Part shown: positions 1 through 40,194 of the stretch, in pieces
How positions within the stretch are numbered: the stretch's first letter is position 1
Layout: every line of letters begins with the position of its first letter
Virus genome (UHGV): UHGV-0127942
Direction: 5' to 3' (one strand)
Source: a virus
Length of the DNA: 40,194 nt
Notes under the pieces: model-generated
Databases searched by the model: none
What the model was told of the DNA's origin: nothing
Seen by the model: the letters and a program-made list of their open reading frames with translations, nothing else
Made by a program: the position numbers and the translations under genes

Positions 1-49
1 AAGGTATACTCTCATACCGTCATGAAAATGGTTTCTATACGGGTGAATT

Positions 50-1306
50 GTGCTTACCGATACAAAATTAAAAAACCTCAAGCCGCAGGACAAACTGTAC
101 AAGGTCTCCGATCGTGACGGGCTGTATGTAGCTGTGCTTACGTCAGGAACGGTCTCGTTTCGCTATGACTACCGTATCAACGGTCGCCGCGAAACACTGG
201 TAATCGGGCAGTATGGGCGTGACGGTATCAGCCTGGCAGAAGCGCGAGAAGAACTGATTGCTGCAAAGAAGCTGCTTAAAGCAGGCCAGTCGCCGGCTGC
301 GGCTAAACGTGACGGTATCAAAAAGATTCGTGGTGCCGAGACGTTTGCGGTACATACCGACAGTTATATGAAACACGTCATCCTAGCTGACAGTACCCGC
401 GCAATGAAGCAGGCGGTGATCGACCGTGACATACTTCCTGTTCTTGGTAACAAAATGATGGCTGAAATTACCACATCGATGGTTCGTGATTTGTGTGACC
501 GGATTGTCGAACGCGGCGGCCGGGCAACAGCAGTGCAGGCCAGGGAGATCATCAGCAGCGTATACCGTCATGCCAATGACCGTGGTCATGGTTTGTTTAA
601 TCCTGCTGCTGACATTAAACCTTCGTCTATCGCCATATTTAAACCACGAGAGCGAACACTTACACCAGAAGAAATTGGTCTGTTCTTCCGCACGCTGGAT
701 GCCATTGGTGCTATGGGCACTATGAAAATGGCTTTAAAGCTGGTGCTTATCACTATGGTTCGTAAAGGCGAATTCACCAATGCAACGTGGGACGAAATAG
801 ATTTTAAAAAATGGACATGGACAATTCCTTCAGACCGCATGAAGGGAAGCCGGGCGCATGTTATTTACCTGCCTAAACAGGCACAGGATATATTGGTCGG
901 GTTGCAGATGTGCGCTGGTGGAAGTGAATATCTGGTTCCTGGTCGTTACAACTTCCGGAAGCCATTATCTAATGCCGCGCTGAACTCTCTGATCGACAGA
1001 ACGGTGAAAATAATAAATGAAGATGGTGAGCATATTCAGGACTTCACCGTACATGATATGCGCCGTACAGCCAGTACGTTATTGCATGAGGCTGGTTATC
1101 CTTCAGACTGGATTGAAAAGGCTCTGGCACATGAGCAGAAAGGTGTGCGCGCCGTATATAACAAAGCGGAATACGCCAGACAGCGCGCCTACATGTTGCA
1201 GCAGTGGGCAGATATGATTGATTCCTGGATTGACGGGGAGCATACGGATCTGATTCCGTTCTCCCCGTCGAAGTTTGAGAAGTGGATGGAAGACAGTAAT
1301 AAATAA
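50..1306 (+). CDS. int: Tyrosine recombinase / phage integrase (P4/CP4-57-like)
   Basis: 418-aa ORF with GTG start at 50; N-terminus LTDTKLKNLKP...LYVAV resembles P4-family integrase arm-binding domain; C-terminal HDMRRTASTLL...AVYNKAEY fits the tyrosine recombinase catalytic region. Confidence 0.85.
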   Translation: MLTDTKLKNLKPQDKLYKVSDRDGLYVAVLTSGTVSFRYDYRINGRRETLVIGQYGRDGISLAEAREELIAAKKLLKAGQSPAAAKRDGIKKIRGAETFAVHTDSYMKHVILADSTRAMKQAVIDRDILPVLGNKMMAEITTSMVRDLCDRIVERGGRATAVQAREIISSVYRHANDRGHGLFNPAADIKPSSIAIFKPRERTLTPEEIGLFFRTLDAIGAMGTMKMALKLVLITMVRKGEFTNATWDEIDFKKWTWTIPSDRMKGSRAHVIYLPKQAQDILVGLQMCAGGSEYLVPGRYNFRKPLSNAALNSLIDRTVKIINEDGEHIQDFTVHDMRRTASTLLHEAGYPSDWIEKALAHEQKGVRAVYNKAEYARQRAYMLQQWADMIDSWIDGEHTDLIPFSPSKFEKWMEDSNK

Positions 1307-1308
1307 TT

Positions 1309-1968
1309 CTATCCTTCCTGGACTTTGGTAAGCGTCAGATTTCCGCAGAACACTGCGCCGGTGTCGATGTACATTTGGTTTGCATACACCAGTGGGTGAT
1401 GTGCTGGCGTATGACCGAAGATGAACAAATCGGCACCGGTTATCTCCGAGACAATACCGTCCTGCGCGTCGCTAACCCGCTCACGATTCCATATCACCAT
1501 TTCTTCCGGTACTGGCTTATCGAATGCGTATTCGTTGTGCGGGTAGTCTGCGTGGCAGATGACGACCTTCTTATTGCCGGTAACAAGTTCGATAATCATC
1601 GGGAGGTTGGTAACCTTTGGCAGAAGGTATTTGAGTTGCACATCCTGCTCAGAATCAAGTTGGTGCCACCATCCACCGCCGTTTGACATCCAATGTCCGA
1701 AACTTCCGCCGTTGACCAGTGCATCCAGCATCATCTGCTCATGGTTGCCACGAACAGCTCGGAACCACGGCATAGTAATCAAATCCAGGCATTCGACGTT
1801 TTCAGCGCCGCGGTCAACAAGGTCACCAACGGAAATAAGCAAATCGCGCGCCGGGTCGAATGAAACTTTGTCGAGTTCGTTCATCAGCAGCGTGTAGCAC
1901 CCATGCAGATCGCCGACGACGAAGATATTGCACCAGTCAGCGCCATTGATGCGTTGATATAGGTTCAT
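1309..1968 (-). CDS. Ser/Thr protein phosphatase, lambda-PPase / PrpA-like metallophosphoesterase
   Basis: GDLHGC, GDLVDRG and GNHE metallophosphatase motifs; start placed at internal Met (MNLYQRI) giving an ATGA overlap with the upstream gene; 2 nt tail-to-tail with int. Confidence 0.8.
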
Positions 1969-2615
1969 GCTGCACGCTCCCGCCCCTGGTTGTCTGTTGG
2001 TGACAGCGGAGCATTGCTGAATGCATTTGTTAATCCGCCGATATCCAACGCGTATCCAGGGTGTAGTTGCACTGCCGGGTCTTCGCACTGATTACCCCAA
2101 ACATCGAAGCCATGAGACGTCTGGCGGGCGAACAGTTCAATGCGAGAAACATCGCCTAATAATTGCACAAGTTTTTCACGAACGATATCTGGCTTTCTTG
2201 AATGCTCAAGCCGCGGTGCGGTAAATGACTGAACGATCCCTGCATTAATGCGCGTAGGTAGTTTTCCCTTTACCGCAAACAGGCAATCTTCACTATTGGC
2301 GCGAGTCATGTGTCCCATACCCATAACCAGTTTATCTGGTTGTCGACTACCACATTTTATCCACGTGAAGCCCTTCATCGTCATCAGACGGAATCCCCAG
2401 GCTTCAACAACTTTTAGTGCTTCGAGTGGTTGTGTTGGCACCCACCACATGGCCAACAGACAGTTTTCATCGGCCAAATCCCACACAGGAAGGCGGCAGA
2501 TATCCAGCACACTCATAACCGGATATTTAAAACCGGCACCGCGATTACCATCTGCGGCTTTGTCCCGGTATACCCAGGGTGGATCTGCATAGATTAGTGT
2601 GTATTTCTTAGTCAT
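1965..2615 (-). CDS. DNA N6-adenine methyltransferase, MT-A70-like
   Basis: N-terminal IYADPPW motif typical of MT-A70 / phage Dam-like methyltransferases; start could be 2615 or 2627. Confidence 0.75.
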
Positions 2616-2907
2616 AAACCACCCCACAACATCCTATGCCGCTATAGTCGCCACGGCGAAGGCCGTTACCTTTTGTGATACATTGGTCCCTGCGAACCGC
2701 GATCCTTGCACGTTCAACATCACCAGAAGCAACATCCATACACTGAAGCCAAAGGTGAGCGGCAATGCGGAATTGCCCTTTTTTCTCTCTTTCAATCGCG
2801 CGTTTTTCGATCTCTATCGCCGCAGGAGTAACTGCGACAATCTTTGACGGACTGCGCATTGAAACCTTATTCATGTGATATTTTTCAAGTCGGCTTAACT
2901 TTCTCAC
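2608..2907 (-). CDS. Hypothetical protein
   Basis: ORF in the leftward operon; GTG start at 2907 with upstream AGAGGG; no recognisable motif. Confidence 0.35.
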   Translation of the reverse strand: MRKLSRLEKYHMNKVSMRSPSKIVAVTPAAIEIEKRAIEREKKGQFRIAAHLWLQCMDVASGDVERARIAVRRDQCITKGNGLRRGDYSGIGCCGVVYD

Positions 2908-3016
2908 TTAATCCAACCCTCTCTGAAAATTAATGCCAGCAGATAAAGCCATGCTGAAACAGAGGCCAGGAATAAGTACCATCCTGACCATTTGCTCCAG
3001 TGCCTTAGCAGCGCAC

Positions 3017-3265
3017 TCATGCAGCGTTGCTCACGGGACGATATACACGTTGCTGAACAGGAGGCTTTTTACCCTGGAACTCTGCCGGGCTTGCTGCCTG
3101 ACGTTCATCAAGCCAACGCTCAACTTCATCACGGTTCCATGCGCAGCGTTTATCGGTGATATACCAGCGTTTAGGAAATTCCCCTGCGCGCTCCATACGG
3201 TCGATAGTGCTCCATGACAGTGGAACCACCGCCAGGAGTTCCTTCTTACCTAATGCACCTTTCAT
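3017..3265 (-). CDS. AlpA-family DNA-binding protein (putative excisionase / regulator)
   Basis: 82 aa; LSWSTIDRMERAGEFPKRWYITDKRCAWNRDEVERWL resembles AlpA/Xis-type winged HTH. Confidence 0.65.
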   Translation of the reverse strand: MKGALGKKELLAVVPLSWSTIDRMERAGEFPKRWYITDKRCAWNRDEVERWLDERQAASPAEFQGKKPPVQQRVYRPVSNAA

Positions 3266-3314
3266 AAATACCTCTCTTGGTTGCAGTGCGGCGCGCGTGG
3301 CGCCGCGGTGGTGG

Positions 3315-4256
3315 TTACATAGATGTTTCGTTTAATTCTTCCCGACGAACGCTGTAAACGTCGGTGGCTTTTGCCAGCAGTTCGTCATCATCTGAAAGTT
3401 TTTGTGCAATGTATTTGTAAGCCTTATCCAGTTCGGAGACAGTGCTGTAATTCATCGCTGCGCTGGTAAAGGCCATCAGCATGTCTTCTGGATCACGGCT
3501 GTCCGATTTACGCGTTTGCTCATCAGGCTTTTTCGCTGGTTTAGCGTTGATCAGACTGTTCATTCCCGCAGCAGTGGTCGTTTGCGGAGTAATGTCTCGC
3601 TCAACGCGCGGTGCCGTTTCCTGTAATTCGTCTGGGGTGTAGACGCCCATGATTACGTCAGGACAGTGCAGGCGAGACCAGCGTTTTGTCGCAAGGTATG
3701 CGAGTTGTTGTTTCGGATCACTGGCCCAAAGTGTGGAGTTTCTTACCTGTGCTTGAGACAGCATTAACTCAAGCACTCGAGGTTGATCCTCGCCCTTCAT
3801 GGTTGCCCATACGCGAACACCGCAGCCTTCTTCGTCTTTTAGAGTCCAGCCTGGTGCGATATATGGATTGCCGTTTTTGGATGTTTTCTCAACAAACTTA
3901 CCGATCACGCGTTCCCACGGCCCGAACCACTCGTAGTTGATGCGATCTTTTGTTGGCGACATCGTTGAGATAACTGCGTTTACTAATTGGGCTTCATAAC
4001 CTAGCGTGCCGTTCACAACATGGGTTTTCTGAGCCACGGCAAACGGGTTCATTCCCCACTGCGCAGCCTGCATTGCCACGGCCATGCAATCAGCTGGTTT
4101 CCCGGCGAGGTGCGCCGGTACCGTTACGCGGCTTTGCGCCATTACCTCGGCGAATTTCATCAGTTGGTTCAAGCCGTCTGGGCTGAAAATAGTTGCAGCA
4201 GTTCCAGCGATTGCTGTGTCTACTGGTGCGTTGATGTTTGCGATGTCGTTGCTCAT
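3315..4256 (-). CDS. Bet / Red-beta family single-strand annealing recombinase
   Basis: Segments QWGMNPF and ERDITP align with lambda Bet as I recall it; start taken at Met giving an ATGA overlap with the exonuclease gene. Confidence 0.7.
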   Translation of the reverse strand: MSNDIANINAPVDTAIAGTAATIFSPDGLNQLMKFAEVMAQSRVTVPAHLAGKPADCMAVAMQAAQWGMNPFAVAQKTHVVNGTLGYEAQLVNAVISTMSPTKDRINYEWFGPWERVIGKFVEKTSKNGNPYIAPGWTLKDEEGCGVRVWATMKGEDQPRVLELMLSQAQVRNSTLWASDPKQQLAYLATKRWSRLHCPDVIMGVYTPDELQETAPRVERDITPQTTTAAGMNSLINAKPAKKPDEQTRKSDSRDPEDMLMAFTSAAMNYSTVSELDKAYKYIAQKLSDDDELLAKATDVYSVRREELNETSM

Positions 4257-5074
4257 ATGTACATATCCTGTTTGCGTGCCCACTCAGGGCGTTTAATGAT
4301 TTCCACACCGCCCCATTCATCATTGATGCGGCATTCGTGATAGGTATTCAGATCCCGGCGGAACAGAGCGTGCCCGGCATCGACATCCGGCGCATCCAGC
4401 TCGAACACGCGTACCGGATACCGACCACAATCAATGCTTTCGCTCACGGCAAGAAAGAAAAAACCATGCGGCTGACCAGTAACCCTCATTGCGCCTTCGC
4501 GGTACATTGCGTCCTGCACGTGGTAGCGGAATTCCTCGATGTGGCGTGCAAAACGGTCCATATCTGCAACCTTTTTCACGTCGACGATCACGTTGTGCTC
4601 GTTCAGCCATTTGTCTGGACGAATGCGGCACAACTCACCAGTCTCTTCATCGTTCCAGTACATTGATGCTTCGCAGTAACCAGGTGCTTCCAGCATCCAG
4701 CGTGCCGCCGGGTGAGCCATTGCGCTATCACGCATCAGCTCCAGTTTCCGCCACTGCTCGGCATCAAGTACCGTAATCCCCATATCCGCTACATCACGAA
4801 GAAATGCTTCTTCGTCAGCTTTACCTTGTTTCGTCCGACGATCGAATTTCGGTGAAACAATGAAGCGTTTGTTGAATTCTCCAGGCTCCAGAAGCAGACA
4901 GTGCAATGCGGTTCCCATATCCAGTGCAGACTTTTTCTCTTCGTCTTCCGGAGCAGCCTTCACCCATTTCAGAAGGGCAGGGTTCTTAGCCACCATATCT
5001 AGCTGCGACTTACTCACGCCGTCACCGGCGTGGTAGTCCTCATTGCTGATGTCGAAATAGATGCCAGTATTCAT
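4253..5074 (-). CDS. Recombination exonuclease, PD-(D/E)XK nuclease superfamily
   Basis: 273 aa; D...DVKK motif region consistent with PD-(D/E)XK; translationally coupled directly upstream of the annealing protein gene; not lambda Exo-like. Confidence 0.6.
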   Translation of the reverse strand: MNTGIYFDISNEDYHAGDGVSKSQLDMVAKNPALLKWVKAAPEDEEKKSALDMGTALHCLLLEPGEFNKRFIVSPKFDRRTKQGKADEEAFLRDVADMGITVLDAEQWRKLELMRDSAMAHPAARWMLEAPGYCEASMYWNDEETGELCRIRPDKWLNEHNVIVDVKKVADMDRFARHIEEFRYHVQDAMYREGAMRVTGQPHGFFFLAVSESIDCGRYPVRVFELDAPDVDAGHALFRRDLNTYHECRINDEWGGVEIIKRPEWARKQDMYI

Positions 5075-5277
5075 AACTTAACCTTGTATTCGTTCTGCTT
5101 GTTGGAACGGGTTCCATCGTGGAAATATATTGCGCTCCTGGTTACCTCTACCCATTTGCGACGTTCAAGCTCAACGATGAACCAAGAAACCTTCGATCTT
5201 GAGATACCAAGAATCTTTGCCATATCTCGGATGCTGTGTTTTCCACCTCGCAGCAATGAGAGGAGTGTTGGTTTCAT
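5071..5277 (-). CDS. Small HTH DNA-binding protein
   Basis: 68 aa; IRDMAKILGISRSKVSWFI looks like a helix-turn-helix; ATGA coupling with both neighbours. Confidence 0.5.
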   Translation of the reverse strand: MKPTLLSLLRGGKHSIRDMAKILGISRSKVSWFIVELERRKWVEVTRSAIYFHDGTRSNKQNEYKVKL

Positions 5278-5573
5278 GCCGCGTCCTTCTGTCCATCAAG
5301 CTGATCCGCCAGATCCCAGCGGGCGATAATTGCCATTGCCTCTCGCCGATATGCATCCATCAGTTCTTCGAACTCAGGGCTGTCTTTAGCAGCCTCCAGT
5401 ACTTCCTGACGAACGCCTTTGCCTGTTACAACGTCGAAAGTTGAGGACAGTTGATGAAGCCGGATACTCTCAATCAGTTCAACTTGTCGGTCATATAGCT
5501 GTTCTGACAGGCGGTAGTCCTTGTCGAATGCCAGCATGATTTTTTGAAGATTTTTCTGCTGATTAACGTTCAT
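5274..5573 (-). CDS. Hypothetical protein
   Basis: ORF in the leftward early operon; start chosen at MNVNQQ (5573), 2 nt after the stop of the upstream small ORF. Confidence 0.5.
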   Translation of the reverse strand: MNVNQQKNLQKIMLAFDKDYRLSEQLYDRQVELIESIRLHQLSSTFDVVTGKGVRQEVLEAAKDSPEFEELMDAYRREAMAIIARWDLADQLDGQKDAA

Positions 5574-5575
5574 TA

Positions 5576-5728
5576 TCAGCCCTCCCATATCTCGTTATCG
5601 TTGGCCACATCGCGAGCTTCTTTGCTGACGAAAGCCCACTTAATGCCTTCCTGTAAGGTGCGGAACTTCCAGCTCATGAATCCGCATGCAGTAACGCAGT
5701 ACCAACCGTTGATGATTTTCCACTGCAT
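5576..5728 (-). CDS. Hypothetical small protein (50 aa), first gene of the leftward operon
   Basis: Not in the supplied ORF track (below length cutoff); ATG at 5728, translation MQWKIINGWYCVTACGFMSWKFRTLQEGIKWAFVSKEARDVANDNEIWEG, RBS GAGG 7 nt upstream. Confidence 0.3.
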   Translation of the reverse strand: MQWKIINGWYCVTACGFMSWKFRTLQEGIKWAFVSKEARDVANDNEIWEG

Positions 5729-5747
5729 AACTTGTTACCTCGGTCTG

Positions 5748-5762
5748 TTACCGTTGAGGTAA
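5748..5762. promoter_or_regulatory. Operator-like palindrome TTACC-N5-GGTAA (leftward early promoter, downstream site)
   Basis: Perfect 5-bp inverted half-sites; lies between the -10 of the leftward promoter and the first ATG (5728), overlapping the RBS. Confidence 0.6.
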
Positions 5763-5789
5763 TAATTATGCGTATATGGTTTGATGTCA
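5761..5789 (-). promoter_or_regulatory. Leftward early promoter (pL-like), sigma70-type
   Basis: Minus-strand TTGACA (plus 5784-5789), 17-bp spacer, -10-like AATTAT (plus 5761-5766); flanked by two operator palindromes. Confidence 0.5.
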
Positions 5790-5808
5790 ATAGATATGAG
5801 TTAAAAAA

Positions 5809-5823
5809 ATTACCCGTTAGGTA
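5809..5823. promoter_or_regulatory. Operator-like palindrome TTACC-N5-GGTAA (leftward early promoter, upstream site)
   Basis: Perfect site about 20 bp upstream of the -35 of the leftward promoter. Confidence 0.6.
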
Positions 5824-5834
5824 ATCGAATAGGC

Positions 5835-5860
5835 AATAAAAAAGCCGCCATAAGGCGGCT
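5835..5860 (-). terminator. Intrinsic terminator after the repressor gene
   Basis: Hairpin AGCCGCC-ATAA-GGCGGCT preceded on the plus strand by an A-run (T-run on the minus strand). Confidence 0.6.
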
Positions 5861-5881
5861 TACTTACTGAAAAATATGGTT

Positions 5882-6466
5882 TTATTGTTTGTTTTTTTCG
5901 TTCTGGTTGATGACAAATTCAATGTAACTTTCGATCTTTGCTTTCTCGGTTTCGGGTAACAATGCGTAGCGCGAGCGATCATAGTTGATGGTCGCAGGGT
6001 CGTGCGGGTGAATCAGTAATTCATAGCCGTGACGCCCGAATGCGGATGCAACATTCTCCAGGGTGGAAATGGAAACGCTGACCTCATTGTTTAACAGGCG
6101 GCTGATTGTCACCTGGGCTACGCCGGATGCGCGGTGAAGTTTTCCCTGTGTTGAAAGGTCGCGGCTTTCGCTCATCCAGCGTTCCAGGTTGTGAGCCGCC
6201 AGCTGGCCAATGTCGCTTGGGCCGACAGGCTGAAAACCTTCCTGAGAAAGCGAGCGATCGATATCAAGCCAGTTACGGGGTTTATTGGCGGCAGCTTCAA
6301 TTTTTCGTGCAACCTGGTCGCCGATAACCTTCTTGCCAAGAGCCCAGCGGTTTACCAGATTTGCCTGAGTTCCAAGTTTTTCAGCCATCCGCGTCTGAAC
6401 ACCATTGAATTCACGGTCGATCAAGTCGTTGAGATTTTGCCTGCGGACGTCCTGGATACTTTTCAT
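5882..6466 (-). CDS. Phage repressor, CI-like with two tandem HTH domains and no LexA-type peptidase domain
   Basis: 194 aa; HTH-like segments near residues 20-45 and 105-140; no S24 peptidase motifs; divergent from a Cro-like gene across an operator-rich 154-bp spacer. Confidence 0.7.
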   Translation of the reverse strand: MKSIQDVRRQNLNDLIDREFNGVQTRMAEKLGTQANLVNRWALGKKVIGDQVARKIEAAANKPRNWLDIDRSLSQEGFQPVGPSDIGQLAAHNLERWMSESRDLSTQGKLHRASGVAQVTISRLLNNEVSVSISTLENVASAFGRHGYELLIHPHDPATINYDRSRYALLPETEKAKIESYIEFVINQNEKNKQ

Positions 6467-6521
6467 TTTCTGGAAAATCGCCTCATATATGAATCAGTAG
6501 ATGATTCAATTTAAAGCAATA

Positions 6522-6536
6522 TTACCCAACAGGTAA
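6522..6536. promoter_or_regulatory. Operator-like palindrome TTACC-N5-GGTAA in the repressor/cro intergenic region
   Basis: Perfect site; two imperfect copies follow at 6539-6553 and 6570-6584. Confidence 0.65.
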
Positions 6537-6569
6537 ATGCACCCCACAGGTAACTATCCTTGATTTTTG

Positions 6570-6584
6570 TTACCTTATGGGTGA
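6570..6584. promoter_or_regulatory. Imperfect operator copy (TTACC-N5-GGTGA) overlapping the putative cro promoter
   Basis: 9/10 half-site match; lies between TTGATT (6560-6565) and a -10-like element upstream of cro. Confidence 0.45.
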
Positions 6585-6620
6585 ATATTTATTATCTGAA
6601 ATAAATATCAGGCAATAGCT

Positions 6621-6851
6621 ATGAGCGATAACGGACATTTCGATTTCAAAAAGCACTGGCTTGCACTTACTCCGGATGAGCGTGAAGCCTTCGCACAGGA
6701 AGCCGGAACGACGAGTCACTATATCCAGACTCACTTAACAGGTAAGCGCAAAATGCCAGGTAAGGTATTGATGAATGGGCTTTTTAAAGCCTGTAAAACA
6801 AGACAATGGCTGCGCTCAAAAGCAGAATTGGCATACTTCTTCTACTCATGA
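6621..6851 (+). CDS. Cro-like small transcriptional regulator
   Basis: 76 aa with HTH-like segment EAFAQEAGTTSHYIQTHLTGKRKMP; divergent from repressor; followed by an intrinsic terminator. Confidence 0.6.
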   Translation: MSDNGHFDFKKHWLALTPDEREAFAQEAGTTSHYIQTHLTGKRKMPGKVLMNGLFKACKTRQWLRSKAELAYFFYS

Positions 6852-6873
6852 TATCCAGCCACAACCCTCTGTA

Positions 6874-6896
6874 GACCGCCATCCGGCGGTCTTTTC
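6874..6896 (+). terminator. Intrinsic terminator after cro-like gene
   Basis: Hairpin GACCGCC-ATCC-GGCGGTC followed by TTTTC. Confidence 0.6.
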
Positions 6897-7001
6897 ATAT
6901 CTATTCGTACCTCAAAGGTAATAAAAAACCAAATCTGGTTGATCTTTTTTTTGTGTCAGCACAAAATGACCGTAATCCCAATACTAATAACAGGGCTTGC
7001 C

Positions 7002-7202
7002 ATGGAAATCATTACACGTATTGATGCCGCAAAGCGCGGACTTAAACGCTACTACACCGGAAAAACATGTAAGCACGGACATGACAGTGAACGCTGGGTT
7101 TACAACGGACACTGTGTTGAGTGCACCATGGAATCAAACCGTCGTATCAGGGCAGAGATTAAGCAGATCATGATTAATTCCTCCCCACAACATTCAAGCT
7201 GA
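7002..7202 (+). CDS. Hypothetical small zinc-binding protein
   Basis: About 66 aa from the Met at 7002; C-x-H...C-x-x-C arrangement (CKHGHDSERWVYNGHCVEC); position equivalent to lambda cII but not similar to it. Confidence 0.35.
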   Translation: MEIITRIDAAKRGLKRYYTGKTCKHGHDSERWVYNGHCVECTMESNRRIRAEIKQIMINSSPQHSS

Positions 7203-7217
7203 TAGCGGAGATTAATC

Positions 7218-8033
7218 ATGAGCAGACATGCAACAGATTGGGCCTGGGAGACAGATCCAGGTAGCTCATCATTAAAGCTCATACTGCTCTCGATGGCTGA
7301 CAGAGCCGATGAATATAACCTCTGCTACCCCAGCATAGAACGCCTCGTTAAAGACACTTGCCTGAATAAAAAAACCGTGCAGGCCGGGCTTATATCGCTC
7401 ATGAAAATGGGGCTTATTTCAGATACCGGAGAGAGAAAGGGAGCGACAAAAAGAGTGCGGGTTTTCTCTCTTAATATAACCAAAAACGGGAACATTAAAG
7501 GCAACCGGGAGGGGGGCAATGAACCCGAAAACGGGAATATACCCGAAAACGGGAATATACCCAAAAACGGGATGTTGAATGATCCCAAAAACGGGATGTT
7601 GAATGATCCCAAAAACGGGATCCAGAACCAGTCATATAACCAGTCATTTAACCAAGAGAGGGAGAGCAGGACAAAAAGCGGGGATTCTGTGCCTCATGAC
7701 CCCGGAGCAAACAACGCCGTGATGAATAACTTTGTTCCTCCTGGTGGGCCAGGGCAATTAGGCAAATTTGTCATGCATGAACAATGGCAGCCATCAGATG
7801 ACTTTCTTCGGAAAAGCTCATTGCAGGGGATCTACCTGGACAGTCTGCCAACGGCACAGGAACTTGCAGAGTTCAGAATTTACTGGATGGCTGAGGGTAA
7901 GGCATACCATCAGGCACAGTGGGAGCAGAAGCTGGCAAGGCGGCTGCAGATTAGCAGACAGAAGCAATCAACATTACCTGATAACAACGTTCCGCACTGG
8001 AACAGCCCTGAAGCATGGGAGGATTTCTTGTGA
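7218..8033 (+). CDS. Replication initiator, lambda O-like, with internal iterons
   Basis: N-terminal HTH-like initiator domain (LKLILLSMADRADEY...IERLVKDTCLNKKTVQAGL); coding region contains tandem DNA repeats that translate to NGNIPENGNIP...KNGMLNDPKNGMLNDP. Confidence 0.75.
   Translation: MSRHATDWAWETDPGSSSLKLILLSMADRADEYNLCYPSIERLVKDTCLNKKTVQAGLISLMKMGLISDTGERKGATKRVRVFSLNITKNGNIKGNREGGNEPENGNIPENGNIPKNGMLNDPKNGMLNDPKNGIQNQSYNQSFNQERESRTKSGDSVPHDPGANNAVMNNFVPPGGPGQLGKFVMHEQWQPSDDFLRKSSLQGIYLDSLPTAQELAEFRIYWMAEGKAYHQAQWEQKLARRLQISRQKQSTLPDNNVPHWNSPEAWEDFL
7481..7622 (+). repeat. Iteron array (putative replication origin) inside the O-like gene
   Basis: Six direct copies of a core AAAACGGGA (starts near 7483, 7527, 7545, 7563, 7587, 7611), arranged as two 18-bp and two 24-bp tandem units plus flanking copies. 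Confidence 0.7.
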
Positions 8034-8815
8034 ACAACGTTTTTACCGCGATACAAAACCGTGACGGAGAAGCCCTTTCTCGCATGTCAGGTTATGAGCA
8101 TCAGTACGTCAACAATGACAATGTGGTGAACATGTCAGCAGAGAGGCTTGTTGATGCCCTTTTTAAACAGCTGAAACAACTGTTTCCGGCGGCAGTGGTA
8201 ACCAACCTGAAGACGCCAGAGCAGGAAGTTGCTGCAAAACAGCAGTGGATTGCTGCGTTTGCCGAAGGGGGGATCCGAACCCGTGAACAGGTTTCTGCTG
8301 GTATGCGCCACGCCCGCGCCAGTGAATCTCCGTTCTGGCCGTCTCCAGGGCAATTTATCAAGTGGTGCAAAGACAGCAAGATGGTTCTTGGCGTCACCAT
8401 TGACGATGTGATGGCGGAGTTTCACCGGTACAGCAAGGAAAAAAGTTTATATCCTGGTGGTCCCGAAAGATTCCCGTGGCGACATCCGGTTATGTACTGG
8501 GTCGTATGTGATACCCGCCGTGCAATGTATCAGCGCCAGCTTAGCGAGATTGAGGTTGAGAAACACGCACGCAGGCTGCTCGATGATTGGGCGAAAAAGG
8601 TGGCTTCCGGACAGCAGATACCCGATCCGGTGATCAGCATACAGGCAAAGCCAGAGCCCATGAGTACGCCTCCGGACACAGGGAGAGACGTTTACCATCC
8701 ACCAGGGCGAAGTTTCGGGTGCATGCCTAACGCCGCCACCCTTGGGGGAATAACACCGGCGCAGTGGCTGATGGAGGAATACAGGCGGGGAAAGGCGGCA
8801 GGATTTATCAAGTAA
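8030..8815 (+). CDS. Replication protein P-like (helicase loader)
   Basis: RTREQVSAGMRHARASESPFWPSPGQFIKWC aligns with lambda P (MEQVNAGMRVARRQNRPFLPSPGQFVAWC) as I recall it; GTG start at 8030 overlaps the O stop, GGAGG upstream; an ATG at 8015 is an alternative. Confidence 0.75.
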   Translation: MNNVFTAIQNRDGEALSRMSGYEHQYVNNDNVVNMSAERLVDALFKQLKQLFPAAVVTNLKTPEQEVAAKQQWIAAFAEGGIRTREQVSAGMRHARASESPFWPSPGQFIKWCKDSKMVLGVTIDDVMAEFHRYSKEKSLYPGGPERFPWRHPVMYWVVCDTRRAMYQRQLSEIEVEKHARRLLDDWAKKVASGQQIPDPVISIQAKPEPMSTPPDTGRDVYHPPGRSFGCMPNAATLGGITPAQWLMEEYRRGKAAGFIK

Positions 8816-8852
8816 TACCAGCGCGATAGCGCATTTTTTTACGTCTCGACAA

Positions 8853-8867
8853 TTACCTGTCAGGTAA
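8853..8867. promoter_or_regulatory. Operator-like palindrome TTACC-N5-GGTAA upstream of the middle operon
   Basis: Perfect site, about 20 bp upstream of the -35 TTGATT at 8887-8892. Confidence 0.6.
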
Positions 8868-8886
8868 TAAAATATTCTAAAATCTA

Positions 8887-8915
8887 TTGATTTCGTGTCT
8901 TATGTGGTTTTTAAT
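8887..8915 (+). promoter_or_regulatory. Middle-operon promoter, sigma70-like
   Basis: TTGATT, 17-bp spacer containing TATGTGGTT, -10-like TTTAAT; bracketed by two operator palindromes. Confidence 0.45.
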
Positions 8916-8929
8916 TACCTCAGAGGTAA
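8915..8929. promoter_or_regulatory. Operator-like palindrome TTACC-N5-GGTAA overlapping the RBS of the gene at 8933
   Basis: Perfect site; its right half contains the GAGG Shine-Dalgarno 4 nt before the ATG. Confidence 0.6.
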
Positions 8930-8932
8930 ATC

Positions 8933-9277
8933 ATGAGAAAACAGATACAGGCTCTTGGTCGACTCAAAACAGGTCAGATGAACAAAACAGAATCTGCGTA
9001 TTGCCAGCACCTTGAGCTGCGTAAACGTGCAGGAGAAATCGTCTGGTATCGATTTGAGGGTATCAAGCTGCGGTTAGCTGACAACACGTTCTATACGCCA
9101 GATTTTGCTGTGATGCTCGCCACCGGCGAGATGGAACTGCACGAAGTGAAAGGTTTCTGGACCGACGACGCCAGGGTGAAAACCAAAGTCGCCGCAGATC
9201 AGTATCCGTTCCGAATCATCGGGGTAACGGTTAAACCAAAGAAAGCAGGTGGTGGCTGGATCATCGAAGAGTTCTGA
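8933..9277 (+). CDS. Hypothetical phage protein, possibly DUF1064-like
   Basis: 114 aa; first gene after the terminator that follows the P-like gene; family assignment is from memory only. Confidence 0.5.
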   Translation: MRKQIQALGRLKTGQMNKTESAYCQHLELRKRAGEIVWYRFEGIKLRLADNTFYTPDFAVMLATGEMELHEVKGFWTDDARVKTKVAADQYPFRIIGVTVKPKKAGGGWIIEEF

Positions 9278-9338
9278 ATCGACGATCTTTTTAGTTATCA
9301 ATGTTATCAATAAGTTATGTGGATAAGCGAGGGTAAAG

Positions 9339-9890
9339 ATGGAAAGTAATATCAAAGGGTTAGTTTCCGCCGGGCATGAGATGGCTTCGGAACTGAAAGC
9401 AGAATGTGGTGCCGTTGATATGCGCAGCGTGGCAAAGCTGATCAGCGATTTGGCAACGCAACTGGAAGTGCAACTGGTGCGTGCTAATGCGCTGGCCGAA
9501 GACCAGCAGAAAGCGATTGAGTCAATTAAGCAGGCTGATTCGGCTGTTAAGTTGGCACACGAGAAGTTTTCGGCGCTGGCAGCGGAGAATGCGGGAATAA
9601 AGTCTGCAATTCCAGAATCACGGGATATTGAAGATGACAATGACAATATGGATGACGTATCTCTCGCGGAAGACTTCGGGTTCAATCATGCAATAGAACG
9701 GATGAGGAGACAGATACCTGAAACCCCAGCCACCGATGCTTTCCTGGCTGAAATTGAACACAAAGCAATCCGCAAGTTCATTAACAGCATTGAACACATC
9801 CTGCGTGACAAGTTGTCACCGTATGACACCGAAGAGATGCTTGAGACTATGCGTATTTTTCTGGAAGAACAGGGAGGCGAACAAAAATGA
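9339..9890 (+). CDS. Hypothetical acidic protein
   Basis: 183 aa, rich in D/E (DIEDDNDNMDD); no recognisable motif. Confidence 0.55.
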   Translation: MESNIKGLVSAGHEMASELKAECGAVDMRSVAKLISDLATQLEVQLVRANALAEDQQKAIESIKQADSAVKLAHEKFSALAAENAGIKSAIPESRDIEDDNDNMDDVSLAEDFGFNHAIERMRRQIPETPATDAFLAEIEHKAIRKFINSIEHILRDKLSPYDTEEMLETMRIFLEEQGGEQK

Positions 9891-10201
9891 CAATCACAAA
9901 ACAACGAGTAGAAAAAATCATATATCGCCATGAAATGGGACTGAGCAGCGATGTCACTGCCGAAGAGGTTTATGACCTGGCTGTACTGGCGCTGAATTTA
10001 TCAAATATCGCAAACCTGAAGCGATACGAGCTTGATATGGATGGTTGTGACTCGTGCGGTCAGGATTGTGGCGCTGACATGACTGAAGATTCTGATGGCG
10101 ATTATGTCCTGTTTGATGACGTGGTTAAGTTGCTTGAGTTTGATACAACCACTCAGAAGTTCGAAAGCCCAGCAAAGGAGGCAGCCAGTGAGCAAGATTG
10201 A
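9887..10201 (+). CDS. Hypothetical acidic protein
   Basis: 104 aa; ATGA overlap with the upstream gene. Confidence 0.5.
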   Translation: MTITKQRVEKIIYRHEMGLSSDVTAEEVYDLAVLALNLSNIANLKRYELDMDGCDSCGQDCGADMTEDSDGDYVLFDDVVKLLEFDTTTQKFESPAKEAASEQD

Positions 10202-10856
10202 TTATCAAAAGCTTCGTGAAATCGCTGAAAAAACAAAAATTGCTGGTGAAGCACCTGTAATGCCTTTCGATCAGCGAATTAATGCGCTTAACGATTTTAT
10301 GAAGCACTTTTCGCCAGATATCGCGCTGGCATTGTTGGATGAATGGGAAAGAAACCAGCAATACATAAAACGCCGCGACCAGGAGAACGAGGAAATTGCG
10401 CTAACGGTAGGGAAGCTGCGCGTTGAGCTGGAAGGCAAAGACAGCAAAATAGCCAATCTTACCGCCGAACGCGATGCTCTTCGTGAAGGTGAGATGGGCG
10501 ACGCTAGGCATAGCAACACACGGGCCGCAGCTGATATCTACTTCCAACTGGTCGAGGAGTGCGAAATTCCTGCTGGCGGATCTCTGGTCGAGTACGTTGA
10601 CGATATGCGCGAGAATCTGGAAGCCGCAGAGAAGCGCATTGCAGAGTTAGAAAGTGGTTCTCAGGCACAAAAGTTAGTTGAAGCAATCATTGTTGCGATA
10701 GAAAACGAACAGGAACGGCTTTTTGATGAAGATTACCTAATGGATTCGAAAGAATGCATTGACGTAATTCGTGAAGAAGTAAAGCGATGGGATGATTCCC
10801 GCAACGCTGGCATTCGCATCAAAGGAGAGGAGCATGGAAATAAAACCAGAAGATGA
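10188..10856 (+). CDS. Hypothetical coiled-coil protein
   Basis: GTG start at 10188 preceded by AAAGGAGG; the ORF-track ATG at 10095 would overlap the upstream gene extensively. Confidence 0.5.
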   Translation: MSKIDYQKLREIAEKTKIAGEAPVMPFDQRINALNDFMKHFSPDIALALLDEWERNQQYIKRRDQENEEIALTVGKLRVELEGKDSKIANLTAERDALREGEMGDARHSNTRAAADIYFQLVEECEIPAGGSLVEYVDDMRENLEAAEKRIAELESGSQAQKLVEAIIVAIENEQERLFDEDYLMDSKECIDVIREEVKRWDDSRNAGIRIKGEEHGNKTRR

Positions 10857-11190
10857 GTTAAGTAATATTGTTTTATTTCCGGTAAAAGAGGATGACCCAC
10901 GTAATCAGGTTAATTTTCTTTATGAGCCATCGGAAAGACCATACTGCCATCACGCTTCTGTCCGGGTTGACGAAAAAGAGCGTCAGGTCCGCTGTAAAAT
11001 CTGCGGTGCAGTTGTGGAGCCATTTGACTGGATGCTCTCTGTGGCGAAAAGAGAAACCAGACTGGCAGATGATGTAAGGCTATTGCGCCAGGAGGAACAG
11101 GAAAGACGGAAAAATATAGAAAAGTTAATTCAGATTGAGCGTAATGCGAAAGCACGGATACGCAGGGTGACAAAATCCAGAACTGAATAG
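10834..11190 (+). CDS. Hypothetical protein with Cys/His cluster
   Basis: Start at 10834 after AAAGGAGAGG; CHH...C-x-x-C motif (YCHHASVRVDEKERQVRCKICG). Confidence 0.5.
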   Translation: MEIKPEDELSNIVLFPVKEDDPRNQVNFLYEPSERPYCHHASVRVDEKERQVRCKICGAVVEPFDWMLSVAKRETRLADDVRLLRQEEQERRKNIEKLIQIERNAKARIRRVTKSRTE

Positions 11191-11285
11191 TTAAATTTAG
11201 CACTGTTAAAAATTTAATCCTTAACCGGAGGGATTTCTGCACCCTCAGAACAGCAGGAGGCCGTCCGAAAGGGCGGTAATAAATA

Positions 11286-11762
11286 ATGCAAGAAATCAAA
11301 GAAAATATCAGACAACAGCTTTACGGGTTTTATATTGCTTATGATTTGTGGCTGAGTAATGGGGCGAAACCAGGTGGGGTGTTTTCTCGAAATTATGGTT
11401 TATGCGCCAATCTTTTCGATTATCTCACATCAATCGGTACCTCCAGCGAAGCGGTACTGGAACAATTACACACGGATTTCAGAAGTGCCGGGCTGTATGA
11501 GGTGTTGCCATTTAACGAGAGTAATGGGCATTACCATGAAGAAAAAAAGAACAACATGTGCCATATGAACCCGGCGCGTGTGTCGTGGGTCAGGGCGCAG
11601 ATGGTGCAGGCAGTGCCGGACGGACTGGTTAAGGCTGTACGCTTCTATGAACAGGTAAAGTGTGAGAATCCGCCAGCTGAAACCGGAGCATGGAAAGACG
11701 CTGTTGACTGGGTGCTCAAAGAGGCTTACCAGGCTGTAAACATTGGTACCAAAGGAGATTGA
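11286..11762 (+). CDS. Hypothetical protein
   Basis: 158-aa ORF co-oriented with neighbours. Confidence 0.55.
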   Translation: MQEIKENIRQQLYGFYIAYDLWLSNGAKPGGVFSRNYGLCANLFDYLTSIGTSSEAVLEQLHTDFRSAGLYEVLPFNESNGHYHEEKKNNMCHMNPARVSWVRAQMVQAVPDGLVKAVRFYEQVKCENPPAETGAWKDAVDWVLKEAYQAVNIGTKGD

Positions 11763-11763
11763 T

Positions 11764-12687
11764 ATGACCACTTTTACCGACAAAGAACTGATTAAAGAAA
11801 TCAAAGAGCGCATAGGCAGCTTGGACGTTCGAGACAATATTGAGCGCCGTGCTTATGAAATTGCTCTGGCATCGCTGGAAGCAGAGGCAGTTATGTTCTG
11901 TATATCAGGACAAAATGTAGATTCAGAAGAACATGTATCAACCAGCAAAGCGGTTGTTGATGCCTGGGTTGAAGAATGGAATCAGGTTGACGGAAGTCCT
12001 GGCGAACCACTGTACAAAACTATGCCACTCTACTATCACGCTGCCTTGCCAGCGCCGGTAGTGCCGGAAGAAGCAACTCCGGAAAATGTAGAAATGCTCT
12101 CTGGCTATGTTTCCACGTACAAATTAACCGATAGCGAGCGCGATATTGCTGCCGAAATATGGAACGCCTGCCGCACCGCCATGCTTCAGTCCGGAAACTT
12201 TCGGGAAAGCAAGAATTCGTCAACCAATAATTTTCGGGAAATCCCGGAAGCGTCAACCAGCTCTCCGGTAACTCCGGCTCTTCTGCCTGGTGGTTTCACC
12301 ATTGAGGAGGCGAAGGAATTACATGAAGACCTGGTACGCAGCCACATAAGCAAGGCCTTAAGTGGCGAAAAGATGAAAAAGAAAGATCGCGATGCTGATT
12401 TACGCTGGATTCATGGCGTTATAGTTCAGGCAGCGTGGTTTGTAAAAGCATCACTGGAGCAGAATGCACTATCGGGCAACTCTCCGGTAACTCCGGATAG
12501 TTGGATAAGCTGTAGTGAGCGAATGCCCGCTCAAGATGATTGGATTTTAATTTATTCAAAGCACGGCGAGTATATGGCAGGCCAGGTGCAAGGGGAATAC
12601 GTGGAGTTGAGCGACGGCACTTTATCGTGGTTAGGGAACGCCTTGTTCTGGATGCCGCTACCAGAACCGCCGCAGGAGGTGAAGTGA
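11764..12687 (+). CDS. Hypothetical protein, C-terminal DUF551-like domain
   Basis: Start at 11764 after AAAGGAG; C-terminus ...LSWLGNALFWMPLPEPP resembles DUF551 phage proteins (from memory); internal repeat NSPVTP encoded by repeated DNA near 12256 and 12480. Confidence 0.5.
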   Translation: MTTFTDKELIKEIKERIGSLDVRDNIERRAYEIALASLEAEAVMFCISGQNVDSEEHVSTSKAVVDAWVEEWNQVDGSPGEPLYKTMPLYYHAALPAPVVPEEATPENVEMLSGYVSTYKLTDSERDIAAEIWNACRTAMLQSGNFRESKNSSTNNFREIPEASTSSPVTPALLPGGFTIEEAKELHEDLVRSHISKALSGEKMKKKDRDADLRWIHGVIVQAAWFVKASLEQNALSGNSPVTPDSWISCSERMPAQDDWILIYSKHGEYMAGQVQGEYVELSDGTLSWLGNALFWMPLPEPPQEVK

Positions 12688-12809
12688 TGAACAAGTGCAA
12701 CGCTCTGCTTTATGCCATGGTGATTGGTTTCGGCCTAGCTGCTGGTATCCGGGTTTATATTACCTGGGAGTCATTAATCAATCTGGCGTGGAGTGCGGTT
12801 CGTGGCTAA
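12687..12809 (+). CDS. Possible small membrane protein (40 aa)
   Basis: ATG at 12687 overlapping the upstream stop; hydrophobic product; overlaps the start of the next ORF so only one may be real. Confidence 0.25.
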   Translation: MNKCNALLYAMVIGFGLAAGIRVYITWESLINLAWSAVRG

Positions 12810-13140
12810 ATCCCCCGCAGAACGCAAAGCCGCGCAGCGCGCTCGGCAGTCCGCCGCCGGTGAGCGCAAAATTGAATTGGTGCTGGATAAGCAGGAGCAG
12901 GAAATGCTGGCGCGGAACTGCGCCGCCCGGCGCCCTGGTCGCGATCCCTATGAAATGGCCGAGTACATCGCGTTACTGATCCGCCAGGATGATGCACGCG
13001 TGCGCGGGCGTATAAAATCGATTAGCAGAAAACGTTGCGGTAAGTGCGGCGAGAAAGTTCCCGTTAATTCATGCCCGTGTAATGGTGACTCGCAATGCTG
13101 GGTGACTAAAGGCTGGCATGAAACGAAATTAATAGTGTGA
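12793..13140 (+). CDS. Hypothetical zinc-ribbon protein, candidate late regulator
   Basis: 115 aa from a GTG start; KRCGKCGEKVPVNSCPCNGDSQCW Cys cluster; sits immediately upstream of a palindrome and terminator that precede the terminase genes. Confidence 0.4.
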   Translation: MRFVAKSPAERKAAQRARQSAAGERKIELVLDKQEQEMLARNCAARRPGRDPYEMAEYIALLIRQDDARVRGRIKSISRKRCGKCGEKVPVNSCPCNGDSQCWVTKGWHETKLIV

Positions 13141-13148
13141 CATGTCAC
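13137..13148. promoter_or_regulatory. 12-bp perfect palindrome GTGACATGTCAC (copy 1)
   Basis: Overlaps the stop codon of the Zn-ribbon gene; 41 bp upstream of the terminator hairpin that precedes the terminase genes. Confidence 0.5.
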
Positions 13149-13189
13149 GAGTAGATTATGCATGATGAATTTGATGGGTTTTGAATACT

Positions 13190-13215
13190 GCCGCCAACTA
13201 TGGCGGCTTTATTTT
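13190..13215 (+). terminator. Intrinsic terminator upstream of the terminase genes
   Basis: Hairpin GCCGCC-AACTAT-GGCGGC followed by TTTATTTT. Confidence 0.6.
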
Positions 13216-13226
13216 GCATGGTACTA

Positions 13227-13241
13227 TTACCACAACGGTAA
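13227..13241. promoter_or_regulatory. Operator-like palindrome TTACC-N5-GGTAA upstream of terminase small subunit
   Basis: Perfect site between the terminator at 13190-13215 and the terS start; an imperfect copy TTACC-N5-GGTTA follows at 13245-13259. Confidence 0.55.
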
Positions 13242-13258
13242 CTATTACCACGGTGGTT

Positions 13259-13855
13259 ATGATGCCTGCTGAACCTAAAACCTATAAACGCAAATCAACG
13301 CAATTTAAGCCACTAACAGCAATGCAGGAGGCTTATTGCCAGTCATACATCAAAACGCCTGAAAACCAGACTCAGGCAGCGATTAACGCAGGATTCTCCC
13401 CAAATACAGCGGCAGTTAAAGCCAGTGTCATGATGCGCGATGAACGCATTCAAAAACGGATTGCCGAGTTGATGGAGGAGCGCAACAAACGAATGCGCGT
13501 CAGTGCCGATTACGTTCTCATGCGCCTGGTGGAGATCGACCAGATGGACGTGATTGATATCCTCAACGACGATGGGAGCCTTAAGCCAATCCGCGAGTGG
13601 CCGAAAATCTGGCGCACTACGCTTAGTGGCTTTGATCTGTCATCGACCATCATGAACATGAACGAGGATTCGATAGAGACAATCCTCAAAAAAATTAAAT
13701 GGCCTGACAAGGTGAAGAACCTCGAACTGATTGGTAAGCACGTCGACGTCAACGCATTCAAAGAACGCCTGGATGTTAATGTGAATGTGACAATTGCTGA
13801 TCGCATAGCGGCAGCCAGGAAGCGACTCAAAGAACGTCAGGATGGTAATCAGTGA
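13259..13855 (+). CDS. Terminase small subunit
   Basis: Directly upstream of and overlapping the large terminase gene; start moved to 13259 because an intrinsic terminator hairpin (13190-13215) lies inside the longer ORF-track version. Confidence 0.6.
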   Translation: MMPAEPKTYKRKSTQFKPLTAMQEAYCQSYIKTPENQTQAAINAGFSPNTAAVKASVMMRDERIQKRIAELMEERNKRMRVSADYVLMRLVEIDQMDVIDILNDDGSLKPIREWPKIWRTTLSGFDLSSTIMNMNEDSIETILKKIKWPDKVKNLELIGKHVDVNAFKERLDVNVNVTIADRIAAARKRLKERQDGNQ

Positions 13856-15327
13856 CAGATACAGCGTTATCTCCTGAAGAGCAGTTGATCGAGGATATTG
13901 CAGGGTTCACTCACGATCCGCTTGGCTATGCCCTCTATGCGTTCCCGTGGGGGGAAGAGGGGACTGAACTGGCACATGCTACCGGCCCACGTCAGTGGCA
14001 GGCTGATGCGTTCCGAGAGATACGTGATCACCTGCAGAATCCAGAGACGCGCTATCAGCCGCTTATGCTGGCACGCGCTTCTGGTCACGGTATTGGTAAA
14101 TCCGCATTCATCTCAATGCTGATCAACTGGGGCATGTCCACTTGCGAGGATTGTAAGATCGTGGTGACCGCCAACACCGACAACCAGCTACGAACGAAGA
14201 CCTGGCCGGAAATTATCAAGTGGTCGAACCTTGCTATCACGAAAGACTGGTTTACCTGTACCGCTACCGCGATGTACAGCAATGATCTTGGACACGACAA
14301 GCGGTGGCGAGCTGACGCAATCCCCTGGTCTGAGCACAACACTGAGGCATTCGCCGGACTACACAACGAGCGCAAACGCATCATCGTGGTATTCGATGAA
14401 GCGTCGAACATTGCGGATCTGGTGTGGGAAGTTGCTGAGGGTGCGCTTACGGACGAAGACACTGAGATTATCTGGGTGGCGTTCGGAAACCCTACACGTA
14501 ACACCGGGCGTTTCCGCGAATGTTTCCGCAAATATAAACACCGCTGGAAAACTGCGCAGATTGACAGCCGGACGGTGGAAGGCACTAACAAACAGCAGTT
14601 GCAGAAATGGGTTGATGACTACGGGGAAGACAGCGACTTCGTTAAAATCCGTGTGCGCGGCATATTCCCTGATGCATCTGAATTGCAGTTTATCCCTACC
14701 GGTCTTACTGATGAGGCAATGAAACGGGTGGTAACCGCTGCGCAGGTGGCGCATGCTCCGGTGATAATCGGTGTTGACCCGGCATACTCAGGCGTTGATG
14801 ACGCGGTGATATACCTGCGGCAGGGGCTGCACAGTAAGGTGCTATGGACTGGTAACAAGACCACCGACGATCTGATTATGGCGAAGCGTATCGCTGACTT
14901 TGAAGACCAGTACCAGGCTGACGCGGTGTTCATCGACTTCGGTTACGGTACCGGTCTGAAGTCAATCGGTGACGGTTGGGGGCGTACATGGCAACTTGTT
15001 CCGTTCGGTGGCGCGTCTACTGACCCGCAGATGCTCAACAAGCGTGGGGAGATGTTCAATTCATGCAAGACATGGCTGAGGCTCGGCGGCATGCTGGATG
15101 ACCAGGAAACTGCAGACGACCTGTCGGCGGCAGAGTACAAAGTTCGCGTGGACGGTAAAATCGTTATCGAACCGAAGGAAGATATCAAGGAGCGGCTTGG
15201 GCGTTCTCCGGGTAAAGGCGATGCGCTACTGCTGACGTTTGCTTTCCCTGTGTCGAAGCGTCTGCGAATTCCCGGGCAGCAGAACCAGCAAGGCAAGGCC
15301 ATCACAGATTACGATCCCTATGCTTAA
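13852..15327 (+). CDS. Terminase large subunit
   Basis: 491 aa; Walker A-like ARASGHGIGKS ATPase motif and C-terminal nuclease-like region; GTG start overlapping the small subunit stop. Confidence 0.85.
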   Translation: MTDTALSPEEQLIEDIAGFTHDPLGYALYAFPWGEEGTELAHATGPRQWQADAFREIRDHLQNPETRYQPLMLARASGHGIGKSAFISMLINWGMSTCEDCKIVVTANTDNQLRTKTWPEIIKWSNLAITKDWFTCTATAMYSNDLGHDKRWRADAIPWSEHNTEAFAGLHNERKRIIVVFDEASNIADLVWEVAEGALTDEDTEIIWVAFGNPTRNTGRFRECFRKYKHRWKTAQIDSRTVEGTNKQQLQKWVDDYGEDSDFVKIRVRGIFPDASELQFIPTGLTDEAMKRVVTAAQVAHAPVIIGVDPAYSGVDDAVIYLRQGLHSKVLWTGNKTTDDLIMAKRIADFEDQYQADAVFIDFGYGTGLKSIGDGWGRTWQLVPFGGASTDPQMLNKRGEMFNSCKTWLRLGGMLDDQETADDLSAAEYKVRVDGKIVIEPKEDIKERLGRSPGKGDALLLTFAFPVSKRLRIPGQQNQQGKAITDYDPYA

Positions 15328-15370
15328 TCCGCTGGTGGGGATAATACTGCTGATATCCTCTGATGAGGAT

Positions 15371-15397
15371 AAAACAAAGCCAGCTCATCGGCTGGCT
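15371..15397 (-). terminator. Bidirectional intrinsic terminator between terminase large subunit and the reverse moron gene
   Basis: Hairpin AGCCAGC-TCATCG-GCTGGCT with an A-run on one side and a T-rich stretch on the other. Confidence 0.55.
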
Positions 15398-15401
15398 GTT
15401 T

Positions 15402-15413
15402 GTGACATGTCAC
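15402..15413. promoter_or_regulatory. 12-bp perfect palindrome GTGACATGTCAC (copy 2)
   Basis: Immediately after the bidirectional terminator hairpin at 15371-15397; 5 nt from the stop of the minus-strand gene 15418-15789. Confidence 0.5.
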
Positions 15414-15417
15414 GGTG

Positions 15418-15789
15418 TTATTGCTCGCTTAACTTCTGCTTCAGCAAGTAACCTTCGAGCATCCAGATTTTGTTTACAGCATTCTGCCGGGCAATCTTCC
15501 GACCAATTTCTGCATCAAAATTTTCCGGACTTGCACAGGAACTCTCTCCGGTGACGGTGAAGCCGTTGCGCAGCACCAGGACGCAGAACGTCAGCAGAGA
15601 AAGTGATTCGTGCGGCTGGTAGTTTACCTCTCCGCCAGTATGTTTCGCTTTTATGGCTTTGCCAAAGGCACCATCTTCTGCTGTGAAATATGCCTCCTGA
15701 GCAATAATGCCTTCGATATGGTCTGGCGTAACGCGCGGTGCCGTTTTGCCTTTCTCAACGATTTCTTTTTCGATTTGCTGGTCGTTCAT
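15418..15789 (-). CDS. Hypothetical protein (reverse-oriented moron)
   Basis: 123-aa minus-strand ORF inside an otherwise plus-strand late region; RBS AAGGTGAG; intrinsic terminators at both ends. Confidence 0.55.
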   Translation of the reverse strand: MNDQQIEKEIVEKGKTAPRVTPDHIEGIIAQEAYFTAEDGAFGKAIKAKHTGGEVNYQPHESLSLLTFCVLVLRNGFTVTGESSCASPENFDAEIGRKIARQNAVNKIWMLEGYLLKQKLSEQ

Positions 15790-15800
15790 AATCTCACCTT

Positions 15801-15824
15801 AAAAAAATGCCCGGCGAACCGGGC
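15801..15824 (-). terminator. Intrinsic terminator between tRNA-Arg and the reverse moron gene
   Basis: Hairpin GCCCGG-CGAA-CCGGGC with a 7-nt A-run on the plus strand (T-run on the minus strand) abutting the RBS of the gene at 15789. Confidence 0.55.
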
Positions 15825-15987
15825 GAACTGGAAGCAATGAGTTATGCCTTCCGTGGCTGTACTGGTTTACAGCATGAAGTCATCGCAATGGCGTCCTGCT
15901 GTAAAAAGAGCGGTGATAGTCCTTCAAGGGAAACCATCACCGCCAAGCCCCTGGAACTTCTGGCATCACGGTCCTTAGGCGTGATTC

Positions 15988-16064
15988 TGGCGTGGTATGC
16001 AGGATTCGAACCTGCGACCAACCGCTTAGAAGGCGGTTGGTCTGTCCAACTGAGCTAATACCAC
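15988..16064 (-). tRNA. tRNA-Arg (anticodon UCU)
   Basis: Reverse complement reads GTGGTAT...anticodon stem-loop ACCGC-CTTCTAA-GCGGT...T-arm GCAGGTTCGAATCCTGC...ACCACG-CCA; architecture close to E. coli argU; D-arm pairing looks imperfect. Confidence 0.75.
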
Positions 16065-16386
16065 AACGCTGAGAGCACTTAGCCTGTTAAGGCGCCACAC
16101 TTTGTCGCGGCTCCATAAATGCTCTCATCGTTGTACCCTCGTCTCTTCCGAGGCGTCACACCGAATCGCCGGGATGGTGAATCCCCGTGCGCGGAATAAA
16201 ACCGCTCGACTTGCACATTCCGGCTACCTGGTTCGTTTGCTCGAGCAAGGGAGGGTGCCCCTTAAACGTATCCAGACCGCTATCGGCGCATGTGCCATAC
16301 GCCGTACTGCTCAAAATAAAAGCTCACTCCACCTGTTCAATTTAACGACAAGCCAGTCAGGTTAATAACCGGAATGAACTCTTTGC

Positions 16387-16401
16387 TTACCTGAAAGGTA
16401 A
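16387..16401. promoter_or_regulatory. Operator-like palindrome TTACC-N5-GGTAA upstream of the head-gene operon
   Basis: Perfect site 44 bp upstream of a TATGTGGTT element and about 90 bp upstream of the gp6.7-like gene. Confidence 0.55.
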
Positions 16402-16444
16402 TAATTCGTGCGTTAAATGTCAACCATCTACGATAAATAAATCA

Positions 16445-16466
16445 TATGTGGTTAAATTGGTAATAA
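16445..16466 (+). promoter_or_regulatory. Candidate late promoter: TATGTGGTT-N6-TAATAA
   Basis: Conserved element 6 bp upstream of a -10-like hexamer; no good -35; upstream of the gp6.7-like and portal genes. Confidence 0.4.
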
Positions 16467-16491
16467 TTTAATTGCGTACGGAGTCATTGAT

Positions 16492-16698
16492 ATGTGCATG
16501 GGTAGCTCACCATCAGTGCCTGCAACACCAGAAGTTCAGGCAGCACCACAGGAGCAGGATGCCGCCGTTGTTGATGCCCGCGACGAAGAAACACGTCGCC
16601 GTCGCGCTGCTGCTGGTCGTAGTTCTACGCTGCTTACCGGTTCTCAGGGCGACACATCAACCGCTAATACCAGCGGTAAAACGCTGCTTGGTCAGTAA
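16492..16698 (+). CDS. Small virion protein, T7 gp6.7-like
   Basis: 68 aa, low complexity, starts MC..SP like T7 gp6.7 (MCFSPK...) and sits just before the portal gene. Confidence 0.45.
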   Translation: MCMGSSPSVPATPEVQAAPQEQDAAVVDARDEETRRRRAAAGRSSTLLTGSQGDTSTANTSGKTLLGQ

Positions 16699-16712
16699 CC
16701 GGAGTCATTGAA

Positions 16713-18392
16713 ATGGCGGAAACAACTAAAGAGCGATTGAACAAACAGTTCGCACAACTTGAAAGCGAGCGTCAGTCGTTCGAGCCGCACTGGCGCGAGT
16801 TGAGTGATTACATCAACCCGCGTGGTTCCCGCTTTCTGACTTCTGAGGTCAACCGTAACGATCGACGCAATACACGCATTATTGATTCGACCGGGACTAT
16901 GGCGGCGCGCACTCTCGCCAGCGGCATGATGTCAGGCATCACAAGCCCCGCGCGTCCGTGGTTTCGCCTGGCTACGCCAGATCCTGAAATGATGGATTAT
17001 GGCCCTGTTAAGTTGTGGCTTGAGGCGGTGCAGAACCGCATGAACGATATGTTCAATAAGTCGAATCTCTATCAGTCGCTGCCGCAGTTATACGGAAGCC
17101 TCGGCACATACAGCACCGGTGCAATGGCGGTACTGGAGGATGACGAGGACATCATTCGCACAATGCCATTCCCGATAGGCAGTTACTACCTGGCTAACTC
17201 ACCTCGTGGCAGTGTGGACACCTGTTTTCGCAAGTTCTCTATGACTGTTCGTCAGCTTGTTCAGGAGTTCGGGCTAAATAACGTCAGCGAATCCGTAAAA
17301 AGCATGTGGGAAAGCGGTACCTACGAGAAGTGGATTGAAGTGATGCATTCGGTTTACCCGAACATTGACCGCGATACATCGAAGCTGGATAGCAAGAACA
17401 AGCCATTCAAATCGGTTTATTACGAGGTTGGTGGCGATAACGACAAGTTGTTGCGTGAGTCAGGATTCGATGAGTTTCCAATTATGGCTCCGCGCTGGGA
17501 AGTTAACGGCGAAGATGTTTATGGATCATCATGCCCGGGTATGCTGGCGCTTGGACCTGTTAAGGCATTGCAGCTTCTCCAGAAGCGCAAGTCGCAGTTG
17601 ATTGATAAAGCCACCAATCCGCCGATGGTTGCTCCGACTTCCCTCAAGAATCAGCGCGCCTCCCTTCTTCCTGGCGACATCACGTATATCGATCAGATTA
17701 CTGGTCAGGATGGTTTCAGGCCTGCTTATCTGGTTAACCCTAGTACAGCAGATCTGGTGGCAGACATTCAGGACACTCGCCAAATCATTAACAGCGCCTA
17801 CTTTGTCGATCTGTTCATGATGTTGCAGAACATCAATACCCGCTCGATGCCTGTTGAAGCGGTGATCGAAATGAAAGAAGAAAAACTTCTGATGTTGGGG
17901 CCGGTTCTGGAGCGTCTGAACGACGAATGTCTTAATCCTCTCATTGACCGCGCTTTCTCGATGATGGTGCGTAAAAACATGCTGCCGCCACCGCCTGACG
18001 CGATGGAAGGTATGCCCCTGAAGGTCGAATACATTTCTGTCATGGCTCAGGCGCAGAAGTCTATCGGCCTGTCCAGTCTGGCGTCCACGGTTAACTTCAT
18101 TGGTCAACTTGCGCAAGCGAAACCAGAAGCTCTCGACAAACTCAACGTTGATCAGGCGATCGATGCATTCGCTGATATGTCCGGAGTGTCTCCAACCGTC
18201 ATTGTTCCGCAGGAACAGGTTGAGCAGGCTCGCCAGCAACGGGCACAGCAACAACAGCAGCAACAAATGATGGCGATGGGGATGGCGGCGGCACAGGGTG
18301 CCAAGACGCTAAGCGAAGCTAAAACTTCGGATCCGAGTGTTTTGTCAGCTATGGCGAATGCAGTTAGTGGTCAGGGTGGGCAATCACAATGA
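16713..18392 (+). CDS. Portal (head-to-tail connector) protein, T7 gp8-like
   Basis: 559 aa; C-terminal QQRAQQQQQQQMMAMGMAAAQGA tail resembles the T7 gp8 C-terminus (QQKMAQQSMQMGMDNGAAALAQGMAAQA) as I recall it. Confidence 0.8.
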   Translation: MAETTKERLNKQFAQLESERQSFEPHWRELSDYINPRGSRFLTSEVNRNDRRNTRIIDSTGTMAARTLASGMMSGITSPARPWFRLATPDPEMMDYGPVKLWLEAVQNRMNDMFNKSNLYQSLPQLYGSLGTYSTGAMAVLEDDEDIIRTMPFPIGSYYLANSPRGSVDTCFRKFSMTVRQLVQEFGLNNVSESVKSMWESGTYEKWIEVMHSVYPNIDRDTSKLDSKNKPFKSVYYEVGGDNDKLLRESGFDEFPIMAPRWEVNGEDVYGSSCPGMLALGPVKALQLLQKRKSQLIDKATNPPMVAPTSLKNQRASLLPGDITYIDQITGQDGFRPAYLVNPSTADLVADIQDTRQIINSAYFVDLFMMLQNINTRSMPVEAVIEMKEEKLLMLGPVLERLNDECLNPLIDRAFSMMVRKNMLPPPPDAMEGMPLKVEYISVMAQAQKSIGLSSLASTVNFIGQLAQAKPEALDKLNVDQAIDAFADMSGVSPTVIVPQEQVEQARQQRAQQQQQQQMMAMGMAAAQGAKTLSEAKTSDPSVLSAMANAVSGQGGQSQ

Positions 18393-18685
18393 CAGATTAC
18401 GAAGACGATCAACTGAAAGAAGAAAACACCCGTAAGCAACGTGACATGGCACAGCGTGAAATTGATGACATTCGCTTTGTCATGAGCAGTGAACAGGGGC
18501 GTCGCGTTGTCTGGTCTGTGCTGGAGAAAGGCCGGGTGTTTTCCGCTATCTCTCCGATGGATGCTATGGCAATGGCATTTAATGAGGGGCAACGCAATCT
18601 GGCGCTGGAACTGTTTCAGCGCGTTATGGCGCATTGCCCTGAACAGTATTTGAAGATGGCCAAAGAGGCCAGTGAACAGGAGTGA
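18389..18685 (+). CDS. Hypothetical protein
   Basis: 98 aa; ATGA overlap with portal. Confidence 0.5.
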   Translation: MTDYEDDQLKEENTRKQRDMAQREIDDIRFVMSSEQGRRVVWSVLEKGRVFSAISPMDAMAMAFNEGQRNLALELFQRVMAHCPEQYLKMAKEASEQE

Positions 18686-18687
18686 TC

Positions 18688-19383
18688 ATGAATTTATTTG
18701 AGCGTTTGCTGTATCGCCGTCTTTGCAATGAGCAACCAGTCGATGGTGGAGCAGCTCCGGCTGCGTCAGAACCGTCAGCGCCTGCAGGTGATAACCCTGC
18801 TCCAGTTGGTGATCCATCACAACAGGAAGGTGATAAGCCACAACCTGTTGCTGATGGCGATAAACCTGCTGATGACAAAAAGCCTGAAAACGATAAGCAG
18901 GATGAAAAAAAGGACGGCGATAAACCAGAGGGTGCGCCTGAGAAGTACGAGTTTCAGGCTGCCGAAGGCGTAGAGCTGGATACAGAAGCGTTGAAGGAAT
19001 TCGAGCCGGTGGCGCGAGAACTTAACCTGACCAACGAGCAAGCGCAAAAGCTGGTTGATGCTTATCCGAAGATTCTGGCAGGTGTTCAGCAGCGCCAGGC
19101 AGAAGCCTGGCAGAAAACAACCGAGCAGTGGGCTGCGGATGTAAAAGCTGACAAAGAAATCGGTGGCGACAAGTTGATTTCTAACCTTAGCGCCGCACAG
19201 CGTGCGCTTGACCAGTTCGGGACACCTGAACTCAAAGAATATCTGAACACCACCGGGCTGGGTAATCACCCTGATCTGGTCAAAACGTTCGTGAAAATCG
19301 GAAAGGCGATGTCTGAAGATGGCATGGTCACCGGTGGTAATGAAGGCCAGCGTAGTGCGGCCGAAGTGCTCTATGGCAAATAA
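18688..19383 (+). CDS. Scaffolding protein (putative)
   Basis: Acidic, low-complexity N-terminal half and coiled-coil-like C-terminal half, between portal and capsid genes; ATG at 18688 after AGGAG. Confidence 0.55.
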   Translation: MNLFERLLYRRLCNEQPVDGGAAPAASEPSAPAGDNPAPVGDPSQQEGDKPQPVADGDKPADDKKPENDKQDEKKDGDKPEGAPEKYEFQAAEGVELDTEALKEFEPVARELNLTNEQAQKLVDAYPKILAGVQQRQAEAWQKTTEQWAADVKADKEIGGDKLISNLSAAQRALDQFGTPELKEYLNTTGLGNHPDLVKTFVKIGKAMSEDGMVTGGNEGQRSAAEVLYGK

Positions 19384-19391
19384 GAGAGGAA

Positions 19392-20384
19392 ATGACAATG
19401 GCTGTTAAAGGCTTAACTGCGCTAACGCTGGCTGACTGGGGTAAGCGCGTCGATCCAAACGGGAAAGTCGATAAGATTATCGAGCTTCTCGGTCAAACTA
19501 ACCCGATCCTTCAGGATATGCCTTTTGTCGAAGGGAACCTTCCTACCGGACACCGAACCACCATTCGTTCTGGTTTACCTTCAGCTACCTGGCGTTTGCT
19601 GAACTATGGCGTACAGCCAAGCAAATCAACAACGGTGCAGGTCACTGATTCCATTGGCATGCTGGAAACCTATGCTGAAGTCGATAAGTCACTGGCTGAT
19701 CTGAACGGCAATACCGCCGAATTCCGCCTGTCTGAAGACCGCGCATTTATTGAAGCGATGAATCAGCAGATGGCGCAGACGCTGTTTTATGGTGATTCCA
19801 GCGTTAACCCTCAGCAGTTTATGGGACTGTCCTCCCGCTATTCCAGCCTGTCTGCGGGTAATGCTCAGAACATCATTGATGCTGGTGGCACGGGTACAGA
19901 TAACACCTCAATCTGGTTAGTGGTGTGGGGCGAAAACACCGTGCATGGCATCTTCCCGAAAGGGCAGAAGGCTGGCATCCAGATGGAAGATAAAGGCCAG
20001 GTGACACTGGAAGATGCTGATGGCGGCAAGTACGAAGGCTATCGCACCCATTATAAATGGGATAACGGACTTGCTCTGCGTGACTGGCGTTATGTTGTTC
20101 GCATTGCAAACATCGATGTCAGCAATCTTTCAGAACCTTCCTCTGCCGCAAATATTGCGAAGTTGATGGTTAAAGCACTGCATCGCATTCCAAACCGTGG
20201 CATGGGCCGCCCGGTGTTCTACATGAACCGCACTGTAGGCCAGGCTCTTGATCTGCAATCTCTGGAGAAAACATCTCTGGCGATCAGCGTAAAAGAGACA
20301 GAAGGCGAGTGGTGGACTTCATTCCGTGGTGTACCAATCCGTGAAACTGATGCGCTTCTGGAAACAGAAGCCCGCGTGGTGTAA
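19392..20384 (+). CDS. Major capsid protein
   Basis: 330 aa immediately after the scaffold gene, strong RBS, followed by a stem-loop; position and size typical of a major capsid protein. Confidence 0.7.
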   Translation: MTMAVKGLTALTLADWGKRVDPNGKVDKIIELLGQTNPILQDMPFVEGNLPTGHRTTIRSGLPSATWRLLNYGVQPSKSTTVQVTDSIGMLETYAEVDKSLADLNGNTAEFRLSEDRAFIEAMNQQMAQTLFYGDSSVNPQQFMGLSSRYSSLSAGNAQNIIDAGGTGTDNTSIWLVVWGENTVHGIFPKGQKAGIQMEDKGQVTLEDADGGKYEGYRTHYKWDNGLALRDWRYVVRIANIDVSNLSEPSSAANIAKLMVKALHRIPNRGMGRPVFYMNRTVGQALDLQSLEKTSLAISVKETEGEWWTSFRGVPIRETDALLETEARVV

Positions 20385-20435
20385 CGCCTGTTATTAACCT
20401 GTGGGTCGTAACAGACCCACTAATGGAGAAAGAAG

Positions 20436-20873
20436 ATGATCACCGACAAACTGTTGATGTTCTCCGAAGCTCAGGCGGTTACGAATACCGCGGCTTCTAC
20501 TGACGTAATCGATCTCGGTCCAATTGACGGAAAACGTCGTGATATCGGCGTGGGTTACCCGCTTGAGTTTTGGGCGCTGGTTAACACAGCCGCCGCGGCA
20601 AGCGGTGATGCAACTGTAAACATCCAGTTGCAGACGAGTGAGAATAACAGCTCATGGACCACTATTTATGATAGTGGCGCACTGGCAAAGACCGCCCTGA
20701 CAGCAGGTAAACGAGTTGTTTCTGCAAAGGTGCCTGCCGGTGTTCAGCGATATCTGCGTGTTAACTACTCCGTCGCAACTGGCCCACTAACGGCTGGCGA
20801 ATTCACTGCTGGTATCAGTCTTGATGTTGATGCCAATACGCCGTATCCGATCCGCTCAAAAGTAACTGGTTAA
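20436..20873 (+). CDS. Hypothetical structural protein (possible capsid decoration)
   Basis: 145 aa, Ala/Thr-rich, directly after the capsid gene. Confidence 0.45.
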   Translation: MITDKLLMFSEAQAVTNTAASTDVIDLGPIDGKRRDIGVGYPLEFWALVNTAAAASGDATVNIQLQTSENNSSWTTIYDSGALAKTALTAGKRVVSAKVPAGVQRYLRVNYSVATGPLTAGEFTAGISLDVDANTPYPIRSKVTG

Positions 20874-20874
20874 G

Positions 20875-21219
20875 GTGATATCGATGTCAGGTGAGAAACC
20901 AAGATACCGCGTTCTGCGCCTCTCTCATATCCATAACACTCTGTGGCCGGAGGGGGCAGAAATCGAATACGAAGGTGAGCCTGGTAGCGCACTGGAACCT
21001 GTTAACGATGCAGCCAGACAGGCAAAAGCAAAGGTAGCAGGAAAGGTGTCTATGGCAGCAACCAGCACCAAAATCATCAACGATGTGTCAGATGATGGTG
21101 AACTGGATAAGCTCCGTGAAGAGTACGAATTGCTCTTTAACGAGAAGCCACACCATAACGCTAAAGCCGAAACGCTCCGCGAGAAGATCGCAGATAAGCG
21201 TAAAGAACTGGGCGTGTAA
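20875..21219 (+). CDS. Hypothetical protein
   Basis: 114 aa; followed by an intrinsic terminator. Confidence 0.45.
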   Translation: MISMSGEKPRYRVLRLSHIHNTLWPEGAEIEYEGEPGSALEPVNDAARQAKAKVAGKVSMAATSTKIINDVSDDGELDKLREEYELLFNEKPHHNAKAETLREKIADKRKELGV

Positions 21220-21236
21220 GCCTCGCGAATCCGACA

Positions 21237-21257
21237 AGGGGCTTCGGCCCCTTTATT
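21237..21257 (+). terminator. Intrinsic terminator within the head/tail operon
   Basis: Hairpin AGGGGC-TTCG-GCCCCT followed by TTATT. Confidence 0.5.
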
Positions 21258-21263
21258 GCAGGA

Positions 21264-21593
21264 GTGTATATGGAACTCGTAAACCTCAAAACCGGCACTG
21301 ACAGCTACCAGGATGAGAGCGGAGAAACCAGAACTCGCGATGAATACCCGTGGGGGCTGTGCATCACTCTTAATAACGACACATTGAATAAGCTGAAGGC
21401 GCAACCTCAGGGCGTCGGAACAGAAGTGATGATAACTGCAAAGGCTGTTATTCGAGGCCTATCTGCCAGAGAAACTGACGATGGTGTTAATCGCAGCGCC
21501 GATCTGCAGATCACTGATATGGCGATCGCTCCTGTTTCCGGGGATGTAGAAAAATCAGCGGCTGAAACCCTGTACGGCAATGGGGGTGAGTAA
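21264..21593 (+). CDS. Hypothetical protein
   Basis: 109 aa; strong RBS. Confidence 0.45.
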   Translation: MYMELVNLKTGTDSYQDESGETRTRDEYPWGLCITLNNDTLNKLKAQPQGVGTEVMITAKAVIRGLSARETDDGVNRSADLQITDMAIAPVSGDVEKSAAETLYGNGGE

Positions 21594-22198
21594 TGGCCTC
21601 TGTAGTAGAGATCTGCAATCGTGCGCTGTCCAATATTGGCAATAGCCGCAGCATTAACAGCCTGACGGAAGCCAGTAAGGAAGCGGGGGAATGTTCGCTG
21701 CACTTTGAGGCCTGCCGTGATGCTGTGCTTTCTGATTTTGACTGGAACTTTGCTACCAAACGCGTGGCGCTTGCAGATACGAGCAATCCACCGCCTGACT
21801 GGGAATATGCGTATCAGTACCCGTCAGATTGTCTGCGCATTACTGAAATTATGCTTCCTGGTGTACGCAATCCAACAGCAGCAATGCGCGTTCAGTACGA
21901 AGTTGGTGCAGACACCAACGGAACAGGAAAGTTGATCTACACAGACCAGCCTCAGGCATGGCTCAAGTATGTCTCTCGCGTTACAGATGTAAACATGTTT
22001 GATGCCATTTTTATGGAGGCGCTGGCCTGGCGTCTTGCGGCAGCCATTAACATGGCGCTGACTGGGAATGCGGATCTCGGTACATTTGCTCTCAATATGT
22101 ACAATCGCGTGATTCTTAGTGCTGGCTCGCATAGCCAGAATGAATCACAGGAACCACAGCCACCGGTTGATGAGTTTACCATTGCGAGGTTGTCCTGA
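21593..22198 (+). CDS. Tail tubular protein A, T7 gp11-like
   Basis: 201 aa; N-terminus ICNRALSNIGNSRSINSL resembles T7 gp11 (VNDILASIGEPPVSTL); size and position match. Confidence 0.55.
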   Translation: MASVVEICNRALSNIGNSRSINSLTEASKEAGECSLHFEACRDAVLSDFDWNFATKRVALADTSNPPPDWEYAYQYPSDCLRITEIMLPGVRNPTAAMRVQYEVGADTNGTGKLIYTDQPQAWLKYVSRVTDVNMFDAIFMEALAWRLAAAINMALTGNADLGTFALNMYNRVILSAGSHSQNESQEPQPPVDEFTIARLS

Positions 22199-24669
22199 TG
22201 GCTATCAGTTGGATCCAGCCCAGCTTTGCCGGTGGTGAGATTGGACCGTCGTTGTACGGGCGTATTGACATGGCGAAGTACCAGGTGGCATTGCGCAAGT
22301 GCGATAACTTTATCGTGCGGCAGTATGGCGGCGTTGAGAATCGACCTGGTACGCGTTTTGTCGGTGCCGCCAAATACCCAAATCGGAAATGCCGTCTGAT
22401 CCCGTTCCAGTTCTCGACGGTTCAGACCTATGCTCTGGAGTTCGGACACCTGTACATGCGCGTTATCAAAGATGGTGCGTTGGTTCTGAACAGCAGCAAT
22501 GTTATTTATGAAATTGCCACGCCATATACTGAAGCCGATCTGTTCCGAATTAAATTCACGCAAAGCGCCGACGTGCTTACGCTGGTTCATCCGGCATACC
22601 CGCCGAAAGAGTTGCGTCGCTATGCGCATGACAACTGGCAACTGGTTGATGTGGTAACGAAGAACGGGCCATTTGAAGATATCAATATTGACGAGTCAGT
22701 GACGGTTTATGCCAGCGCCAGCACCGGGACAATTACGTTAACGGCAAGCGCCTCTATTTTTGGCGCGGAGCAGGTAGGCAAATTGTTCTATCTGGAACAG
22801 CCTGCAGTGGATTCTGTGCCGGTATGGGAAACCAGTAAGAGTACGTCGATTGGCGATATTCGCCGTGCAGACAGTAACTACTATCGCGCCGTTACAGCAG
22901 GCAAAACAGGTACTTTGCGCCCTTCGCATACAGAAGGCACATCATGGGATGGCTGGGGCGGATCCGGTGATGATGATACCGGCATTGAGTGGGAGTATCT
23001 GCACAGTGGTTTTGGCATTGCCCGTATCTCTGCTGCAAATGGAACTACTGCAACTGCCGAGGTGATTTCCTATATCCCTTCGCAGGTAGTTGGCGAGGAT
23101 AATGCCAGCTATAAATGGGCTAAATATGCCTGGAACAGTATTAACGGTTATCCTGGCACTGTTGTTTATTATCAACAACGCCTTTACTTCGCCGCATCGA
23201 CTGCGTTCCCTCAGACTATCTGGGCCAGCCGTACCGGGGATTATAAGGATTTTGGCAAAAGCAATCCTACGCAGGATGACGACAGAATTATCTACACCTA
23301 TGCCGGGCGTCAGGTTAATGAGATCCGTCACCTGATTGATGTTGGTTCGCTGGTGGCGCTGACTTCCGGAGGTGAGTACGTCATCACTGGCGACCAGAAC
23401 AAAGTGCTTACCCCATCATCATTTGCATTCAGCTCTCAGGGATCAAATGGCTCGAGCAATGTCCCACCAATTGCCGTGGCGAATATTGCTCTGTTCGTCC
23501 AGGAGAAAGGCAGTGTTGTCCGTGATCTGGCCTACTCATTCGATGTTGACGGCTATCAGGGGAACGACCTGACCATCCTTGCCAATCATCTTTTTCAGAA
23601 GCACAGCATTGTTGACTGGTGCTTCTCGATTGTCCCTTACTCCAGCGCCTTCTGCATTCGTGATGACGGTAAATTACTGGTGATGACCTATTTGCGTGAT
23701 CAGCAGGTTTTTGCATGGGCACCACAATCCAGTACCGGAAAATATGAAAGTACATGCAGTATCAGCGAAGGCAATGAAGATGCGGTGTATTTCGTCGTTA
23801 ACCGAACCGTTAACGGGCAAACAGTGAGATACATCGAGCGACTGTCCAGCCGTTTATTTACCAGCGATGAAGATGCTTTCTTTGTTGATTCTGGCCTTAG
23901 CTATGATGGAAGAAATACGTCTGACAGAACGATGATCATCACTGGTGGTTCTGGCGAATGGGATTACCGCGCGGAATATACAATCAGTGTTTCTGGTGGT
24001 GCGTACTTCACCAGTAGTGATGTCGGTGCTCAACTACAGTTCCCTTATACCGGAACTGATCCTGATACTGGCGATGAAGTGTCAAAAGAATTACGTTGCG
24101 ACATCATTTCTGTAACCAGCAATACCGCTGTAGTGGTTCGTGCTAACAGGAACGTCCCGCCATCCCTCAGGAATGTGGCCACCACGAACTGGCAGATGGC
24201 GCGCCGGACATTTGGAGGCCTGTCTCATCTTGAAGGCCAGACCGTAAACATTCTCTCTGATGCGAACGTGGAACCACAGAAAGTAGTTTCCGGAGGTGCC
24301 GTCACGCTGGAATCTCCGGGGGCTGTAGTGCACATCGGCCTGCCAATAACTGCTGAATTCGAAACACTGGATATCAACATTAACGGACAGGAAACGCTGC
24401 TGGACAAAAAACAGGTGATCCCATCCGTTACTCTGGTTGTGAATGCCAGTCGCGGCATCTGGGCGACTACGCCTGGCGGTAAATGGTACGAATATCCACA
24501 GCGTGAATTCGAGTTCTACGATGATCCTGTTGATGATGCTACCGGAAAAGTAGAAGTGAAACTGGACAGTAACTGGGGCAAAAACGGACGTGTAAGAATC
24601 CGTCAGCTTGACCCGTTGCCGCTGTCTGTTCTTGCCGTTATTCCTCGCCTTACTGTTGGGGGATTCTGA
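22198..24669 (+). CDS. Tail tubular protein B, T7 gp12-like
   Basis: 823 aa directly after the gp11-like gene with ATGA overlap; size and order match T7 gp12. Confidence 0.6.
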   Translation: MAISWIQPSFAGGEIGPSLYGRIDMAKYQVALRKCDNFIVRQYGGVENRPGTRFVGAAKYPNRKCRLIPFQFSTVQTYALEFGHLYMRVIKDGALVLNSSNVIYEIATPYTEADLFRIKFTQSADVLTLVHPAYPPKELRRYAHDNWQLVDVVTKNGPFEDINIDESVTVYASASTGTITLTASASIFGAEQVGKLFYLEQPAVDSVPVWETSKSTSIGDIRRADSNYYRAVTAGKTGTLRPSHTEGTSWDGWGGSGDDDTGIEWEYLHSGFGIARISAANGTTATAEVISYIPSQVVGEDNASYKWAKYAWNSINGYPGTVVYYQQRLYFAASTAFPQTIWASRTGDYKDFGKSNPTQDDDRIIYTYAGRQVNEIRHLIDVGSLVALTSGGEYVITGDQNKVLTPSSFAFSSQGSNGSSNVPPIAVANIALFVQEKGSVVRDLAYSFDVDGYQGNDLTILANHLFQKHSIVDWCFSIVPYSSAFCIRDDGKLLVMTYLRDQQVFAWAPQSSTGKYESTCSISEGNEDAVYFVVNRTVNGQTVRYIERLSSRLFTSDEDAFFVDSGLSYDGRNTSDRTMIITGGSGEWDYRAEYTISVSGGAYFTSSDVGAQLQFPYTGTDPDTGDEVSKELRCDIISVTSNTAVVVRANRNVPPSLRNVATTNWQMARRTFGGLSHLEGQTVNILSDANVEPQKVVSGGAVTLESPGAVVHIGLPITAEFETLDININGQETLLDKKQVIPSVTLVVNASRGIWATTPGGKWYEYPQREFEFYDDPVDDATGKVEVKLDSNWGKNGRVRIRQLDPLPLSVLAVIPRLTVGGF

Positions 24670-25133
24670 TGATCGACGTTCAAATTATTCCCGCTACAGA
24701 AGAGCATCTTCAGATGATTTTGCCGGATGTTCGTCAGGCTGATATTGACGAACTGTATGCGGTATCGCTGATGACTACCGAAGATGCGCTGCGTGTTGGT
24801 CTTCGCACTGCGACTATGGCCTGGTCAGGATTTGCGAACGGAGAACTGGTAACCATGTTTGGCGTATCTCCGGCGTCAATGATCGGTGGCAATGGTACGC
24901 CCTGGCTGGTAGGAACCAGCCGTATTGAAAAATATCAGAAGACATTTCTTCGCCACTGCCGCCCTGTATTGCAGCAGATGCTGGCAGTTTATCCGCGCCT
25001 GGAAAACTACGTCGACGAGCGAAATCATGTTGCCAAAGCATGGCTGCACTGGCTTGGATTCAGGCTTGAAGAAGCCGCGCCTTATGGTGCTCTTGGTCTT
25101 AATTTCCACAGATTTCACATGGAGAGAAAATAA
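24669..25133 (+). CDS. Internal virion protein (gp13-position)
   Basis: 154 aa; assigned by order and size only. Confidence 0.4.
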   Translation: MIDVQIIPATEEHLQMILPDVRQADIDELYAVSLMTTEDALRVGLRTATMAWSGFANGELVTMFGVSPASMIGGNGTPWLVGTSRIEKYQKTFLRHCRPVLQQMLAVYPRLENYVDERNHVAKAWLHWLGFRLEEAAPYGALGLNFHRFHMERK

Positions 25134-25678
25134 TGTGCGATCCGGTTATTGCTGGTGGCGCAATGCTCGCCATGAGTGGCATTCAGGCATACACCCAGTA
25201 CCAACAGGGAAAGTATGCCTCGAAGGTTGCAGAAGCGAACGCAGATATAGCCACTGCTCAGGCAAATGATGCAATAAACAGAGGTAACGCTGAAGCTGAG
25301 CAACGGCGCAGAGAGACCCGACAGCGGCTTGGTACACAGGCGGCGACAATGGGGGCTACCGGCGCTGATTTATCTACAGGTAACGCGCTGGATATATTTG
25401 ACGACACTGCCCAGTTTGGCGCTCTTGATTCGCTGACGACGGTGAATAACGCGCAACGCGAGGCTTACGGTTATCAGGTTCAGGCTGCCAACTATAAAGC
25501 AGAAGCCAGTTCAGCCCGTAAACAGGGGAATGTGGGAGCAGCAACAACATTGCTCACTGCGCCTCTGAAGGCATACGGTGCGTACCAGATGTTTGGTGGG
25601 ACGTGGAGTCCGTTTACTCAAAGCACTCCTGCGCCAATCGGGGCAGCAGCAGGAACCAGATTACCCGGAGGATTATAA
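25133..25678 (+). CDS. Internal virion protein (gp14-position)
   Basis: 181 aa, Ala/Gln-rich; assigned by order and size. Confidence 0.45.
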   Translation: MCDPVIAGGAMLAMSGIQAYTQYQQGKYASKVAEANADIATAQANDAINRGNAEAEQRRRETRQRLGTQAATMGATGADLSTGNALDIFDDTAQFGALDSLTTVNNAQREAYGYQVQAANYKAEASSARKQGNVGAATTLLTAPLKAYGAYQMFGGTWSPFTQSTPAPIGAAAGTRLPGGL

Positions 25679-28191
25679 TGCCAGTCGTACCAACAGTATC
25701 CGGACGTCAGGTTGAGAGCCGTGGAGTTCAGTCAGCAGGCTTGCAGACGTTTTCTCAGCCAGGTATTGGTGATGCTTTTGTTCTGGCAGGGGCAGAGACT
25801 ATTGATGTTTTTGGTCAGGCAAAACAGCGTGCCAATATCGCTCTGGCTCAGGAGGCATCTCTTAACCTCAGTCAGATAAGCAGCGATCTGCTGAATAACC
25901 CTGAAACAGGGTTGCTTAACCTGAAAGGGAAAAATGCTATTGGAAAAGGCCATGAGTATACGCAGCAGTTTGATGCTCAGGTCGAACAACTGGCTATGTC
26001 GCTGCCGGATGAACAGGCTCGTAATACTTTCATGCAGCAGGCGCAGCAGCAGCGCATTCAGTTCACTACGCAGGCCGGGCGGCACGAGATAGGGCAAATA
26101 AACGCCTACGAAGAAGGCCAGTTTCAGTCTACGCTGCTGAACAATGGTAAAAATGCCGCAGCATTGTATGGCGACAACGCCGCATACGTATTGGCTAATA
26201 AGCAAACTTTCCAGCAAATTGAGGATTACGGCATTGCGCATGGCTGGAGCGACGAGCAAATCCAGGCCAAGAAAGTCGAGTTTAAAGAGAAGGTTGCTGA
26301 TGCCGCATTGTCCCAGTGGTCGGCAAACAATGCGACCGCATTCATCCAAAGTAATGGCGAGTTAAGTGATACTGCTGCTGGAGCTCGCCGTGCTGTAGCA
26401 GATAGTGACTCTTCCGAGCGTGCCCGTGGCATACGCAACAATAACCCAGGAAATCTCGAATACAGCAAAACTAATCCGTGGGTAGGCCAGACCGGTGATG
26501 ATGGTCGATTTGCTAAATTCGAAACACCTGAACACGGGATTCGTGCATTAGGGCGAAACCTGATGTCGTATCAGAGGCAGGGTATTGATACCGTCAGCGA
26601 GATAATTAATCGCTGGGCACCGCCTACTGATAAAAATGACACTATGTCGTATATCAAAGCAGTGTGCGAACAACTTGGCGTTTCTGCTGATGAGCCTCTC
26701 GATGCATCTAATCCTGATACCCTGAAGGCGCTTTGTGCAGCCATTATCCATCATGAGAACGGTAGCCAGCCATACAGTGATCAGCAGTTAACTGCTGGTG
26801 TCAGTGCAGCACTTGGTTTATCAACAATTCCAACCAACACCAAACGCTATACCGGTAATGCAGCATTCGATGCGGCATCTCCTGAGGCGCAGGCAAGTTT
26901 TATGCGACAGGCGGATCAACTGCGTCGGCAGCAGCAGGCTGAATATAAAACGATGATTGACAGCCAGGTTCGCGATGCGACAGCTGCGTATATGCGTGGC
27001 GTTGAATTTCCTAACCCACCTGGTGAGGCTGATTTTATTGCAGCTTATGGAGTCAGAGAAGGAAACCTGCGATATACCGAGTTCAGAAATACGCAAATCG
27101 CCGGACAGTATATAGGCTCTTTCCGCAACATGCCGACAAGCAGCATTACAGCATATGTTGAGCAATTACGCCCGGATACTGGTGAGACAGGGGAGGGTTA
27201 TGCGGCACGAGCCGCTCTTTATGACAACGTTGTGTCGGCTGCAAGTCAGGTGATAAAGCAGCGACAGGCTGATCCTGTACAGTTCTCTCTTGCCGCCGGA
27301 CAGGCAAAGCCTATCGACATGAGCAATAAGGATAACTTTGGACAGAGCGTTGCCTTGCGTGCTGCTCAGGTCAGTGACCTTGCTAAGTCATATGGCACTC
27401 CACTGACGTTCTTTTCCAAAGACGAGGCCAATCAGATCGGTGTTTTCTTTCGTGATGCGCCCGTTTCCCAACAGGCAGCATATCTCGATACCATCAGGCA
27501 GAGCACTGGTGGTGGGCAGGTGTATATGTCAGCACTACAGCAGATCAGTGCCAACGCTCCATCTGCTGCCGTTGCCGGGATACTGATGGATAAGCCAGGT
27601 GGTATTTTGGCAGAAAAAAACTGGTTTAATCCGGATGTTTCCGTGTCTCCTGAAACCGCTGCGCAGACAATTCTTGCTGGCGCGGCGGCTCGTAAAGGTA
27701 CTGATGACGCGAAAGGTATTCCGATGCCTAAAGATGCTGATCTCCGCCTTGAGTTTTCTGACATGGTGAAGGATGCATTTGCTGGTGATGCTCAGGGGGC
27801 ATCAATGGCATACGAGATCGCAAAGGACTATTACGCAGGTGTGATGGCGAAAAAAGGCGTGGTATCAGGCGAAATTGACAATGATATCTGGAAACAGGCT
27901 GTTAACGTAGCTACAGGTGGCGTGCATGACTATAACGGAATGGGGAATGTTCTTTTGCCGTGGGGAATGTCTGCAGAGCAATTCGATAAGCAGGTTAATC
28001 AGGCTTGGAATGAACAAGTTGTTGGCACAGGGATAAAAACACCGCCTGGTCAGTATGGTTTGCAAAGTTACGGCGATAGTCAGTACCTGGTGAAACTTGG
28101 TACTGGTTATCTGCTAAAAGATGATGGTTCTCCCGTTGTTCTTGATCTGACACAGAAGCGTCAGAGATTCTCCGGAGATATTCCGCAATGA
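25678..28191 (+). CDS. Internal virion / ejection protein (gp15-position)
   Basis: 837 aa from the ATG at 25678; contains a conserved-looking stretch IRNNNPGNLEY...WAPP of unknown function. Confidence 0.55.
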   Translation: MPVVPTVSGRQVESRGVQSAGLQTFSQPGIGDAFVLAGAETIDVFGQAKQRANIALAQEASLNLSQISSDLLNNPETGLLNLKGKNAIGKGHEYTQQFDAQVEQLAMSLPDEQARNTFMQQAQQQRIQFTTQAGRHEIGQINAYEEGQFQSTLLNNGKNAAALYGDNAAYVLANKQTFQQIEDYGIAHGWSDEQIQAKKVEFKEKVADAALSQWSANNATAFIQSNGELSDTAAGARRAVADSDSSERARGIRNNNPGNLEYSKTNPWVGQTGDDGRFAKFETPEHGIRALGRNLMSYQRQGIDTVSEIINRWAPPTDKNDTMSYIKAVCEQLGVSADEPLDASNPDTLKALCAAIIHHENGSQPYSDQQLTAGVSAALGLSTIPTNTKRYTGNAAFDAASPEAQASFMRQADQLRRQQQAEYKTMIDSQVRDATAAYMRGVEFPNPPGEADFIAAYGVREGNLRYTEFRNTQIAGQYIGSFRNMPTSSITAYVEQLRPDTGETGEGYAARAALYDNVVSAASQVIKQRQADPVQFSLAAGQAKPIDMSNKDNFGQSVALRAAQVSDLAKSYGTPLTFFSKDEANQIGVFFRDAPVSQQAAYLDTIRQSTGGGQVYMSALQQISANAPSAAVAGILMDKPGGILAEKNWFNPDVSVSPETAAQTILAGAAARKGTDDAKGIPMPKDADLRLEFSDMVKDAFAGDAQGASMAYEIAKDYYAGVMAKKGVVSGEIDNDIWKQAVNVATGGVHDYNGMGNVLLPWGMSAEQFDKQVNQAWNEQVVGTGIKTPPGQYGLQSYGDSQYLVKLGTGYLLKDDGSPVVLDLTQKRQRFSGDIPQ

Positions 28192-29990
28192 GTTACTTTG
28201 GCCTTAATCCAGTAAACCAGAATCAGCAGCTTGACGAAGCAGCATCAAATCCAGCGGGCTTTAACAGCGATGTTGGTTTTTTCGACAATGCTGTAGGAGC
28301 GGCATTGTCTGGTTTGTACTCCGGGCTGGTGGCAAAGCCAGACCAGTTGCTATGGGCAGGAATGGATAAAATCGTATCCCCGATTGCTCAGTTTGTTAAC
28401 GAAAACACCTCGTTCAATGATACTTCAGTTTCATACATTGCCGAGCAGAGAAAACTAGCAGAGCAGCAGGTTAAGCGGCTGACGCCTGATGCGGCGACAA
28501 CCGGAACCGCCGGGCAGGTCCTTTATGGGTTGTTCGATATGGGCGGGCAGGCTGTTGTCGGTACAACGCTCGGTGGTCCGGTCGGAGGTGCTGCGGCGGT
28601 AACTTCGCTACAGGGTTTTTCTGAGTTTGAACGGCTGACAGCACAGGGTGTTGATTTCAGGACGGCGCAGGAAGCGGGATTAGTGCAGGGTATTACTGCT
28701 GGTGCCGGAACACTGATCCCTATGAGCCTCGGGTTACGTGCTGGTGGTGCGCTGGCGGAAGGTGTGGCGGCTCAGCTTGCGCGGACGGGTGAAAGTTCAG
28801 TGCGACGCGCCGCAGCAACAGCAGTACGTGCAACGCCAGATATTGCCTATGCCGCAGGTACAAATATTGCGTTCGGTATGGCACAGCGTGGGCTTACTGC
28901 AAAAACGCTTCGTGATGGTGGCTATAGCGAAATGGCTAACCAGTATGATGTGTTGGATCGACAGGCAATTGCTATTGATGCTGTTCTTGGGGTGGCGTTT
29001 GGTGGTGTCGGCAGATTTATTAACTCTCGCGGCGAGTCTACAAACGCACCAAATTTTTCACCAGTTGATGTCGATGCTGCACTGGCGGCGAATGCCGCTC
29101 ATCATGCTGAAATTGATATTGCTCCCGGCGTCCCGATCAACGTGCTTTCGCGCAATTCTCACATTCAGGCTCTGCGAAAAGCCATGTCTGATGTTAGCCA
29201 GGGGAGGCCTGTAGACGTTGCCAGCATTGTTGAGTCTGCATCTTTCAGTGAAATTCCTGGGCGCAAGAGTCTGCTGTCTCAGGCAGTTAATGAGGCTCTG
29301 TCATCTGTAGATGATGGAGTAACGGCGCGCGCTATAGAAAATCGGTTGCTTGAAGAACAGGCTGCGCAGCTTTTGCCGCGTGGCGATAGACAGGTTTACC
29401 AGTCTGAAATCGCTAATAGCCAACGAATTATTGAAAATCTCACTGAACAGCGCGCACAAATTCTTGCAGAAGAGCCAACCGGTAGCGGTAAGGCTTTATC
29501 TCGTGCTCGATCAGATAAACAGGCCAGACTTCGCGATATTGACCAACGAATCCGGCAGGCACAAGAACGCCTGGAATTTTCCCGTAACGCGTTGGCACCG
29601 CATGAGCCTGGCGGTCAGTTTTTTGAAGCTCGAGCAGAACTGGCACGGCGACAACAGGCAGAAAGTGAACTTAATGCTCAGGCTGTTTCATTCTATAAAA
29701 CAGCAGAGGTCAGGACGCCAGACGAAGTAGCTCCTTTTGAGCCCGGTAAGATATTGCAACAGGCAGAACAAAAGATGATGGCAGATCCGGCAGGAGATAT
29801 TGATCTGCGCATAGCTGAAGACTCGCTGCTTGAATCACCTGACATGATAATCACCGTGCTGGATGATGATGGTAATCCACAATCGCGCAGTGCGCGTGAA
29901 GTACTGGATGAAGCGAACATGGAAAGTGAGCAGGCAATACAGGATTCCAGCCTGTTTGATGTCGCTGTGGCGTGTTTCTTGAGAGGTTAA
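28188..29990 (+). CDS. Internal virion / ejection protein
   Basis: 600 aa, Gly/Ala-rich N-terminal region; ATGA overlap with upstream gene. Confidence 0.5.
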   Translation: MSYFGLNPVNQNQQLDEAASNPAGFNSDVGFFDNAVGAALSGLYSGLVAKPDQLLWAGMDKIVSPIAQFVNENTSFNDTSVSYIAEQRKLAEQQVKRLTPDAATTGTAGQVLYGLFDMGGQAVVGTTLGGPVGGAAAVTSLQGFSEFERLTAQGVDFRTAQEAGLVQGITAGAGTLIPMSLGLRAGGALAEGVAAQLARTGESSVRRAAATAVRATPDIAYAAGTNIAFGMAQRGLTAKTLRDGGYSEMANQYDVLDRQAIAIDAVLGVAFGGVGRFINSRGESTNAPNFSPVDVDAALAANAAHHAEIDIAPGVPINVLSRNSHIQALRKAMSDVSQGRPVDVASIVESASFSEIPGRKSLLSQAVNEALSSVDDGVTARAIENRLLEEQAAQLLPRGDRQVYQSEIANSQRIIENLTEQRAQILAEEPTGSGKALSRARSDKQARLRDIDQRIRQAQERLEFSRNALAPHEPGGQFFEARAELARRQQAESELNAQAVSFYKTAEVRTPDEVAPFEPGKILQQAEQKMMADPAGDIDLRIAEDSLLESPDMIITVLDDDGNPQSRSAREVLDEANMESEQAIQDSSLFDVAVACFLRG

Positions 29991-29995
29991 ATTAA

Positions 29996-32470
29996 ATGAG
30001 ACAGGAATGTATACAAGCGGTTCAGCAGGCGGCGCAGCGCACGTTAACGGCGCGAGAAATACAGAACATTGAAGACCGCATTTATCGAAATATGCGCTCC
30101 ATTGCTCGTGATGACCCGATGTCGTGGAGACAACTTTCCGAATCAGAGCGGCTATATCGAGCAGCACAATTGGCATCTGAAGAATTACAGCGAGAAGCGG
30201 CATTAAAGAAACGTCGTGTGGCCCTCACTATAGCCGCACGTCAGAGATTGGATAAATTTATCAATAGCTATCAAGGGGCTGATGGGAAACTTGGCGCTCT
30301 TAACCGTACTATTGCTTTTAATGCAGACGGTAAATCGAATTTCCTCTCTGTTGAGTCCAGAACAAAAGCCACTCGTGATTATGCATTGAGTCAATTGCAG
30401 GAGGCATTTGAAGCAGTTGATCCTCGCTTTTTTGGCCTGTTTGAAGATGAAGCTGGCGTGCGTGATCTGGTATATGAAATGCGAGGGCAAAATACTGGCA
30501 ATGCTAAAGCAAGAAAAGGTGCTAAGGCGTGGAGAGAAGTTACAGAGCTGCTGCGCCGCCGGTTTAATGATGCTGGTGGGGACATTGGCTATCTCGAAAA
30601 CTGGGGGATCCCTCAACATCATTCTATGGAAAAGGTTGGGGCGGTATCAAAAGATAAATGGGTTAGCGATGTTATAGGTAAGCTGGATCGCAAATATTAT
30701 ACCCGAGCCGATGGACAACTGATGAACGATGCCGAGTTGTCTGCATTTCTTGGAGAGGCTTATAACACGATCGCTACTGGTGGGCTGAATAAGCTTACTG
30801 ATACCGGAATGCGAATTTCCGGCGCACGTGCTAACCGTGGTAATGCATCACGACAGATACATTTCAAAGATGCAGATTCCTATCTGCAATATCAGCAACT
30901 TTATGGCGATCGCTCTCTATGGGAAATCATGGTCGGTCACCTTGAAGGTATCAGTAAAGATATTGCACTGGTGGAAACATATGGCCCAAACCCCGATCAT
31001 GTTTTCCGCTCTCTTCTTGATCAGGTGAAGGCAGAAACGGCAACAGCTAACCCGAGTAAAACCGGTAAAGTCGAGCGGCTGGCGAACAACACAGAGAATC
31101 TGTACAACTTTATTTCCGGAAAGACACAGCCTGTAGCGAATCCGCACATCGCGCGATGGTCTGACAATATCCGCAACTGGCTGGTTGCCAGCAGACTCGG
31201 ATCCGCGTTGCTGTCATCGTTCTCTGATCTTGGAACCATGTATCTGTCTGCGAAGGTTACCAACCTTCCAATGAACCAGTTATTCCGCAACCAGCTTGAA
31301 GCTATGGACCCAACGAACCGTACAGAACTTGCGCGGGCGCGCCGCGCTGGTCTGGCGATGGAATCTCTACTTGGCAGCGTTAACCGCTGGGCGATGGATA
31401 ATATGGGGCCGTCTGTGTCTCGTTGGGCGGCAACGGCGGTAATGCGTGCCAGTGGGCTTACAGCATGGTCAGATGCGCACAAGCGCGCCTATGGCGTAAC
31501 CATGATTGGAAGCCTGGGAGAAGTAGTGTCACGGACACCAGACCTTCGTAGCCTCGATAATTCTGATTTTCGTATCCTGAAAAGCAAAGGGATTACTGAC
31601 ACAGACTGGAGCGTATGGAAGCTGGCGCAACAGGAGGACTGGGGGAACGGCAATAATACGATGCTGACACCGGAAAGCATTATGCGTATCCCTGATTCAG
31701 CAGTTAAACATCTTGGTGAGCCTGAACGCGTGAAATTTGAGGCAATGCGTAAACTGCTCGGTGCCGTAACTGAAGAAGTTGATATGGCTGTTATTACACC
31801 GGGAGCACGTGAGCAACTGATAACCGGTTCTGGTATTCAGCGTGGAACATGGAAAGGTGAATTAACGAGAAGTGTTTTCCTGTTTAAATCGTTCCCTATC
31901 TCGGTGGTTATGCGTCACTGGTCACGCGCTATGGGTATGCCGTCTGCTGGTGGGCGTGCGGCATATATTGCGACGTTTATTGCCAGTACGACCATTCTTG
32001 GCGCTTTGTCGCAGCAACTTAACGACCTTGCGTCTGGTCGTAATCCTCGCGAGATGACAGGAGAAGATGCTGCTAAATTTTGGCTTGGTGCTCTACTGAA
32101 AGGTGGTGGTCTTGGCCTTTACGGTGACTTTTTATTGTCAGATCACACTAGGTACGGAAGCGGCGCGCTGGCGTCGATGCTTGGCCCGGTAGCTGGTCTG
32201 GTTGATGACGTAGTGAAGATTGCTCAGGGCATACCGTTAAATGCTGTGGAAGGGAAGAGTGAGCAGACTGGTGGTGATCTGGTGAAGCTGGGGAAAGGTT
32301 TGATGCCAGGTGCGAATCTCTGGTACTTAAAGGCGGCTCTCGATCATATGATCTTTAACCAGATGCAGGAGTATTTTTCACCAGGCTATTTGCGTAAAAT
32401 GGAGCAACGTTCGAAGAAAGAGTTTAATCAGACATACTGGTGGCGACCTCAGGATGTCACTCCGCAATAA
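29996..32470 (+). CDS. Internal virion / ejection protein (gp16-position)
   Basis: 824 aa; together with the preceding gene occupies the position of T7 gp16. Confidence 0.5.
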   Translation: MRQECIQAVQQAAQRTLTAREIQNIEDRIYRNMRSIARDDPMSWRQLSESERLYRAAQLASEELQREAALKKRRVALTIAARQRLDKFINSYQGADGKLGALNRTIAFNADGKSNFLSVESRTKATRDYALSQLQEAFEAVDPRFFGLFEDEAGVRDLVYEMRGQNTGNAKARKGAKAWREVTELLRRRFNDAGGDIGYLENWGIPQHHSMEKVGAVSKDKWVSDVIGKLDRKYYTRADGQLMNDAELSAFLGEAYNTIATGGLNKLTDTGMRISGARANRGNASRQIHFKDADSYLQYQQLYGDRSLWEIMVGHLEGISKDIALVETYGPNPDHVFRSLLDQVKAETATANPSKTGKVERLANNTENLYNFISGKTQPVANPHIARWSDNIRNWLVASRLGSALLSSFSDLGTMYLSAKVTNLPMNQLFRNQLEAMDPTNRTELARARRAGLAMESLLGSVNRWAMDNMGPSVSRWAATAVMRASGLTAWSDAHKRAYGVTMIGSLGEVVSRTPDLRSLDNSDFRILKSKGITDTDWSVWKLAQQEDWGNGNNTMLTPESIMRIPDSAVKHLGEPERVKFEAMRKLLGAVTEEVDMAVITPGAREQLITGSGIQRGTWKGELTRSVFLFKSFPISVVMRHWSRAMGMPSAGGRAAYIATFIASTTILGALSQQLNDLASGRNPREMTGEDAAKFWLGALLKGGGLGLYGDFLLSDHTRYGSGALASMLGPVAGLVDDVVKIAQGIPLNAVEGKSEQTGGDLVKLGKGLMPGANLWYLKAALDHMIFNQMQEYFSPGYLRKMEQRSKKEFNQTYWWRPQDVTPQ

Positions 32471-32479
32471 GGAAGTGTT

Positions 32480-32649
32480 GTGTTTTTAATTATTTTGAGT
32501 GTGATAATTTCTGGTGGGTTGTTATTTATTGACCGCTACAAATATTTTCTTAACCCTCAGACTCAAGCTATTTGCTGGTTCATCTTTGTTGTGCAGGGAA
32601 TAGTTCTTGTTGCAAGCCTTATTGAGGGGAGGCCTCTGATTTTTACTGG
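32480..32649 (+). CDS. Possible small hydrophobic protein (about 57 aa)
   Basis: Not in the ORF track; GTG at 32480 five nt after AAGGAAG; product VFLIILSVIISGGLLFIDRY... is strongly hydrophobic. Confidence 0.25.
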
Positions 32650-32665
32650 GTAAATAGGTGACTAC

Positions 32666-32956
32666 ATGCAAGCTATAGGATTCATTGTTTATATCGTCGT
32701 TGGTCTTTTTCAGTTGGCAGCAATTATGGCTGGGCTTGAATCATGGTGGGGATTGCACTGGATAATTGCAGCCCCCATTGCTTTCATCGTGAGCTATATT
32801 CCATTTGTTGGAGCGATTGTTGGTATGGTTGGTGCTGTGGATGTATGGCGGTGGGAGTGGTGGCAGGCTGGCCTTCTCTTCTTTGGTGGGATCATCTTTG
32901 CTATTGTCTGCGGTGGAATGTCATCATTTTTCGAACGGCTATCATTCAGAAAATGA
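32666..32956 (+). CDS. Small integral membrane protein
   Basis: 96 aa with several predicted transmembrane stretches (IVYIVVGLFQLAAIMAGL..., IAAPIAFIVSYIPFVGAIVGMVGAV...); followed by a palindrome and a terminator. Confidence 0.5.
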   Translation: MQAIGFIVYIVVGLFQLAAIMAGLESWWGLHWIIAAPIAFIVSYIPFVGAIVGMVGAVDVWRWEWWQAGLLFFGGIIFAIVCGGMSSFFERLSFRK

Positions 32957-32958
32957 AC

Positions 32959-32970
32959 GTGACATGTCAC
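32959..32970. promoter_or_regulatory. 12-bp perfect palindrome GTGACATGTCAC (copy 3)
   Basis: 3 nt after the stop of the membrane-protein gene and directly abutting the terminator hairpin at 32971-32995. Confidence 0.5.
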
Positions 32971-32995
32971 AGGCCGCTTTCGCGGCCTTTTCTTT
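32971..32995 (+). terminator. Intrinsic terminator after the internal-virion/membrane-protein block
   Basis: Hairpin AGGCCGC-TTTC-GCGGCCT followed by TTTTCTTT. Confidence 0.6.
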
Positions 32996-33251
32996 ATGTG
33001 GTTTGTTTTCGTAATTGTTCGGCACAATAGTCGAGATGTGTTTGCAGATCCCGCATAGACATCTGTGAGCTGGTGACGTAGTTAATCAGTGCAGTCAGTT
33101 CGGCAAGTGGGCCATCGACATTAAATCCATCCTTATCGAGATCCCGGAGTAATTTCATCAAGTGCGATCCCTCCACCAGTGACCTGACGCCTCCCGGCGT
33201 GTGGATCCTTTCGGTAAATCCGTCTTCCAGTGGATAGTGATACTGCTGCAT
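32994..33251 (-). CDS. LexA-controlled small protein, candidate antirepressor
   Basis: 85-aa minus-strand ORF with RBS GGAGAAG; promoter immediately upstream contains a near-consensus LexA box; no protein family I can name. Confidence 0.6.
   Translation of the reverse strand: MQQYHYPLEDGFTERIHTPGGVRSLVEGSHLMKLLRDLDKDGFNVDGPLAELTALINYVTSSQMSMRDLQTHLDYCAEQLRKQTT
32995..33016 (+). promoter_or_regulatory. Candidate promoter: TATGTGGTTT-N6-GTAATT
   Basis: Perfect 10-mer immediately after the terminator at 32971-32995; would transcribe antisense across the LexA-controlled gene. Confidence 0.35.
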
Positions 33252-33270
33252 CTTATCTTCTCCATGTAAT

Positions 33271-33290
33271 AACTGTATATTTATACAGTA
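33271..33290 (-). promoter_or_regulatory. LexA (SOS) box within the promoter of the minus-strand gene 32994-33251
   Basis: CTGT-ATATTTAT-ACAG (core 33273-33288); minus-strand 20-mer TACTGTATAAATATACAGTT matches the remembered LexA consensus TACTGTATATATATACAGTA at 18/20; sits in the spacer between TTGATA and a -10-like hexamer. Confidence 0.75.
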
Positions 33291-33327
33291 TCAAATAATT
33301 TGTTTGCTATCCAGCACGTTTTGCAAA

Positions 33328-33342
33328 TTACCCGAAAGGTAA
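33328..33342. promoter_or_regulatory. Operator-like palindrome TTACC-N5-GGTAA between the LexA-controlled gene and the tail-fibre gene
   Basis: Perfect site 32 bp upstream of TATGTGGTTT (33374-33383) and about 40 bp from the LexA box. Confidence 0.55.
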
Positions 33343-33373
33343 TATCTGTTCATATTCACAGTCTTTCTATCCA

Positions 33374-33398
33374 TATGTGGTTTTTCAGGTAATAGAAT
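33374..33398 (+). promoter_or_regulatory. Candidate late promoter: TATGTGGTTT-N6-TAATAGAAT
   Basis: Perfect 10-mer followed by -10-like TAATAG/TAGAAT, about 50-70 bp upstream of the tail-fibre ATG. Confidence 0.4.
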
Positions 33399-33446
33399 AA
33401 CCAGATATGCGGCGCAACGGGTGCTGCGACTATCTGGAGATTTAAC

Positions 33447-36296
33447 ATGACGGTCTCAACCGAAGTTGACCACAACGAATACACAGGTAACGGCGTTACG
33501 ACATCATTTCCGTATACCTTCCGTATTTTCAAAAAATCCGACCTGGTTGTTCAGGTGTCTGACCTTAACGGTAACGTAACAGAACTAGTGCTGGATGCTG
33601 GTTATACAGTAACAGGGGCGGGAACTTATAGTGGCGGTGCAGTGGTTCTTCCGTCGCCGCTTGCTGCTGGCTGGCGAATCACGATAGAGCGTGTGCTTGA
33701 TGTGGTGCAGGAGACTGATCTTCGCAATCAGGGAAAATTTTTCCCCGAAGTTCATGAAGATGCATTTGACTACCTGACGATGCTGATCCAGCGATGTTTT
33801 GGGTGGTTCAGACGTGCATTGATGAAACCATCTTTGCTTGCAAAATATTACGATGCAAAGCAAAACAGAATTTCCAATTTGGCCGATCCGAAGAACTCTC
33901 AGGATGCTGTAACAAAAAAATATGTGCAAGACTTATATAGTGGGGTAGTTAGGCCTGATAACATCGACAACGCAATGTATGTTACAGATCTCGCTAATGG
34001 CAAATATGACAGCTCTCGCTTGGACATGTCTGTCGGGTATGAGATAAAAACCATTTCAAACTTTGTCAGGATTAATGGGGCTGTTTATCGTGTTACTCCT
34101 GCTGCAGTCGGCATAGTGACAGAAATAACCTCGCGTTACATTTTGGCCGGAGGGAAAAAAAGCTACCTGTCTCATATTTCCAGGCATGTCAGTGGTACGC
34201 GTAGGCCGCTGAACTGGAAATTAGAATTCAGCATCATAGACGATGAGATTACCGCAGATCTTAAAGATCAGTATGGTTACACGACCATGGGATTTCAGGG
34301 GATTTACATAGACAGCAATGATGGAATGGTATACATCGGCTGGCAGACGCTAGACCCCGCATCGGTATGGGTTACGGTGCATGACTGGGTAACAGGAGCA
34401 TTGGTAACACGTCTTCATTTTCCGAATAACGTTGGTGCACCAGAAGGCATCCACGTTTACCGAGTGGCAGGACAGCGTTACATCCTGCTGCCGTACAGCC
34501 CATCTCGCACTATCAGAATTTACCCTATCGAAGATCCGCGTACGCTGGTTGATAAAACGCAGATTACAAACTTCACTGAATCAACACGCCTTGGAGTGCG
34601 ATATCAGTTTAGTGGCTTTGGTAATACCCTGATATACGAAAATGCGGATATGGGTTGGCCGAAAATTTTTGATGTTGAGACAGGTGTATCCAATATCTTT
34701 AACACACTGGATATTAACAGCCTTATAGAAGGATCTTACAGTCCAATGGGGACTATTACGGTTGATGCAAATGTTGGAGGTCGCGGAGCCGGTAAACCAA
34801 AACGGCAGGGTGTCGCTCTTGGTTCTCAACGGATATTTGCTGGTATTGGTGCATCTACCACGGCGGGATCTGGAAATACTTTCGCAGGGTTGCAGGGTTA
34901 TATTGAGTACAGCCTTAATGGTTCAGAATTAGGTCAGTACCTGCTGTCACCTGCAGATTTCAAAACATACTGGGATAGTTATTCAGGGAAGAGTGTTTAC
35001 TCCACTGAAAATGAGGGGGTGCAGTCTTGTGATATTTCTGGCTCTGAGGAATTGTATCTTCTACAGTCTATTCGCTATGACAATGGGGGCGGATCAAATT
35101 ATAGGACTTTAAACATCATTCGCGCTAACTGTCCATCTAATGAACCTGGAACAGTAGACATGACTCCGCTATCCAATGCCTCATCACAGTTATTTAACCC
35201 TCGCGGAAGGGTGATTAACGCTGGCCGTCACCCTGTAAACCCGGCTGATGGTATTGCGCTATTTACATCGGCACAGGCTATTTGTGACTATTTGCGGAAT
35301 ACAGATGCAGGTAGATATGTGACATATCTTGAACAGGATATGCCACTGTTTGAAGGTGGGCCATCTGCGCCAGGACAGATGACGCTGCCAGCATTCTGCC
35401 TATTGCAGATCGACTTCATCAACGGCGATACCTGGGAAATTACAGTTAATGGAACTAACAGGGCTAATAATTATACAGGAAGGATTTCCAAAAACGGCGG
35501 GTACAACTCTTTTACTAAGGTGTCCTCCCGCAGCATGTCGATTCTCGGATCCCCTGGTCTGGTTGATGTATCAATTCGCTCACCTAACTCACTAAATCTT
35601 CCAGAATTTGCTGGAGACTGGTCTACTGGTGTAAGTATAGGAGCTGCAGGTGGGGTGACAAACTGGCAGCCAGAAGGAACAGGTAACGGAGCATTATGGG
35701 AGTCAGGATATGCAAAAAACCGTGTGTTGCAGATATTCATGTCCACAACATCAAAACTGTTCTTCCGCTACGCAGACGATGCTATTCGCGCAGGTAACAC
35801 AGGCTGGGCTGAGGCATGGTCGTCGCTGAACACGACCGTCGATTCAAGTGGTTTCATCAAAAAAGCCTCTCCGGTTGTGAAGATTTTCTCAGACGGTAGT
35901 AGTGAAACAAATCGCGAATCAGATGGGGTAACCGTCACACGGCTGGCATTGGGGGAATATCTGATTGAGGGTTGCGTAGGTCTGAATGCAGATGCTTCAT
36001 GGGGGGGGATTGATGGTGGATTTGAAATACCGCAGGACCGAAACAAGCAGCCGCTCATCTGGCTGGATTATGTTGTTAACCAAGATGGCTCTGTGTTGGT
36101 GAAAACGTTTCACCGCACTCATGATAACTCGCCCGTTTTTGCACGTAACGACATCCCTGGTGTTTCGAACGGTGACCCGATCGACATTCCTGCTAATCAG
36201 TTCGTTTCTGTGCGAGTACAGATGCCTGAGGATTCAGCATGGAATAAGCTTAAGGAACAACTCAATAAGGCTGAACCAATGGAAAAAAATAAGTAA
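33447..36296 (+). CDS. Tail fibre / tailspike protein with T7 gp17-like N-terminal adaptor domain
   Basis: 949 aa; N-terminal about 160 residues (GNGVTTSFPYTFRIF...RISNLADPKNSQDAVTKKYV) resemble the T7 tail-fibre N-terminal domain; divergent C-terminal region. Confidence 0.8.
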   Translation: MTVSTEVDHNEYTGNGVTTSFPYTFRIFKKSDLVVQVSDLNGNVTELVLDAGYTVTGAGTYSGGAVVLPSPLAAGWRITIERVLDVVQETDLRNQGKFFPEVHEDAFDYLTMLIQRCFGWFRRALMKPSLLAKYYDAKQNRISNLADPKNSQDAVTKKYVQDLYSGVVRPDNIDNAMYVTDLANGKYDSSRLDMSVGYEIKTISNFVRINGAVYRVTPAAVGIVTEITSRYILAGGKKSYLSHISRHVSGTRRPLNWKLEFSIIDDEITADLKDQYGYTTMGFQGIYIDSNDGMVYIGWQTLDPASVWVTVHDWVTGALVTRLHFPNNVGAPEGIHVYRVAGQRYILLPYSPSRTIRIYPIEDPRTLVDKTQITNFTESTRLGVRYQFSGFGNTLIYENADMGWPKIFDVETGVSNIFNTLDINSLIEGSYSPMGTITVDANVGGRGAGKPKRQGVALGSQRIFAGIGASTTAGSGNTFAGLQGYIEYSLNGSELGQYLLSPADFKTYWDSYSGKSVYSTENEGVQSCDISGSEELYLLQSIRYDNGGGSNYRTLNIIRANCPSNEPGTVDMTPLSNASSQLFNPRGRVINAGRHPVNPADGIALFTSAQAICDYLRNTDAGRYVTYLEQDMPLFEGGPSAPGQMTLPAFCLLQIDFINGDTWEITVNGTNRANNYTGRISKNGGYNSFTKVSSRSMSILGSPGLVDVSIRSPNSLNLPEFAGDWSTGVSIGAAGGVTNWQPEGTGNGALWESGYAKNRVLQIFMSTTSKLFFRYADDAIRAGNTGWAEAWSSLNTTVDSSGFIKKASPVVKIFSDGSSETNRESDGVTVTRLALGEYLIEGCVGLNADASWGGIDGGFEIPQDRNKQPLIWLDYVVNQDGSVLVKTFHRTHDNSPVFARNDIPGVSNGDPIDIPANQFVSVRVQMPEDSAWNKLKEQLNKAEPMEKNK

Positions 36297-36484
36297 TTAT
36301 TTTCCATATCAGGCATGGCGGAGAAATCATAAGTTTAGTAATTACCACGGCAAGGACGCCACTTATCAACAATGTAATTATCATTTAATTCTCTTGACAT
36401 CCTCTACGCCAAGAAGAACTGGTTTTTACGGCGCACCGGATAAATACGAATAATCAAGAATAATATTGAGTAATAATTATTCTT

Positions 36485-36506
36485 ATATGGTTTGTTGTGT
36501 ATAATT
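36485..36506 (+). promoter_or_regulatory. Candidate lysis promoter: TATATGGTTT-N6-TATAAT
   Basis: 9/10 copy of the element followed after 6 bp by a perfect TATAAT; directly upstream of the holin candidate. Confidence 0.45.
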
Positions 36507-36541
36507 AGCTGACAGTTTAAGTGGATCTGTATATACAAAAT

Positions 36542-36958
36542 ATGGTGCACATTATGTCAGCTCAACTAACCAGTGAATCTTTAAATCAATGGCTTAGCAT
36601 GAGTTCTCTTGCTGCGGTTATAGCAGGAGTTCCTCCTGAGGTTGCTTTAGGGTCTTTGGCTGGTGCGGTAATTTTTGTTACCTCTGCGGTAGAGTACCCA
36701 ATTCATCGTCGCGTACTCTTATCGATGCTTAGCTTTCTCTGCGGCCTTCTTTTTTATAAACCAGCAGCATCAATTCTTATCGGCATAGCCAGCCTGATCC
36801 CTACTATCACGCAGGACTCTTTTGAAAAAGGGATTGTTTTCTCTGCTGGCGCATTCGTGTCAGCAATTGTTGCTGTGCGTATTGGTATATGGCTCTACCA
36901 CCGTTCCGATAATCCACGCGAGTTAATTCCGGGGAGAAAAGACGATGGTAACGCATGA
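36542..36958 (+). CDS. Membrane protein, holin candidate
   Basis: Multi-pass hydrophobic protein at the head of the lysis cassette; start uncertain (GTG 36521, ATG 36542 or ATG 36554). Confidence 0.45.
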   Translation: MVHIMSAQLTSESLNQWLSMSSLAAVIAGVPPEVALGSLAGAVIFVTSAVEYPIHRRVLLSMLSFLCGLLFYKPAASILIGIASLIPTITQDSFEKGIVFSAGAFVSAIVAVRIGIWLYHRSDNPRELIPGRKDDGNA

Positions 36959-37253
36959 GTTTTTTTTGCTTATCACCAATGCAGTTATTTGTACTGGCAT
37001 AGCAATTCGCGTTGTCACATTCCGGCGTAACGGATCTCAACATCGAAGATGGGGGGGGTGGCTTGCTTATTTCCTGATTGTTGCTGCGGCCAGTATTCCG
37101 GTTCGTGTTGCCTATGCAATCTGGTTCCGCACGCCAATGGCTGTGGATTTATCTGAGGTCATTATCAACGCTGTCATGCTCGCTGCGGTTATTAAAACGC
37201 GCGGTAACGTCGTTCAAATTTTCAAAGTATCGAGGTCTAAACATGGAGATTAA
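36945..37253 (+). CDS. Membrane protein, second holin/antiholin candidate
   Basis: 102 aa, hydrophobic; overlaps the endolysin start. Confidence 0.45.
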
Positions 37254-37872
37254 ACAATTCCAGCGAGCTGCTGGTATCAGCGAGGCGCTGGCTGCACGCT
37301 GGTTCTCGTATATAACTTCTGCGATGAGAGAGTTTGGTATCAGCAAACCAGAAGATCAGGCTATGTTTATTGCTCAGGTCGGGCATGAGTCTGGAGGCTT
37401 CACCAGGTTGCAGGAGAATTTCAATTACAGCGTCACCGGACTGGCTAACTTCGTTCGTGCCGGTCGTCTCACTCAGGGACAGGCCAACGCACTGGGTCGC
37501 CGTGCTGGTGAACCGCCATTACCACTCGAGCGCCAGCGTGCGATCGCAAATCTGGTGTACAGCAAACGCATGGGGAACAATGCCCCCGGCGATGGCTGGA
37601 ATTACCGAGGTCGCGGACTTATCCAGATTACCGGTTTGAATAACTATCGTGATTGCGGAAACGGCCTGAAAGTGGACCTGCTGGAGAATCCTGAACTGTT
37701 GGCGCAGGACGAATACGCGGCTCGTAGCGCGGCGTGGTTCTTCTCCAGCAAAGGCTGCATGAAGTATACCGGAGATATTGCACGTGTAACTCTGCTTATC
37801 AATGGTGGCCGGAACGGCATTGATGACCGGCGCGCGCGATACATCACTGCCAGTAAGGTGCTGGCGGTATGA
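37243..37872 (+). CDS. Endolysin, glycoside hydrolase family 19-like
   Basis: Start at 37243; motifs [12 protein letters not shown] and [16 protein letters not shown] typical of GH19 chitinase-like phage endolysins. Confidence 0.8.
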
Positions 37873-38351
37873 TCTGGGCATTCGCAAAAGCATACTGGAA
37901 ACAGTTGGTTATCATGGCGATGTTTGCTGTTCTGGTCATATCAGGAGTTGTAGCCTGGAATGCACACGGCAGTCGTCAGTACGATGCCGGGTATGCACAG
38001 GCGAAAGAAGACCGCAAAACCGAAGATGAGAGAATTCGTCAGCACTACGAACAGGAGAAATCGATCAATGAACGTGAAGCGCAGCAGAGGATCGACCAGG
38101 CGCGCAATGATGCTCTTGATGCTGCCGCTCGCGCTGGCCGGTTGCAGCAACAGCTCGTTGCCATCCGTGAGCAGCTCAGGCACTATAACGCCATTGTCGG
38201 CGCTGGGTCGTCAGCCGCAGACACCGGAGTTTTGCTTGCCGACGTGTTCAGCAAATCTCTCGAGAGAAATAGACAACTGGCAGAGTATGCTGACCGGGCA
38301 GCCGAAGCCGGAAGAGTCTGCGAAAAACAGTACGACACCCTGACCAGATAG
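37869..38351 (+). CDS. Rz-like i-spanin
   Basis: N-terminal transmembrane helix followed by charged coiled-coil region; ATGA overlap with endolysin. Confidence 0.65.
38107..38343 (+). CDS. Rz1-like o-spanin lipoprotein, embedded in the +1 frame of Rz
   Basis: [13 protein letters not shown] signal with lipobox LAGC, then Pro/Ser-rich mature region; wholly inside the Rz coding region in a different frame. Confidence 0.6.
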   Translation: MMLLMLPLALAGCSNSSLPSVSSSGTITPLSALGRQPQTPEFCLPTCSANLSREIDNWQSMLTGQPKPEESAKNSTTP

Positions 38352-38500
38352 CATGGCATTTTTCATGGTACTGATTTCCGGTGACGGTATATAAAACGGT
38401 ACGAGAAAAATTCATCTTTGGAAAAATGTTATCACTCAATTGGTTATGGTATCCGTAAATAATTGAGTGGGAATGATTTGACCCTGCACTATGAATGAAC

Positions 38501-38530
38501 AAAACCCTCTGTTACTACAGAGGGTTTTTT
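38501..38530. terminator. Bidirectional intrinsic terminator at the prophage-host junction
   Basis: Hairpin CCCTCTG-TTACTA-CAGAGGG flanked by AAAA on one side and TTTTTT on the other; between Rz and yfgI. Confidence 0.6.
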
Positions 38531-38568
38531 ATCTTCAAGAATTATAGGATTGAAGTTACTAACATCGA

Positions 38569-39108
38569 TTAATTAAACCAGCTGTCCGATTTGTTCTCTT
38601 CTGCTTTGCCCACGCTTTTCATCAGATCGCGACCGCCTTCAGTCATATTTCTGTTGGCGTCAGCTTCAGATTGCACCACATCGGTTTGCGCAGCTTTGTG
38701 CTTCAGTTCCTGATCGATAAATTCGTTTTCTCGCTTAACGCGGGCTTCTTCTTTCGCCAGCGCCAGTTTTTGTTTCTGAATCTCTAAGCTGCGTAGCTCA
38801 TCTTCATAACTTTGATCGCGTTTTTTGTCCGCAGAGGCTTCGGCGTCCAGTTTATCCTGACGAGCTTTCTTATTTGCCGCTGCCGTTGCCGCTCTTTTGT
38901 TAGCGGCGGCCTGGGCATTTGCGCGACGTTGCTTCTCTTGCTGGATTTCCCTGTTGCGCTCCGCGACCCATTCGTCATGCTGCCTTTGCTCTTCATTTTT
39001 ACCTTGCTGTTCCGCTTCTGCGACAGCAGAGAGTTGATCCTGCAATGATGAGGCGATAGCCGGATAGCTTAAGGAGGCTAAGATGGCGCAAAGAAAAACT
39101 TTCTTCAT
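38569..39108 (-). CDS. yfgI: Host periplasmic coiled-coil protein YfgI
   Basis: 179 aa with signal peptide; sequence and length match my memory of E. coli YfgI, adjacent to yfgH and yfgG as in E. coli. Confidence 0.6.
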   Translation of the reverse strand: MKKVFLCAILASLSYPAIASSLQDQLSAVAEAEQQGKNEEQRQHDEWVAERNREIQQEKQRRANAQAAANKRAATAAANKKARQDKLDAEASADKKRDQSYEDELRSLEIQKQKLALAKEEARVKRENEFIDQELKHKAAQTDVVQSEADANRNMTEGGRDLMKSVGKAEENKSDSWFN

Positions 39109-39123
39109 GACTCCTCCTGATTA

Positions 39124-39642
39124 TTAGCTCTTTTCAGGACATTTGGTATTTGGCTGAATACGCGTTTCGTTATACGTCGTGGTAATAACAACGGCTAAAC
39201 CTGTCGTAAACTGGCACTCTTTACCCACCTGGGTAGAGGTATACACTTTGGTGCCTTCCTTATAGGTTAAAGAAACACCTTCCACTAAGGTTTTATCATT
39301 CACCATAGAACCCGCTGCCGCGCCTACAGCTCCGCCGCCAACTGCACCTGCCGTCGTTCCGGAATTGCTGCCAGACCCGACGTTGTGGCCGATAACACCG
39401 CCAGCGACTGCGCCAATAAGCGCGCCGAAGGCTTGTGCGTTCCGTTTATTTTGGGAGTTGTCTACGGCAACTTTTGCGGGAAGAATGGAAATAATATTAA
39501 CGGTTTTAGTTTCTTGTTTGGTATTCAGTTGATCGGTTTGATAAACATCGGCAGCATGATCGTCAGCATTTGACTGGCATCCTGCCAGAGTGAATGACGC
39601 TAACATTGCCACAGGCAGAAGACATTTTTTAAATTTCATCAC
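39124..39642 (-). CDS. yfgH: Host outer-membrane lipoprotein YfgH (glycine-zipper)
   Basis: 172 aa; lipobox LAGC; Gly-rich GAxxGxxxG repeats; matches E. coli YfgH length and context. Confidence 0.6.
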   Translation of the reverse strand: MMKFKKCLLPVAMLASFTLAGCQSNADDHAADVYQTDQLNTKQETKTVNIISILPAKVAVDNSQNKRNAQAFGALIGAVAGGVIGHNVGSGSNSGTTAGAVGGGAVGAAAGSMVNDKTLVEGVSLTYKEGTKVYTSTQVGKECQFTTGLAVVITTTYNETRIQPNTKCPEKS

Positions 39643-39952
39643 TATTCCTTGTTATACACATTACGAAAAATAAGACATTTAAGATCATCAAAAGAGGAAA
39701 GTAAATGTATTGCGTATAAAGGGATAGATTAAATTTATTAAAATTCACGCAGGGAATAATTTATAAAAATATATCATTGCAACATATATATTAATTTTAT
39801 ATTTATTTCGCAGCCAAACAGGATAAACATCAGTCAGGATAAAGACGTAAAATTTAAGATGAAAGAATATCTGCCGCTTTGATAATCCCAAACAGCAAAA
39901 GCATCCGACAGCGAAGTGCCGTTATGTTCTGTGAAAGTGGAGAAGGTAACCG

Positions 39953-40144
39953 CTAACGTTGTACCGGTGATTCGACGGAGAGTGTGGATTGCTGAGCTTC
40001 TTTTTTGCTCTGATGGTGCTGCCAGGCACCGACGGACGAGTAGATAAAACGGCCAAAGAAGAAGATAAAGCTGATGAGCAGTACGATACGGGTCATGCGA
40101 CTGTTAAATCGGTGTCGTTTTCGCATACTGGTTGCCTGACTCAC
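39953..40144 (-). CDS. yfgG: Host small membrane protein YfgG
   Basis: 63 aa, MSQATSMRKRHRFNSRMTRIVLLISFIFFFG..., matches my memory of E. coli YfgG. Confidence 0.6.
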   Translation of the reverse strand: MSQATSMRKRHRFNSRMTRIVLLISFIFFFGRFIYSSVGAWQHHQSKKEAQQSTLSVESPVQR

Positions 40145-40194
40145 AAAAGGTTCCTTGAAGTATGTCCCACGCTGTGGACGGTACTTACATTAAG

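Follow-up and report, generated by a model that had tools for sequence, protein, structure and literature searches.

The window, the whole 40,194-nucleotide stretch of viral DNA analysed here, is a phiV10/epsilon15-like (Uetakevirus) prophage inserted beside yfgI/yfgH/yfgG. It encodes a repressor, Rep, divergent from a small Cro-like protein, and elsewhere an antirepressor homolog, Ant, with a LexA box in its promoter region (Table 1). Rep is 100% identical to phiV10 gp40 and matches the SPC32H repressor over its full length (PDB 5D50_A, E=4e-42), its C-terminal half corresponding to the tetramerisation/Ant-binding domain of PDB 5D4Z. The overall identity to the epsilon15 repressor is about 42%, with an identical recognition helix. 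A Pfam search of Rep returned HTH_3 and YdaS-like HTH domains and no S24 peptidase domain, and the same kind of search gave no match for the Cro-like protein. The ZX5 repressor, which is identical to Rep, has been the subject of over-expression work in which the operators were not mapped (PMC9782041). The phage also encodes a phrog_536 'transcriptional regulator' (12793-13140), a PerC-like activator (2608-2907) and DNA methyltransferases.

Table 1. Regulatory genes and predicted control sites, numbered along the window.
Feature	Position	Strand	Remark
Truncated right end (AAGGTAT) of conserved imperfect site TTACCTTAAAGGTAT	1-7		relatives carry the site about 57 bp ahead of int
Promoter-proximal operator, leftward early promoter	5748-5762		conserved in six genomes
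Upstream operator, leftward early promoter	5810-5824		19 nt short of the -35; 62 bp from 5748
Rep repressor gene (194 aa)	5882-6466	-	N-terminal HTH and second HTH_3 region
rep/cro cluster operator 1, rep-proximal	6522-6536		half-sites invariant in six genomes
rep/cro cluster operator 2, degenerate GCACC-N5-GGTAA	6539-6553		17 bp from operator 1
rep/cro cluster operator 3, TTACC-N5-GGTGA	6570-6584		occupies the rightward promoter spacer
Cro-like small regulator (76 aa)	6621-6851	+	phrog_35 'transcriptional repressor', E=5.6e-13
Imperfect site GTACC-N5-GGTAA	6907-6921		downstream of cro terminator (6873-6892)
Upstream operator, middle promoter	8853-8867		19 nt short of the -35 TTGATT (8887-8892)
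Promoter-proximal operator, middle promoter	8915-8929		62 bp from 8853
Terminase promoter-operator unit	13219-13259	+	TG.TACTAT and both sites conserved in five genomes
Head/portal operon operator	16387-16401		upstream of the operon
Block CTACG.TAAATAA..ATATGTGGTTAAATTGGTAATAATTTAATTGCGTACGGAG	16425-16483	+	nearly invariant in six genomes; downstream of the 16387 operator
Ant homolog, antirepressor (85 aa)	32994-33251	-	PDB 5D50_E 'Anti-repressor protein', E=4.6e-47
LexA box CTGTATATTTATACAG	33273-33288		ant promoter region; largely conserved across six genomes
Operator in divergent ant/tail-fibre control region	33328-33342		perfect site
CATATGTGGTT-N5-GGTAATAGAAT element	33372-33398	+	conserved

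Scanning the window for the palindrome TTACCNNNNNGGTAA gave eight perfect sites (5748, 5810, 6522, 8853, 8915, 13227, 16387 and 33328), where 0.03 are expected and none of 100 dinucleotide-preserving shuffles reached eight. An earlier note, made by reading the sequence, had reported eight such palindromes, and the scan with its shuffled controls bears this out; seven of the perfect positions it listed and its imperfect copies at 6570 and 13245 are correct, while 5809 should be 5810 and 6908 should be 6907. Its further imperfect copy at 6539 carries two mismatches (GCACC..GGTAA), yet is a real degenerate site, because it aligns with perfect TTACC sites of epsilon15, SPC32H and BUCT711. With up to one mismatch allowed, 13 sites are found against 0.65 expected, the additional ones lying at 6570, 6907, 13245, 33560 and 36678; the last two, both inside coding sequence, are probably chance matches. 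Equal frequency in host DNA, which the note had named as grounds for abandoning the motif, was not seen: 150 kb of the E. coli C chromosome contain no perfect site, and one-mismatch sites occur there at about 1.3 per 40 kb. In a survey of every 5-mer palindromic dyad with gaps of 0-14, with expectations taken from half-site counts, TTACC with a gap of 5 was the top outlier of the window (8 observed, 0.11 expected; across 20 shuffles no dyad exceeded 3), and it is the sole enriched palindromic dyad there. When 61 sites were pooled, the half-site positions were 90-100% conserved and each spacer position at most 62%, in agreement with the claimed pattern of invariant half-sites around a variable spacer. 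The half-sites do not differ between early and late sites, and no subclass hints at two specificities.

Under the gene model common to epsilon15, SPC32H and Tyrion, in which terS starts at ATG 13262, downstream of 13227/13245, all eight perfect sites are noncoding, as had been claimed. In the phiV10 record and with a crude ORF caller, by which about 9% of the window is noncoding, an upstream TTG or alternative start lets the frame run over 13227/13245. The crude ORF map, which called 5748 as well as 13227/13245 coding, was dropped in favour of homology-based gene starts.

The sites hold two stereotyped positions with respect to promoters, either touching the -10 or standing 17-19 bp upstream of the -35, and at the early-left, middle and terminase promoters an operator starts on the last -10 base. 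At the leftward early promoter (-35 TTGACA, 5790-5785; -10 AATTAT, 5767-5762) site 5748, read on the minus strand, begins on the final base of the -10, just as the first T of site 8915 closes the middle-promoter -10 TTTAAT (8910-8915). Site 8915 also holds the ribosome-binding GAGG of the DUF1064 gene, 6 nt ahead of its ATG at 8933, a detail that the earlier reading had picked out correctly. The rightward promoter can be read as TTGATT (6560-6565)-17-GAATAT or else as TTGTTA-17-TATTAT. The imperfect site at 6907, matched in phiV10 at 33112 and in Tyrion at 35365, lies 17 nt upstream of a -35 TTGATC (6939) that is followed by the -10 CAAAAT (6962). At the int side, the flank actctcataccg after the imperfect site recurs in phiV10 at 26870 and in near-identical form (actcttcatacc) in SPC32H at 26960, and the site itself is also found in epsilon15 at 26882 and in Tyrion at 28568.

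A sigma-70 scan identified clear promoters at the early and middle sites only. Relaxed scoring gave 10-12 for the early promoters as against at most 7 at the terS, head and tail-fibre sites, with weak candidates returned at the latter two. A terminator lies upstream of every late site. At the terminase unit the terminator (13190-13207) precedes both sites, the extended -10 TGGTACTAT (13219-13227) runs directly into the operator at 13227-13241, and the imperfect operator at 13245-13259, 18 bp from 13227, carries the terS ribosome-binding site GGTGG (ATG 13262). The likely start sites of the head and tail-fibre units lie some 70-80 bp downstream of their operators. Downstream of the head operator, the block at 16425-16483 is probably a weak activator-dependent late promoter. 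Within it a half-site, GGTAA (16459-16463), stands exactly 62 bp past the GGTAA of the operator and is followed by TAATTT; no Rfam family was found at this block, and its fold as a structured RNA was not significant (z = -1.5). The element at 33372-33398, with a GGTAA half-site (33388-33392) and a -10-like TAGAAT (33393-33398), is probably the tail-fibre promoter. Here the distance from operator to half-site is 50 bp, which is not an integral number of helical turns.

Eleven other genomes, from 7-8 host genera (hosts: Escherichia, Salmonella, Enterobacter, Klebsiella, Citrobacter, Superficieibacter, Erwinia and Scandinavium), carry the motif at positions that are homologous and can be aligned, so that the conservation in related prophages which the earlier note proposed to look for is present. 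Each of these genomes has 5-11 perfect sites and encodes a full-length Rep with the recognition helix (N/T)LVNRW, which is nearly invariant among the relatives; in SPC32H the same motif stands at the same ten or more positions. The layout that had been described, with bracketing sites at the early-left and middle promoters, three sites between rep and cro, and sites ahead of terS, the head operon and the tail-fibre gene, is correct and genus-wide. Bracketing pairs are 61-63 bp apart, mostly 62 bp, in all genomes examined that have both sites; for the middle promoter the distance is 62 bp in six Uetakevirus genomes and 61-62 bp at other prophage loci. Site positions and the 62 bp spacing are kept where the flanks have diverged. 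The site ahead of the lysis cassette in epsilon15, phiV10, SPC32H and Tyrion is absent from the window, which has a different module in that region (36297-36520). In four distant homologs, related through the N-terminal domain alone, the helix is QTQVSRLI or PSIVNQHI and the motif is lacking at the gene, and covariation of helix and motif is seen in a weak version that rests on these homologs. A Rep of altered specificity paired with an altered palindrome was not found, the full-length homologs found sharing both helix and motif.

The epsilon15 genome, reportedly described by Kropinski and colleagues in Virology in 2007, has the identical motif at homologous places by terS, the head operon, the tail fibre gene and the early-left and middle promoters. 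In its record (NC_004775.2 / AY150271.2) seven sites are labelled "protein_bind: repressor, lysogeny", all of them TTACC-N5-GGTAA. Those at 12-27, 2931-2947 and 19895-19911, which precede terS (small terminase), the head operon and the tail fibre gene respectively, are homologous to 13227, 16387 and 33328 of the window; three more align with 5748, 5810 and 8853, and the seventh is an extra PL site (32479) without a counterpart in the window. The rep/cro cluster, the lysis-cassette site and the second site of the middle promoter are missing from the record, and epsilon15 differs from the window in possessing a third site on the early-left side and one at the lysis operon. This annotation may itself be a prediction. 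The claim that late operators had not been described for this phage type is wrong, because the epsilon15 record already labels the homologous sites, late ones included, and the palindrome network is a correct observation of already known biology. Full-text literature searches returned no match to the motif in several spellings or to GTGACATGTCAC, and in the literature searched no experimental test of the function of the late-region sites was found. The phiV10 record is without operator features, which phiV10-type records could take from epsilon15, and the complete operator network proved recoverable by tool-free reading.

Taken on the sequence, the TTACC-N5-GGTAA palindromes are likely operators of the prophage's own Rep, a reading to which we assign a probability of about 0.8. 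The window shares with the Uetakevirus set a Rep of the 5D50 family encoded next to the operator cluster, the identical motif, the homologous site positions and a small Ant with a LexA box. The closest parallel is SPC32H (PDB 5D50, 5D4Z), which has homologous Rep and Ant, a LexA box beside ant and the same motif, and whose Rep/Ant/LexA lysis-lysogeny switch is said to have been described by Kim and Ryu in J Virol in 2013 and by Kim and colleagues in PNAS in 2016; unlike SPC32H, the window is an E. coli phiV10-type phage, and the C-terminal half of its Rep has diverged. By homology, N-terminal HTH pairs with the helix (N/T)LVNRW would each read one palindrome. SPC32H Rep is described as a tetramer that binds palindromic DNA and is broken by Ant, its DNA-binding pairs being drawn from different dimers (NAR 2022, PMC9638917), and a second paper likens its tetramerisation domain to those of DNA-looping regulators (PMC9986798). 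The palindrome had been called the signature of a dimeric HTH protein; a repressor operator is very probable, while the homologous SPC32H Rep is described in PMC9638917 as a tetramer.

Since an SPC32H-type tetramer would have two HTH pairs, one tetramer could occupy two operators simultaneously. These might be neighbours with a 17-18 bp spacing, as in the rep/cro cluster and at terS, or the promoter-bracketing pair, spaced 62 bp, of the early-left and of the middle promoter. In the lysogen, Rep would directly silence every lytic unit, namely early-left, early-right, middle, terminase, head and tail fibre, each of which would have its own promoter after a terminator. On SOS induction LexA would leave the box at 33273-33288, Ant would be made and would pull the Rep tetramer apart, and all lytic units would be freed together. 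At the head and tail-fibre promoters the operators are too far upstream for simple occlusion, and repression would require a loop to the half-site downstream or another mechanism. The two-position architecture might reflect very small repression loops, in which one tetramer encloses each promoter within about six helical turns, a full operator is paired with a lone GGTAA beside the -10 at the head and tail-fibre promoters, and all lytic units, the late ones too, are held by direct repressor contact without a cascade. We regard this extension as rather doubtful; if true, it would make for a compact, one-repressor switch of the whole genome.

The arrangement resembles lambda OR/OL in having three operators (6522, 6539, 6570) between divergent repressor and cro-like genes, one of them over the rightward promoter, together with early-left operators. 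Unlike lambda CI, Rep lacks the RecA-cleavable S24 autocleavage domain, and induction would proceed through an antirepressor. The operators here reach middle and late promoters, whereas the late genes of lambda are controlled indirectly through Q. P1 C1 and the CB repressors of N15 and PY54 are likewise single immunity repressors acting on many dispersed units, with antirepressors in P1, but the repressor proteins are unrelated to Rep. The P1 operators are asymmetric 17-mers, and in N15 the sites occur at immunity and replication loci only, not at structural operons. The role of the late operators, for which direct promoter repression, half-site loops and roadblocks are the options, is a modest, specialist question that bears on how an antirepressor-controlled podovirus silences its structural genes without a lambda-style cascade.

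The roadblock option would equate the late-region sites with the stoperators of mycobacteriophage L5, at which bound repressor stops read-through RNA polymerase while initiation is not repressed. L5 likewise has one repressor with sites genome-wide, late regions included. Each late site in the window comes after a terminator, 13227/13245 lie between the terminator and the terS start codon, and the terS, head and tail-fibre sites have no good -35, all of which fits such a role. The L5 gp71 stoperators, however, are about 30 asymmetric 13-bp sites, all oriented alike within operons, at which a bound monomer halts elongation. The sites here are palindromic and so cannot be orientation-specific, number only about 12, lie at fixed promoter positions with none inside an operon, and go with a two-HTH, predicted tetrameric repressor unrelated to gp71; no asymmetric oriented site, within-operon location or gp71 homolog was found. 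In addition, the last base of the conserved extended -10 (TG.TACTAT) coincides with the first base of 13227, an arrangement also seen at the early-left and middle promoters, which points to control of initiation, and at the head operon and tail-fibre gene the conserved promoter-like block follows the site instead of preceding it. The likeness to L5 suggested in the earlier note therefore fails, and roadblocking at the late sites is improbable.

Direct control by Rep could also be confined to the immunity-region sites, with another phage protein as the main ligand of some or all of the sites and the upstream copies serving as activator sites. The candidates are the Cro-like protein, the phrog_536 regulator and the PerC-like activator. 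The upstream sites are centred at about -62 (early-left and middle), -60 (6907), -70 (tail fibre) and -82 (head) from the likely starts, a range that we take to be typical of upstream activators, and the late promoters look activator-dependent; the Cro-like protein, for its part, scores in a transcriptional repressor family. Against a different ligand, the early and late half-sites are identical without a two-specificity subclass, the epsilon15 record assigns all annotated sites to the repressor, and the motif tracks the Rep helix across 7-8 host genera, which makes this reading very improbable. In lambda-type switches Cro shares the operators of the repressor, and the Cro-like protein is a possible second ligand here; such shared use would supplement the Rep model and leave it standing. 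A last reading takes the motif for a by-product of composition or chance, or for a restriction/modification, packaging or replication signal without regulatory function; in its favour one might cite the phage methyltransferases and the bipartite recognition sequences typical of some modification systems. The tests of shuffles, host background and conservation all but rule it out: no shuffle reached eight sites, the perfect sites are all noncoding and adjoin promoters, their positions and spacing persist despite diverged flanks, and the replication iterons are a different repeat, located within the replication gene.

A scan of the window located eight perfect TTACCNNNNNGGTAA sites, at 5748, 5810, 6522, 8853, 8915, 13227, 16387 and 33328, against an expectation of 0.03 from 100 dinucleotide-preserving shuffles. 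This bears out the count of eight palindromes in the earlier note, as well as seven of its start positions; the remaining one, placed at 5809, was one base off. Allowing one mismatch gives 13 sites versus 0.65 expected and adds 6570, 6907, 13245, 33560 and 36678, the last two of which lie within coding sequence and are probably due to chance. In an unbiased count of every 5-mer palindromic dyad with gaps of 0-14, carried out on the window and the shuffles, TTACC with a gap of 5 stood far in front, with 8 occurrences observed versus 0.11 expected from half-site frequencies, while the maximum for any dyad in the shuffles was 3. In 150 kb of the E. coli C chromosome, sampled as three 50-kb pieces, there are five one-mismatch sites and no perfect one. 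Had the motif been just as common in host DNA, the reading in the earlier note would have been refuted, but this sample shows that it is not.

At the level of public annotation, these sites are already known. In its RefSeq record, epsilon15 has seven features annotated as 'protein_bind: repressor, lysogeny', all seven of which are TTACC-N5-GGTAA, and in alignments the window sites 13227, 16387, 33328, 5748/5810 and 8853 are positional homologs of six of them, with no window counterpart for the feature at 32479. As the annotated features include late-region ones, the dispersal of the sites had already been recognised, and the suggestion that it was undescribed for this phage type fails.

Promoters associated with operators in the window (all coordinates checked), and annotated repressor features in epsilon15
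Feature	Genome	Coordinates	Elements	Relation to operators or genes
Leftward early (early-left) promoter (-)	window	-35 5790-5785; -10 5767-5762	TTGACA, 17 nt, AATTAT	operator 5748-5762 starts at final base of -10; operator 5810-5824 ends 19 nt before -35
Rightward promoter	window		TTGATT-17-GAATAT	operator 6570 in spacer
-35 hexamer	window		TTGATC	site 6907 ends 17 nt before it
Middle promoter	window	-35 8887; -10 8910-8915	TTGATT, 17 nt, TTTAAT	operator 8915 starts at final base of -10; operator 8853 ends 19 nt before -35
Terminase extended -10	window	13219-13227	TGGTACTAT	final base is first base of operator 13227
Repressor feature	epsilon15	12-27		just before small terminase gene
Repressor feature	epsilon15	2931-2947		before head operon
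Repressor feature	epsilon15	19895-19911		before tail fibre gene
Repressor features	epsilon15	32479, 32554, 32616		early-left side
Repressor feature	epsilon15	35906		middle promoter

Perfect sites number 8 in phiV10, 11 in epsilon15, 10 in SPC32H and 9 each in Tyrion (Enterobacter) and BUCT711 (Klebsiella), and six more prophages with a full-length phage repressor, Rep (hosts Superficieibacter, Erwinia, Klebsiella, Citrobacter (two) and Scandinavium), carry 5-9 each within 10 kb of rep. In an alignment of 61 sites, conservation is 90-100% at the ten fixed positions and at most 62% at every spacer position; an A tends to precede the site and a T to follow it. The spacing of neighbouring sites is likewise regular: the two middle-promoter sites are spaced by 62 bp in the window and these five phages and by 61-62 bp at the remaining prophage loci, those of the early-left promoter by 61-63 bp, the rep/cro cluster steps by 17 bp and then 30-31 bp, and the pair at the small terminase gene terS by 18 bp. 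Ahead of the lysis cassette, the control region of the window (36297-36520) has no Rep site but a consensus TATAAT instead (36500-36505); the site there is perfect in epsilon15 and has one mismatch in phiV10, SPC32H and Tyrion. The tail-fibre/serotype-conversion module of the window is unlike that of phiV10.

Minus-strand positions 5882-6466 encode a 194-aa protein that shares 100% identity with both phiV10 gp40 and the 'repressor' of ZX5. Its full length matches the crystallised SPC32H Rep (PDB 5D50_A; E=4e-42), and a domain search found HTH domains but no S24 peptidase domain. The antirepressor Ant of SPC32H (5D50_E) has an 85-aa homolog in the window (32994-33251, -; E=4.6e-47), and the promoter region of this homolog's gene contains a near-consensus LexA box, CTGTATATTTATACAG (33273-33288), largely conserved across the six genomes. 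Together, the Rep and Ant homologs and the LexA box identify, by homology, the complete SPC32H-type Rep/Ant/LexA switch in the window. A weaker CTGT-N8-ACAG (33346-33361), directly after operator 33328, is not conserved in relatives. Rep proteins diverge down to 41-45% identity overall, yet they hardly vary in the helix (N/T)LVNRW, where the single change is N-to-T in the Scandinavium Rep. Four distant homologs that match Rep in its N-terminal domain only (Paraburkholderia, Hydrogenovibrio, Thiomicrospira) have other helix sequences, and the TTACC motif is absent at all four genes, a weak hint that helix and motif may covary. These proteins share with Rep only the MKSI..D.RR N-terminal HTH domain; their C-terminal domains are unlike Rep's, that of the Paraburkholderia protein appearing LexA/S24-like by eye, and the Hydrogenovibrio and Thiomicrospira genes have a conserved TTGTAGCAAA.TGGGTATAT in front in place of the TTACC motif.

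The GAGG ribosome-binding site noted within operator 8915 was confirmed on checking its coordinates, and terS (ATG 13262) has its ribosome-binding site, GGTGG, in the imperfect operator 13245. The TG.TACTAT of the terminase promoter is kept in five genomes of the alignment, and the terminase operators are ordinary promoter-proximal ones rather than sites within a transcript. The head and tail-fibre operators lie upstream of blocks highly conserved in the six genomes. Common to 16425-16483 and 33372-33398 is a late-promoter-like element, nearly invariant in these genomes, in which CATATGTGGTT-N5-GGTAAT precedes a -10-like hexamer (TAATTT or TAGAAT), and an element of this type was also noted at 8899-8915. 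Because the -35 regions of the head and tail-fibre promoter-like blocks are poor, the CATATGTGGTT element likely depends on an activator, for which the phrog_536 regulator (12793-13140) and the PerC-like activator (2608-2907) are candidates. A lone GGTAA half-site follows exactly 62 bp after the GGTAA of the head operator; at the tail fibre the operator-to-half-site distance is 50 bp.

By every feature that sequence can test, the window sites belong to the epsilon15/SPC32H operator set, and the operator reading in the earlier note is essentially right. Its likening of the late-region sites to L5 stoperators, the repressor sites of a mycobacteriophage, is rejected, as the sites are palindromic, few and located at promoters, and their repressor has no relation to that of L5. 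The three-operator rep/cro cluster resembles that of lambda, but the window phage is without a cleavable repressor and places operators at middle and late promoters. The immunity repressor C1 of phage P1 has operators at many unlinked loci, and it is to such phages that the window is closest in spirit. SPC32H Rep is described as a tetramer on palindromic DNA, with DNA-binding pairs drawn from different dimers, that is broken by Ant (PMC9638917), and its tetramerisation domain as akin to those of DNA-looping regulators (PMC9986798). Sequence and homology establish which family the repressor belongs to, that Ant and the LexA box are present, and where the sites lie and how well they are conserved. 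We infer that a single Rep tetramer would grip two operators, adjacent or 62 bp apart, and that this hold would directly silence every lytic transcription unit, until SOS-induced Ant would free them all simultaneously; the mode of repression we infer for the head and tail-fibre operators likewise.

Three copies of another perfect palindrome, the 12-bp GTGACATGTCAC, are present in the window (13137-13148, 15402-15413 and 32959-32970), each copy 0-42 bp from an operon-end rho-independent terminator (13190-13207, 15378-15397 and 32971-32988, respectively). It is found at homologous places in phiV10, epsilon15, SPC32H, Tyrion and BUCT711, with 2-3 copies each and at least 9 of 13 copies homologous, and is absent from the 150-kb E. 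coli sample. The epsilon15 record holds no annotation for it, and no shared sequence was found among the copies outside the palindrome. This palindrome may serve as a site for a further regulator or act in termination or antitermination, and it looks like a more novel element of the window than the TTACC motif.

The window is a podovirus prophage of the phiV10/epsilon15 type, genus Uetakevirus. As the window's right end (38540-40194) is core E. coli chromosome, a yfgI/yfgH/yfgG segment that all 5426 complete genomes have, the prophage stops near 38530, past a terminator at 38501-38528; this flank is consistent with the guaA-proximal attachment site of the close relative ZX5 (PMC9782041). Bases 1-7 (AAGGTAT) are all that remains of a conserved imperfect site, TTACCTTAAAGGTAT, which phiV10, SPC32H, epsilon15 and Tyrion carry ~57 bp upstream of int. 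Between the terminase and head operons there is a tRNA gene (15991-16064, -; Rfam RF00005, 62 bits); in SPC32H a tRNA-Arg occupies the equivalent position. Within the gene of a DnaT-like replication initiator (7218-8033), six direct repeats of ~18-24 bp with the core CCCAAAAACGGGA (7472-7624) are probably origin iterons, by analogy with the lambda O gene.

What the first reader, a model, noticed from the sequence alone, without database searches (positions are those of the whole stretch)
5882..6620. Immunity region: peptidase-less tandem-HTH repressor with a three-site operator cluster
The 194-aa repressor has two HTH-like segments and lacks any S24 (LexA/CI-type) autocleavage domain. The 154-bp spacer to the Cro-like gene holds one perfect and two imperfect TTACC-N5-GGTAA sites at centre-to-centre spacings of about 17 and 31 bp. 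The architecture is lambda-like, but the induction mechanism must differ (see LexA-box finding).
Basis: partly seen in the sequence, partly recalled or inferred. Interest (0 to 1): 0.55.

Follow-up and report, generated by a model that had tools for sequence, protein, structure and literature searches.

The report
Known phiV10-type phage repressor switch
This is the lysogeny switch of a common phiV10/epsilon15-type E. coli prophage: a repressor that is not self-cleaving, with its operator sites. The repressor family, its operator motif and its antirepressor-based induction have already been described, so the finding is correct but ordinary.

Summary
A 194-aa ORF (5882-6466, minus strand) is separated by 154 bp from a 76-aa HTH gene (6621-6851). 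The spacer carries TTACC-N5-GGTAA sites at 6522 (perfect), 6539 (2 mismatches) and 6570 (1 mismatch), with centres 17 and 31 bp apart.

No S24 peptidase domain is detectable. The protein is 100% identical to phiV10 gp40 and vB_EcoP_ZX5 ORF21, which overexpression showed to be the lytic repressor. It is a full-length homologue (E 4e-42) of Salmonella phage SPC32H Rep (PDB 5D50/5D4Z). Rep is a tetramer with an N-terminal HTH DNA-binding domain, a middle dimerisation domain and a C-terminal tetramerisation/Ant-binding domain.

An Ant orthologue (32994-33251, 87% identical to SPC32H Ant) sits behind a LexA box conserved across the genus (33273-33288).

The three sites belong to a larger set of eight perfect sites in the window (0.03 expected). 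All eight fall outside the genes assigned here, at places shared with relatives. The epsilon15 RefSeq record already annotates this motif as repressor-binding. The region occurs in 556 of 5426 complete E. coli genomes.

Verdict: real, correctly read, already known.

The parts
5882..6466 (-). rep: 194-aa prophage repressor of the SPC32H Rep family. Domains: N-terminal HTH DNA-binding domain about 1-70, linker 71-84, middle HTH-fold domain 85-151, C-terminal domain 152-194.
   Evidence: ORF. It is 100% identical to phiV10 gp40 and ZX5 repressor and matches PDB 5D50 at E 4e-42 over residues 1-190. AF2 model, Foldseek top hits 5D50/5D4Z, Pfam.
5842..5861 (-). Intrinsic terminator after rep.
   Evidence: Found by the scan. 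It folds at -15.3 kcal/mol, z -4.2.
6522..6536 (.). Rep-proximal operator (perfect TTACCCAACAGGTAA). It overlaps the candidate rep promoter: -35 TTTACC at 6537-6532, -10 TAAATT at 6513-6508 or TTAAAT at 6514-6509, on the minus strand.
   Evidence: Site. The GGTAAA and AATTnAA columns are invariant in 6 genomes, and the same hexamers occur in L007 and L008. The promoter assignment is my inference.
6539..6553 (.). Middle operator (GCACCCCACAGGTAA, 2 mismatches), lying between the two divergent -35 hexamers.
   Evidence: Site. It aligns with perfect sites in epsilon15, SPC32H and BUCT711, and its degenerate form is conserved in Tyrion and BUCT554.
6570..6584 (.). Cro-proximal operator (TTACCTTATGGGTGA, 1 mismatch), lying inside the rightward early promoter.
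   Evidence: Site. The promoter scan gives TTGTTA-17-TATTAT at 6567-6595. The invariant TTGATTTTT at 6560-6568 suggests an alternative -35 at 6560-6565 with -10 GAATAT at 6583-6588 (inference).
6621..6851 (+). First rightward gene: a 76-aa Cro-like HTH protein (phiV10 gp41 / epsilon15 gp39 homologue).
   Evidence: ORF. It matches PHROG 35 'transcriptional repressor' at E 5.6e-13. No Pfam, NCBIfam or PDB sequence match.
6873..6892 (+). Intrinsic terminator after the Cro-like gene.
   Evidence: Found. It folds at -15.0 kcal/mol, z -5.2.
6907..6921 (.). One-mismatch operator (GTACCTCAAAGGTAA) upstream of the replication-gene block.
   Evidence: Site. One-mismatch sites occur at the same place in phiV10, Tyrion, BUCT554 and BUCT711.
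5748..5762 (.). OL-type operator overlapping the -10/start of the leftward early promoter (perfect).
   Evidence: Site. Promoter TTGACA-17-AATTAT at 5790-5762 on the minus strand, 10/12 matches.
5810..5824 (.). OL-type operator upstream of the -35 of the leftward promoter (perfect), 62 bp from the 5748 site.
   Evidence: Site. The pair is 62 bp apart in phiV10, Tyrion, BUCT554, epsilon15 and SPC32H and 63 bp in BUCT711. epsilon15 annotates the equivalents as repressor-binding.
8853..8867 (.). Upstream operator of a second 62-bp pair, before the DUF1064 gene (perfect).
   Evidence: The pair is syntenic in all 7 genomes.
8915..8929 (.). Downstream operator of that pair. It overlaps the promoter start and the ribosome-binding site of the gene starting at 8933 (perfect).
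13227..13259 (.). Two adjacent operators (perfect at 13227-13241, one mismatch at 13245-13259; 18 bp apart) upstream of the small terminase gene.
   Evidence: epsilon15 annotates the equivalent at 12-27 as repressor-binding.
16387..16401 (.). Single perfect operator upstream of the head-gene block.
   Evidence: The epsilon15 equivalent at 2931-2947 is annotated as repressor-binding.
33328..33342 (.). Single perfect operator in the ant-tailspike intergenic region.
   Evidence: It is conserved in 7 genomes. The epsilon15 equivalent at 19895-19911 is annotated as repressor-binding.
32994..33251 (-). ant: 85-aa antirepressor orthologue.
   Evidence: 73/84 residues (87%) identical to the annotated SPC32H ant product, E 5e-57. 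Also PHROG 450.
33273..33288 (.). LexA box CTGTATATTTATACAG, 22 bp upstream of the ant start codon.
   Evidence: 4 CTGT-N8-ACAG sites against 0.42 expected. The CTGTAT...ACA core is invariant in 7 genomes.

Best explanation
The region is the immunity switch of a complete phiV10-like (genus Uetakevirus, epsilon15-like) prophage.

The 194-aa protein is the phage's Rep repressor, a member of the SPC32H Rep family. Its N-terminal HTH domain, with the invariant NLVNRW helix, reads the half-site TTACC. Two such domains occupy one TTACC-N5-GGTAA palindrome. The second HTH-fold domain (85-151) dimerises the protein, and the C-terminal ~40 residues build the tetramer and form the docking surface for the antirepressor. 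A tetramer therefore offers two DNA-binding pairs and can hold two operators at once.

In the 154-bp spacer, the cro-proximal site (6570) lies inside the rightward early promoter and blocks it. The rep-proximal perfect site (6522) overlaps the weak rep promoter. The middle site lies between the two -35 elements. This layout resembles lambda OR. Two more perfect sites 62 bp apart bracket the leftward early promoter, a like pair brackets the promoter before the DUF1064 gene, and further sites sit before the terminase, head and ant/tailspike units. Rep would thus silence most transcription units directly.

Induction does not involve Rep cleavage. DNA damage inactivates LexA, which frees the ant promoter (LexA box 33273-33288). 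Ant (85 aa) then binds the Rep C-terminal domains, breaks the tetramer into dimers and releases the DNA.

Shown here: homology, domain layout, absence of S24, the site statistics and synteny, and the Ant orthologue with its LexA box. Taken from the literature: repressor function of the identical ZX5 protein, and tetramer, domain roles and Ant action in SPC32H. Inferred: the promoter assignments, which site does what, looping between paired sites, and Cro-like protein sharing the operators.
For: Identity: the window matches phiV10, PAS61 and phiv142-3 at about 98% over 95% of a 4-kb query, and Rep is 100% identical in 13 phage records.

Function: overexpression of the identical ZX5 ORF21 abolished free phage and cut endolysin and holin transcripts by 99.97-99.99% (PMC9782041).

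Family: PDB 5D50 'Repressor' matches at E 4e-42 over residues 1-190, and the Foldseek top 11 hits are all 5D50/5D4Z chains.

Domain roles in SPC32H Rep are an N-terminal DBD, a middle dimerisation domain and a C-terminal CAD that tetramerises and binds Ant (PMC9986798). It binds DNA as a tetramer, and tetrameric Ant splits it into dimers (PMC9638917).

No S24.

Operators: 8 perfect sites against 0.03 expected. The same motif has 8-11 perfect copies in each of six other Uetakevirus genomes and is by far the most frequent 5-N5-5 palindrome in each. The sites are syntenic, and the epsilon15 RefSeq record annotates seven of them as 'protein_bind: repressor'.

The N-terminal domain is the best conserved part against SPC32H Rep (54%, versus 31% for the middle domain and 44% for the C-terminal domain), and NLVNRW is invariant in the six phage Reps. 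This matches the invariant half-site.

Promoter overlaps.

Ant is 87% identical to SPC32H Ant and its LexA box is conserved in 7 genomes. LexA-controlled Ant induction is credited to Kim and Ryu 2013 in PMC7380047.
Against: No binding experiment exists for this protein on these sites. The ZX5 work used overexpression only and mapped no operators. I could not read the primary SPC32H papers or the epsilon15 genome paper, so the domain roles come from citing papers and from my memory of the abstracts.

The operator motif does not vary across any relative examined, including 54-60% identical Reps. Covariation therefore cannot tie the motif specifically to Rep rather than to the Cro-like protein.

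Rep is only 42% identical to SPC32H Rep, and the C-terminal domain only 44%. Tetramerisation and Ant docking are extrapolated.

The strongest consensus match sits on the rep promoter rather than on the lytic promoter. This is the opposite of the lambda OR affinity order and is unexplained. The antirepressor tested in ZX5 was a different, Bro-N protein that this window lacks.
Confidence: 0.88

Rival explanations
1. True tandem-HTH DNA reading: both HTH domains of each monomer contact DNA, so operator recognition involves four helix-turn-helix units per dimer. This would be a new binding mode.
For: The middle domain gives the only above-threshold Pfam HTH_3 hit (E 1.2e-9). It keeps conserved Q118 and R123 in its putative recognition helix. 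Adjacent sites 17-18 bp apart exist.
Against: The operator is a simple 15-bp palindrome with only two 5-bp half-sites and a non-conserved spacer, which suits one HTH per half-site. In the solved homologue the middle domain is described as a dimerisation domain and the DBD is N-terminal (PMC9986798). The middle domain is the least conserved part of the protein (31%) while the half-site is invariant.
Confidence: 0.07
2. The TTACC-N5-GGTAA sites are mainly the targets of another regulator, such as the 76-aa Cro-like protein or a late regulator. Rep would act elsewhere or only at some of them.
For: No covariation between Rep sequence and motif could be obtained because the motif is invariant. The perfect OR site lies on the rep promoter, where a Cro-type protein would be expected to act. 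The epsilon15 annotation is a prediction.
Against: The sites flank rep on both sides at the early promoters, exactly where a prophage repressor must act. Overexpressed Rep shuts off late lysis genes (PMC9782041). The best conserved Rep domain is the N-terminal DBD. Shared use by Rep and Cro, as in lambda, is compatible with the main explanation.
Confidence: 0.05
3. Rep is a cryptic CI/LexA-type repressor inactivated by RecA-stimulated self-cleavage.
For: None beyond the lambda-like gene layout.
Against: There is no Peptidase_S24 hit at E <= 1. The model is all-helical with no beta-rich domain. The fold hits are XRE-type regulators only. A conserved LexA-controlled Ant is present.
Confidence: 0.01
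4. The palindromes act as RNA hairpins, for example to mask a ribosome-binding site or to pause or terminate transcription, rather than as protein-binding DNA.
For: Site 8915-8929 overlaps the ribosome-binding site of the gene at 8933.
Against: The hairpins are weak at -3.3 to -4.2 kcal/mol, compared with -15 for the true terminators nearby. The arms have the same sequence everywhere rather than covarying, and the imperfect sites break the pairing instead of compensating. Several sites lie upstream of promoters.
Confidence: 0.01

Closest known systems
Salmonella phage SPC32H Rep / Ant / LexA antirepression switch (Kim & Ryu 2013, J Virol; Kim et al. 2016, PNAS; PDB 5D4Z, 5D50)
   Same: Rep is homologous over its full length (E 4e-42, 42% identity) with the same three-part layout and no peptidase domain. 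Ant is 87% identical. The LexA box before ant, the gene order (ant next to the tailspike gene; rep between the leftward and rightward early operons) and the TTACC-N5-GGTAA sites at the same places are all shared.
   Different: The host is E. coli rather than Salmonella. The Rep sequence has diverged, most in the middle domain (31%). The middle OR site is degenerate here but perfect in SPC32H. SPC32H has a third OL-side site.
phiV10 gp40 / vB_EcoP_ZX5 ORF21 repressor (Perry et al. 2009; PMC9782041)
   Same: The protein is identical. The phiV10 RefSeq note already says 'two helix-turn-helix motifs; similar to putative repressor epsilon15p38'. ZX5 ORF21 was shown to block lytic growth.
   Different: Those records and that paper do not annotate the operators. 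phiV10 and ZX5 also carry a Bro-N 'anti-repressor' gene that this window lacks.
epsilon15 gp38 and the repressor-binding sites annotated in NC_004775.2 (Kropinski et al. 2007)
   Same: The motif is the same (ATTACC-N5-GGTAAT) and is annotated as 'protein_bind: repressor' before terS, before gp3, between gp19 (ant) and the tail fibre gene, at OL and before the resolvase gene. The window has sites at the corresponding positions.
   Different: The epsilon15 record does not mark the three sites in the rep-gp39 spacer, although they are present there (33341, 33358, 33388).
Lambda CI / Cro with OR1-OR3 and OL
   Same: The repressor gene lies between the leftward and rightward early promoters. Three operators sit between divergent repressor and cro-type genes, and operators overlap the promoter cores.
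   Different: There is no S24 autocleavage domain. The repressor is a tetramer with a p53-like tetramerisation domain rather than a dimer-to-octamer assembly. Site spacing is 17 and 31 bp. The best consensus site lies on the repressor's own promoter. Extra operators lie at late-gene units.
Other SOS-antirepressor systems: coliphage 186 CI/Tum, Gifsy and Fels-2 repressors with LexA-controlled antirepressors, P22 Ant
   Same: The logic is the same: a non-cleavable repressor is inactivated by a small antirepressor whose gene is repressed by LexA (PMC7380047).
   Different: I did not test homology to those proteins. Ant here gave only a weak partial hit to an 'anti-repressor' PHROG (E 6.6e-7).
Dispersed repressor sites in other phages (mycobacteriophage L5 'stoperators', P1 C1 operators). 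This comparison rests on my own knowledge.
   Same: One repressor has many copies of one short site spread over the genome, including the late regions.
   Different: Here the sites are symmetric palindromes placed at promoters, outside the genes assigned in this window. They are few (8 perfect), and some form 62-bp pairs around promoters.

Membership tests
SPC32H-type Rep repressor (Rep/Ant/LexA antirepression switch) | Full-length sequence homology to SPC32H Rep | tested here: met
   phmmer against PDB: 5d50_A at E 4e-42, query 1-190 aligned to chain 2-197. tblastn gives 41.8% identity over 98% of the query.
SPC32H-type Rep repressor (Rep/Ant/LexA antirepression switch) | Three-part architecture: N-terminal HTH DBD, middle helical dimerisation domain, C-terminal tetramerisation/Ant-binding segment | tested here: met
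   The AF2 model has helical domains 1-70 and 85-151 plus a C-terminal 152-194 with a long helix at 172-193. It aligns to 5D50 and 5D4Z. Domain names come from PMC9986798.
SPC32H-type Rep repressor (Rep/Ant/LexA antirepression switch) | Cognate small antirepressor Ant encoded next to the tailspike gene | tested here: met
   ORF 32994-33251 (-) is 87% identical to the annotated SPC32H ant product. The tailspike ORF starts at 33447.
SPC32H-type Rep repressor (Rep/Ant/LexA antirepression switch) | LexA box at the ant promoter | tested here: met
   CTGTATATTTATACAG at 33273-33288. Its core is invariant in 7 genomes.
SPC32H-type Rep repressor (Rep/Ant/LexA antirepression switch) | Rep forms a tetramer, binds operator DNA as a tetramer, and is dissociated by Ant | not testable with these tools
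   Known only for SPC32H (PMC9638917). Testing it here needs SEC-MALS, EMSA and pull-down experiments.
SPC32H-type Rep repressor (Rep/Ant/LexA antirepression switch) | Genome carries multiple TTACC-N5-GGTAA operators at the early promoters | tested here: met
   8 perfect sites against 0.03 expected. They are syntenic with SPC32H and epsilon15.
Lambda CI / LexA-type autocleaving repressors | C-terminal Peptidase_S24 domain with a Ser-Lys dyad | tested here: not met
   No S24 hit at E <= 1 for the whole protein or at E <= 10 for the C-terminal 49 residues. The model is all-helical, and no peptidase appears among the fold hits.
Lambda CI / LexA-type autocleaving repressors | XRE/Cro-C1-type HTH DNA-binding domain at the N-terminus | tested here: inconclusive
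   Only sub-threshold Pfam hits (YdaS-type E 4.5e-4; HTH_3 E 0.013). The fold is HTH-like.
Pfam HTH_3 (PF01381) tandem-domain proteins | Two HTH_3 domains above the gathering threshold | tested here: not met
   Only residues 106-147 pass (38.5 bits against a cutoff of 23). The N-terminal segment alone scores 15.9 bits. The two domains share no detectable sequence similarity.
CTXphi RstR family (NCBIfam NF041951) | Score above the curated cutoff | tested here: not met
   19.7 bits against a cutoff of 80.

The most novel reading that the evidence does not exclude
Rep may act as a genome-wide silencer through promoter-bracketing loops. One tetramer would clamp two operators 62 bp apart (about six helical turns) around the leftward early promoter and the DUF1064-gene promoter. 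Single or adjacent sites would silence the terminase, head and tailspike units. The site beside the ant promoter would put the antirepressor under a double lock of Rep plus LexA. The sites are annotated in epsilon15, but in the papers I could read this architecture has not been analysed experimentally.
Probability: 0.3. Interest if true: 0.3.

Novelty: already known. Interest (0 to 1): 0.12.

Why it matters
The finding adds little that is new. The repressor family, its structure, its antirepressor and LexA control are published for SPC32H. The identical protein has been tested in ZX5. The operator motif is annotated in epsilon15.

Its practical value is for annotation. The switch sits in about one in ten complete E. 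coli genomes, where it is labelled only 'helix-turn-helix domain-containing protein'. The operator map given here (eight perfect sites, two 62-bp pairs, three-site OR) could be transferred to those prophages. It could also guide experiments on how a tetrameric repressor uses paired sites.

Tried and rejected
Papers I could not read:
- Kim & Ryu 2013, Kim et al. 2016 and Kropinski et al. 2007 are not held. The published operator mapping for SPC32H could not be checked, so I used citing papers and the epsilon15 RefSeq features instead.

Tests that gave no discrimination or no result:
- I looked for covariation between the Rep recognition helix and the operator half-site across seven Uetakevirus genomes and two more distant prophages (Rep 54-60% identical). 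The motif is TTACC-N5-GGTAA everywhere, so the test cannot discriminate.
- The RNA-hairpin reading of the palindromes is rejected because the hairpins are weak and the arms do not covary.
- BLASTP found no similarity between the two HTH domains, so there is no sign of an internal duplication.
- Rfam found only a tRNA in the window.
- NCBIfam gave nothing above its cutoffs, and the Cro-like protein had no PDB sequence match.
- My first spaced pattern for the TATGTGGTT motif was mis-specified and was replaced.

Correction:
- My early note of nine perfect sites was a miscount. There are eight.

Not done:
- I did not use the large representative search or a second structure job, because the family assignment was already decisive.
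Full report
**1. What is in the sequence**

The window carries a minus-strand ORF at 5882-6466 (194 aa) and a plus-strand ORF at 6621-6851 (76 aa), separated by 154 bp. The spacer holds TTACCCAACAGGTAA at 6522-6536 (perfect), GCACCCCACAGGTAA at 6539-6553 (two mismatches) and TTACCTTATGGGTGA at 6570-6584 (one mismatch).

The motif is far above chance. There are 8 perfect copies against 0.03 +/- 0.17 in shuffles, and 33 copies with up to two mismatches against 10.9 +/- 3.0. From the shuffle rate, about 0.04 such sites are expected in 154 bp, so three give a probability near 1e-5 (my arithmetic).

**2. Where the window comes from**

A 4-kb stretch around the finding matches Escherichia phages phiV10, PAS61, phiv142-3 and others at about 98% identity. 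The 194-aa protein is 100% identical in 13 phage records.

The window is a whole phiV10-like (Uetakevirus, epsilon15-like) prophage. It runs from the integrase gene (50-1306) to the lysis genes (to about 38351), with flanking ORFs beyond.

The immunity region itself occurs in 556 of 5426 complete E. coli genomes, annotated there only as 'helix-turn-helix domain-containing protein'.

**3. The protein**

- Pfam gives HTH_3 above threshold for residues 106-147 (E 1.2e-9). It gives only sub-threshold HTH matches for residues 21-67 (YdaS-type E 3-4.5e-4; HTH_3 E 0.013). Nothing matches the last 49 residues, and there is no Peptidase_S24.
- A sequence search of the PDB finds the SPC32H repressor, 5D50, at E 4e-42 over residues 1-190, and 5D4Z for residues 89-190.
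- An AlphaFold model from 26 homologues (mean pLDDT 77.5) has two helical HTH-type domains (1-70 and 85-151), a disordered linker and a C-terminal segment ending in a long helix. Its best Foldseek matches are the 5D50 and 5D4Z chains, followed by XRE-type regulators. No peptidase appears.
- The two HTH domains share no detectable sequence similarity.

According to papers that discuss the SPC32H structure, Rep has an N-terminal DNA-binding domain, a middle dimerisation domain and a C-terminal domain (CAD). The CAD makes the tetramer and binds the antirepressor (PMC9986798). Rep binds DNA as a tetramer, with the DNA-binding pairs drawn from different dimers. Tetrameric Ant splits it into dimers (PMC9638917).

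In the characterised homologue, however, the second HTH is a dimerisation module, and a third domain was overlooked.

**4. Direct evidence that it is the repressor**

The identical protein, ORF21 of vB_EcoP_ZX5, was overexpressed. Free phage disappeared, and endolysin and holin transcripts fell by 99.97-99.99% (PMC9782041). That study mapped no operators.

**5. The operators are a genome-wide set**

The other five perfect sites lie at 5748 and 5810, 8853 and 8915, 13227 (with a one-mismatch neighbour at 13245), 16387 and 33328. They fall:
- between the rep terminator and the first leftward gene (5748, 5810);
- between the replication P-like gene and the DUF1064 gene (8853, 8915);
- before the small terminase gene (13227, 13245);
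- before the head-gene block (16387);
- between ant and the tailspike gene (33328).

A one-mismatch site at 6907 follows the terminator of the Cro-like gene.

In six other Uetakevirus genomes, TTACC with a 5-bp gap is by far the most frequent 5-bp inverted repeat, at 8-11 perfect copies each. The copies lie at the same relative places. The epsilon15 RefSeq record already carries seven 'protein_bind: repressor' features on ATTACC-N5-GGTAAT at exactly these places. It does not mark the three sites in its own rep-gp39 spacer, though they are present.

The three-site layout of the spacer is conserved in all six aligned genomes. Two more distant prophages, whose Reps are 54-60% identical, also have a perfect rep-proximal site with degenerate sites beside it.

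**6. Promoter context**

The scan finds a strong leftward promoter (TTGACA-17-AATTAT, 5790-5762). Site 5748 overlaps its -10/start, and site 5810 lies about 20 bp upstream of its -35. The 8853/8915 pair has the same geometry around TTGATT-17-TTTAAT (my reading). Both pairs are 62 bp apart, about six helical turns. This spacing is conserved across the genus, with 63 bp for the OL pair in BUCT711.

In the spacer, the rightward promoter is either TTGTTA-17-TATTAT at 6567-6595 or the invariant TTGATT at 6560-6565 with GAATAT at 6583-6588. Site 6570 lies inside it in either case.

For rep, I propose -35 TTTACC (6537-6532) and -10 TAAATT or TTAAAT (6514-6508). Those columns are invariant in six genomes, and the same hexamers recur in the two distant loci. 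If so, the perfect site 6522 covers the -35 and spacer of the rep promoter. These promoter assignments are inferences.

**7. Induction**

ORF 32994-33251 (minus strand, 85 aa) is 87% identical to the annotated SPC32H ant product. A LexA box, CTGTATATTTATACAG, lies 22 bp upstream of its start at 33273-33288. Its core is invariant in seven genomes.

A review credits Kim and Ryu 2013 with showing that, after LexA self-cleavage, Ant is made and inactivates the repressor by protein-protein contact (PMC7380047).

**8. What links the motif to Rep, and the limits of that link**

The N-terminal domain is the best conserved part of Rep against SPC32H: 54%, versus 31% for the middle domain and 44% for the C-terminal domain. 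The helix NLVNRW is invariant in the six phage Reps, which matches an invariant half-site.

Shared use, as in lambda, is likely. The Cro-like protein matches PHROG 35 'transcriptional repressor' at E 5.6e-13 but nothing in Pfam, NCBIfam or the PDB sequences.

An RNA role for the palindromes is unlikely. The hairpins fold at only -3.3 to -4.2 kcal/mol, against -15 for the nearby terminators. The arms are identical everywhere rather than covarying.

**9. Comparison and verdict**

The system works like, and belongs to, the SPC32H Rep/Ant/LexA switch. All sequence-testable defining features are met. Tetramerisation and Ant binding cannot be tested here.

It resembles lambda in gene order and in having three operators between divergent promoters. 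It fails the defining S24 feature of CI/LexA-type repressors.

The protein, its role, its family structure, its induction route and its operator motif are all on record. The finding is real and correctly interpreted but already known.

What remains open is how a tetramer uses the 17-, 31- and 62-bp site pairs. It is also unclear why the best consensus site sits on the rep promoter. Both are modest questions.

Noticed in passing
window 8901-8909, 16445-16453, 33374-33382 (also 32995-33003): TATGTGGTT occurs four times on the plus strand against 0.31 expected. Three copies lie 35-45 bp downstream of a Rep operator, and two of those sit just upstream of GGTAATA. At the tailspike promoter the surrounding CATATnnGGTT...GGTAATAnAAT columns are invariant in seven genomes. 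It may be a shared promoter or activator element for middle or late units.
   Followed up: partly
window 33346-33361: A second perfect CTGT-N8-ACAG LexA-like box (CTGTTCATATTCACAG) sits directly beside the Rep operator at 33328. It is present in this window but not in phiV10 or the other five genomes aligned.
   Followed up: partly
window 33328-33342: A Rep-type operator lies about 10-25 bp upstream of the putative ant -35 (conserved TGGATA on the minus strand). Rep may therefore co-regulate its own antirepressor or the divergent tailspike gene.
   Followed up: partly
window 1-7 and L002 26870-26884: The window starts inside a conserved one-mismatch operator (TTACCTTAAAGGTAT) that lies 43-57 bp upstream of the integrase gene in phiV10 and in the other free-phage genomes. 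Only AAGGTAT is visible at the window edge.
   Followed up: yes
window 15988-16064 (-): A tRNA-Arg (anticodon TCT) gene lies in the region between the terminase and head genes, as in SPC32H.
   Followed up: no
window 5071-5277 (-): A 68-aa winged-helix (MarR/ArsR-like, sub-threshold) ORF lies in the leftward early operon between the exonuclease gene and the conserved small genes. phiV10 annotates a RecE-RecT fusion in this area instead.
   Followed up: no
window 32470-32994: This prophage lacks the Bro-N 'anti-repressor' gene that phiV10 (p23) and ZX5 (ORF4) carry next to ant. A 96-aa ORF of unknown function (32666-32956, PHROG 3075) is there instead.
   Followed up: partly
Rep and Ant across genomes (window, L001, L004-L006): Ant is much better conserved than its partner Rep: 87% against 42% overall between this phage and SPC32H, and 44% for the Ant-binding C-terminal domain of Rep. 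This could allow cross-induction between related prophages.
   Followed up: no

What the first reader, a model, noticed from the sequence alone, without database searches (positions are those of the whole stretch)
8901..36506. Recurrent TATGTGGTTT element about 6 bp upstream of -10-like hexamers at middle, head, tail-fibre and lysis operon starts
Perfect TATGTGGTTT at 8901, 32995 and 33374, with 9/10 copies at 16445 and 36485 (TATATGGTTT followed by a perfect TATAAT). In four cases it is followed after about 6 bp by TAAT-containing -10-like sequence and there is no credible -35, so it occupies roughly the -30 to -20 region. This resembles activator-dependent phage promoter classes (the T4 MotA-box middle promoters are an analogy) without an obvious encoded activator. 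A weaker variant TTATGTGGATAA precedes the gene at 9339.
Basis: partly seen in the sequence, partly recalled or inferred. Interest (0 to 1): 0.6.

Follow-up and report, generated by a model that had tools for sequence, protein, structure and literature searches.

The report
Shared promoter box of ε15-like prophage
A short DNA word (core CATATGTGGTT) sits just upstream of the -10 region in front of the head, tailspike and lysis operons of this phiV10/epsilon15-type prophage and all its relatives, so it very probably marks promoters switched on by one still-unidentified regulator; this is a real and apparently undescribed element, but of a familiar kind.

Summary
The window is a phiV10/epsilon15-like (Uetakevirus) prophage. 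The element is real, with corrections. TATRTGGTTW occurs six times, all on the + strand, against 0.23 expected. A matrix built only from orthologous sites in other genomes picks out 33369, 36479, 16440 and 5768 as the top window hits. The refined consensus is wyCCrTATrTGGTTw, an imperfect dyad (AACC-N6-GGTT). It is conserved in front of the portal, tailspike and lysis operons in Escherichia, Salmonella, Enterobacter and Klebsiella phages; only the portal copy could be checked in Citrobacter, Erwinia and Pantoea prophages. These three promoters have a -10-like hexamer but no -35.

In E. coli-type genomes the element also lies in the spacer of the middle-operon promoter (8901) and of PL (5773), and over the -35 of the promoter for the gene at 7002. 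The 32995 copy is the antirepressor's last codons, not a promoter.

Best reading: a binding site for a phage transcription factor that replaces the -35 contact. The binder is not identified.

The parts
33369..33383 (+). Element copy at the tailspike promoter (ATCCATATGTGGTTT).
   Evidence: This is the top matrix hit at 23.1 bits. It is conserved as CATATnnGGTT in phiV10, epsilon15, SPN1S, Tyrion, Kp4865 and a Samsonia prophage.
33388..33398 (+). GGTAATAGAAT: a repressor-type half-site (GGTAAT) overlapping the candidate -10 hexamers TAATAG and TAGAAT of the tailspike promoter.
   Evidence: The block is invariant in six genomes, and conservation stops right after TAGAAT. The transcription start is not mapped.
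36479..36493 (+). Element copy at the lysis-operon promoter (ATTCTTATATGGTTT).
   Evidence: It scores 20.5 bits. The orthologous sites read CCATATrTGGTTTATTGTGTATrAT in five other genomes, and the dyad AACCATATATGGTT is perfect in phiV10 and Tyrion.
36500..36505 (+). TATAAT, the candidate -10 of the lysis promoter, 6 bp after the element.
   Evidence: Read directly from the sequence. Relatives have TATGAT or TATAAT at this position.
16440..16454 (+). Element copy at the portal/head-operon promoter (AATCATATGTGGTTA).
   Evidence: It scores 20.0 bits. It is present in 13 of 13 Uetakevirus-type genomes and in two Pantoea-type prophages. Across the 80 close relatives from IMG/VR (73 compared base by base), GGTT never varies; the other core positions change in a few sequences, most often at the R position.
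16459..16472 (+). GGTAATAATTTAAT: a repressor-type half-site plus overlapping -10 candidates (TAATAA, TAATTT, TTTAAT) of the portal promoter.
   Evidence: The block through GGTAATAATTTAA is invariant in 13 genomes; the last base is T or A. Which hexamer is used is unknown.
8896..8910 (+). Element copy in the spacer of the middle-operon promoter (TGTCTTATGTGGTTT).
   Evidence: It is conserved as TwTrTGGwT at the same position in 12 genomes. Its left half is poor, giving 11.1 bits. It is absent from the Samsonia and Pantoea-type relatives.
8887..8915 (+). Middle-operon core promoter: -35 TTGATT (8887-8892), a 17-bp spacer, and -10-like TTTAAT (8910-8915).
   Evidence: TATTGAww is conserved in all seven genomes compared.
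6927..6941 (+). Dyad AACCAAATCTGGTTG overlapping the -35 (TTGATC, 6939-6944) of the promoter of the Zn-finger gene at 7002-7202 and the replication genes.
   Evidence: It scores 14.2 bits. wCCrwATnyGGTTGATC is conserved in 12 Enterobacteriaceae-type genomes. The Samsonia prophage has a variant, TGCAAATTTGGTTGATC, and the dyad is degenerate in Pantoea-type relatives. The dyad centre lies about -40.5 from the inferred start.
5768..5782 (+). Element copy inside the spacer of the leftward early promoter PL, which runs on the minus strand (TTGACA at 5790-5785, then 17 bp, then AATTAT).
   Evidence: It scores 19.6 bits, although PL sites were not used to build the matrix. It is conserved in phiV10, Tyrion and BUCT554 and absent from the epsilon15, SPN1S and Kp4865 PL regions. 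The promoter was reported by the scan.
32995..33004 (+). Exact TATGTGGTTT that is NOT counted as a member. It overlaps the stop codon and the last codons (Q-T-T-stop) of the antirepressor gene.
   Evidence: Translation is. The site follows the terminator at 32971-32988. It reads TAAGTGGTTT in epsilon15 and TATCTGGTTT in phiV10, with the epsilon15 change synonymous. It scores 11.1 bits, which is background.
8853..8929 (.). Pair of TTACC-N5-GGTAA operators (8853-8867 and 8915-8929), 62 bp centre to centre, bracketing the middle promoter. The second operator covers the -10 to +1 region and the ribosome-binding site.
   Evidence: Operators found, and the same arrangement holds in seven genomes. 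The equivalent epsilon15 site is annotated as 'protein_bind repressor'.
5748..5824 (.). Pair of operators (5748-5762 and 5810-5824), 62 bp apart, bracketing PL.
   Evidence: The epsilon15 equivalents are annotated as repressor sites.
6907..6921 (.). Operator (GTACCTCAAAGGTAA) 19.5 bp, centre to centre, upstream of the dyad at 6927.
16387..16401 (.). Operator upstream of the portal promoter. It overlaps the -10 to +1 region of a divergent minus-strand promoter (TTGACA at 16423-16418) that points at tRNA-Arg and ORF 15418-15789.
   Evidence: TTGACA and the operator are conserved in epsilon15 and in Pantoea-type loci.
33328..33342 (.). Operator between the antirepressor promoter and the tailspike promoter.
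   Evidence: The epsilon15 equivalent is annotated as a repressor site.
5882..6466 (-). Rep, the prophage repressor (SPC32H type), inferred binder of the TTACC-N5-GGTAA operators.
   Evidence: It matches PDB 5D50 chain A 'Repressor' at E = 4e-42. Its N-terminal domain is 38% identical to the CI N-terminal domain of phage pOW20-A, whose operators are also TACC-N5-GGTA.
6621..6851 (+). Cro-like HTH protein, first gene of the rightward operon, followed by the terminator at 6873-6892.
   Evidence: It matches phrog_35. It is found only in Uetakevirus records plus pOW20-A, where the homologue sits in the Cro position.
7002..7202 (+). 66-aa Zn-finger protein (phrog_1081), one unproven candidate binder of the element.
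   Evidence: Family match. It is present in every relative examined. The AlphaFold2 model has pLDDT 90 and no PDB fold match.

Best explanation
The element (consensus w-y-C-C-r-T-A-T-r-T-G-G-T-T-w, an imperfect dyad AACC-N6-GGTT whose right half is the strong one) is a protein-binding site in promoter DNA. It defines a small regulon of this phiV10/epsilon15-type phage.

At the three late promoters (portal/head-tail operon, tailspike, lysis cassette) it occupies roughly -36 to -19. This is where the -35 hexamer is missing, directly upstream of a TA-rich -10-like hexamer. A phage-encoded transcription factor bound there most likely supplies the contact that sigma-70 region 4 cannot make, and so switches these operons on after induction.

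In E. coli-type genomes the same site has been added at three earlier promoters:
- in the 17-bp spacer of the middle-operon promoter;
- in the 17-bp spacer of PL;
- over the -35 of the promoter of the replication operon, centred near -40.5.

In each of these it lies exactly 19.5 bp, centre to centre, from a Rep operator. There it probably modulates early transcription and interplays with the repressor.

What is shown: the existence, orientation, position and conservation of the element, and the absence of a -35 at the late promoters.

What is inferred: that a protein binds the element, that the effect is activation, which hexamer is the -10, and which protein is the binder. Identified Rep, Cro, the PerC-like protein and the 12793-13140 protein are all disfavoured as binder. 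The Zn-finger protein at 7002-7202 and the AlpA-like protein at 3017-3265 remain open, as does an unrecognised phage or host factor.
For: - Enrichment and strand bias are shown.
- The out-of-sample matrix recovers the window sites, including PL, which was not in the training set.
- The element is conserved at orthologous promoters while the flanks diverge. Genomes compared include phiV10, epsilon15, SPN1S, Tyrion, BUCT554 and Kp4865, plus prophages of Citrobacter, Pseudocitrobacter, Superficieibacter, Klebsiella, Erwinia, Samsonia and Pantoea.
- The compared proteins range from 41-60% identity (major capsid, portal, Kp4865) to 99%.
- Among 80 near-identical IMG/VR relatives, GGTT never varies and changes elsewhere in the core are rare, mostly at the R position. 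Seven carry substitutions in the adjacent GGTAATAATTTAA block.
- No sigma-70 promoter is called at the late sites.
- The dyad is perfect (AACCATATATGGTT) at several lysis promoters. This argues for recognition at the DNA level by a dimer.
- No Rfam family overlaps the sites.
- Every + strand operon is bounded by terminators and has its own promoter region, so a factor acting at several promoters fits the layout.
Against: - No transcription start is mapped for any of these promoters, so the -10 register is uncertain. The distance from GGTT to the best hexamer is 0 at the middle promoter, 7 at lysis and 7-10 at portal and tailspike.
- No binder is identified.
- At the middle promoter and PL the site lies in a normal 17-bp spacer. 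That geometry more often represses than activates.
- The half-sites (ACC...GGT) resemble those of the Rep/Cro operators, so a separate factor is not proven.
- The early-promoter copies are missing in Pantoea-type and Samsonia relatives.
Confidence: 0.55

Rival explanations
1. The element is a variant operator of the phage's own Rep/Cro pair. It has the same ACC...GGT half-site core as TTACC-N5-GGTAA, but with one extra base pair between the halves and an A/T-rich centre. Cro (or Rep) binds it, so the late promoters are controlled directly by the immunity proteins rather than by a dedicated late activator. The effect could be repression in the lysogen or Cro-dependent activation after induction.
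For: - The half-sites are similar: TACC-N5-GGTA against AACC-N6-GGTT.
- In Proteus relatives the main operator is yAACC-N5-GGTTr. For example, TCACCAATATGGTTA is almost the same word as the element.
- At the portal and tailspike promoters the element forms TGGTT-N5-GGTAA hybrids with a Rep half-site. At the portal promoter this hybrid is centred 62 bp from a full operator, the same spacing as the operator pairs at PL and the middle promoter.
- The 19.5-bp spacing to operators holds at three promoters.
- The Cro-like gene has the same taxonomic range as the element.
Against: - In true operators the central 5 bp are free, whereas the element's centre (TATrT) is conserved.
- The element is absent from the rep-cro intergenic region, where Cro must act.
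- Rep's N-terminal domain and Cro are homologous to the CI N-terminal domain and Cro of pOW20-A, whose operators have N5 spacing.
- The hybrid GGTAA half-site is not kept in Pantoea-type portal promoters.
Confidence: 0.15
2. The element is a loading site for a Q-like or AlpA-like processive antiterminator. The protein binds the promoter between -35 and -10, transfers to RNA polymerase, and lets it read through the terminators that separate the operons.
For: - At the middle promoter and PL the element lies between -35 and -10. This is where the lambda Q-binding element and the P. aeruginosa AlpA-binding element (GGGACG-N5-GGTA) sit (PMC7969949).
- The phage encodes an AlpA-family protein at 3017-3265. 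It is identical to phiV10p36, annotated as PF05930, and is kept in all relatives.
- Strong terminators follow cro, the replication genes, the middle operon and terL.
Against: - The three late promoters have no -35 and no terminator shortly downstream. No strong internal terminator was found in the 16-kb structural operon.
- Each operon has its own promoter region.
- The AlpA-like protein lies beside recombination genes, and directly next to int in the Samsonia prophage. This fits an excisionase.
- Its helix-turn-helix is N-terminal, unlike P. aeruginosa AlpA as described in the abstract of PMC9371919.
Confidence: 0.1
3. No extra factor is involved. The element is part of the core promoter, read by host RNA polymerase itself. 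For example, TGG-TTwAAT could act as an extended -10-like element, with the upstream CATAT shaping the spacer. Its conservation would then simply reflect promoter strength.
For: - The terS promoter of the same phage is an extended -10 type, TGGTACTAT (13219-13227), which resembles TGGTTAAAT at the portal promoter.
- In Pantoea-type portal promoters, TAATTT follows GGTT directly.
- At the middle promoter, the -10-like hexamer TTTAAT (TTAAAT or ATAAAT in relatives) abuts the element.
Against: - The hexamers that abut GGTT mostly lack the key A at position 2 (TTTAAT, TTAAAT).
- The tailspike promoter has nothing -10-like next to GGTT (TTTTTC).
- The same word occurs at -40.5 at the promoter of 7002, and in reverse orientation relative to PL.
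- The dyad symmetry is unexplained by this reading.
Confidence: 0.1
4. The recurrence is chance plus shared ancestry of duplicated promoter regions, with no function of its own.
For: - With one mismatch allowed, the count in the window alone is not significant: 6 found against 2.49 expected, and 7 of 100 shuffles reach it.
- One of the three perfect copies (32995) is indeed a coding coincidence.
- The reverse complement of PL and the middle promoter align with each other, suggesting duplication.
Against: - The flanks diverge while the core stays fixed across genera.
- The out-of-sample matrix finds four hits of at least 19.6 bits.
- Population-level variation leaves GGTT untouched and rarely touches the rest of the core.
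Confidence: 0.03

Closest known systems
T4 middle promoters (MotA box with MotA/AsiA sigma appropriation)
   Same: In both, a roughly 9-10 bp box centred near -30 replaces the -35 hexamer upstream of a sigma-70 -10, and it marks a temporal class of phage promoters.
   Different: - The sequence is unrelated. From my own knowledge the MotA box is (a/t)(a/t)TGCTT(t/c)A.
- No MotA or AsiA homologue turned up among the regulators scanned.
- The present element is a dyad and also occurs at -19.5 and -40.5.
- The phage is temperate.
Phage P1 late promoters activated by Lpa
   Same: P1 late genes use special promoters that need a phage-encoded activator, Lpa (PMC8198154). From my own memory of Lehnherr et al. 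1992, these promoters have a good -10, no -35, and a short inverted repeat centred near -22. That is the closest architectural match to the lysis promoter here, where the dyad is centred about -26.5 from TATAAT.
   Different: - The repeat sequence is different.
- An Lpa homologue was not searched for specifically and was not seen among the regulators scanned.
- Dependence on the host protein SspA is unknown here.
Lambda Q-binding element and P. aeruginosa AlpA-binding element
   Same: These are protein sites located between -35 and -10 of a promoter (PMC7969949), as at the middle promoter and PL here. An AlpA-family gene is present in the phage.
   Different: - Those promoters have full -35 and -10 elements and a terminator downstream, and the factor acts on elongation.
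- The late promoters here lack a -35 and have no nearby terminator.
SPC32H Rep-Ant-LexA immunity system (Kim & Ryu 2013; Kim et al. 2016; PDB 5D50)
   Same: The window encodes close homologues of both proteins, with a LexA box in front of ant. The TTACC-N5-GGTAA palindromes match the sites annotated as 'repressor' in the epsilon15 record. This is the framework in which the element sits.
   Different: That system explains the operators, not the CATATGTGGTT element. The element is neither annotated in the epsilon15 or phiV10 records nor found in the searchable literature.
Class II activator sites (CRP/FNR at -41.5, lambda CI at PRM)
   Same: At the promoter of the gene at 7002, the dyad overlaps the upstream edge of the -35 and is centred near -40.5. 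From established knowledge, this is the classical position for a dimeric activator that touches sigma region 4.
   Different: This applies to one of the six sites only, and the position rests on an inferred rather than a mapped promoter.

Membership tests
SPC32H-type Rep/Ant immunity module (context of the element) | Repressor homologous to SPC32H Rep | tested here: met
   The protein of 5882-6466(-) matches 5D50_A 'Repressor' at E = 4e-42 over residues 1-190.
SPC32H-type Rep/Ant immunity module (context of the element) | Small antirepressor homologous to SPC32H Ant | tested here: met
   The protein of 32994-33251(-) matches 5D50_E 'Anti-repressor protein' at E = 4.6e-47.
SPC32H-type Rep/Ant immunity module (context of the element) | LexA box at the ant promoter | tested here: met
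   CTGTATATTTATACAG lies at 33273-33288, just upstream of the ant start. LexA binding itself was not tested.
SPC32H-type Rep/Ant immunity module (context of the element) | Palindromic operators bound by Rep | tested here: inconclusive
   TTACC-N5-GGTAA occurs 13 times against 0.65 expected. The sites lie at OL, OR and the operon starts, and the equivalents are annotated as repressor sites in epsilon15. Binding cannot be tested with these tools.
T4 MotA-dependent middle promoter | MotA box (a/t)(a/t)TGCTT(t/c)A centred at -30 | tested here: not met
   The consensus here is CCrTATrTGGTT, which has no resemblance to the MotA box.
T4 MotA-dependent middle promoter | MotA and AsiA encoded by the phage | tested here: not met
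   The candidate regulators scanned against Pfam, PHROGs and NCBIfam gave no MotA or AsiA hit. The phiV10 and epsilon15 records list no such genes. Not every ORF was scanned.
P1 Lpa-type late promoter | Good -10, no -35, and an inverted repeat between about -30 and -15 | tested here: inconclusive
   The lysis promoter fits: dyad, 7 bp, then TATAAT. Transcription starts are unmapped.
P1 Lpa-type late promoter | Lpa homologue and SspA dependence | not tested
   No Lpa search was run, and SspA dependence needs an experiment.
Q / AlpA-type antitermination promoter | Factor-binding element between the -35 and -10 of an otherwise complete promoter | tested here: inconclusive
   This holds at the middle promoter (TTGATT, 17 bp, TTTAAT) and at PL (TTGACA, 17 bp, AATTAT). 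It does not hold at the three late promoters, which lack a -35.
Q / AlpA-type antitermination promoter | Intrinsic terminator downstream that the modified polymerase reads through | tested here: not met
   No terminator lies shortly downstream of the portal, tailspike or lysis promoters. The only strong terminator in 16400-36390 is at 32971.
Canonical sigma-70 promoter | -35 and -10 hexamers with 16-18 bp spacing | tested here: not met
   The consensus scans list no promoter at 16440-16475, 33369-33400 or 36479-36510.

The most novel reading that the evidence does not exclude
The phage has no dedicated late activator and no antiterminator. Instead, the late box is a one-base-pair-expanded version of the immunity operator (AACC-N6-GGTT against TACC-N5-GGTA). 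It is read by the Cro-like protein, or by another form of the Rep/Cro pair. At hybrid sites such as TGGTT-N5-GGTAA, the repressor and the activating protein compete for overlapping half-sites. The whole lytic programme would then be a two-tier cascade: PR makes Cro, and Cro controls every other promoter. Every promoter would be wired directly to the lysogeny switch.
Probability: 0.12. Interest if true: 0.65.

Novelty: new member of a known kind. Interest (0 to 1): 0.42.

Why it matters
Epsilon15, phiV10, SPN1S and SPC32H are working models for virion structure, O157 reporter phages, endolysins and antirepressor-driven induction. Despite this, their late transcription has no described promoters or regulator in the records and papers I could reach.

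The element gives a concrete handle. It comprises three to six defined sites per genome, with a clear consensus and clear mutational targets. These can be used to find the missing regulator and to map the temporal programme. They could also help in choosing or tuning promoters in engineered reporter phages.

The element also shows that in this genus the repressor operators and the late box are physically interleaved at nearly every promoter. That is a different layout from the lambda cascade. If the binder turned out to be Cro or Rep itself, it would be an unusual, compact design. If it is a separate small activator, the finding is a routine addition to the list of phage late-promoter classes.

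Tried and rejected
Literature:
- The epsilon15 genome paper and the two SPC32H papers are not held.
- Full-text searches for the motif strings returned only unrelated primers.
- Searches for Uetakevirus late promoters found nothing.

Candidate binders:
- The protein at 12793-13140 (phrog_536) is disfavoured. A species-level scan gave 32 loci. In 13 of the 19 non-Uetakevirus ones, GTGACATGTCAC sits at the gene's stop codon, and the element and the operators are essentially absent: only one isolated minus-strand TATGTGGTTT was seen.
- The PerC-like protein at 2608-2907 is disfavoured. It is absent from the Pantoea-type prophages that keep the portal box, and from the Samsonia prophage.
- The Cro-like protein and the Rep N-terminal domain are tied to TACC-N5-GGTA through homology with phage pOW20-A.
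- The Zn-finger protein at 7002-7202 gave a confident AlphaFold2 model (pLDDT 90). It had no PDB sequence or fold match, and no name in 42 homologues. It is therefore neither supported nor excluded.

Known host or sigma sites considered by eye and rejected:
- IHF, DnaA box (only the 9316 variant fits), the sigma-54 -24/-12 element, the PhoP box, OmpR and MerR-type 19-bp spacers.

RNA-level reading:
- No Rfam family overlaps the sites, and the dyad symmetry argues for DNA recognition.

Diversity sampling:
- An IMG/VR scan with the portal protein returned only near-identical genomes. These served only for the population-variation check.

Covariation test:
- Proteus and Providencia relatives use other operators. 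The test was inconclusive because the Proteus operator itself resembles the element.

Full report
**What the window is.** Megablast places the window among phiV10/epsilon15-like temperate podophages (genus Uetakevirus). It is 97% identical to HEMP4, phiv142-3, PAS61, ZX5, TL-2011b and phiV10 over the structural region. The gene order matches the annotated phiV10 and epsilon15 records:
- integrase, 50-1306;
- leftward early operon, 1309-5728 (minus strand);
- repressor, 5882-6466 (minus strand);
- cro-like gene, 6621-6851;
- Zn-finger gene, 7002-7202, followed by replication genes to 8815;
- 'middle' operon, 8933-13140;
- terminase, about 13256-15327;
- tRNA-Arg, 15988-16064 (minus strand);
- portal-to-injection-protein operon, 16492-32956;
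- an 85-aa minus-strand gene, 32994-33251;
- tailspike, 33447-36296;
- lysis cassette, from about 36550.

**Checking the observation.** Exact TATGTGGTTT is at 8901, 32995 and 33374. All lie on the + strand.

At one mismatch the count alone is unimpressive: 6 found against 2.49 expected, with 7 of 100 shuffles reaching 6. The degenerate word TATRTGGTTW gives 6 against 0.23 expected, but that word was chosen after seeing the data.

The decisive evidence is comparative. I aligned the orthologous promoter regions of these genomes:
- phiV10, epsilon15, SPN1S, Tyrion, BUCT554 and Kp4865;
- six species-level prophages from Citrobacter, Pseudocitrobacter, Superficieibacter, Klebsiella and Erwinia.

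I then built a 15-bp matrix from the 23 distinct sites, leaving out the window and phiV10, and scanned the window.
- The four best hits are 33369 (23.1 bits), 36479 (20.5), 16440 (20.0) and 5768 (19.6).
- Shuffled windows give a best hit of 13.8 bits on average.
- 5768 is at PL, a class not used to build the matrix.

In 80 near-identical IMG/VR relatives (73 compared base by base), polymorphisms pile up in the flanks and in the free centre of the neighbouring operator. GGTT never changes. The rest of the core changes in only a few sequences, most often at the R position. Seven genomes carry a substitution in the adjacent GGTAATAATTTAA block.

**Refined anatomy.** The consensus is w-y-C-C-r-T-A-T-r-T-G-G-T-T-w. 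GGTT is invariant at the late-promoter, P7002 and PL copies (GGAT replaces it at some middle-promoter copies), and CATAT is nearly invariant. The element is an imperfect dyad, AACC-N6-GGTT. The dyad is perfect (AACCATATATGGTT) at the lysis promoter of phiV10 and Tyrion.

There are three geometries.

(a) Late promoters: portal 16440-16454, tailspike 33369-33383, lysis 36479-36493.
- There is no -35.
- A hexamer follows TGGTT after 7 bp: TAATAA, TAATAG or TATAAT.
- Better TAnnnT hexamers (TAATTT, TAGAAT) lie 3 bp further on at the portal and tailspike promoters.
- At the tailspike promoter, conservation stops exactly after TAGAAT.

(b) Middle promoter and PL.
- The element fills a 17-bp spacer between a conserved -35 and a weak -10.
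- At the middle promoter these are TTGATT (8887-8892) and TTTAAT. At PL they are TTGACA (5790-5785, minus strand) and AATTAT.
- The -10 abuts an operator.
- The reverse complement of PL aligns with the middle promoter.

(c) The promoter of the gene at 7002 (TTGATC at 6939-6944, 17 bp, CAAAAT).
- The dyad 6927-6940 shares its last two bases with the -35.
- Its centre lies about -40.5.

Two Pantoea-type prophages keep the box at the portal promoter (CrTATGTGGTTTAATTT). They lack it at the other three early positions. The late promoters are therefore the core regulon.

**Copies that do not belong.** The copy at 32995 lies right after the terminator at 32971-32988. It overlaps the stop codon and the final Q-T-T codons of the minus-strand gene. 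It reads TAAGTGGTTT in epsilon15, a synonymous change that breaks the CATAT core, and TATCTGGTTT in phiV10. It scores at background.

The variant at 9316 contains TGTGGATAA. From my own knowledge this is the reverse complement of the DnaA-box consensus. It lies only 13 bp from the start codon, which leaves no room for a promoter.

TTACC-N5-GGTAA occurs 13 times (one mismatch allowed) against 0.65 expected. The sites are:
- two bracketing PL (5748, 5810);
- two full matches between rep and cro (6522, 6570), with an apparent third, weaker copy between them seen by eye;
- one before the gene at 7002 (6907);
- two bracketing the middle promoter (8853, 8915);
- two just before terS (13227, 13245);
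- one upstream of the portal promoter (16387);
- one upstream of the tailspike promoter (33328).

The epsilon15 GenBank record annotates the equivalent sites as 'protein_bind: repressor'.

The repressor matches SPC32H Rep (PDB 5D50_A, E = 4e-42). The 85-aa gene matches SPC32H Ant (5D50_E, E = 4.6e-47). A LexA box, CTGTATATTTATACAG, lies in front of it. The immunity module is therefore the known Rep/Ant/LexA system. I know this system from the abstracts of Kim & Ryu 2013 and Kim et al. 2016, which I could not open, and from the description in PMC9638917.

The operator pairs at PL and at the middle promoter are 62 bp apart, centre to centre, in both the window and epsilon15. This fits a Rep tetramer holding two sites, but that is an inference.

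The element is tied to the operators in space. Its dyad centre is exactly 19.5 bp from an operator centre at PL, at the promoter of 7002 and at the middle promoter. At the portal and tailspike promoters it forms TGGTT-N5-GGTAA hybrids with a Rep half-site. The hybrid is not kept in Pantoea-type genomes.

**Who binds it?** I tested the candidates by distribution.

   - A one-genome-per-species scan gave 32 loci.
   - Thirteen are Uetakevirus-like and 19 lie in unrelated prophages.
   - In 13 of those 19, an exact GTGACATGTCAC lies at the gene's stop codon. No TTACC-N5-GGTAA operator is present in any of the 19, and the motif search found only one isolated minus-strand TATGTGGTTT.
   - The same palindrome occurs three times in the window, at 13137, 15402 and 32959, against 0.09 expected.
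   - This protein therefore goes with that palindrome, not with the box.

2. The Cro-like protein.
   - It occurs only in Uetakevirus records plus Psychrobacter phage pOW20-A.
   - In pOW20-A the homologue sits in the Cro position beside a CI-like repressor.
   - The operators there are ATACCTGTCAGGTAA, TCACCTACTAGGTAT and ATACCTAGCAGGTAT, the same TACC-N5-GGTA type.
   - The Cro HTH regions are 48% identical, and Rep's N-terminal domain is 38% identical to the CI N-terminal domain.
   - Rep and Cro are therefore accounted for by the operators.

3. The PerC-like protein is absent from the Pantoea-type prophages and from the Samsonia prophage.

4. Two candidates are present everywhere but have nothing specific linking them to the box.
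   - The Zn-finger protein at 7002-7202: the AlphaFold2 model has pLDDT 90, there is no PDB sequence or fold match, and all 42 homologues are unnamed.
   - The AlpA-family protein at 3017-3265.

The binder remains unknown. My rough split is: Zn-finger protein 0.3, AlpA-like 0.15, Rep/Cro 0.15, the 12793-13140 protein 0.1, and another phage or host factor 0.3.

**Mechanism.** The most economical model is an activator site that substitutes for the missing -35 at three late promoters. In E. coli-type phages the same protein would also touch three earlier promoters. Support comes from the position, the orientation, the missing -35, the dyad symmetry and the conservation. Every + strand operon is closed by a terminator and has its own promoter region, so a multi-promoter factor rather than a single antitermination event is expected.

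Weak points of this model:
- no mapped transcription starts;
- variable distance to the best -10;
- a spacer position at two promoters that usually means repression.

**Rivals.**
- *A variant Rep/Cro operator.* The Proteus relatives' operator, yAACC-N5-GGTTr, is almost the same word. However, the element's centre is conserved whereas operator centres are free, and the element is absent from the rep-cro region.
- *A Q/AlpA-type loading site.* The P. aeruginosa AlpA-binding element lies between -35 and -10 (PMC7969949). However, the late promoters lack a -35 and have no nearby terminator.
- *A pure core-promoter element.*
- *Chance.*

**Comparison with known systems and novelty.** Functionally the closest are T4 MotA-box middle promoters and P1 Lpa late promoters (PMC8198154 for Lpa; the promoter architecture is from my memory). 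The sequence matches neither, and no homologous activator was seen. The surrounding immunity module is a member of the SPC32H Rep/Ant family.

The box is not annotated in the phiV10 or epsilon15 records, and I could not find it in the searchable literature. I could not read the epsilon15 genome paper, so prior mention there cannot be excluded.

I rate the finding as a new member of a known kind, namely factor-dependent phage late promoters. It is of moderate interest because it makes the unknown late regulator of a well-used phage genus directly testable.

Noticed in passing
window 13137-13148, 15402-15413, 32959-32970; loci L095-L120 at about 10336: The palindrome GTGACATGTCAC occurs three times exactly (4 hits with one mismatch allowed, against 0.09 expected). 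Each copy lies at an operon's 3' end, next to a terminator. Across species it travels with the phrog_536 regulator gene (12793-13140). In 13 of 19 unrelated prophage contexts it sits right at that gene's stop codon. It is probably that regulator's own site, and its function is unknown.
   Followed up: partly
window 5748-5824, 8853-8929, 6522-6584, 13227-13259: TTACC-N5-GGTAA operators lie beside most of the promoter regions examined. The pairs bracketing PL and the middle promoter are exactly 62 bp apart, centre to centre, in both the window and epsilon15. This fits a tetrameric Rep holding two sites. The terS gene has two operators directly before its start.
   Followed up: partly
window 32994-33251 (-), 33273-33288: The 85-aa gene is a close homologue of the SPC32H antirepressor Ant (PDB 5D50_E, E = 4.6e-47). 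It is preceded by a consensus-like LexA box, CTGTATATTTATACAG. Induction is therefore expected to go through LexA-controlled Ant, not through repressor cleavage.
   Followed up: yes
window 33346-33361 and 15857-15872: There are two further CTGT-N8-ACAG words. One (CTGTTCATATTCACAG) lies between the operator and the element upstream of the tailspike gene. It is not kept in phiV10 or epsilon15. The other lies upstream of the minus-strand ORF 15418-15789.
   Followed up: partly
window 13219-13227: TGGTACTAT, an extended -10-type promoter, sits just after the terminator at 13190-13207 and just before the two terS operators. It is conserved as TGTTACTAT in epsilon15. The terminase operon seems to have its own Rep-controlled promoter without the element.
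   Followed up: partly
window 16387-16423 (minus strand): A divergent leftward promoter (TTGACA at 16423-16418, 17 bp, then TACCTT inside the operator 16387-16401) points at tRNA-Arg (15988-16064) and ORF 15418-15789. The 'portal' operator may therefore belong to this promoter. It is conserved in epsilon15 and in Pantoea-type prophages.
   Followed up: partly
window 9318-9326: TGTGGATAA is the reverse complement of the DnaA-box consensus TTATCCACA. It lies 13 bp before the start of the gene at 9339.
   Followed up: no
window 6939-6944: The -35 hexamer TTGATC of the promoter of gene 7002 contains a GATC site that is conserved in nearly all relatives examined. The phage carries a Dam-like adenine methylase gene (1965-2627, minus strand). 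Methylation-sensitive promoter use is conceivable.
   Followed up: no
L112 (Providencia) 3763, 3935, 4007, 6971, 6990; L117 (Proteus) 4888, 4958, 5032, 5808, 8190, 8208: Distant relatives have changed operator specificity. Proteus prophages use yAACC-N5-GGTTr. The Providencia prophage carries two different palindromes side by side at PL and the middle promoter: ATAAACA-N3-TGTTTAT and TTAACC-N5-GGTTAA.
   Followed up: partly
L122 (Psychrobacter phage pOW20-A) 8763-8802, 9645-9710: An otherwise unrelated lambdoid phage, which has a Q-like gene, shares the TACC-N5-GGTA operator type. Its Cro and CI N-terminal domain are homologous to the window's Cro-like protein and to the Rep N-terminal domain. 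This DNA-binding module is therefore exchanged between very different phages.
   Followed up: partly

Follow-up and report, generated by a model that had tools for sequence, protein, structure and literature searches.

A 12-bp palindrome at gene ends of an epsilon15/phiV10-like prophage as the probable operator of a phage-encoded ribbon-helix-helix/zinc-ribbon protein

Which factor recognizes a short perfect palindrome that recurs at gene ends of a temperate phage, and what does its binding bring about? The question is raised by the 40,194-nucleotide stretch analyzed here (the window), which is an epsilon15/phiV10-like (Uetakevirus) E. coli prophage. An exact search of the window returned three matches to the 12-mer GTGACATGTCAC, at positions 13137-13148 (copy 1), 15402-15413 (copy 2), and 32959-32970 (copy 3), whereas 40194/4^12 = 0.0024 are expected by chance and none of 100 dinucleotide-preserving shuffles of the window contained any. 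These figures agree with the original prediction of three perfect copies against a chance expectation of about 0.002. As had also been claimed, only the 12-mer is conserved while the flanks differ, and nothing else is common to the three places. A copy with one mismatch, GTGACATGGCAC, is located at 18441-18452 within a virion gene, and the same variant occurs at the equivalent place of phiV10. The motif is not mentioned in any paper of the literature searched.

The proposed geometry, with an intrinsic terminator beside each copy, was borne out in all three cases, and a uniform polarity can be added to it. Copy 1 covers the TGA stop codon (13138-13140) of the open reading frame at 12802-13140 and precedes by 41 bp a plus-strand terminator (13190-13207; 7-bp stem with 6 GC pairs, T-run) that ends the early/nin-like unit upstream of Rep operators and terS. 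Copy 2 lies between the hairpin at 15378-15397 and the stop of the reverse gene 15418-15789, at 4 bp from each. This hairpin has its T-run on the minus strand and ends the reverse gene, copy 2 being upstream of it for leftward transcription; on the plus strand it lies 3' of terL and has a poor U-tract. Copy 3 begins 2 nt past the stop of the open reading frame 32666-32956 and abuts a plus-strand terminator with a T-run (32971-32988), which ends the long virion-gene unit and separates copy 3 from the 3' end of the reverse ant-like gene. All three hairpins show the 5 to 6 GC pairs and T-run of intrinsic (rho-independent) terminators, and their RNA folds have energies of -15 to -22 kcal/mol (z-scores, -2.3 to -2.9). 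Read along the ending gene (+, -, +), the order is always stop codon, 12-mer, 0-41 bp, hairpin, and T-run. Terminators at boundaries other than these three are without the 12-mer, which is also absent from the ant promoter of this phage, where LexA and Rep sites are found. Separate Rep operators mark the 5' ends of the late units.

A search of related phages for the 12-mer, suggested along with the original prediction, revealed perfect copies at equivalent places in epsilon15, SPN1S, Tyrion, phiV10, BUCT554, Kp4865-1, and BUCT711, apart from three departures: phiV10 and BUCT554 each show a single mismatch in copy 1, Kp4865-1 lacks copy 3, and BUCT711 lacks copy 2. The flanks in these 7 Uetakevirus genomes, whose hosts belong to 4 genera (E. 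coli, Salmonella, Enterobacter, and Klebsiella), have diverged to about 80% identity. The Klebsiella phages carry an additional site inside a virion gene.

The gene that ends in copy 1 (12802-13140, plus strand) encodes the presumed binder, a protein of 112 aa that belongs to the epsilon15 gp49/phiV10 p55/N15 gp46 family (phrog_536). Its start is a GTG at 12802, whereas the ORF finder gives 12793. The protein comprises an N-terminal basic helix, a ribbon-helix-helix (RHH) core, and a C-terminal Cys-rich zinc ribbon. In the AF2 monomer model (pLDDT 68), helices 30-43 and 52-75 are preceded by an extended segment (19-29); the model, at moderate confidence, is a ribbon-helix-helix fold of the CopG/Arc/MetJ superfamily, and its fold matches are RHH proteins. 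No Pfam family was assigned to the 112-aa protein and no sequence match was found in the PDB; some family members gave weak Pfam matches to RHH_5, RHH_1, and RepB. A PDB profile search returned YbiI, one of the DksA/TraR C4 zinc-finger proteins, at E = 0.44 over the helix and the CxxCG..P...C segment; only three cysteines are invariant across the family, compared with the CxxC-(17)-CxxC finger after a long helix that was taken as the DksA/TraR criterion. Domain and fold searches identified no recombinase, nuclease, or other catalytic domain. The most conserved segment is the basic helix, which could read the invariant half-site.

The evidence that connects protein and palindrome comes from 206 homologue loci of distinct context in P2-like, lambdoid, N15-like, and Vibrio phages, which are independent, were found without use of the motif, and include homologues down to about 30% identity. 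At 113 of these loci, GTGAC-NN-GTCAC is present within -50 to +60 nt of the homologue's stop, against about 0.02 expected. All but 2 of these 113 sites lie between -48 and +15 of the stop, offset -1 alone accounts for 82, and no own-stop site with a spacer other than 2 bp was found among the 206 loci. Elsewhere in the same loci, a further 112 sites with the 2-bp spacer were counted, where about 3 were expected. The N15 gp46 gene, for example, ends in G-TGA-CTGGTCAC, the Yersinia P2-like gp13 gene ends in GTGACGCGTCAC, and GTGACATGTCAC occurs 2 nt past ZF40 gp22; N15 and ZF40 each carry two further copies. Since the bases past the stop codon (CATGTCAC and variants) are non-coding, this conservation is not explained by coding constraint. 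Asymmetric centres (AGG/CCT, ACG/CGT) are seen in both orientations at own-stop sites, the RNA hairpin of the 12-mer amounts to -1.2 kcal/mol and is no better than that of shuffled sequence, and RNA folds gave no alternative pairing with the terminators; the element thus looks like symmetric duplex DNA and not RNA. The positions of the sites vary. About two-thirds of the site clusters are intergenic, many of them at convergent junctions or operon ends, and intragenic sites are found in the cII-like gene and a PL-operon gene of ZF40 and in N15 repA. Among 94 site clusters, no -10 element was found at a fixed promoter distance and a distance of 16-18 bp is not enriched; the epsilon15-type copies have the form GTGACA-17-TAAATT.

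Because gene and site co-occur across the homologue loci, the palindrome is most probably the operator, that is, the cognate double-stranded DNA site, of the 112-aa RHH/zinc-ribbon protein. The apparent pairing of the 12-mer with the epsilon15 gp49/N15 gp46 family, based on comparative sequence data, is the main new result of this work. It strongly supports the earlier proposal that the Zn-ribbon protein (given there as 12793-13140) is a candidate binder, since own-stop GTGAC-NN-GTCAC sites accompany its homologues in unrelated phage types. The earlier suggestion of a site for a termination or antitermination factor fared less evenly: the comparative data strongly favor a protein-binding site, but a terminator lies within 60 bp of only about 40% of the own-stop sites (a by-eye count on one locus set). 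Within this phage group the link between site and terminator holds, and it is seen again in some distant lineages.

As to the binding mode, one dimer would occupy each GTGAC-NN-GTCAC, with the N-terminal basic helices reading the invariant GTGAC half-sites and the RHH beta-ribbon lying over the loosely specified central bases. The 112-aa protein appears to be the last product of the early, repressor-controlled unit and would therefore be present only after induction. It may then occupy three unit ends, namely, that of its own unit, the junction between terL and the gp50-like gene, and the junction between the virion genes and ant, where the bound dimer could reinforce the neighbouring one-directional terminators by serving as a transcriptional roadblock or boundary element. 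Since copy 1 covers its own stop codon, the bound protein would also truncate its own mRNA, resulting in negative autoregulation. We infer that such roadblock or boundary control with autoregulation is to be preferred over antitermination, a tentative choice that falls somewhat short of an even chance. In its favor, intragenic sites fit a blocking of elongation and not promoter activation, RHH proteins are mostly repressors, and no activator is required for the late units because of the Rep operators at their 5' ends. Furthermore, a polymerase halted at any of the roughly 104 own-gene sites that lie at +10 or less would have stopped before copying the stop codon. On the other hand, a block would seem superfluous where an efficient intrinsic terminator follows 0-41 bp further on, and RNA polymerase may be able to push past a single RHH dimer on 12 bp.

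Two known systems bear on this proposal. LacI occupying O3, which lies at the 3' end of lacI, reportedly forms, in work by Abo et al. in 2000, a roadblock that leads to truncated mRNA and tmRNA tagging. By analogy, an operator over the end of its own coding sequence may allow a bound protein to truncate its own message. However, LacI has an HTH fold and truncation in lac is a side effect, the main role of the operator being looping to the promoter, whereas the position at the stop codon is the most conserved feature of the phage system. The P22 repressors Arc and Mnt (immI/ant) are RHH proteins, act in lytic growth, and come from a genome with an antirepressor gene between virion and tailspike genes; they differ in that their operators have other sequences and overlap the ant and mnt promoters, whereas the 12-mers are at gene 3' ends, and in that they have no zinc ribbon.

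Two further points against a roadblock lead to its closest competitor. Antiterminators such as lambda Q classically show this succession of regulator gene, site, terminator, and late genes. In addition, the hairpin is only 0-4 bp away from the site at copies 2 and 3, and also in a distant lineage, a spacing that a simple roadblock leaves unexplained and that hints at direct action on the terminator. Shortly before the terminators, RNA polymerase might take up the DNA-bound 112-aa protein, or be acted on by it, and then read through, a Q-like function without a promoter-embedded site. Early, terminase, virion, and tailspike/lysis units would then be joined into late transcripts that run antisense across the reverse morons (the gp50-like gene and ant). 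This is rather unlikely, although several features of the window speak for it: the gene is last in the early unit and is followed by site, terminator, and terS, all three sites are upstream of a terminator along the ending gene (two of them abutting the hairpin), and the three boundaries with a 12-mer are exactly those between successive late units, the terminators of other boundaries being without it. The order of gene, site, and terminator after the own stop recurs in L105, the one such locus for which the downstream gene was identified (terS, as in the window), and in other Enterobacterales prophages. A distant lineage repeats the succession of stop, site, and hairpin, and in lambdoid relatives the module precedes the nin-region terminator upstream of a Q-like gene. 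However, the terminator at copy 2 serves leftward transcription, so that read-through there would be antisense into terL, and the P2-like module ends an early operon that converges on portal and terminase genes, so that read-through would be harmful. Moreover, ZF40, N15, and L298 possess a separate Q-type protein, the L025 gene sits in a PL-type operon beside int, Rep-controlled promoters already serve the late units, and we know of no RHH antiterminator.

Lambda Q and its site QBE (at PR', with tR' after it) offer a comparison. In both systems, the regulator gene is the last of an early unit, a DNA site immediately 3' of the gene is followed by a terminator and then the late genes, and the protein has a zinc-binding element. 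Unlike QBE, the 12-mer has no promoter at a fixed distance, is present several times per genome, and is in part intragenic; the phage protein is half the size of Q and has an RHH fold, no match to Phage_antitermQ or another Q family (lambda, 82, and 21 types) was obtained, and genes of the Q type coexist with the family in ZF40, N15, and L298. A bolder and still less likely idea is that the epsilon15 gp49/N15 gp46 family represents a novel class of regulators that control intrinsic terminators in a site-specific manner. An RHH/zinc-ribbon dimer on duplex DNA 0-4 bp upstream of the hairpin, as in several independent lineages, may decide on termination without a promoter-embedded loading site, and its DNA-reading head may share ancestry with MatP, the half-sites being the same but one base pair closer.

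The likeness to MatP is also the basis of an architectural alternative, which is improbable. By bridging or looping the phage DNA in the manner of MatP at matS, dimers bound to the three sites might serve genome organization, replication, packaging, or interference with the host MatP/matS system. The matS consensus GTGACRNYGTCAC is GTGAC-RNY-GTCAC, a 13-bp sequence with a 3-bp spacer (PMC6907758). Both sites are palindromic with identical half-sites (GTGAC...GTCAC), both proteins have an RHH core preceded by a basic helix, and in the hhalign layout MatP is colinear with the phage protein over basic helix, strand, helix A, and helix B. The host range is also the same: the family was found only in phages of Enterobacterales, Vibrio, and Aeromonas, a range that may merely reflect database bias and the search patterns, and these are hosts that have MatP. 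The heterogeneous site positions among phage types and the two window sites that flank the terminase genes point in the same direction. Against this, every one of the 113 own-stop sites and of the three window copies has a spacer of 2 bp, never of 3 bp, comparison of the family with E. coli MatP and a 3-sequence MatP alignment (hhalign) gave a probability of 0.1 at E of about 0.4, and no match to PF06303 (MatP) or PF17414 (MatP_C) was obtained. The four-helix bundle and coiled coil of MatP are absent from the phage family, which has a zinc ribbon, and the phage system is phage-encoded with 1-4 sites per genome at gene ends.

The half-sites are identical to those of matS, and the binder might instead be a host protein next to whose site the phage gene happens to lie, whether MatP acting with relaxed spacing or a different factor of Enterobacterales/Vibrio. 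From Vibrio to E. coli phages the half-sites do not change, even though identity of the phage protein falls to about 30%, and the central dinucleotide shows no clean co-variation with the beta-strand residues, which leaves room for a conserved host protein. This is nevertheless very unlikely, because a host factor leaves unexplained the close placement of the site at the stop codon of a single gene family in P2-like, lambdoid, N15-like, Uetakevirus, and Vibrio phages, because the spacer of matS is 3 bp, and because the basic helix able to read the invariant half-site is the segment of the phage protein that is most conserved. The binding site of another host protein, SlmA of the TetR family (an HTH protein), is GTGAGTACTCAC; it is also a 12-bp palindrome and has the same outer four bases on each side, but the inner four bases differ, and no link between SlmA and the 12-mer was found.

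Neither the module-boundary recombination site nor the packaging site that were originally considered found support, and both are now highly improbable. Sites do occur beside variable moron-like genes (the gp50-like gene, a small variable gene after the virion genes, and ant), two of them flank terS-terL, a Vibrio site (K233) is 19 bp upstream of terS, and a P2-like site array (L259) is found between the presumed cos region and the portal gene. The linked protein, however, has no recombinase or nuclease domain, sites also lie within conserved genes, and those of N15 and ZF40 are far from terminase genes or cos. According to the record annotations, the epsilon15-type terminases resemble the pac-type enzymes of P22, Sf6, and P1, for which headful packaging starts from a pac site usually inside terS. 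It is most improbable of all that the 12-mer acts as an RNA element, a small 3' UTR hairpin (GUGACAUGUCAC) for processing, stability, or antitermination, since, although all three copies are transcribed as the first nucleotides past the stop codon and adjoin a terminator hairpin, the hairpin is marginal and without terminator pairing, the palindrome is perfect with its "loop" included, the asymmetric centres can point either way with respect to the gene, and intragenic sites lie on either strand.

With the pairing proposed here, what was a "hypothetical transcriptional regulator" becomes a defined candidate protein-operator pair in a family that is present in epsilon15-like, P2-like, lambdoid, and N15-like temperate phages of enteric bacteria, Vibrio, and Aeromonas. 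Its arrangement is unusual in that the operator lies over the stop codon of the regulator's own gene and beside terminators, not at a promoter. This placement suggests a roadblock and autoregulation device or a new route to terminator control, and it bears on late-gene timing in epsilon15/phiV10-type phages, which are in use as reporter and biocontrol phages. Given half-sites like those of matS, one may ask whether the phage proteins and sites are relatives or mimics of the host MatP/matS system. Should the family control terminators and share ancestry with MatP, cross-talk between temperate phages and the Ter/matS system of their hosts would be possible.

Judged by its sequence, the window is classed as an E. 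coli prophage of the epsilon15/phiV10-like type (Uetakevirus). Its terminase region is 94-98% identical to that of phiV10-type phages and about 80% identical to that of Salmonella epsilon15, and a chromosomal segment of E. coli 2017.18.02CC is 99.9% identical to the window. As originally predicted, there are three exact copies of the 12-bp palindrome GTGACATGTCAC, at 13137, 15402 and 32959, and none elsewhere in the 40,194 bp. No dinucleotide-preserving shuffle of the window contained a match, and a single copy with one mismatch was found at 18441; a GTGAC-N5-GTCAC element at 9805 lies inside a gene and was treated as a chance occurrence. Reading of the three sites, together with a terminator scan, also bore out the predicted position of each copy beside a terminator. 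The TGA stop of ORF 12802-13140 falls within copy 1 (13137-13148), and 41 bp separate this copy from a downstream hairpin at 13190-13207 that is followed by a T-run. Copy 2 (15402-15413) has the hairpin at 15378-15397 on one side and the stop of reverse gene 15418-15789 on the other, each at a distance of 4 bp. Copy 3 (32959-32970) adjoins the hairpin at 32971-32988 and starts 2 nt past the stop that ends ORF 32666-32956. Along the ending gene (+, - and +, respectively) the polarity is uniform, namely, stop codon, 12-mer, 0-41 bp, hairpin and T-run. Strong terminators elsewhere in the window (6873, 5861) have no 12-mer, and the three copies mark boundaries between late units.

The ORF ending in copy 1 corresponds, in annotated relatives, to epsilon15 gp49 and phiV10 p55, for which the annotation reads "transcriptional regulator, similar to N15 gp46". 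The reverse moron at copy 2 belongs to the Phage_gp49_66 family, and a tRNA-Arg gene (anticodon TCT; 15988-16064, minus strand) lies between it and the head genes. The 85-aa reverse gene beyond copy 3 (32994-33251) is homologous to epsilon15 gp19 (83%, tblastn). Between this gene and the tailspike gene are a perfect LexA box (CTGTATATTTATACAG, 33273-33288) and a perfect Rep operator, the prophage repressor site (ATTACCCGAAAGGTAAT, 33327-33343). Because both precede the gene, we interpret it as this phage group's SOS-controlled antirepressor, a gene described for SPC32H-type phages. The replication-initiator gene (7218-8033) contains iteron-like tandem repeats at 7520-7620 (cccgaaaacgggaatata and cccaaaaacgggatgttgaatgat, twice each), which are probably the phage origin; minus-strand terminators called there were scanner miscalls of these repeats.

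The possibility that the 12-mer would be absent from related phages was checked in seven Uetakevirus genomes of E. coli, Salmonella, Enterobacter and Klebsiella, chosen by terminase similarity and not by motif. The exact 12-mer was present at the three equivalent places, with differing surrounding bases and some exceptions: copy 1 is a one-base variant in phiV10 and BUCT554, copy 2 is lost in BUCT711, and copy 3 is lost in Kp4865-1. Two Klebsiella phages (L005 and L007) carry an extra exact copy at the same place in an internal-virion-protein gene (24674 and 26462, respectively), to which nothing in the window corresponds. In Klebsiella and Citrobacter relatives (L005 12709-12770, L289, L290 and L296), a LexA-box promoter (tactgtttaaatatacagta) directly follows copy 1, and in L005 and L007 a small extra gene comes after it, inserted between the regulator gene and terS.

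The gene that ends in copy 1 is accompanied by such a site far beyond the Uetakeviruses. N15 gp46 ends in G-TGA-CTGGTCAC, and N15 has two further copies of its own 12-mer, at 28550 and at 33237, the latter inside repA. In a Yersinia P2-like phage, the homologue is the gene that closes the early operon, and GTGACGCGTCAC covers its stop. Two copies of GTGACACGTCAC are present in Vibrio phage K233, one of them 19 bp ahead of terS, and Pectobacterium phage ZF40 has an exact GTGACATGTCAC 2 nt past the stop of its homologue, along with one additional copy in a cII-like gene and one in a PL-operon gene. Loci were then gathered via the protein only, in two scans of IMG/VR and a third that covered one genome per species, giving 206 distinct contexts (3.1 Mb). 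A GTGAC-NN-GTCAC site occurred within -50 to +60 nt of the homologue's stop in 113 of them, with about 0.02 expected, and 82 of these 113 sites begin one base ahead of the stop. No spacer length other than 2 was seen near the homologue's stop in the 206 contexts, and 112 further sites with this spacer lie elsewhere in the same loci, versus about 3 expected. Protein coding does not explain the pattern at the stop, since the bases past the stop are noncoding. The centre dinucleotide differs by lineage (AT, GC, CG, AG, AC or CA), and asymmetric centres are found in both orientations at the stop; the recognized object therefore looks like symmetric duplex DNA. Folded as RNA, the 12-mer gives a weak hairpin (-1.2 kcal/mol) that offers no competing pairing to the terminators.

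Neither Pfam nor NCBIfam has a family for the 112-aa product, and the PDB has no sequence relative; the protein belongs to phrog_536, a small family with 151 clusters at 50% identity among 1.8 billion representatives. In an alignment reaching down to about 30% identity, the N-terminal basic helix (with R8 and R13 nearly invariant), the strand-helix-helix core and three invariant cysteines of a CxxCG...C zinc ribbon are conserved. Covariation between protein and centre bases gave no clean match to the beta-strand residues, and close homologues use AT, AG or AC, so that the case for this protein as the binder rests on co-occurrence and on the fit of basic helix to half-site, both of which are invariant. 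The protein is most likely the one that binds the 12-mer. Across lineages, its gene is usually the last or nearly the last of an early operon, often with a terminator behind it. In Uetakeviruses it lies ahead of terS; in L298, L301 and ZF40 it belongs to the nin region, with a Q-like gene downstream; in L025 it is beside int in a PL-type operon; and in P2-like phages it stands last in early operons that run convergently toward the portal and terminase genes.

Exact 12-mers were excluded as evidence in those IMG/VR contigs whose fetched stretch yielded no gp49 homologue. Many of them fall in homologous coding sequences, such as the starts of Q82/P22-gp23-type genes, and a second recurring context also looks coding. 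An antiterminator gene of the Q82/P22-gp23 type has the exact 12-mer over its codons 2-5 (MRDMSQ) at position 1238 of locus L076, and likewise in L014, L019, L024, L117 and L126; a gp49 homologue is encoded in L076 as well, with its own-stop site 12 kb away. This 12-mer could be a real target, for the control of Q, or a coding coincidence. The ZF40 copy at 7622 (L288) is in the 3' part of the cII-like gene and encodes (C/R)DMS(Q/H); a homologous coding context was found in five IMG/VR contigs (L023, L032, L039, L058 and L121), two of which (L032 and L039) also encode a gp49 homologue, and divergent copies use identical codons for the serine and the aspartate. Eight loci (L145, L147, L162, L165-L167, L170 and L190) have inverted near-sites, GTGTCCGGTCAC-N8-10-GTGACCGGACAC, about 25 bp past the homologue's stop. 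The pair looks like the stem of the operon's terminator hairpin, and each arm is one base off a perfect site, that base preventing self-pairing. P2-like locus L259 has one perfect and two degenerate sites at 10860-10935, about 31 bp apart and each beside ATTTTAAT; this array, shared by its relatives L258, L275 and L281, occupies the interval from the presumed cos region to the portal-gene terminator, with a -10-like TAAAAT 15-16 bp from the perfect site.

As to what binding does, we tentatively favour a negative role, in which the protein would act as a roadblock or boundary element and, by shortening its own transcripts, would regulate itself. The structural model of the 112-aa protein matches the ribbon-helix-helix (RHH) fold, and most RHH proteins are repressors; sites within genes are compatible with a block of elongation, and there is no fixed promoter geometry; site clusters are about two-thirds intergenic, with an excess at convergent junctions, and one-third inside ORFs. 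Furthermore, own-gene sites cluster around the stop codon, within -48 to +15 in all but two of the 113 loci, and at those located at +10 or less (roughly 104), a polymerase stalling at the site would leave the stop codon untranscribed. In the P2-like and copy-2 contexts, moreover, read-through would do harm. Antitermination, the main rival, is less likely. It draws on the tight site-to-hairpin spacing, with stop, site and hairpin at 0-4 bp recurring in a distant CG-centre lineage and in Xenorhabdus, and on a Q-like layout of gene, site, terminator and late genes that resembles lambda Q/QBE/tR'. However, the lambda system differs in fold, size and number of sites, the 12-mer system lacks promoter geometry, and Q-type genes coexist with the 112-aa family. 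An architectural role like that of MatP is improbable. The half-sites are identical to those of matS (GTGACRNYGTCAC; PMC6907758) and the MatP core is of the same fold class, but the spacer of the 12-mer is one bp shorter without exception. No homology to MatP was detected by hhalign or Pfam, and a MatP homologue search gave near-identical sequences only; this is resemblance, not membership.

Promoter-related readings were set aside. The scanner picked out GTGACA-18-CATGAT and GTGACA-18-AATGAT, GTGACA being similar to a -35 element, but across 94 independent site clusters -10 elements were not enriched at 16-18 bp, and a minor peak at 21-22 bp derives partly from related P2-like loci and ribosome-binding sites. 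A class I activator role at the terS promoter is not borne out by helical phase, which changes between the window (site centre at about -91) and epsilon15 (about -75). Nor is the 12-mer the epsilon15 repressor site, the motif of which is ATTACC-N5-GGTAAT. With up to 2 mismatches, this motif occurs 11 times in the window versus 1 expected. Ten copies (5747, 5809, 6521, 6906, 8852, 8914, 13226, 13244, 16386 and 33327) sit either at the immunity region or at the 5' ends of all rightward units, every late unit (13226/13244, 16386 and 33327) included, and the eleventh is at 25660. This layout suggests that the prophage repressor directly controls the late units. Given these operators and an extended -10 (TGgTACTAT, about 13219-13227) that follows the terminator ahead of terS and overlaps the first operator there, the late units seem to have repressor-controlled promoters of their own. 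The phiV10 terS start (equivalent to TTG at 13181) would put the terminator hairpin and Rep operators inside the coding sequence; the epsilon15 start, which corresponds to an ATG at about 13259-13262, seems more plausible.

The 12-mer was not found in the literature searched, and it is unannotated in the public records of the annotated relatives; an earlier mention in the epsilon15 genome paper (PMC2698709), outside that literature, is possible. The "gp46" of telomere phage NAR688 is the cB repressor and unrelated. P22 Arc and Mnt have the fold and the phage setting in common with the 112-aa protein but act at promoters. The arrangement at the own stop recalls LacI, whose operator O3 lies over the 3' end of its own gene. 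The 12-mer and the 112-aa protein most likely represent a transcription factor/operator pair from an uncharacterized family, with an unusual operator placement and matS-like half-sites.

Follow-up and report, generated by a model that had tools for sequence, protein, structure and literature searches.

The window analysed here is a 40,194 nucleotide stretch of DNA, virus genome UHGV-0127942, in which the region 16492–36296 carries a series of virion genes running from an epsilon15 gp3-like gene to a large tail fibre gene (Table 1). Every open reading frame listed in an earlier sequence-only reading of this DNA was found where it had been placed, on the + strand. The Bbp19-like, Bbp16-like, 114-aa, gp10-like, 96-aa membrane, and gp19-like genes, also inside the region, were missing from that listing.

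Table 1. Features of the virion gene region and of the remainder of the window
Feature	Position	Strand	Match or remark
P4-type integrase	50–1306		Pfam
RecT	3315–4283
PDDEXK exonuclease (RecE)	4253–5074
HTH repressor (CI-type)	5882–6466		Pfam HTH_3
DnaT/HTH_36 initiator	7218–8033		five iterons inside gene, 7472–7624
Lambda-P-family loader	8015–8815		Pfam Phage_lambda_P
Palindrome GTGACATGTCAC	13137–13148, 15402, 32959		at operon boundaries; a terminator adjoins each copy
Terminase small subunit	13181–13855	+	phiV10 and epsilon15 annotations
Terminase large subunit	13852–15327	+	phrog_2
Repressor-operator-like site TTACC-N5-GGTAA	16387–16401	+	upstream of main virion operon
68-aa epsilon15 gp3-like protein	16492–16698	+	88% identical to epsilon15 gp3; phrog_831
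Portal, T7 gp8 family	16713–18392	+	Pfam PF12236, E = 1.6e-187
98-aa Bbp19-like protein	18389–18685	+	Pfam PF25181, E = 2.8e-17
233-aa scaffolding-protein candidate	18682–19383	+	phrog_458 'protease'
Major capsid protein, epsilon15 gp7/BPP-1 Bbp17 family	19392–20384	+	Pfam PF20911, E = 2.7e-149
Bbp16-like cement protein	20436–20873	+	Pfam PF21190, E = 4.7e-47
114-aa epsilon15 gp9-like protein	20875–21219	+	phrog_590 for locus 20436–21593
Epsilon15 gp10-like decoration ('staple') protein	21264–21593	+	Pfam PF21628, E = 1.2e-51
Tail adaptor, T7 gp11/tubular tail A type	21593–22198	+	201 aa
Tail nozzle, T7 gp12/tubular tail B type	22198–24669	+	823 aa
IVP-A homolog (T7 gp13), 154 aa	24669–25133	+	phrog_308, E = 9e-63
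IVP-B homolog (T7 gp14), 181 aa	25133–25678	+	Pfam PF24072 T7_gp14
837-aa internal protein, epsilon15 gp15 equivalent	25678–28191	+	phrog_992, 1044, 873, 7182
600-aa internal protein, epsilon15 gp16 equivalent	28188–29990	+	phrog_1145
824-aa internal protein, putative IVP-D homolog (T7 gp16 body), epsilon15 gp17 equivalent	29996–32470	+
96-aa membrane protein	32666–32956	+	phrog_3075/phrog_450 for locus 32666–33251
Bidirectional terminator	32971–32988		terminator scan
85-aa epsilon15 gp19-like gene	32994–33251	-	phrog_3075/phrog_450 for locus 32666–33251
Repressor-operator-like site	33328–33342	+	upstream of fibre gene
949-aa mosaic tail fibre or tailspike	33447–36296	+

The terminase genes are part of the virion module, although they lie outside the region as first delimited, and are not of T7 type; the locus 13181–15327 has a Pfam Terminase_2 match (E = 1.4e-29). 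The 68-aa protein is in a gp6.7-like position, but the earlier gp6.7-like call has no statistical support: BLAST against T7 gp6.7 gives E = 2, hhalign gives 3.8%, no better than controls, and T7 gp6.7 is placed in phrog_1391. The portal has reciprocal matches with phrog_332 and phrog_449, which include T7 gp8, and aligns with T7 gp8 itself (hhalign 97.3%, E = 2.4e-11). The 233-aa protein has no peptidase match in Pfam or NCBIfam and no PDB match; it has an acidic disordered N-terminus and a helical core, with none of its Ser, Cys, or His residues invariant in the five phages compared. These sequence features favour a scaffold over the database label, in keeping with the earlier scaffold call, but there is no similarity to T7 gp9 (hhalign 0.2%, no better than controls). 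The capsid protein is 61.5% identical to BcepC6B gp08 and 42.6% to epsilon15 gp7, with no profile link to T7 gp10 (hhalign 0.1%, no better than controls). T7 gp6.7, gp9, and gp10 have no PHROGs in common with the proteins in the corresponding positions here, and T7 is without counterparts of the three small head-associated proteins at 20436–21593.

By sequence alone the link between the adaptor and T7 gp11 is weak (hhalign 0.1–2.7%), while in the PDB the adaptor matches the Carin-1 connector (8ck1_E, E = 4e-26). Its AF2 model (pLDDT 77) matches in Foldseek the proteins of Carin-1 (1.9e-15) and LME-1 (1.7e-8), T7 gp11 over its full length (4.4e-6), the KP32 tail tubular protein A (5e-6), and the adaptor of P-SCSP1u. 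An HHpred match of the adaptor to T7 gp11 is noted in the RefSeq epsilon15 record. The nozzle matches the Carin-1 tail nozzle (8ck1_A, E = 4.8e-216), the LME-1 nozzle (2.3e-15), and the central domain of T7 gp12 (hhalign 53%, E = 1.4e-4); the tubular tail B profiles of epsilon15 and T7 have been reported to match at E < 1e-10 (Hardies 2016, PMC4819975).

Directly downstream of the nozzle gene are the gp13 and gp14 homologs. T7 gp13 falls in the same phrog_308 (1e-42) and aligns with the first of these (hhalign 91%, E = 1.1e-6), while the second scores 32.5 bits against PF24072, for which the cutoff is 27 (hhalign 23%, E = 8.8e-4). The 837-aa protein, 59% identical to epsilon15 gp15, contains a lytic transglycosylase/lysozyme domain at residues 249–398, with PDB matches to 9vvp_L (Gp29 N-terminus, E = 3.9e-38) and the endolysin 7q47 (E = 2.7e-17); by hhalign its profile matches neither T7 gp15 nor gp16. 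The 600-aa protein, 32% identical to epsilon15 gp16, has no PDB match. No T7 gp15 homolog was detected when these two proteins were searched by hhalign and against the PDB, and they are without a solved or matched fold. An earlier study likewise could not confirm an IVP-C homolog by sequence, and assigned epsilon15 gp15 and gp16 to it by position (Hardies 2016, PMC4819975); on that assignment the 837-aa protein, which comes first, and the 600-aa protein jointly occupy the gp15 (IVP-C) position.

The gp16 position had been thought to be held by two ORFs, of 600 and 824 aa, whereas the gp16 (IVP-D) homolog would be the 824-aa protein alone, the equivalent of epsilon15 gp17, which has been named IVP-D (Hardies 2016, PMC4819975). 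The link to gp16 comes from predicted structures and a weak hhalign score. The AF2 model (pLDDT 85, pTM 0.86) matches Autographiviridae 'internal virion protein D' and core proteins in BFVD (Foldseek E 9e-9 to 7e-6, probability 1.0), with no significant match to solved structures (best E = 0.056), and a deep alignment of the family matches T7 gp16 residues 758–1124 at E = 0.0024 (12% probability by hhalign, controls at most 0.5%). In some relatives the N-terminal region of the 600-aa protein is joined to 824-like domains, a caveat to its placing in the gp15 position; residues 1–350 match the N-termini of fused proteins of 1707–2913 aa with 824-like C-termini. Of the four to five internal virion proteins proposed earlier, those of the gp13, gp14, and gp16 classes are thus linked to T7, while the 837-aa and 600-aa proteins are not.

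The T7 gp17-like N-terminal domain that had been recognised in the fibre is borne out. Residues 1–168 are a particle-binding domain of T7 gp17 type, with phrog_1640, 27277, and 2710 in common with T7 gp17 and a match to the Carin-1 fibre (8ck1/28lx, E = 7e-29), although the Pfam PF03906 score, at 19.6 bits, falls short of the 25.2-bit cutoff. The middle of the protein, residues 170–575, has no Pfam match, and residues 575–949 are similar to the distal portions of side tail fibres from siphoviruses (PF25670, E = 3e-59; SU10 fibre 7z47_D, E = 7e-61; HK544 and mEp234, 47–59%). At the locus of the 96-aa membrane protein, upstream of the fibre gene, phiV10 carries a Bro-N antirepressor instead.

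Eight operator-like sites are present where 0.03 would be expected, and three of them directly precede virion gene blocks (terminase, portal operon, and fibre), for which reason the late genes appear to be under the control of the CI-type repressor. Equivalent sites are annotated as repressor binding in the epsilon15 record, with the equivalent of the fibre gene site at 19895–19911. Since promoter scans were at chance level, this control is suggested by the position of the motif alone. The palindrome GTGACATGTCAC is present in three exact copies, against 0.09 expected, and epsilon15, phiV10, and about 80 IMG/VR relatives have it at the same three places; the T7-like, BcepC6B, VP2, and Skadi loci lack it.

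The early region has the lambdoid traits of an integrase, divergent CI/Cro-type immunity, an initiator with its own iterons, and a P-type helicase loader, so that the integrase and CI-type immunity of the earlier reading are present, though the 76-aa ORF at the cro position has no Pfam match. Two other assignments are changed: the recombination module described as Bet-type is RecT/RecE, and of the lambda O/P replication genes the P-family loader stands, while the supposed O is a DnaT/HTH_36 initiator and not of the lambda O family. No N or Q antiterminator families were found among the early ORFs scanned (for Q, by Pfam scan), and the lambda-type late order, with lysis before terminase, is not seen, as the lysis cassette is downstream of the fibre gene. 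There is no candidate ORF for a single-subunit RNA polymerase, the absence of which had been noted before, as every ORF of at least 314 aa has another assignment. Possession of such a polymerase is a defining feature of the Autographiviridae, and the element is therefore not a member of that family.

From its sequence, the whole window is an E. coli prophage, apparently intact, that belongs to the genus Uetakevirus, the phiV10/epsilon15 group. The order terminase-gp3-portal-capsid-tail-internal proteins-fibre-lysis-integrase-early genes runs collinear with the annotated genomes of phiV10 and epsilon15. The virion block has approximately 98% DNA identity to phiV10, phiv142-3, and HEMP4 over 84–88% of its length, and approximately 76% to epsilon15, which confirms the resemblance to this group suggested earlier. 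Outside the block the arms match the same phages, the early arm (1–16491) having 96–97% DNA identity to phiV10-group phages over 54–77%. The ICTV guideline for a genus is approximately 70% nucleotide identity, and the identity to recognised Uetakevirus members is high. The prophage adjoins yfgI/yfgH/yfgG of the E. coli chromosome, and E. coli 2017.18.02CC carries a similar prophage after guaA.

Gene order, integrase type, lysis cassette, and the three palindromes are shared with phiV10, phiv142-3, HEMP4, and vB_EcoP_PAS61, the last of which is likewise in the group at approximately 98% DNA identity over the virion block, and the tRNA-Arg(UCU) is shared with phiV10. The prophage differs from this group in the fibre after residue 168, which is unrelated, in the lack of the O-acetyltransferase gene after the fibre, and in a metallophosphatase gene beside int. 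With epsilon15, a Salmonella phage and the type Uetakevirus, studied by cryo-EM and proteomics, it shares the gp3–gp20 order, the operator type, and the palindromes. The portal, adaptor, and nozzle are 81–88% identical between the two, but the capsid only 43%, the decoration proteins 36–43%, the 600-aa protein 32%, and the 824-aa protein 28%, which makes the genome a mosaic. Unlike the prophage, epsilon15 has serotype-conversion genes, a beta-helix tailspike, and no tRNA. BcepC6B of Burkholderia and BPP-1 of Bordetella are likewise temperate with an integrase, with the same module order and Bbp16- and Bbp19-type proteins; the BcepC6B capsid is 61.5% and its 824-aa counterpart 31% identical. 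These phages differ in having their own DNA polymerase and helicase, other fibres, and a portal only 28% identical. Among solved structures, those nearest to the adaptor, nozzle, and fibre anchor come from Carin-1, a phage of Cobetia marina (PDB 8ck1), and LME-1 (PDB 9efk), but both have other hosts and non-structural genes, with adaptor identity of only 17–33%, and LME-1 has a decoration protein of its own. LME-1, an integrative element, has its genes in T7 order and a virion that 'closely resembles' that of T7 (PMC12407071).

The T7 likeness of the virion module is real but partial. Profile or fold links, in T7 order, exist for gp8, gp11, gp12, gp13, gp14, the gp16 class (the 824-aa protein, by its predicted structure), and the N-terminal domain of gp17, whereas the capsid, the scaffold candidate, the two decoration proteins, and the 68-aa, 837-aa, and 600-aa proteins have none. 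The hhalign matrix of the prophage against T7 is diagonal, with matches in the same gene position and off-diagonal values of at most 1.6% among proteins with a signal. The description 'T7-like virion module' thus holds for the portal, tail, gp13, gp14, gp16-class protein, and fibre anchor, but not for the capsid shell, scaffold candidate, or terminase. The T7-type portal-tail-ejection ensemble has been called the 'transient tail homology group' (Hardies 2016, PMC4819975). Compared with T7, the prophage has no RNA polymerase, is not lytic-only, has an unrelated terminase, a different capsid family and scaffold, and decoration proteins. It also has three large internal proteins rather than two, with the transglycosylase domain in a separate upstream protein and not at the N-terminus of gp16.

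Judged by what was observed here, namely the genes and their order, their homologies, the identity to known phages, and the placing of motifs, the best explanation for the region is very probably the late gene block of a Uetakevirus prophage, and the central earlier reading, of a temperate epsilon15/phiV10-type podophage with virion genes in T7 order and no phage RNA polymerase, is supported. A virion module that is P22-like or derived from a siphovirus, rather than T7/BPP-1-like, is very unlikely. The terminase is not of T7 type, and is linked to Sf6 gp2 and P1 PacB in the records for epsilon15 and phiV10; epsilon15 terminase and capsid have been grouped with those of siphoviruses (Hardies 2016, PMC4819975), and epsilon15 gp14 and gp16 cluster with P22 (Swanson 2022). 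The distal part of the fibre is also like a siphovirus side tail fibre, and its receptor-binding part is found in P22-like phages. However, the fold search with the adaptor returned T7-type adaptors and no P22 gp4, so that the closer similarity to P22-like or siphovirus modules that had been set beforehand as refutation was not found. The nozzle matches those of Carin-1 and LME-1 as well as T7 gp12, the portal belongs to the T7 gp8 family, and gp13, gp14, and the fibre anchor are of T7 type. A P22 or siphovirus origin of the tail and portal is already largely refuted.

It is hardly credible that a lambdoid prophage recently captured the structural genes of a lytic T7-like phage. T7 gene order does stand beside integrase, CI, and P genes, and the element is visibly mosaic, with a capsid nearer to that of BcepC6B than of epsilon15. 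The split from T7 is ancient, however, because pairwise BLAST comparisons with T7 proteins do not reach significance. Epsilon15, BcepC6B, VP2, pelagiphages (Skadi has the same virion gene order), and LME-1 share this arrangement, and the 824-aa family alone comprises 5144 representative clusters at 50% identity. That this is a defective remnant with a non-functional virion block is improbable, if less so than these two alternatives. While attL is absent from the window and the region from fibre to lysis lacks the O-antigen gene of relatives, every virion ORF has its full length and lies in the same order as in phiV10, phiv142-3, HEMP4, and PAS61, which are isolated phages. Intact genes are present for the integrase, repressor, replication, and lysis, no frameshifts were seen in essential genes, and other genomes contain thousands of copies of the proteins at 99–100% identity.

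For the Uetakevirus prophage, homology to epsilon15 and Carin-1, phages with solved particles, would indicate a short-tailed podovirus particle, and its assembly, ejection, and regulation can be proposed from work on epsilon15, Carin-1, LME-1, and T7. The epsilon15 gp7/BPP-1-family capsid would assemble on a T7-type portal, perhaps helped by the 233-aa scaffold candidate, with the Bbp16-like and gp10-like decoration proteins then added. The tail would consist of a T7-type adaptor ring and nozzle, to which the fibres would dock via their gp17-type N-terminal domain. The gp14-like, 837-aa, 600-aa, and 824-aa gp16-class proteins may be packaged and, once ejected, build a channel through the cell envelope, the transglycosylase domain of the 837-aa protein presumably cutting peptidoglycan. 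Unlike in T7, the late genes would be read by host RNA polymerase, probably under CI-type repressor control.

This prophage type is common in E. coli and the phiV10/epsilon15 group is well studied; its content has all been published already (RefSeq notes; Hardies 2016; Legionella phage LME-1, 2025) and is ordinary. Only the mosaic fibre gene is unusual, with a rare receptor-binding part that P22-like phages also have, at 99.4% DNA identity, on a P22-type head-binding domain. This part bears no relation to the phiV10 and epsilon15 O-antigen tailspikes, and the lineage may have switched receptor class, although this is rather doubtful. If the fibre module binds a protein or core-LPS receptor, it would represent a natural transfer of a receptor-binding module between two podovirus tail types. 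The O-antigen-modifying gene that relatives keep right after the fibre gene is absent from this prophage.

A single prophage fills almost all of the 40.2 kb window. Its integrase gene starts 49 bases from the beginning of the window, with attL lying outside, and phage homology ends at about 38478, where it gives way to yfgI, yfgH, and yfgG of the E. coli chromosome, found in 5426 of 5426 complete E. coli genomes. A prophage inserted after guaA in E. coli 2017.18.02CC has a fibre 100% identical to that of the window, but its left arm falls short by about 2.6 kb and it is a close relative only. By megablast of the virion block (16492-36296) the matches are to phiv142-3 (98.4% over 88%), HEMP4 (97.6%, 88%), and phiV10 (98.1%, 84%), with PAS61 and ZX5 also ahead of the more distant Enterobacter phage Tyrion (82%) and epsilon15 (76%). 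For the early and lysis arms the matches are to these same phages. The resemblance to the epsilon15/phiV10 group suggested in the sequence-only reading is correct. The phiV10 and epsilon15 records are in the genus Uetakevirus; the element belongs to this known genus and differs little from phages already isolated. This group is very common: the tail nozzle has 485 relatives in IMG/VR, the best 80 of which are all at least 99% identical, and the 600-aa internal protein has more than 3000 database relatives, the best 120 being near-identical (99%) E. coli copies. Such near-identical relatives of the two proteins are of no use for profile building.

All of the ORFs in the window of at least 314 aa are assigned to other functions and no single-subunit RNA polymerase is found among them; there is therefore no possible gene for this enzyme, as had been proposed. 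Because the polymerase gene is absent, membership of the Autographiviridae is excluded, and the element is only partly lambdoid. The expected CI/Cro-type immunity region is present, as an HTH_3 repressor opposite a small ORF in the cro position. The recombination module is real, but it consists of RecT and a PDDEXK exonuclease and is therefore RecT/RecE, rather than the Bet type suggested. Of the lambda O/P replication genes, P is upheld as a loader of the lambda P family, while the initiator has DnaT and HTH_36 domains and resembles lambda O in layout, not in family. The initiator gene encloses five iterons of about 24 nt (consensus GAATATACCCAAAAACGGGA), which are probably the replication origin, laid out as in lambda O.

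The ORFs originally listed for the virion block are real, at the positions given for them and all on the + strand, but six smaller genes within it had been omitted, encoding Bbp19-like, Bbp16-like cement, 114-aa, epsilon15 gp10-like decoration, and 96-aa membrane proteins and, on the reverse strand, an epsilon15 gp19-like protein. The description of the block as a T7-like virion module applies to the portal, the tail, the ejection proteins, and the fibre anchor, but not to the head shell or the packaging enzyme. In an hhalign matrix comparing 12 families from the window side with 11 from T7, all signals are on the syntenic diagonal, with off-diagonal values of 1.6% or less. The capsid protein (epsilon15 gp7 family, PF20911), scaffold candidate, 68-aa protein, decoration proteins, and terminase gave no link to T7. 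When the 68-aa protein, adaptor, and nozzle are compared with T7 gp6.7, gp11, and gp12 by pairwise BLAST, nothing is significant, and the label "gp6.7-like" for the 68-aa protein is not sustained. For the nozzle, there is an hhalign match to the central domain of gp12 (53%, E = 1.4e-4).

Coordinates of features in the window, with T7 counterparts and evidence where these apply
Feature	Position	Strand	T7 counterpart	Evidence or remark
P4-type tyrosine integrase	50-1306			Pfam Arm-DNA-bind_3 and Phage_integrase
Metallophosphatase	1309-2088	-		Calcineurin-like
TTACC-N5-GGTAA sites	5748, 5810, 6522, 8853, 8915, 13227, 16387, 33328
Iterons	7472-7624			Within initiator gene
GTGACATGTCAC copies	13137-13148, 15402-15413, 32959-32970
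tRNA-Arg	15988-16064	-		Anticodon UCU, rare AGA codon; between terminase and portal operons
Portal		+	gp8	PF12236 E = 1.6e-187; reciprocal PHROG hits; hhalign 97%; linked
Adaptor, 201 aa	21593-22198	+	gp11	AF2 model pLDDT 77, full-length fold alignment; linked by fold
Nozzle, 823 aa	22198-24669	+	gp12	Carin-1 "tail nozzle" 8ck1_A E = 4.8e-216; LME-1 nozzle; linked
154-aa protein	24669-25133	+	gp13	phrog_308 common to both; hhalign 91%; linked
181-aa protein	25133-25678	+	gp14	Above Pfam T7_gp14 cutoff; linked
96-aa protein	32666-32956	+		Multi-pass membrane protein (phrog_3075)
Fibre residues 1-168		+	gp17 N-terminus	Three PHROGs in common; linked
Fibre receptor-binding part	33950-36296	+		P22-like copy at NZ_CP146561.1 9001-11139

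The link between the adaptor and gp11 appears by fold only, in a predicted structure. The adaptor-family profile HMM reached Carin-1 and LME-1 among PDB sequences, not T7, and T7 gp11 against a shallow adaptor alignment gives an hhalign value of 0.1%. The AF2 model matches the folds of Carin-1 (1.9e-15), LME-1 (1.7e-8), and T7 gp11 (4.4e-6) over its full length, as it does those of P-SCSP1u, KP32 tail tubular protein A, and PhiM1. These are T7-type adaptors and P22 gp4 is absent from the fold-search matches, in agreement with the view that the adaptor is not P22-like.

The relation of the epsilon15 protein to T7 gp11 is already in the RefSeq epsilon15 note, and the T7 relationship of the tail and ejection proteins is in Hardies 2016 (PMC4819975) and likewise in a review of ejection proteins. 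A temperate element with a T7-like virion in T7 gene order is described in the LME-1 study (2025, PMC12407071). The finding is correct and ordinary, since both the group itself and the common ancestry of its tail and ejection proteins with those of T7 are already documented, and with the genome records, Hardies et al. 2016, and the 2025 LME-1 study preceding it, it has little weight as a discovery. The check is useful as annotation, in giving a function for nearly every gene in a block that is mostly "hypothetical" in the records of its relatives.

In T7 the internal proteins are gp14, gp15, and gp16, the last of which bears a transglycosylase at its N-terminus, whereas here a gp14-like protein is followed by three large proteins. 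The lysozyme/transglycosylase domain is in the 837-aa protein (residues 249-398), where it matches the N-terminus of a 1295-aa phage protein (PDB 9vvp) at E = 3.9e-38. The AF2 model of the 824-aa protein, built from a 61-sequence alignment, is all-alpha and confident (pLDDT 85, pTM 0.86). Nothing significant was found with this model among solved structures, or with the family profile among PDB sequences. Predicted Autographiviridae "internal virion protein D" or core structures are matched by the model at probability 1.0 (Bordetella BB8 9e-9, Ralstonia RSB3 2e-7, LKA1 3e-7, Providencia PSTRCR_120 5e-6). T7 gp16 residues 758-1124 match the deep 824-aa alignment by hhalign at E = 0.0024, with other T7 families at 0.5% or less. 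The T7 gp16 homolog is thereby assigned to the 824-aa protein, an annotation gain for a protein whose confident all-alpha model is without a solved counterpart.

It had been suggested that two ORFs, the 600-aa and 824-aa proteins, occupy the gp16 position. That they are a simple split gp16 is rejected, since the 824-aa family, in 5144 clusters at 50% identity, consists nearly entirely of separate proteins of 810-870 aa, and this length is therefore normal. A split is also disfavoured by the literature, which puts the 600-aa equivalent in the gp15 position: in epsilon15, gp17 is IVP-D (the counterpart of T7 gp16), with gp15 and gp16 in the IVP-C (T7 gp15) position, not confirmed by sequence (Hardies 2016, PMC4819975). 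On this map the suggestion is half right, the 824-aa protein being the gp16 homolog and the 600-aa equivalent being assigned to the gp15 position. No T7 partner was detected for the 600-aa protein, but over residues ~1-350 it matches the N-terminal ends of five giant proteins (P0261, P0262, P0268, P0314, P0355; 1707-2913 aa) that have 824-like C-termini. The middle of the giant proteins contains enzyme domains, including a transglycosylase motif, HExxH zincin motifs, and others. They resemble the "polyvalent" ejected proteins, as named in UniProt.

The 233-aa protein is labelled "protease" in phrog_458 and in the epsilon15 and phiV10 records, a label that originates from similarity to an unstudied prophage gene, whereas the sequence-only reading had called it a scaffold. 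It has no peptidase match in Pfam, NCBIfam, or PDB and no invariant Ser, Cys, or His across five phages. A low-complexity stretch with much Pro, Asp, Lys, and Glu takes up residues ~1-85, ahead of a helical core, and the Asp+Glu content of the protein is 19%, against 22% in T7 gp9, although no homology to gp9 was found. This composition, the missing signs of a peptidase, and the position of the gene between those for the portal and capsid favour a scaffold, and the propagated "protease" label is thereby corrected.

Relative to epsilon15 the genome is mosaic, in 19392-21593 and 28188-32470. The portal, adaptor, and nozzle are 81-88% identical to those of epsilon15, whereas the capsid is 43% identical, against 62% to that of Burkholderia phage BcepC6B, and the 600-aa and 824-aa proteins are 32% and 28% identical. 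In phiV10 there is a DUF1382 gene in place of the metallophosphatase beside the integrase, and a Bro-N antirepressor in place of the 96-aa membrane protein.

The N-terminal anchor of the fibre is the group's own, 87-89% identical to those of HEMP4 and phiv142-3, but there is no DNA-level match in any phage record beyond residue 168. Residues 170-575 have no Pfam match, and residues 575-949 are similar to side tail fibres (HK544, mEp234, and HK446; 35-59%) and to the fibre of SU10. The receptor-binding part is rare: of 5426 complete E. coli genomes, 19 contain it, and in most of the 19 it is attached to a P22-type head-binding domain, at 99.4% DNA identity, within a P22-like phage with Arc/antirepressor and DNA-transfer genes. 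The receptor-binding module has therefore been exchanged between two podovirus tail types. For predicting host range and for engineering phages, the mosaic fibre has some modest practical interest. Two of the P22-like phages are 39.9-kb circular records deposited as plasmids. A holin-like gene lies 225 bases from the end of the fibre gene, and the interval from the fibre to the lysis genes (36296-36521) contains no gene for O-antigen modification, whereas the fibre gene is followed by an O-acetyltransferase gene in phiV10, PAS61, and TL-2011b and by O-antigen conversion genes (polymerase and inhibitor) in epsilon15.

There are 8 TTACC-N5-GGTAA sites in the window, against 0.03 expected. Two are downstream of the repressor gene, one is between it and the cro-position ORF, and two are after the P gene. 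The remaining three, at 13227, 16387, and 33328, are immediately ahead of, or at the beginning of, the terminase genes, the 68-aa/portal operon, and the fibre gene, respectively. The equivalent sites in epsilon15 are annotated as repressor-binding. By their position alone, the three sites in front of virion gene blocks suggest direct control of the late blocks by the repressor in place of lambda-style Q antitermination. Scans for σ70 promoters around the virion operons gave matches at chance level and are uninformative.

The 12-bp palindrome GTGACATGTCAC is present in three copies, against 0.09 expected. One copy precedes the terminase genes, one follows the large terminase gene, and one follows the internal-protein operon, and in each case a rho-independent terminator adjoins it at the operon boundary. 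About 80 IMG/VR relatives, as well as epsilon15 and phiV10, carry it at the same three positions; the records of these two phages leave it unannotated, and it was not found in T7-like, BcepC6B, VP2, or Skadi loci. The palindrome may be bound by a late regulator; a gp49-like regulator is encoded at 12793-13140. The tRNA-Arg gene is not present in epsilon15, while phiV10 has the same tRNA at 2853-2929 (-), unannotated in its RefSeq record, where a hypothetical CDS, PhiV10p04, overlaps it on the opposite strand.

What the first reader, a model, noticed from the sequence alone, without database searches (positions are those of the whole stretch)
32994..33300. Near-consensus LexA box controls an orphan 85-aa gene in the tail region: candidate SOS antirepressor
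On the minus strand, directly upstream of the ATG at 33251 (RBS GGAGAAG), the sequence reads TTGATA - CTGTATAAATATACAG - T - TATTAC. That is a -35-like hexamer, a 16-bp CTGT-N8-ACAG palindrome with an AT-rich centre (plus coordinates 33273-33288; 18/20 to the LexA consensus as I remember it) filling the spacer, then a -10-like hexamer: the classic layout of an SOS-repressed promoter. The gene is reverse-oriented relative to all surrounding late genes and its product has no family I can name. The prophage repressor (5882-6466) has two HTH domains and no autocleavage domain, so RecA cannot induce it directly. A LexA-controlled antirepressor, as described for Gifsy-type and 186-type phages, would supply the missing induction route.
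Basis: partly seen in the sequence, partly recalled or inferred. Interest (0 to 1): 0.85.

Follow-up and report, generated by a model that had tools for sequence, protein, structure and literature searches.

The report
LexA-controlled phage antirepressor gene (ant)

Summary
On the minus strand, TTGATA-CTGTATAAATATACAG-T-TATTAC-ATGGAGAAGATAAG-ATG precedes an 85-aa ORF (32994-33251). The 20-mer TACTGTATAAATATACAGTT is 18/20 to the LexA consensus. It scores 27.6 bits, against a best of 19.4 in 100 shuffles.

The gene is not an orphan. The window is a phiV10/epsilon15-type (Uetakevirus) prophage. The protein is 87% identical to SPC32H Ant, annotated 'anti-repressor protein' (PDB 5D50 chain E, E=5e-47). 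The 194-aa repressor at 5882-6466 is a homologue of SPC32H Rep (5D50 chain A, E=4e-42), with no S24 peptidase domain.

A LexA box sits 17-20 nt before the ant ATG in all 97 related sequences examined. SPC32N, the variant that as I recall the 2013 paper makes Ant constitutively, differs from SPC32H by C-to-A in that box.

A conserved extended -10 promoter (TGGATA-17-TGaTACTGT) fits better; LexA occludes either.
- A second CTGT-N8-ACAG 73 bp upstream is rare and scores at chance level.
- A conserved palindrome, probably the Rep operator, lies between the two.

Verdict: interpretation supported, mechanism already known, low interest.

The parts
32994..33251 (-). ant: 85-aa antirepressor, orthologue of SPC32H Ant
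   Evidence: ORF. 86.9% identical to KC911856.1 'ant: anti-repressor protein'. PDB 5D50_E 'Anti-repressor protein', E=4.6e-47. dN/dS about 0.05 against Salmonella, Enterobacter and Citrobacter orthologues.
33260..33263 (-). Shine-Dalgarno GGAG, 8 nt before the ATG
   Evidence: GGAG is invariant in the 8-phage alignment.
33271..33290 (.). LexA box 1, TACTGTATAAATATACAGTT (core CTGT-N8-ACAG at 33273-33288)
   Evidence: 27.6 bits, 2 mismatches to consensus, best shuffle score 19.4. Found at the same position, 17-20 nt before the ATG, in all 97 related sequences, with variable centres and conserved arms. SPC32N carries C-to-A in the equivalent ACAG.
33285..33313 (-). Preferred candidate ant promoter: -35 TGGATA (33313-33308), 17-nt spacer, extended -10 TG-A-TACTGT (33293-33285). 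The -10 is the left arm of the LexA box.
   Evidence: Invariant in 31 of 34 distinct promoter sequences and in the invariant columns of the 8-phage alignment. It keeps -10 positions A2 and T6 and leaves the SD inside the transcript. This is inference; no transcription start data are available.
33266..33294 (-).
   Evidence: 9/12 to consensus but lacks the -10 final T, so the scanner does not call it. The TATTAC allele occurs in only 2 of 34 distinct sequences; SPC32H has CTGTTA/GTTTGC. A start about 7 nt downstream would fall 3' of the SD.
33327..33343 (.). Perfect palindrome ATTACC-N5-GGTAAT, probable Rep operator
   Evidence: 11 sites in the window against 1.04 expected, clustered around rep. 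18 sites against 1.4 expected in SPC32H with the same layout. Invariant across the genus at -92/-90 from the ant ATG. Annotated 'repressor; lysogeny' in the epsilon15 record.
33344..33363 (.). LexA-like box 2, GACTGTGAATATGAACAGAT (core 33346-33361), 73 bp from box 1
   Evidence: 11.1 bits, below the weakest training site (12.3) and within the shuffle null of 11.9 +/- 2.2. Absent from phiV10, SPC32H and epsilon15. The exact 24-mer is in only 2 IMG/VR contigs. The commonest allele at this position scores 5.3 bits. Probably not functional.
32971..32988 (.). GC-rich hairpin AGGCCGC-TTTC-GCGGCCT between the convergent 96-aa membrane ORF and ant; likely a shared terminator
   Evidence: + strand call with a T-rich tail. 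The hairpin is symmetric; on the ant strand there is no T run immediately after it. The equivalent element is annotated as a rho-independent terminator in epsilon15.
5882..6466 (-). rep: 194-aa non-cleavable repressor, the target of Ant
   Evidence: PDB 5D50_A 'Repressor', E=4e-42. 42% identical to SPC32H Rep. 100% identical to the phiV10 and ZX5 repressor. HTH_3 domain, no S24 peptidase domain.
5747..6922 (.). Immunity-region copies of the ATTACC-N5-GGTAAT operator at 5747, 5809, 6521 and 6906

Best explanation
The 85-aa gene is ant, the SOS-controlled antirepressor of a phiV10/epsilon15-type (Uetakevirus) prophage, orthologous to Ant of Salmonella phage SPC32H. In the lysogen, host LexA binds the near-consensus box at 33271-33290, which overlaps the core ant promoter, and keeps ant silent. 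The promoter is most likely an extended -10 promoter whose -10 is the left arm of the box. DNA damage activates RecA and LexA cleaves itself, so ant is transcribed. Ant then binds the C-terminal domain of the non-cleavable repressor Rep (5882-6466) and breaks the DNA-binding Rep tetramer into dimers. Rep leaves its ATTACC-N5-GGTAAT operators and lytic genes switch on. Shown here: homology of both proteins to the co-crystallised pair, the strength, position and conservation of the LexA site, and purifying selection on ant. Taken from the literature on SPC32H: LexA control and the Ant-Rep mechanism. Inferred for this prophage: that the same steps operate with its own Rep, which is only 42% identical to SPC32H Rep.
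For: Ant is 86.9% identical to SPC32H ant and matches PDB 5D50_E at E=4.6e-47. Rep matches 5D50_A at E=4e-42 and has no S24 domain. The gene order is the same as in SPC32H: large late gene, small membrane ORF, reversed ant, tailspike. The LexA box scores 27.6 bits, far above the shuffle maximum. It sits at a fixed position in 97 sequences from Escherichia, Salmonella, Enterobacter, Klebsiella, Citrobacter, Pseudocitrobacter, Scandinavium, Superficieibacter and Ca. Erwinia; there are 16 distinct versions whose centres vary while the CTGT/ACAG arms are kept. SPC32H and SPC32N differ at two positions in this locus, one being ACAG to AAAG in the box. Literature: Ant is made after LexA self-cleavage and inhibits the repressor (PMC7380047; PMC9437464); the Ant tetramer binds two Rep dimers and breaks the tetramer (PMC9638917); Rep's C-terminal tetramerisation domain binds Ant (PMC9986798). 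ant dN/dS is about 0.05. Phage ZX5 has an identical Rep and a 98.8% identical Ant, and its lysogen is mitomycin C inducible. The window has no Bro-N antirepressor that could replace Ant.
Against: No experiment exists for this prophage or for any E. coli member of the genus. The two primary SPC32H papers could not be read here, so the experimental details rest on secondary citations, database annotation and my memory of the abstracts. Rep is only 42% identical to SPC32H Rep, so conservation of the Ant-Rep interface is assumed rather than shown. Neither candidate promoter is close to consensus (7/12 and 9/12) and the transcription start is unknown. ZX5 also carries a Bro-N antirepressor, so its inducibility does not isolate the role of small Ant.
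Confidence: 0.9

Rival explanations
1. The mechanism is the same but the promoter is: -35 TTGATA and -10 TATTAC with the LexA core filling the 17-nt spacer. The alternative I favour is the extended -10 promoter TGGATA-17-TGaTACTGT.
For: In this window the hexamers match 5/6 and 4/6 with an ideal 17-nt spacer. LexA boxes in promoter spacers are a common SOS layout (general knowledge).
Against: The -10 lacks the conserved final T and the scanner does not call it. TATTAC occurs in only 2 of 34 distinct sequences; the commonest form is TATTGC (3/6) and SPC32H has CTGTTA/GTTTGC (3/6 and 1/6) although ant is reported as expressed there. A start about 7 nt downstream would lie 3' of the conserved GGAG.
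Confidence: 0.3
2. In the E. coli (phiV10-type) lineage small Ant no longer acts on the diverged Rep. Induction would depend on something else, such as the Bro-N antirepressor studied in ZX5, and ant would be a conserved SOS gene with another role.
For: Rep is only 42% identical to SPC32H Rep while Ant is 87% identical. Overexpression of the Bro-N ORF4 of ZX5 shifted the phage towards lysis.
Against: This window has no Bro-N gene, yet it keeps ant, the LexA box and Rep. Ant is under strong purifying selection across hosts that carry either Rep type. The Rep C-terminal segment (the tetramerisation and Ant-binding domain) keeps about half its residues, by my hand count on the alignments. The C-terminus of the Bro-N protein itself resembles Ant's N-terminal segment and PHROG 1760 'anti-repressor' matches Ant residues 27-75, which suggests a shared Rep-binding module rather than a replacement.
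Confidence: 0.06
3. The LexA box chiefly regulates the divergent tailspike gene, or is a chance palindrome in AT-rich intergenic DNA.
For: The box lies in a 195-nt divergent intergenic region that must also hold a tailspike promoter.
Against: The box keeps a fixed distance to the ant ATG (17-20 nt) and lies about 160 nt from the tailspike ATG. It scores 27.6 bits against a shuffle maximum of 19.4. It is conserved across at least nine host genera. The SPC32N box mutation is associated with ant deregulation (plus the abstract of Kim & Ryu 2013 as I remember it).
Confidence: 0.02

Closest known systems
Ant/Rep antirepression switch of Salmonella phage SPC32H (Kim & Ryu 2013, J Virol 87:11775; Kim et al. 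2016, PNAS 113:E2480; PDB 5D50 and 5D4Z)
   Same: Orthologous Ant (87% identity) and homologous Rep (42% identity, same two-domain layout, no S24 domain). The gene order and orientation are the same. A LexA box sits at the same distance from the ATG. The ATTACC-N5-GGTAAT palindromes are laid out the same way around rep and in the ant-tailspike spacer. Both belong to the genus Uetakevirus.
   Different: The host is E. coli. Rep is the phiV10 type (100% identical to phiV10 and ZX5 Rep). Box 1 is closer to consensus (27.6 against 25.3 bits). A weak second CTGT-N8-ACAG is present. Ant is one residue shorter. No experiments exist for this member.
Tum of coliphage 186 and the Gifsy-1/Gifsy-3/Fels-2 antirepressors (Shearwin et al. 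1998; Lemire et al. 2011)
   Same: The logic is the same: a non-cleavable repressor, and a small antirepressor gene kept silent by host LexA and expressed on SOS induction.
   Different: I detected no sequence relationship. Pfam and the PDB sequence search give only the SPC32H proteins. As I remember the abstract, Kim & Ryu described Ant as structurally distinct from the Siphoviridae and Myoviridae antirepressors. Functional analogy only.
Bro-N 'anti-repressor' of E. coli Uetakeviruses (phiV10 p23, ZX5 ORF4; PMC9782041)
   Same: It is encoded just downstream of ant on the same strand in phiV10, ZX5 and Tyrion. Overexpression pushes ZX5 towards lysis. Its C-terminal residues 142-180 resemble Ant's N-terminal segment (41% identity, E=8e-4).
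   Different: It is a larger protein (194 aa) with a Bro-N domain, and it is absent from this window. It is not the LexA-box gene.
P22 Ant (immI region)
   Same: An antirepressor that inactivates the phage repressor by binding it.
   Different: It is controlled by the phage repressors Mnt and Arc rather than LexA, and a P22 ant mutant remains SOS inducible. It is a much larger, unrelated protein (general knowledge).

Membership tests
SPC32H-type Ant/Rep antirepression module | Small (about 86 aa) protein homologous to SPC32H Ant over its full length | tested here: met
   86.9% identity over residues 2-85 to KC911856.1 ant. PDB 5D50_E, E=4.6e-47, residues 2-85 against 3-86.
SPC32H-type Ant/Rep antirepression module | Cognate repressor homologous to SPC32H Rep: N-terminal HTH DNA-binding domain plus C-terminal oligomerisation and Ant-binding domain, with no RecA-dependent autocleavage (S24) domain | tested here: met
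   5D50_A E=4e-42 over residues 1-190; 5D4Z (C-terminal domain) E=4e-20. 42% identity. Pfam gives HTH_3 only and no Peptidase_S24 at E<=1.
SPC32H-type Ant/Rep antirepression module | LexA-binding site overlapping the ant promoter | tested here: met
   27.6-bit box located 19 nt before the ATG, aligned with the SPC32H box that is mutated in SPC32N. Actual LexA binding was not tested.
SPC32H-type Ant/Rep antirepression module | Genomic position: ant reversed, between the last large late gene with its small membrane ORF and the tailspike gene | tested here: met
SPC32H-type Ant/Rep antirepression module | Ant tetramer binds the Rep C-terminal domains and dissociates the Rep tetramer from DNA | not testable with these tools
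   Known for SPC32H from secondary sources. It needs biochemistry or a multimer structure prediction for this Ant with phiV10-type Rep.
SPC32H-type Ant/Rep antirepression module | SOS (mitomycin C or UV) induction that depends on ant and on cleavable LexA | not testable with these tools
   Indirect only: the ZX5 lysogen (identical Rep, 98.8% identical Ant) rises from 1e7 to 1e9 PFU/mL with mitomycin C.
186 Tum / Gifsy-type antirepressors | Sequence or fold homology to Tum, GfoA or GfhA | tested here: not met
   The Pfam, PHROG and PDB sequence searches return only the SPC32H-type family, plus a weak hit to the C-terminus of PHROG 1760 'anti-repressor'. No direct pairwise comparison with Tum was run, because no reliable Tum sequence was at hand.
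Canonical E. coli SOS box | CTGT-N8-ACAG with an AT-rich centre, scoring within the range of known LexA sites | tested here: met
   Box 1 scores 27.6 bits against 12.3-26.4 for the training sites. Box 2 scores 11.1 bits and does not meet this criterion.

The most novel reading that the evidence does not exclude
The ant-tailspike spacer may be a more elaborate control hub than the one described for SPC32H. Three elements suggest this. First, a near-invariant Ant (87% identical between E. coli and Salmonella phages) serves Reps that are only 42% identical, so Ant could act in trans across immunity types and cross-induce co-resident Uetakevirus prophages, as Gifsy antirepressors do. Second, a conserved Rep-type operator lies 54.5 bp upstream of the LexA box (centre to centre), which could let Rep itself modulate ant or the divergent tailspike promoter. 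Third, in this prophage lineage a newly arisen second CTGT-N8-ACAG 73 bp away (about 7 helical turns) could add cooperative LexA binding.
Probability: 0.2. Interest if true: 0.35.

Novelty: already known. Interest (0 to 1): 0.15.

Why it matters
The mechanism itself adds nothing new. It restates the SPC32H Ant/Rep switch, for which there is genetics and a crystal structure of the complex. The practical value lies in annotation. The locus is present in 531 of 5,426 complete E. coli genomes, and the exact protein is seen on 815 contigs. RefSeq labels it 'hypothetical protein' almost everywhere. The one experimental paper on an E. coli member, ZX5, studied a different Bro-N 'anti-repressor' and did not mention this gene. 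Recognising ant and its LexA box explains why these common prophages should be induced by SOS-triggering antibiotics even though their repressor cannot be cleaved.

Tried and rejected
- Primary papers: I tried Kim & Ryu 2013 (DOI and PMC3807360), Kim et al. 2016 (PMC4983836) and the epsilon15 genome paper (PMC2698709). None is held, so I used citing papers, GenBank annotation and PDB names instead.
- Pfam on Ant: only a sub-threshold DUF724 hit, which is meaningless. The best PHROG hit, phrog_450, has 'unknown function'.
- Box 2 (33346-33361) as a second LexA operator: rejected as probably non-functional. It scores at chance level, is absent from phiV10, SPC32H and epsilon15, and the exact sequence is in only 2 IMG/VR contigs.
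- A -10 inside the right arm of the box (TATACA): I considered this by eye and found no acceptable -35 at 16-18 nt.
- Bro-N antirepressor in the window: none found by tblastn. The only hit at E<1e-3 is to ant itself.
- Rfam: the only match in the window is a tRNA; there is no RNA family at the ant locus.
- Structure prediction and the large protein searches were not run, because a solved structure at 87% identity already answers the question.
- My first dN/dS script failed on a file name and was rerun successfully.

Full report
Yes. On the minus strand the window reads TTGATA (33294-33289), CTGTATAAATATACAG (33288-33273), T, TATTAC (33271-33266), ATGGAGAAGATAAG, then ATG (33251-33249). The ATG opens an 85-aa ORF that ends at 32994. 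The 20-mer TACTGTATAAATATACAGTT differs from the LexA consensus TACTGTATATATATACAGTA at two positions.

I built a symmetrised weight matrix from 29 E. coli SOS boxes. The list was recalled from memory of the Lewis 1994 and Fernandez de Henestrosa 2000 compilations, so it is approximate. With it the site scores 27.6 bits. That is above every training site (12.3-26.4 bits) and above the best score in 100 shuffles of the window (mean 11.9, maximum 19.4). The next-best real site in the window scores 11.1 bits. The bare pattern CTGT-N8-ACAG occurs 4 times against 0.42 expected.

The gene is antisense to the surrounding late genes: the 824-aa gene at 29996-32470, two small membrane ORFs, and the tailspike at 33447-36296. 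One caveat is that the sigma-70 scanner does not report TTGATA/TATTAC, because the -10 lacks the conserved last T.

**2. What is the element?**
The window is a complete prophage of the phiV10/epsilon15 type (genus Uetakevirus).
- An integrase lies at 50-1306.
- The att core ATTGAGTGGGAATGATT reported for phiV10, epsilon15 and ZX5 lies at 38462-38478.
- The host genes yfgI and yfgH lie at 38569-39642.
- E. coli strain 2017.18.02CC is 100% identical over the ant-tailspike spacer (window 33230-33460).

**3. The gene is not an orphan.**
Its product is 86.9% identical over 84 residues to the protein annotated 'ant: anti-repressor protein' in Salmonella phages SPC32H and SPC32N. It matches PDB 5D50 chain E, 'Anti-repressor protein', at E=4.6e-47.

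It also matches the Rep C-terminal-domain structure 5D4Z. It is 42% identical to SPC32H Rep and 100% identical to the repressor of phiV10, ZX5 and other E. coli Uetakeviruses. Pfam finds HTH_3 (two stretches, best at 106-147), a weak N-terminal YdaS/Cro-like HTH, and no S24 peptidase domain.

Gene order is the same as in SPC32H: large late gene, small membrane ORF, reversed ant, tailspike.

**4. Evidence that the LexA box is functional.**
I collected 97 sequences that carry an ant homologue:
- this window;
- eight phage records;
- 80 IMG/VR contigs;
- six bacterial genomes (Citrobacter braakii, C. werkmanii, Superficieibacter, Ca. Erwinia dacicola, Pseudocitrobacter, Scandinavium);
- two contigs found through box 2.

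In every one, the best LexA-matrix hit in the 260 nt upstream of ant lies at the same place, 17-20 nt before the ATG. There are 16 distinct 20-mers. Their central bases vary (ATAAATAT, ATATTTAT, ATGTTTAT, ACATATAT, ATAAGCAT and others) while the CTGT and ACAG arms are kept. Most score 22-28 bits. The exceptions are two Klebsiella phages and Superficieibacter, which have ATGT as the left arm (19.4 and 13.9 bits), and SPC32N.

The deposited SPC32H and SPC32N genomes differ at only two positions in this 3.2-kb locus. One is C-to-A in the right arm of the box (ACAG to AAAG), which lowers the score from 25.3 to 18.4 bits. As I remember the abstract of Kim & Ryu 2013, this is the operator mutation that makes Ant constitutive. 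I could not open the paper.

Held papers do state the following:
- In these Salmonella prophages Ant is made upon LexA self-cleavage and inhibits the repressor by protein-protein interaction (PMC7380047).
- SPC32H is among the phages that use host LexA to trigger the lytic cycle (PMC9437464).
- Rep's C-terminal tetramerisation domain is the Ant-binding domain (PMC9986798).

ant itself is under strong purifying selection. dN/dS is about 0.05 against the Salmonella, Enterobacter and Citrobacter orthologues, with synonymous sites near saturation.

**5. Which promoter does LexA block?**
In this window TTGATA/TATTAC matches 9/12. However, TATTAC occurs in only 2 of 34 distinct promoter sequences. 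The commonest form is TATTGC, and SPC32H has CTGTTA/GTTTGC. A transcript starting about 7 nt after TATTAC would begin 3' of the conserved GGAG.

A different arrangement is invariant in 31 of 34 sequences and in the eight-phage alignment: TGGATA (33313-33308), a 17-nt spacer, then TG-n-TACTGT (33293-33285). This is an extended -10 promoter whose -10 is the left arm of the LexA box. It keeps the critical A2 and T6, and it would start transcription inside the box, leaving a leader of about 27 nt that contains the SD.

In either layout bound LexA covers the core promoter.

**6. Other elements in the 195-nt spacer.**
(a) A second CTGT-N8-ACAG (33346-33361; GACTGTGAATATGAACAGAT) lies 73 bp from box 1. 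It scores 11.1 bits, which is within the shuffle null. It is absent from phiV10, SPC32H and epsilon15, and the exact sequence is in only two IMG/VR contigs. The commonest allele at that position scores 5.3 bits. I regard it as a chance or very recent variant.

(b) A perfect palindrome ATTACC-N5-GGTAAT lies at 33327-33343. The motif occurs 11 times in the window against 1.04 expected, with copies flanking rep (5747, 5809, 6521, 6906) and at the heads of other transcription units. SPC32H has 18 against 1.4 expected in the same layout, including three in the rep-cro spacer and one in the ant-tailspike spacer. The epsilon15 record annotates the equivalent site as 'repressor; lysogeny', next to an IHF site. 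The N-terminal helix NLVNRW is identical in the two Reps despite 42% overall identity, which fits a shared operator. This is probably the Rep operator. What it does here (tailspike promoter control, or feedback on ant) is unknown.

**7. The E. coli literature.**
The only experimental paper on an E. coli member is on ZX5 (PMC9782041). It tested a different 'anti-repressor', ORF4, a Bro-N protein related to phiV10 p23. It does not cite SPC32H. That gene lies downstream of ant in phiV10, ZX5 and Tyrion but is absent from this window. Small Ant is therefore the only antirepressor candidate here.

The same paper reports that the ZX5 lysogen is mitomycin C inducible, rising from 1e7 to 1e9 PFU/mL. 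ZX5 has an identical Rep and a 98.8% identical Ant.

The C-terminus of phiV10 p23 weakly resembles Ant's N-terminal segment (41% over 41 aa, E=8e-4). PHROG 1760 'anti-repressor' matches Ant residues 27-75 at its C-terminal end. Together these hint at a shared Rep-binding module.

**8. Comparison with known systems, and verdict.**
By every feature I could test, this is a member of the SPC32H-type Ant/Rep module: both proteins, the LexA box and the synteny. Ant-Rep binding and ant-dependent SOS induction could not be tested.

It works like 186 Tum and the Gifsy antirepressors. I found no sequence relationship to them, so that comparison is an analogy only.

It is not new: the mechanism was published in 2013 and the complex structure in 2016, and UniRef already names some identical E. 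coli proteins 'Anti-repressor protein'. What remains of some value is annotation. The locus is in about 10% of complete E. coli genomes (531 of 5,426) and is nearly always labelled hypothetical. Interest is low (0.15).

Noticed in passing
window 5747-5763, 5809-5825, 6521-6537, 6906-6922, 8852-8868, 8914-8930, 13226-13260, 16386-16402, 33327-33343: The palindrome ATTACC-N5-GGTAAT occurs 11 times against about 1 expected, at rep and at the heads of transcription units. Two pairs are spaced exactly 62 bp apart (5747/5809 and 8852/8914). SPC32H has the same layout (18 sites against 1.4 expected), and epsilon15 annotates one copy as a repressor site. It is probably the genome-wide Rep operator set.
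   Followed up: partly
window 33344-33363: A second CTGT-N8-ACAG (GACTGTGAATATGAACAGAT) lies 73 bp from the main LexA box. It scores at chance level and is present only in this prophage lineage and two IMG/VR contigs.
   Followed up: yes
L003 (phiV10) 2071-2655; absent from window 32470-32994: phiV10, ZX5 and Tyrion carry a Bro-N 'anti-immunity/anti-repressor' gene downstream of ant on the same strand; this window lacks it. Its C-terminal residues 142-180 resemble Ant's N-terminal segment (41% identity, E=8e-4), and PHROG 1760 'anti-repressor' matches Ant 27-75. This suggests a shared Rep-binding module.
   Followed up: partly
window 33384-33398 (+ strand): The conserved sequence CAGGTAATAGAAT carries a GGTAAT operator half-site overlapping a -10-like TAGAAT (5/6) about 50 nt before the tailspike ATG. 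It may be the tailspike promoter. The best -35 is only 3/6.
   Followed up: no
window 33447-36296 and E. coli hits: The ant-tailspike spacer and the first residues of the tailspike are conserved, but the downstream tailspike bodies differ between prophages (annotated as endosialidase, GH28, SGNH/GDSL hydrolase or beta-helix). This spacer therefore marks the boundary of a swappable receptor-binding module.
   Followed up: no
window 15988-16064 (-): A phage-borne tRNA-Arg (anticodon TCT) lies between the terminase and portal regions. SPC32H has a tRNA-Arg at the equivalent position.
   Followed up: no
window 38462-38478 and 38569-39642: The att core ATTGAGTGGGAATGATT (reported as attP/attB at the 3' end of guaA for phiV10, epsilon15 and ZX5) marks the right prophage end. 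The host genes yfgI and yfgH follow. The left att copy lies outside the window.
   Followed up: partly
window 32480-32653 and 32666-32956 (+): Two small hydrophobic ORFs (57 and 96 aa) with no Pfam family lie between the last large late gene and ant. RefSeq annotates only the second, as hypothetical. SPC32H and phiV10 have a 46-aa 'integral membrane protein' here.
   Followed up: no
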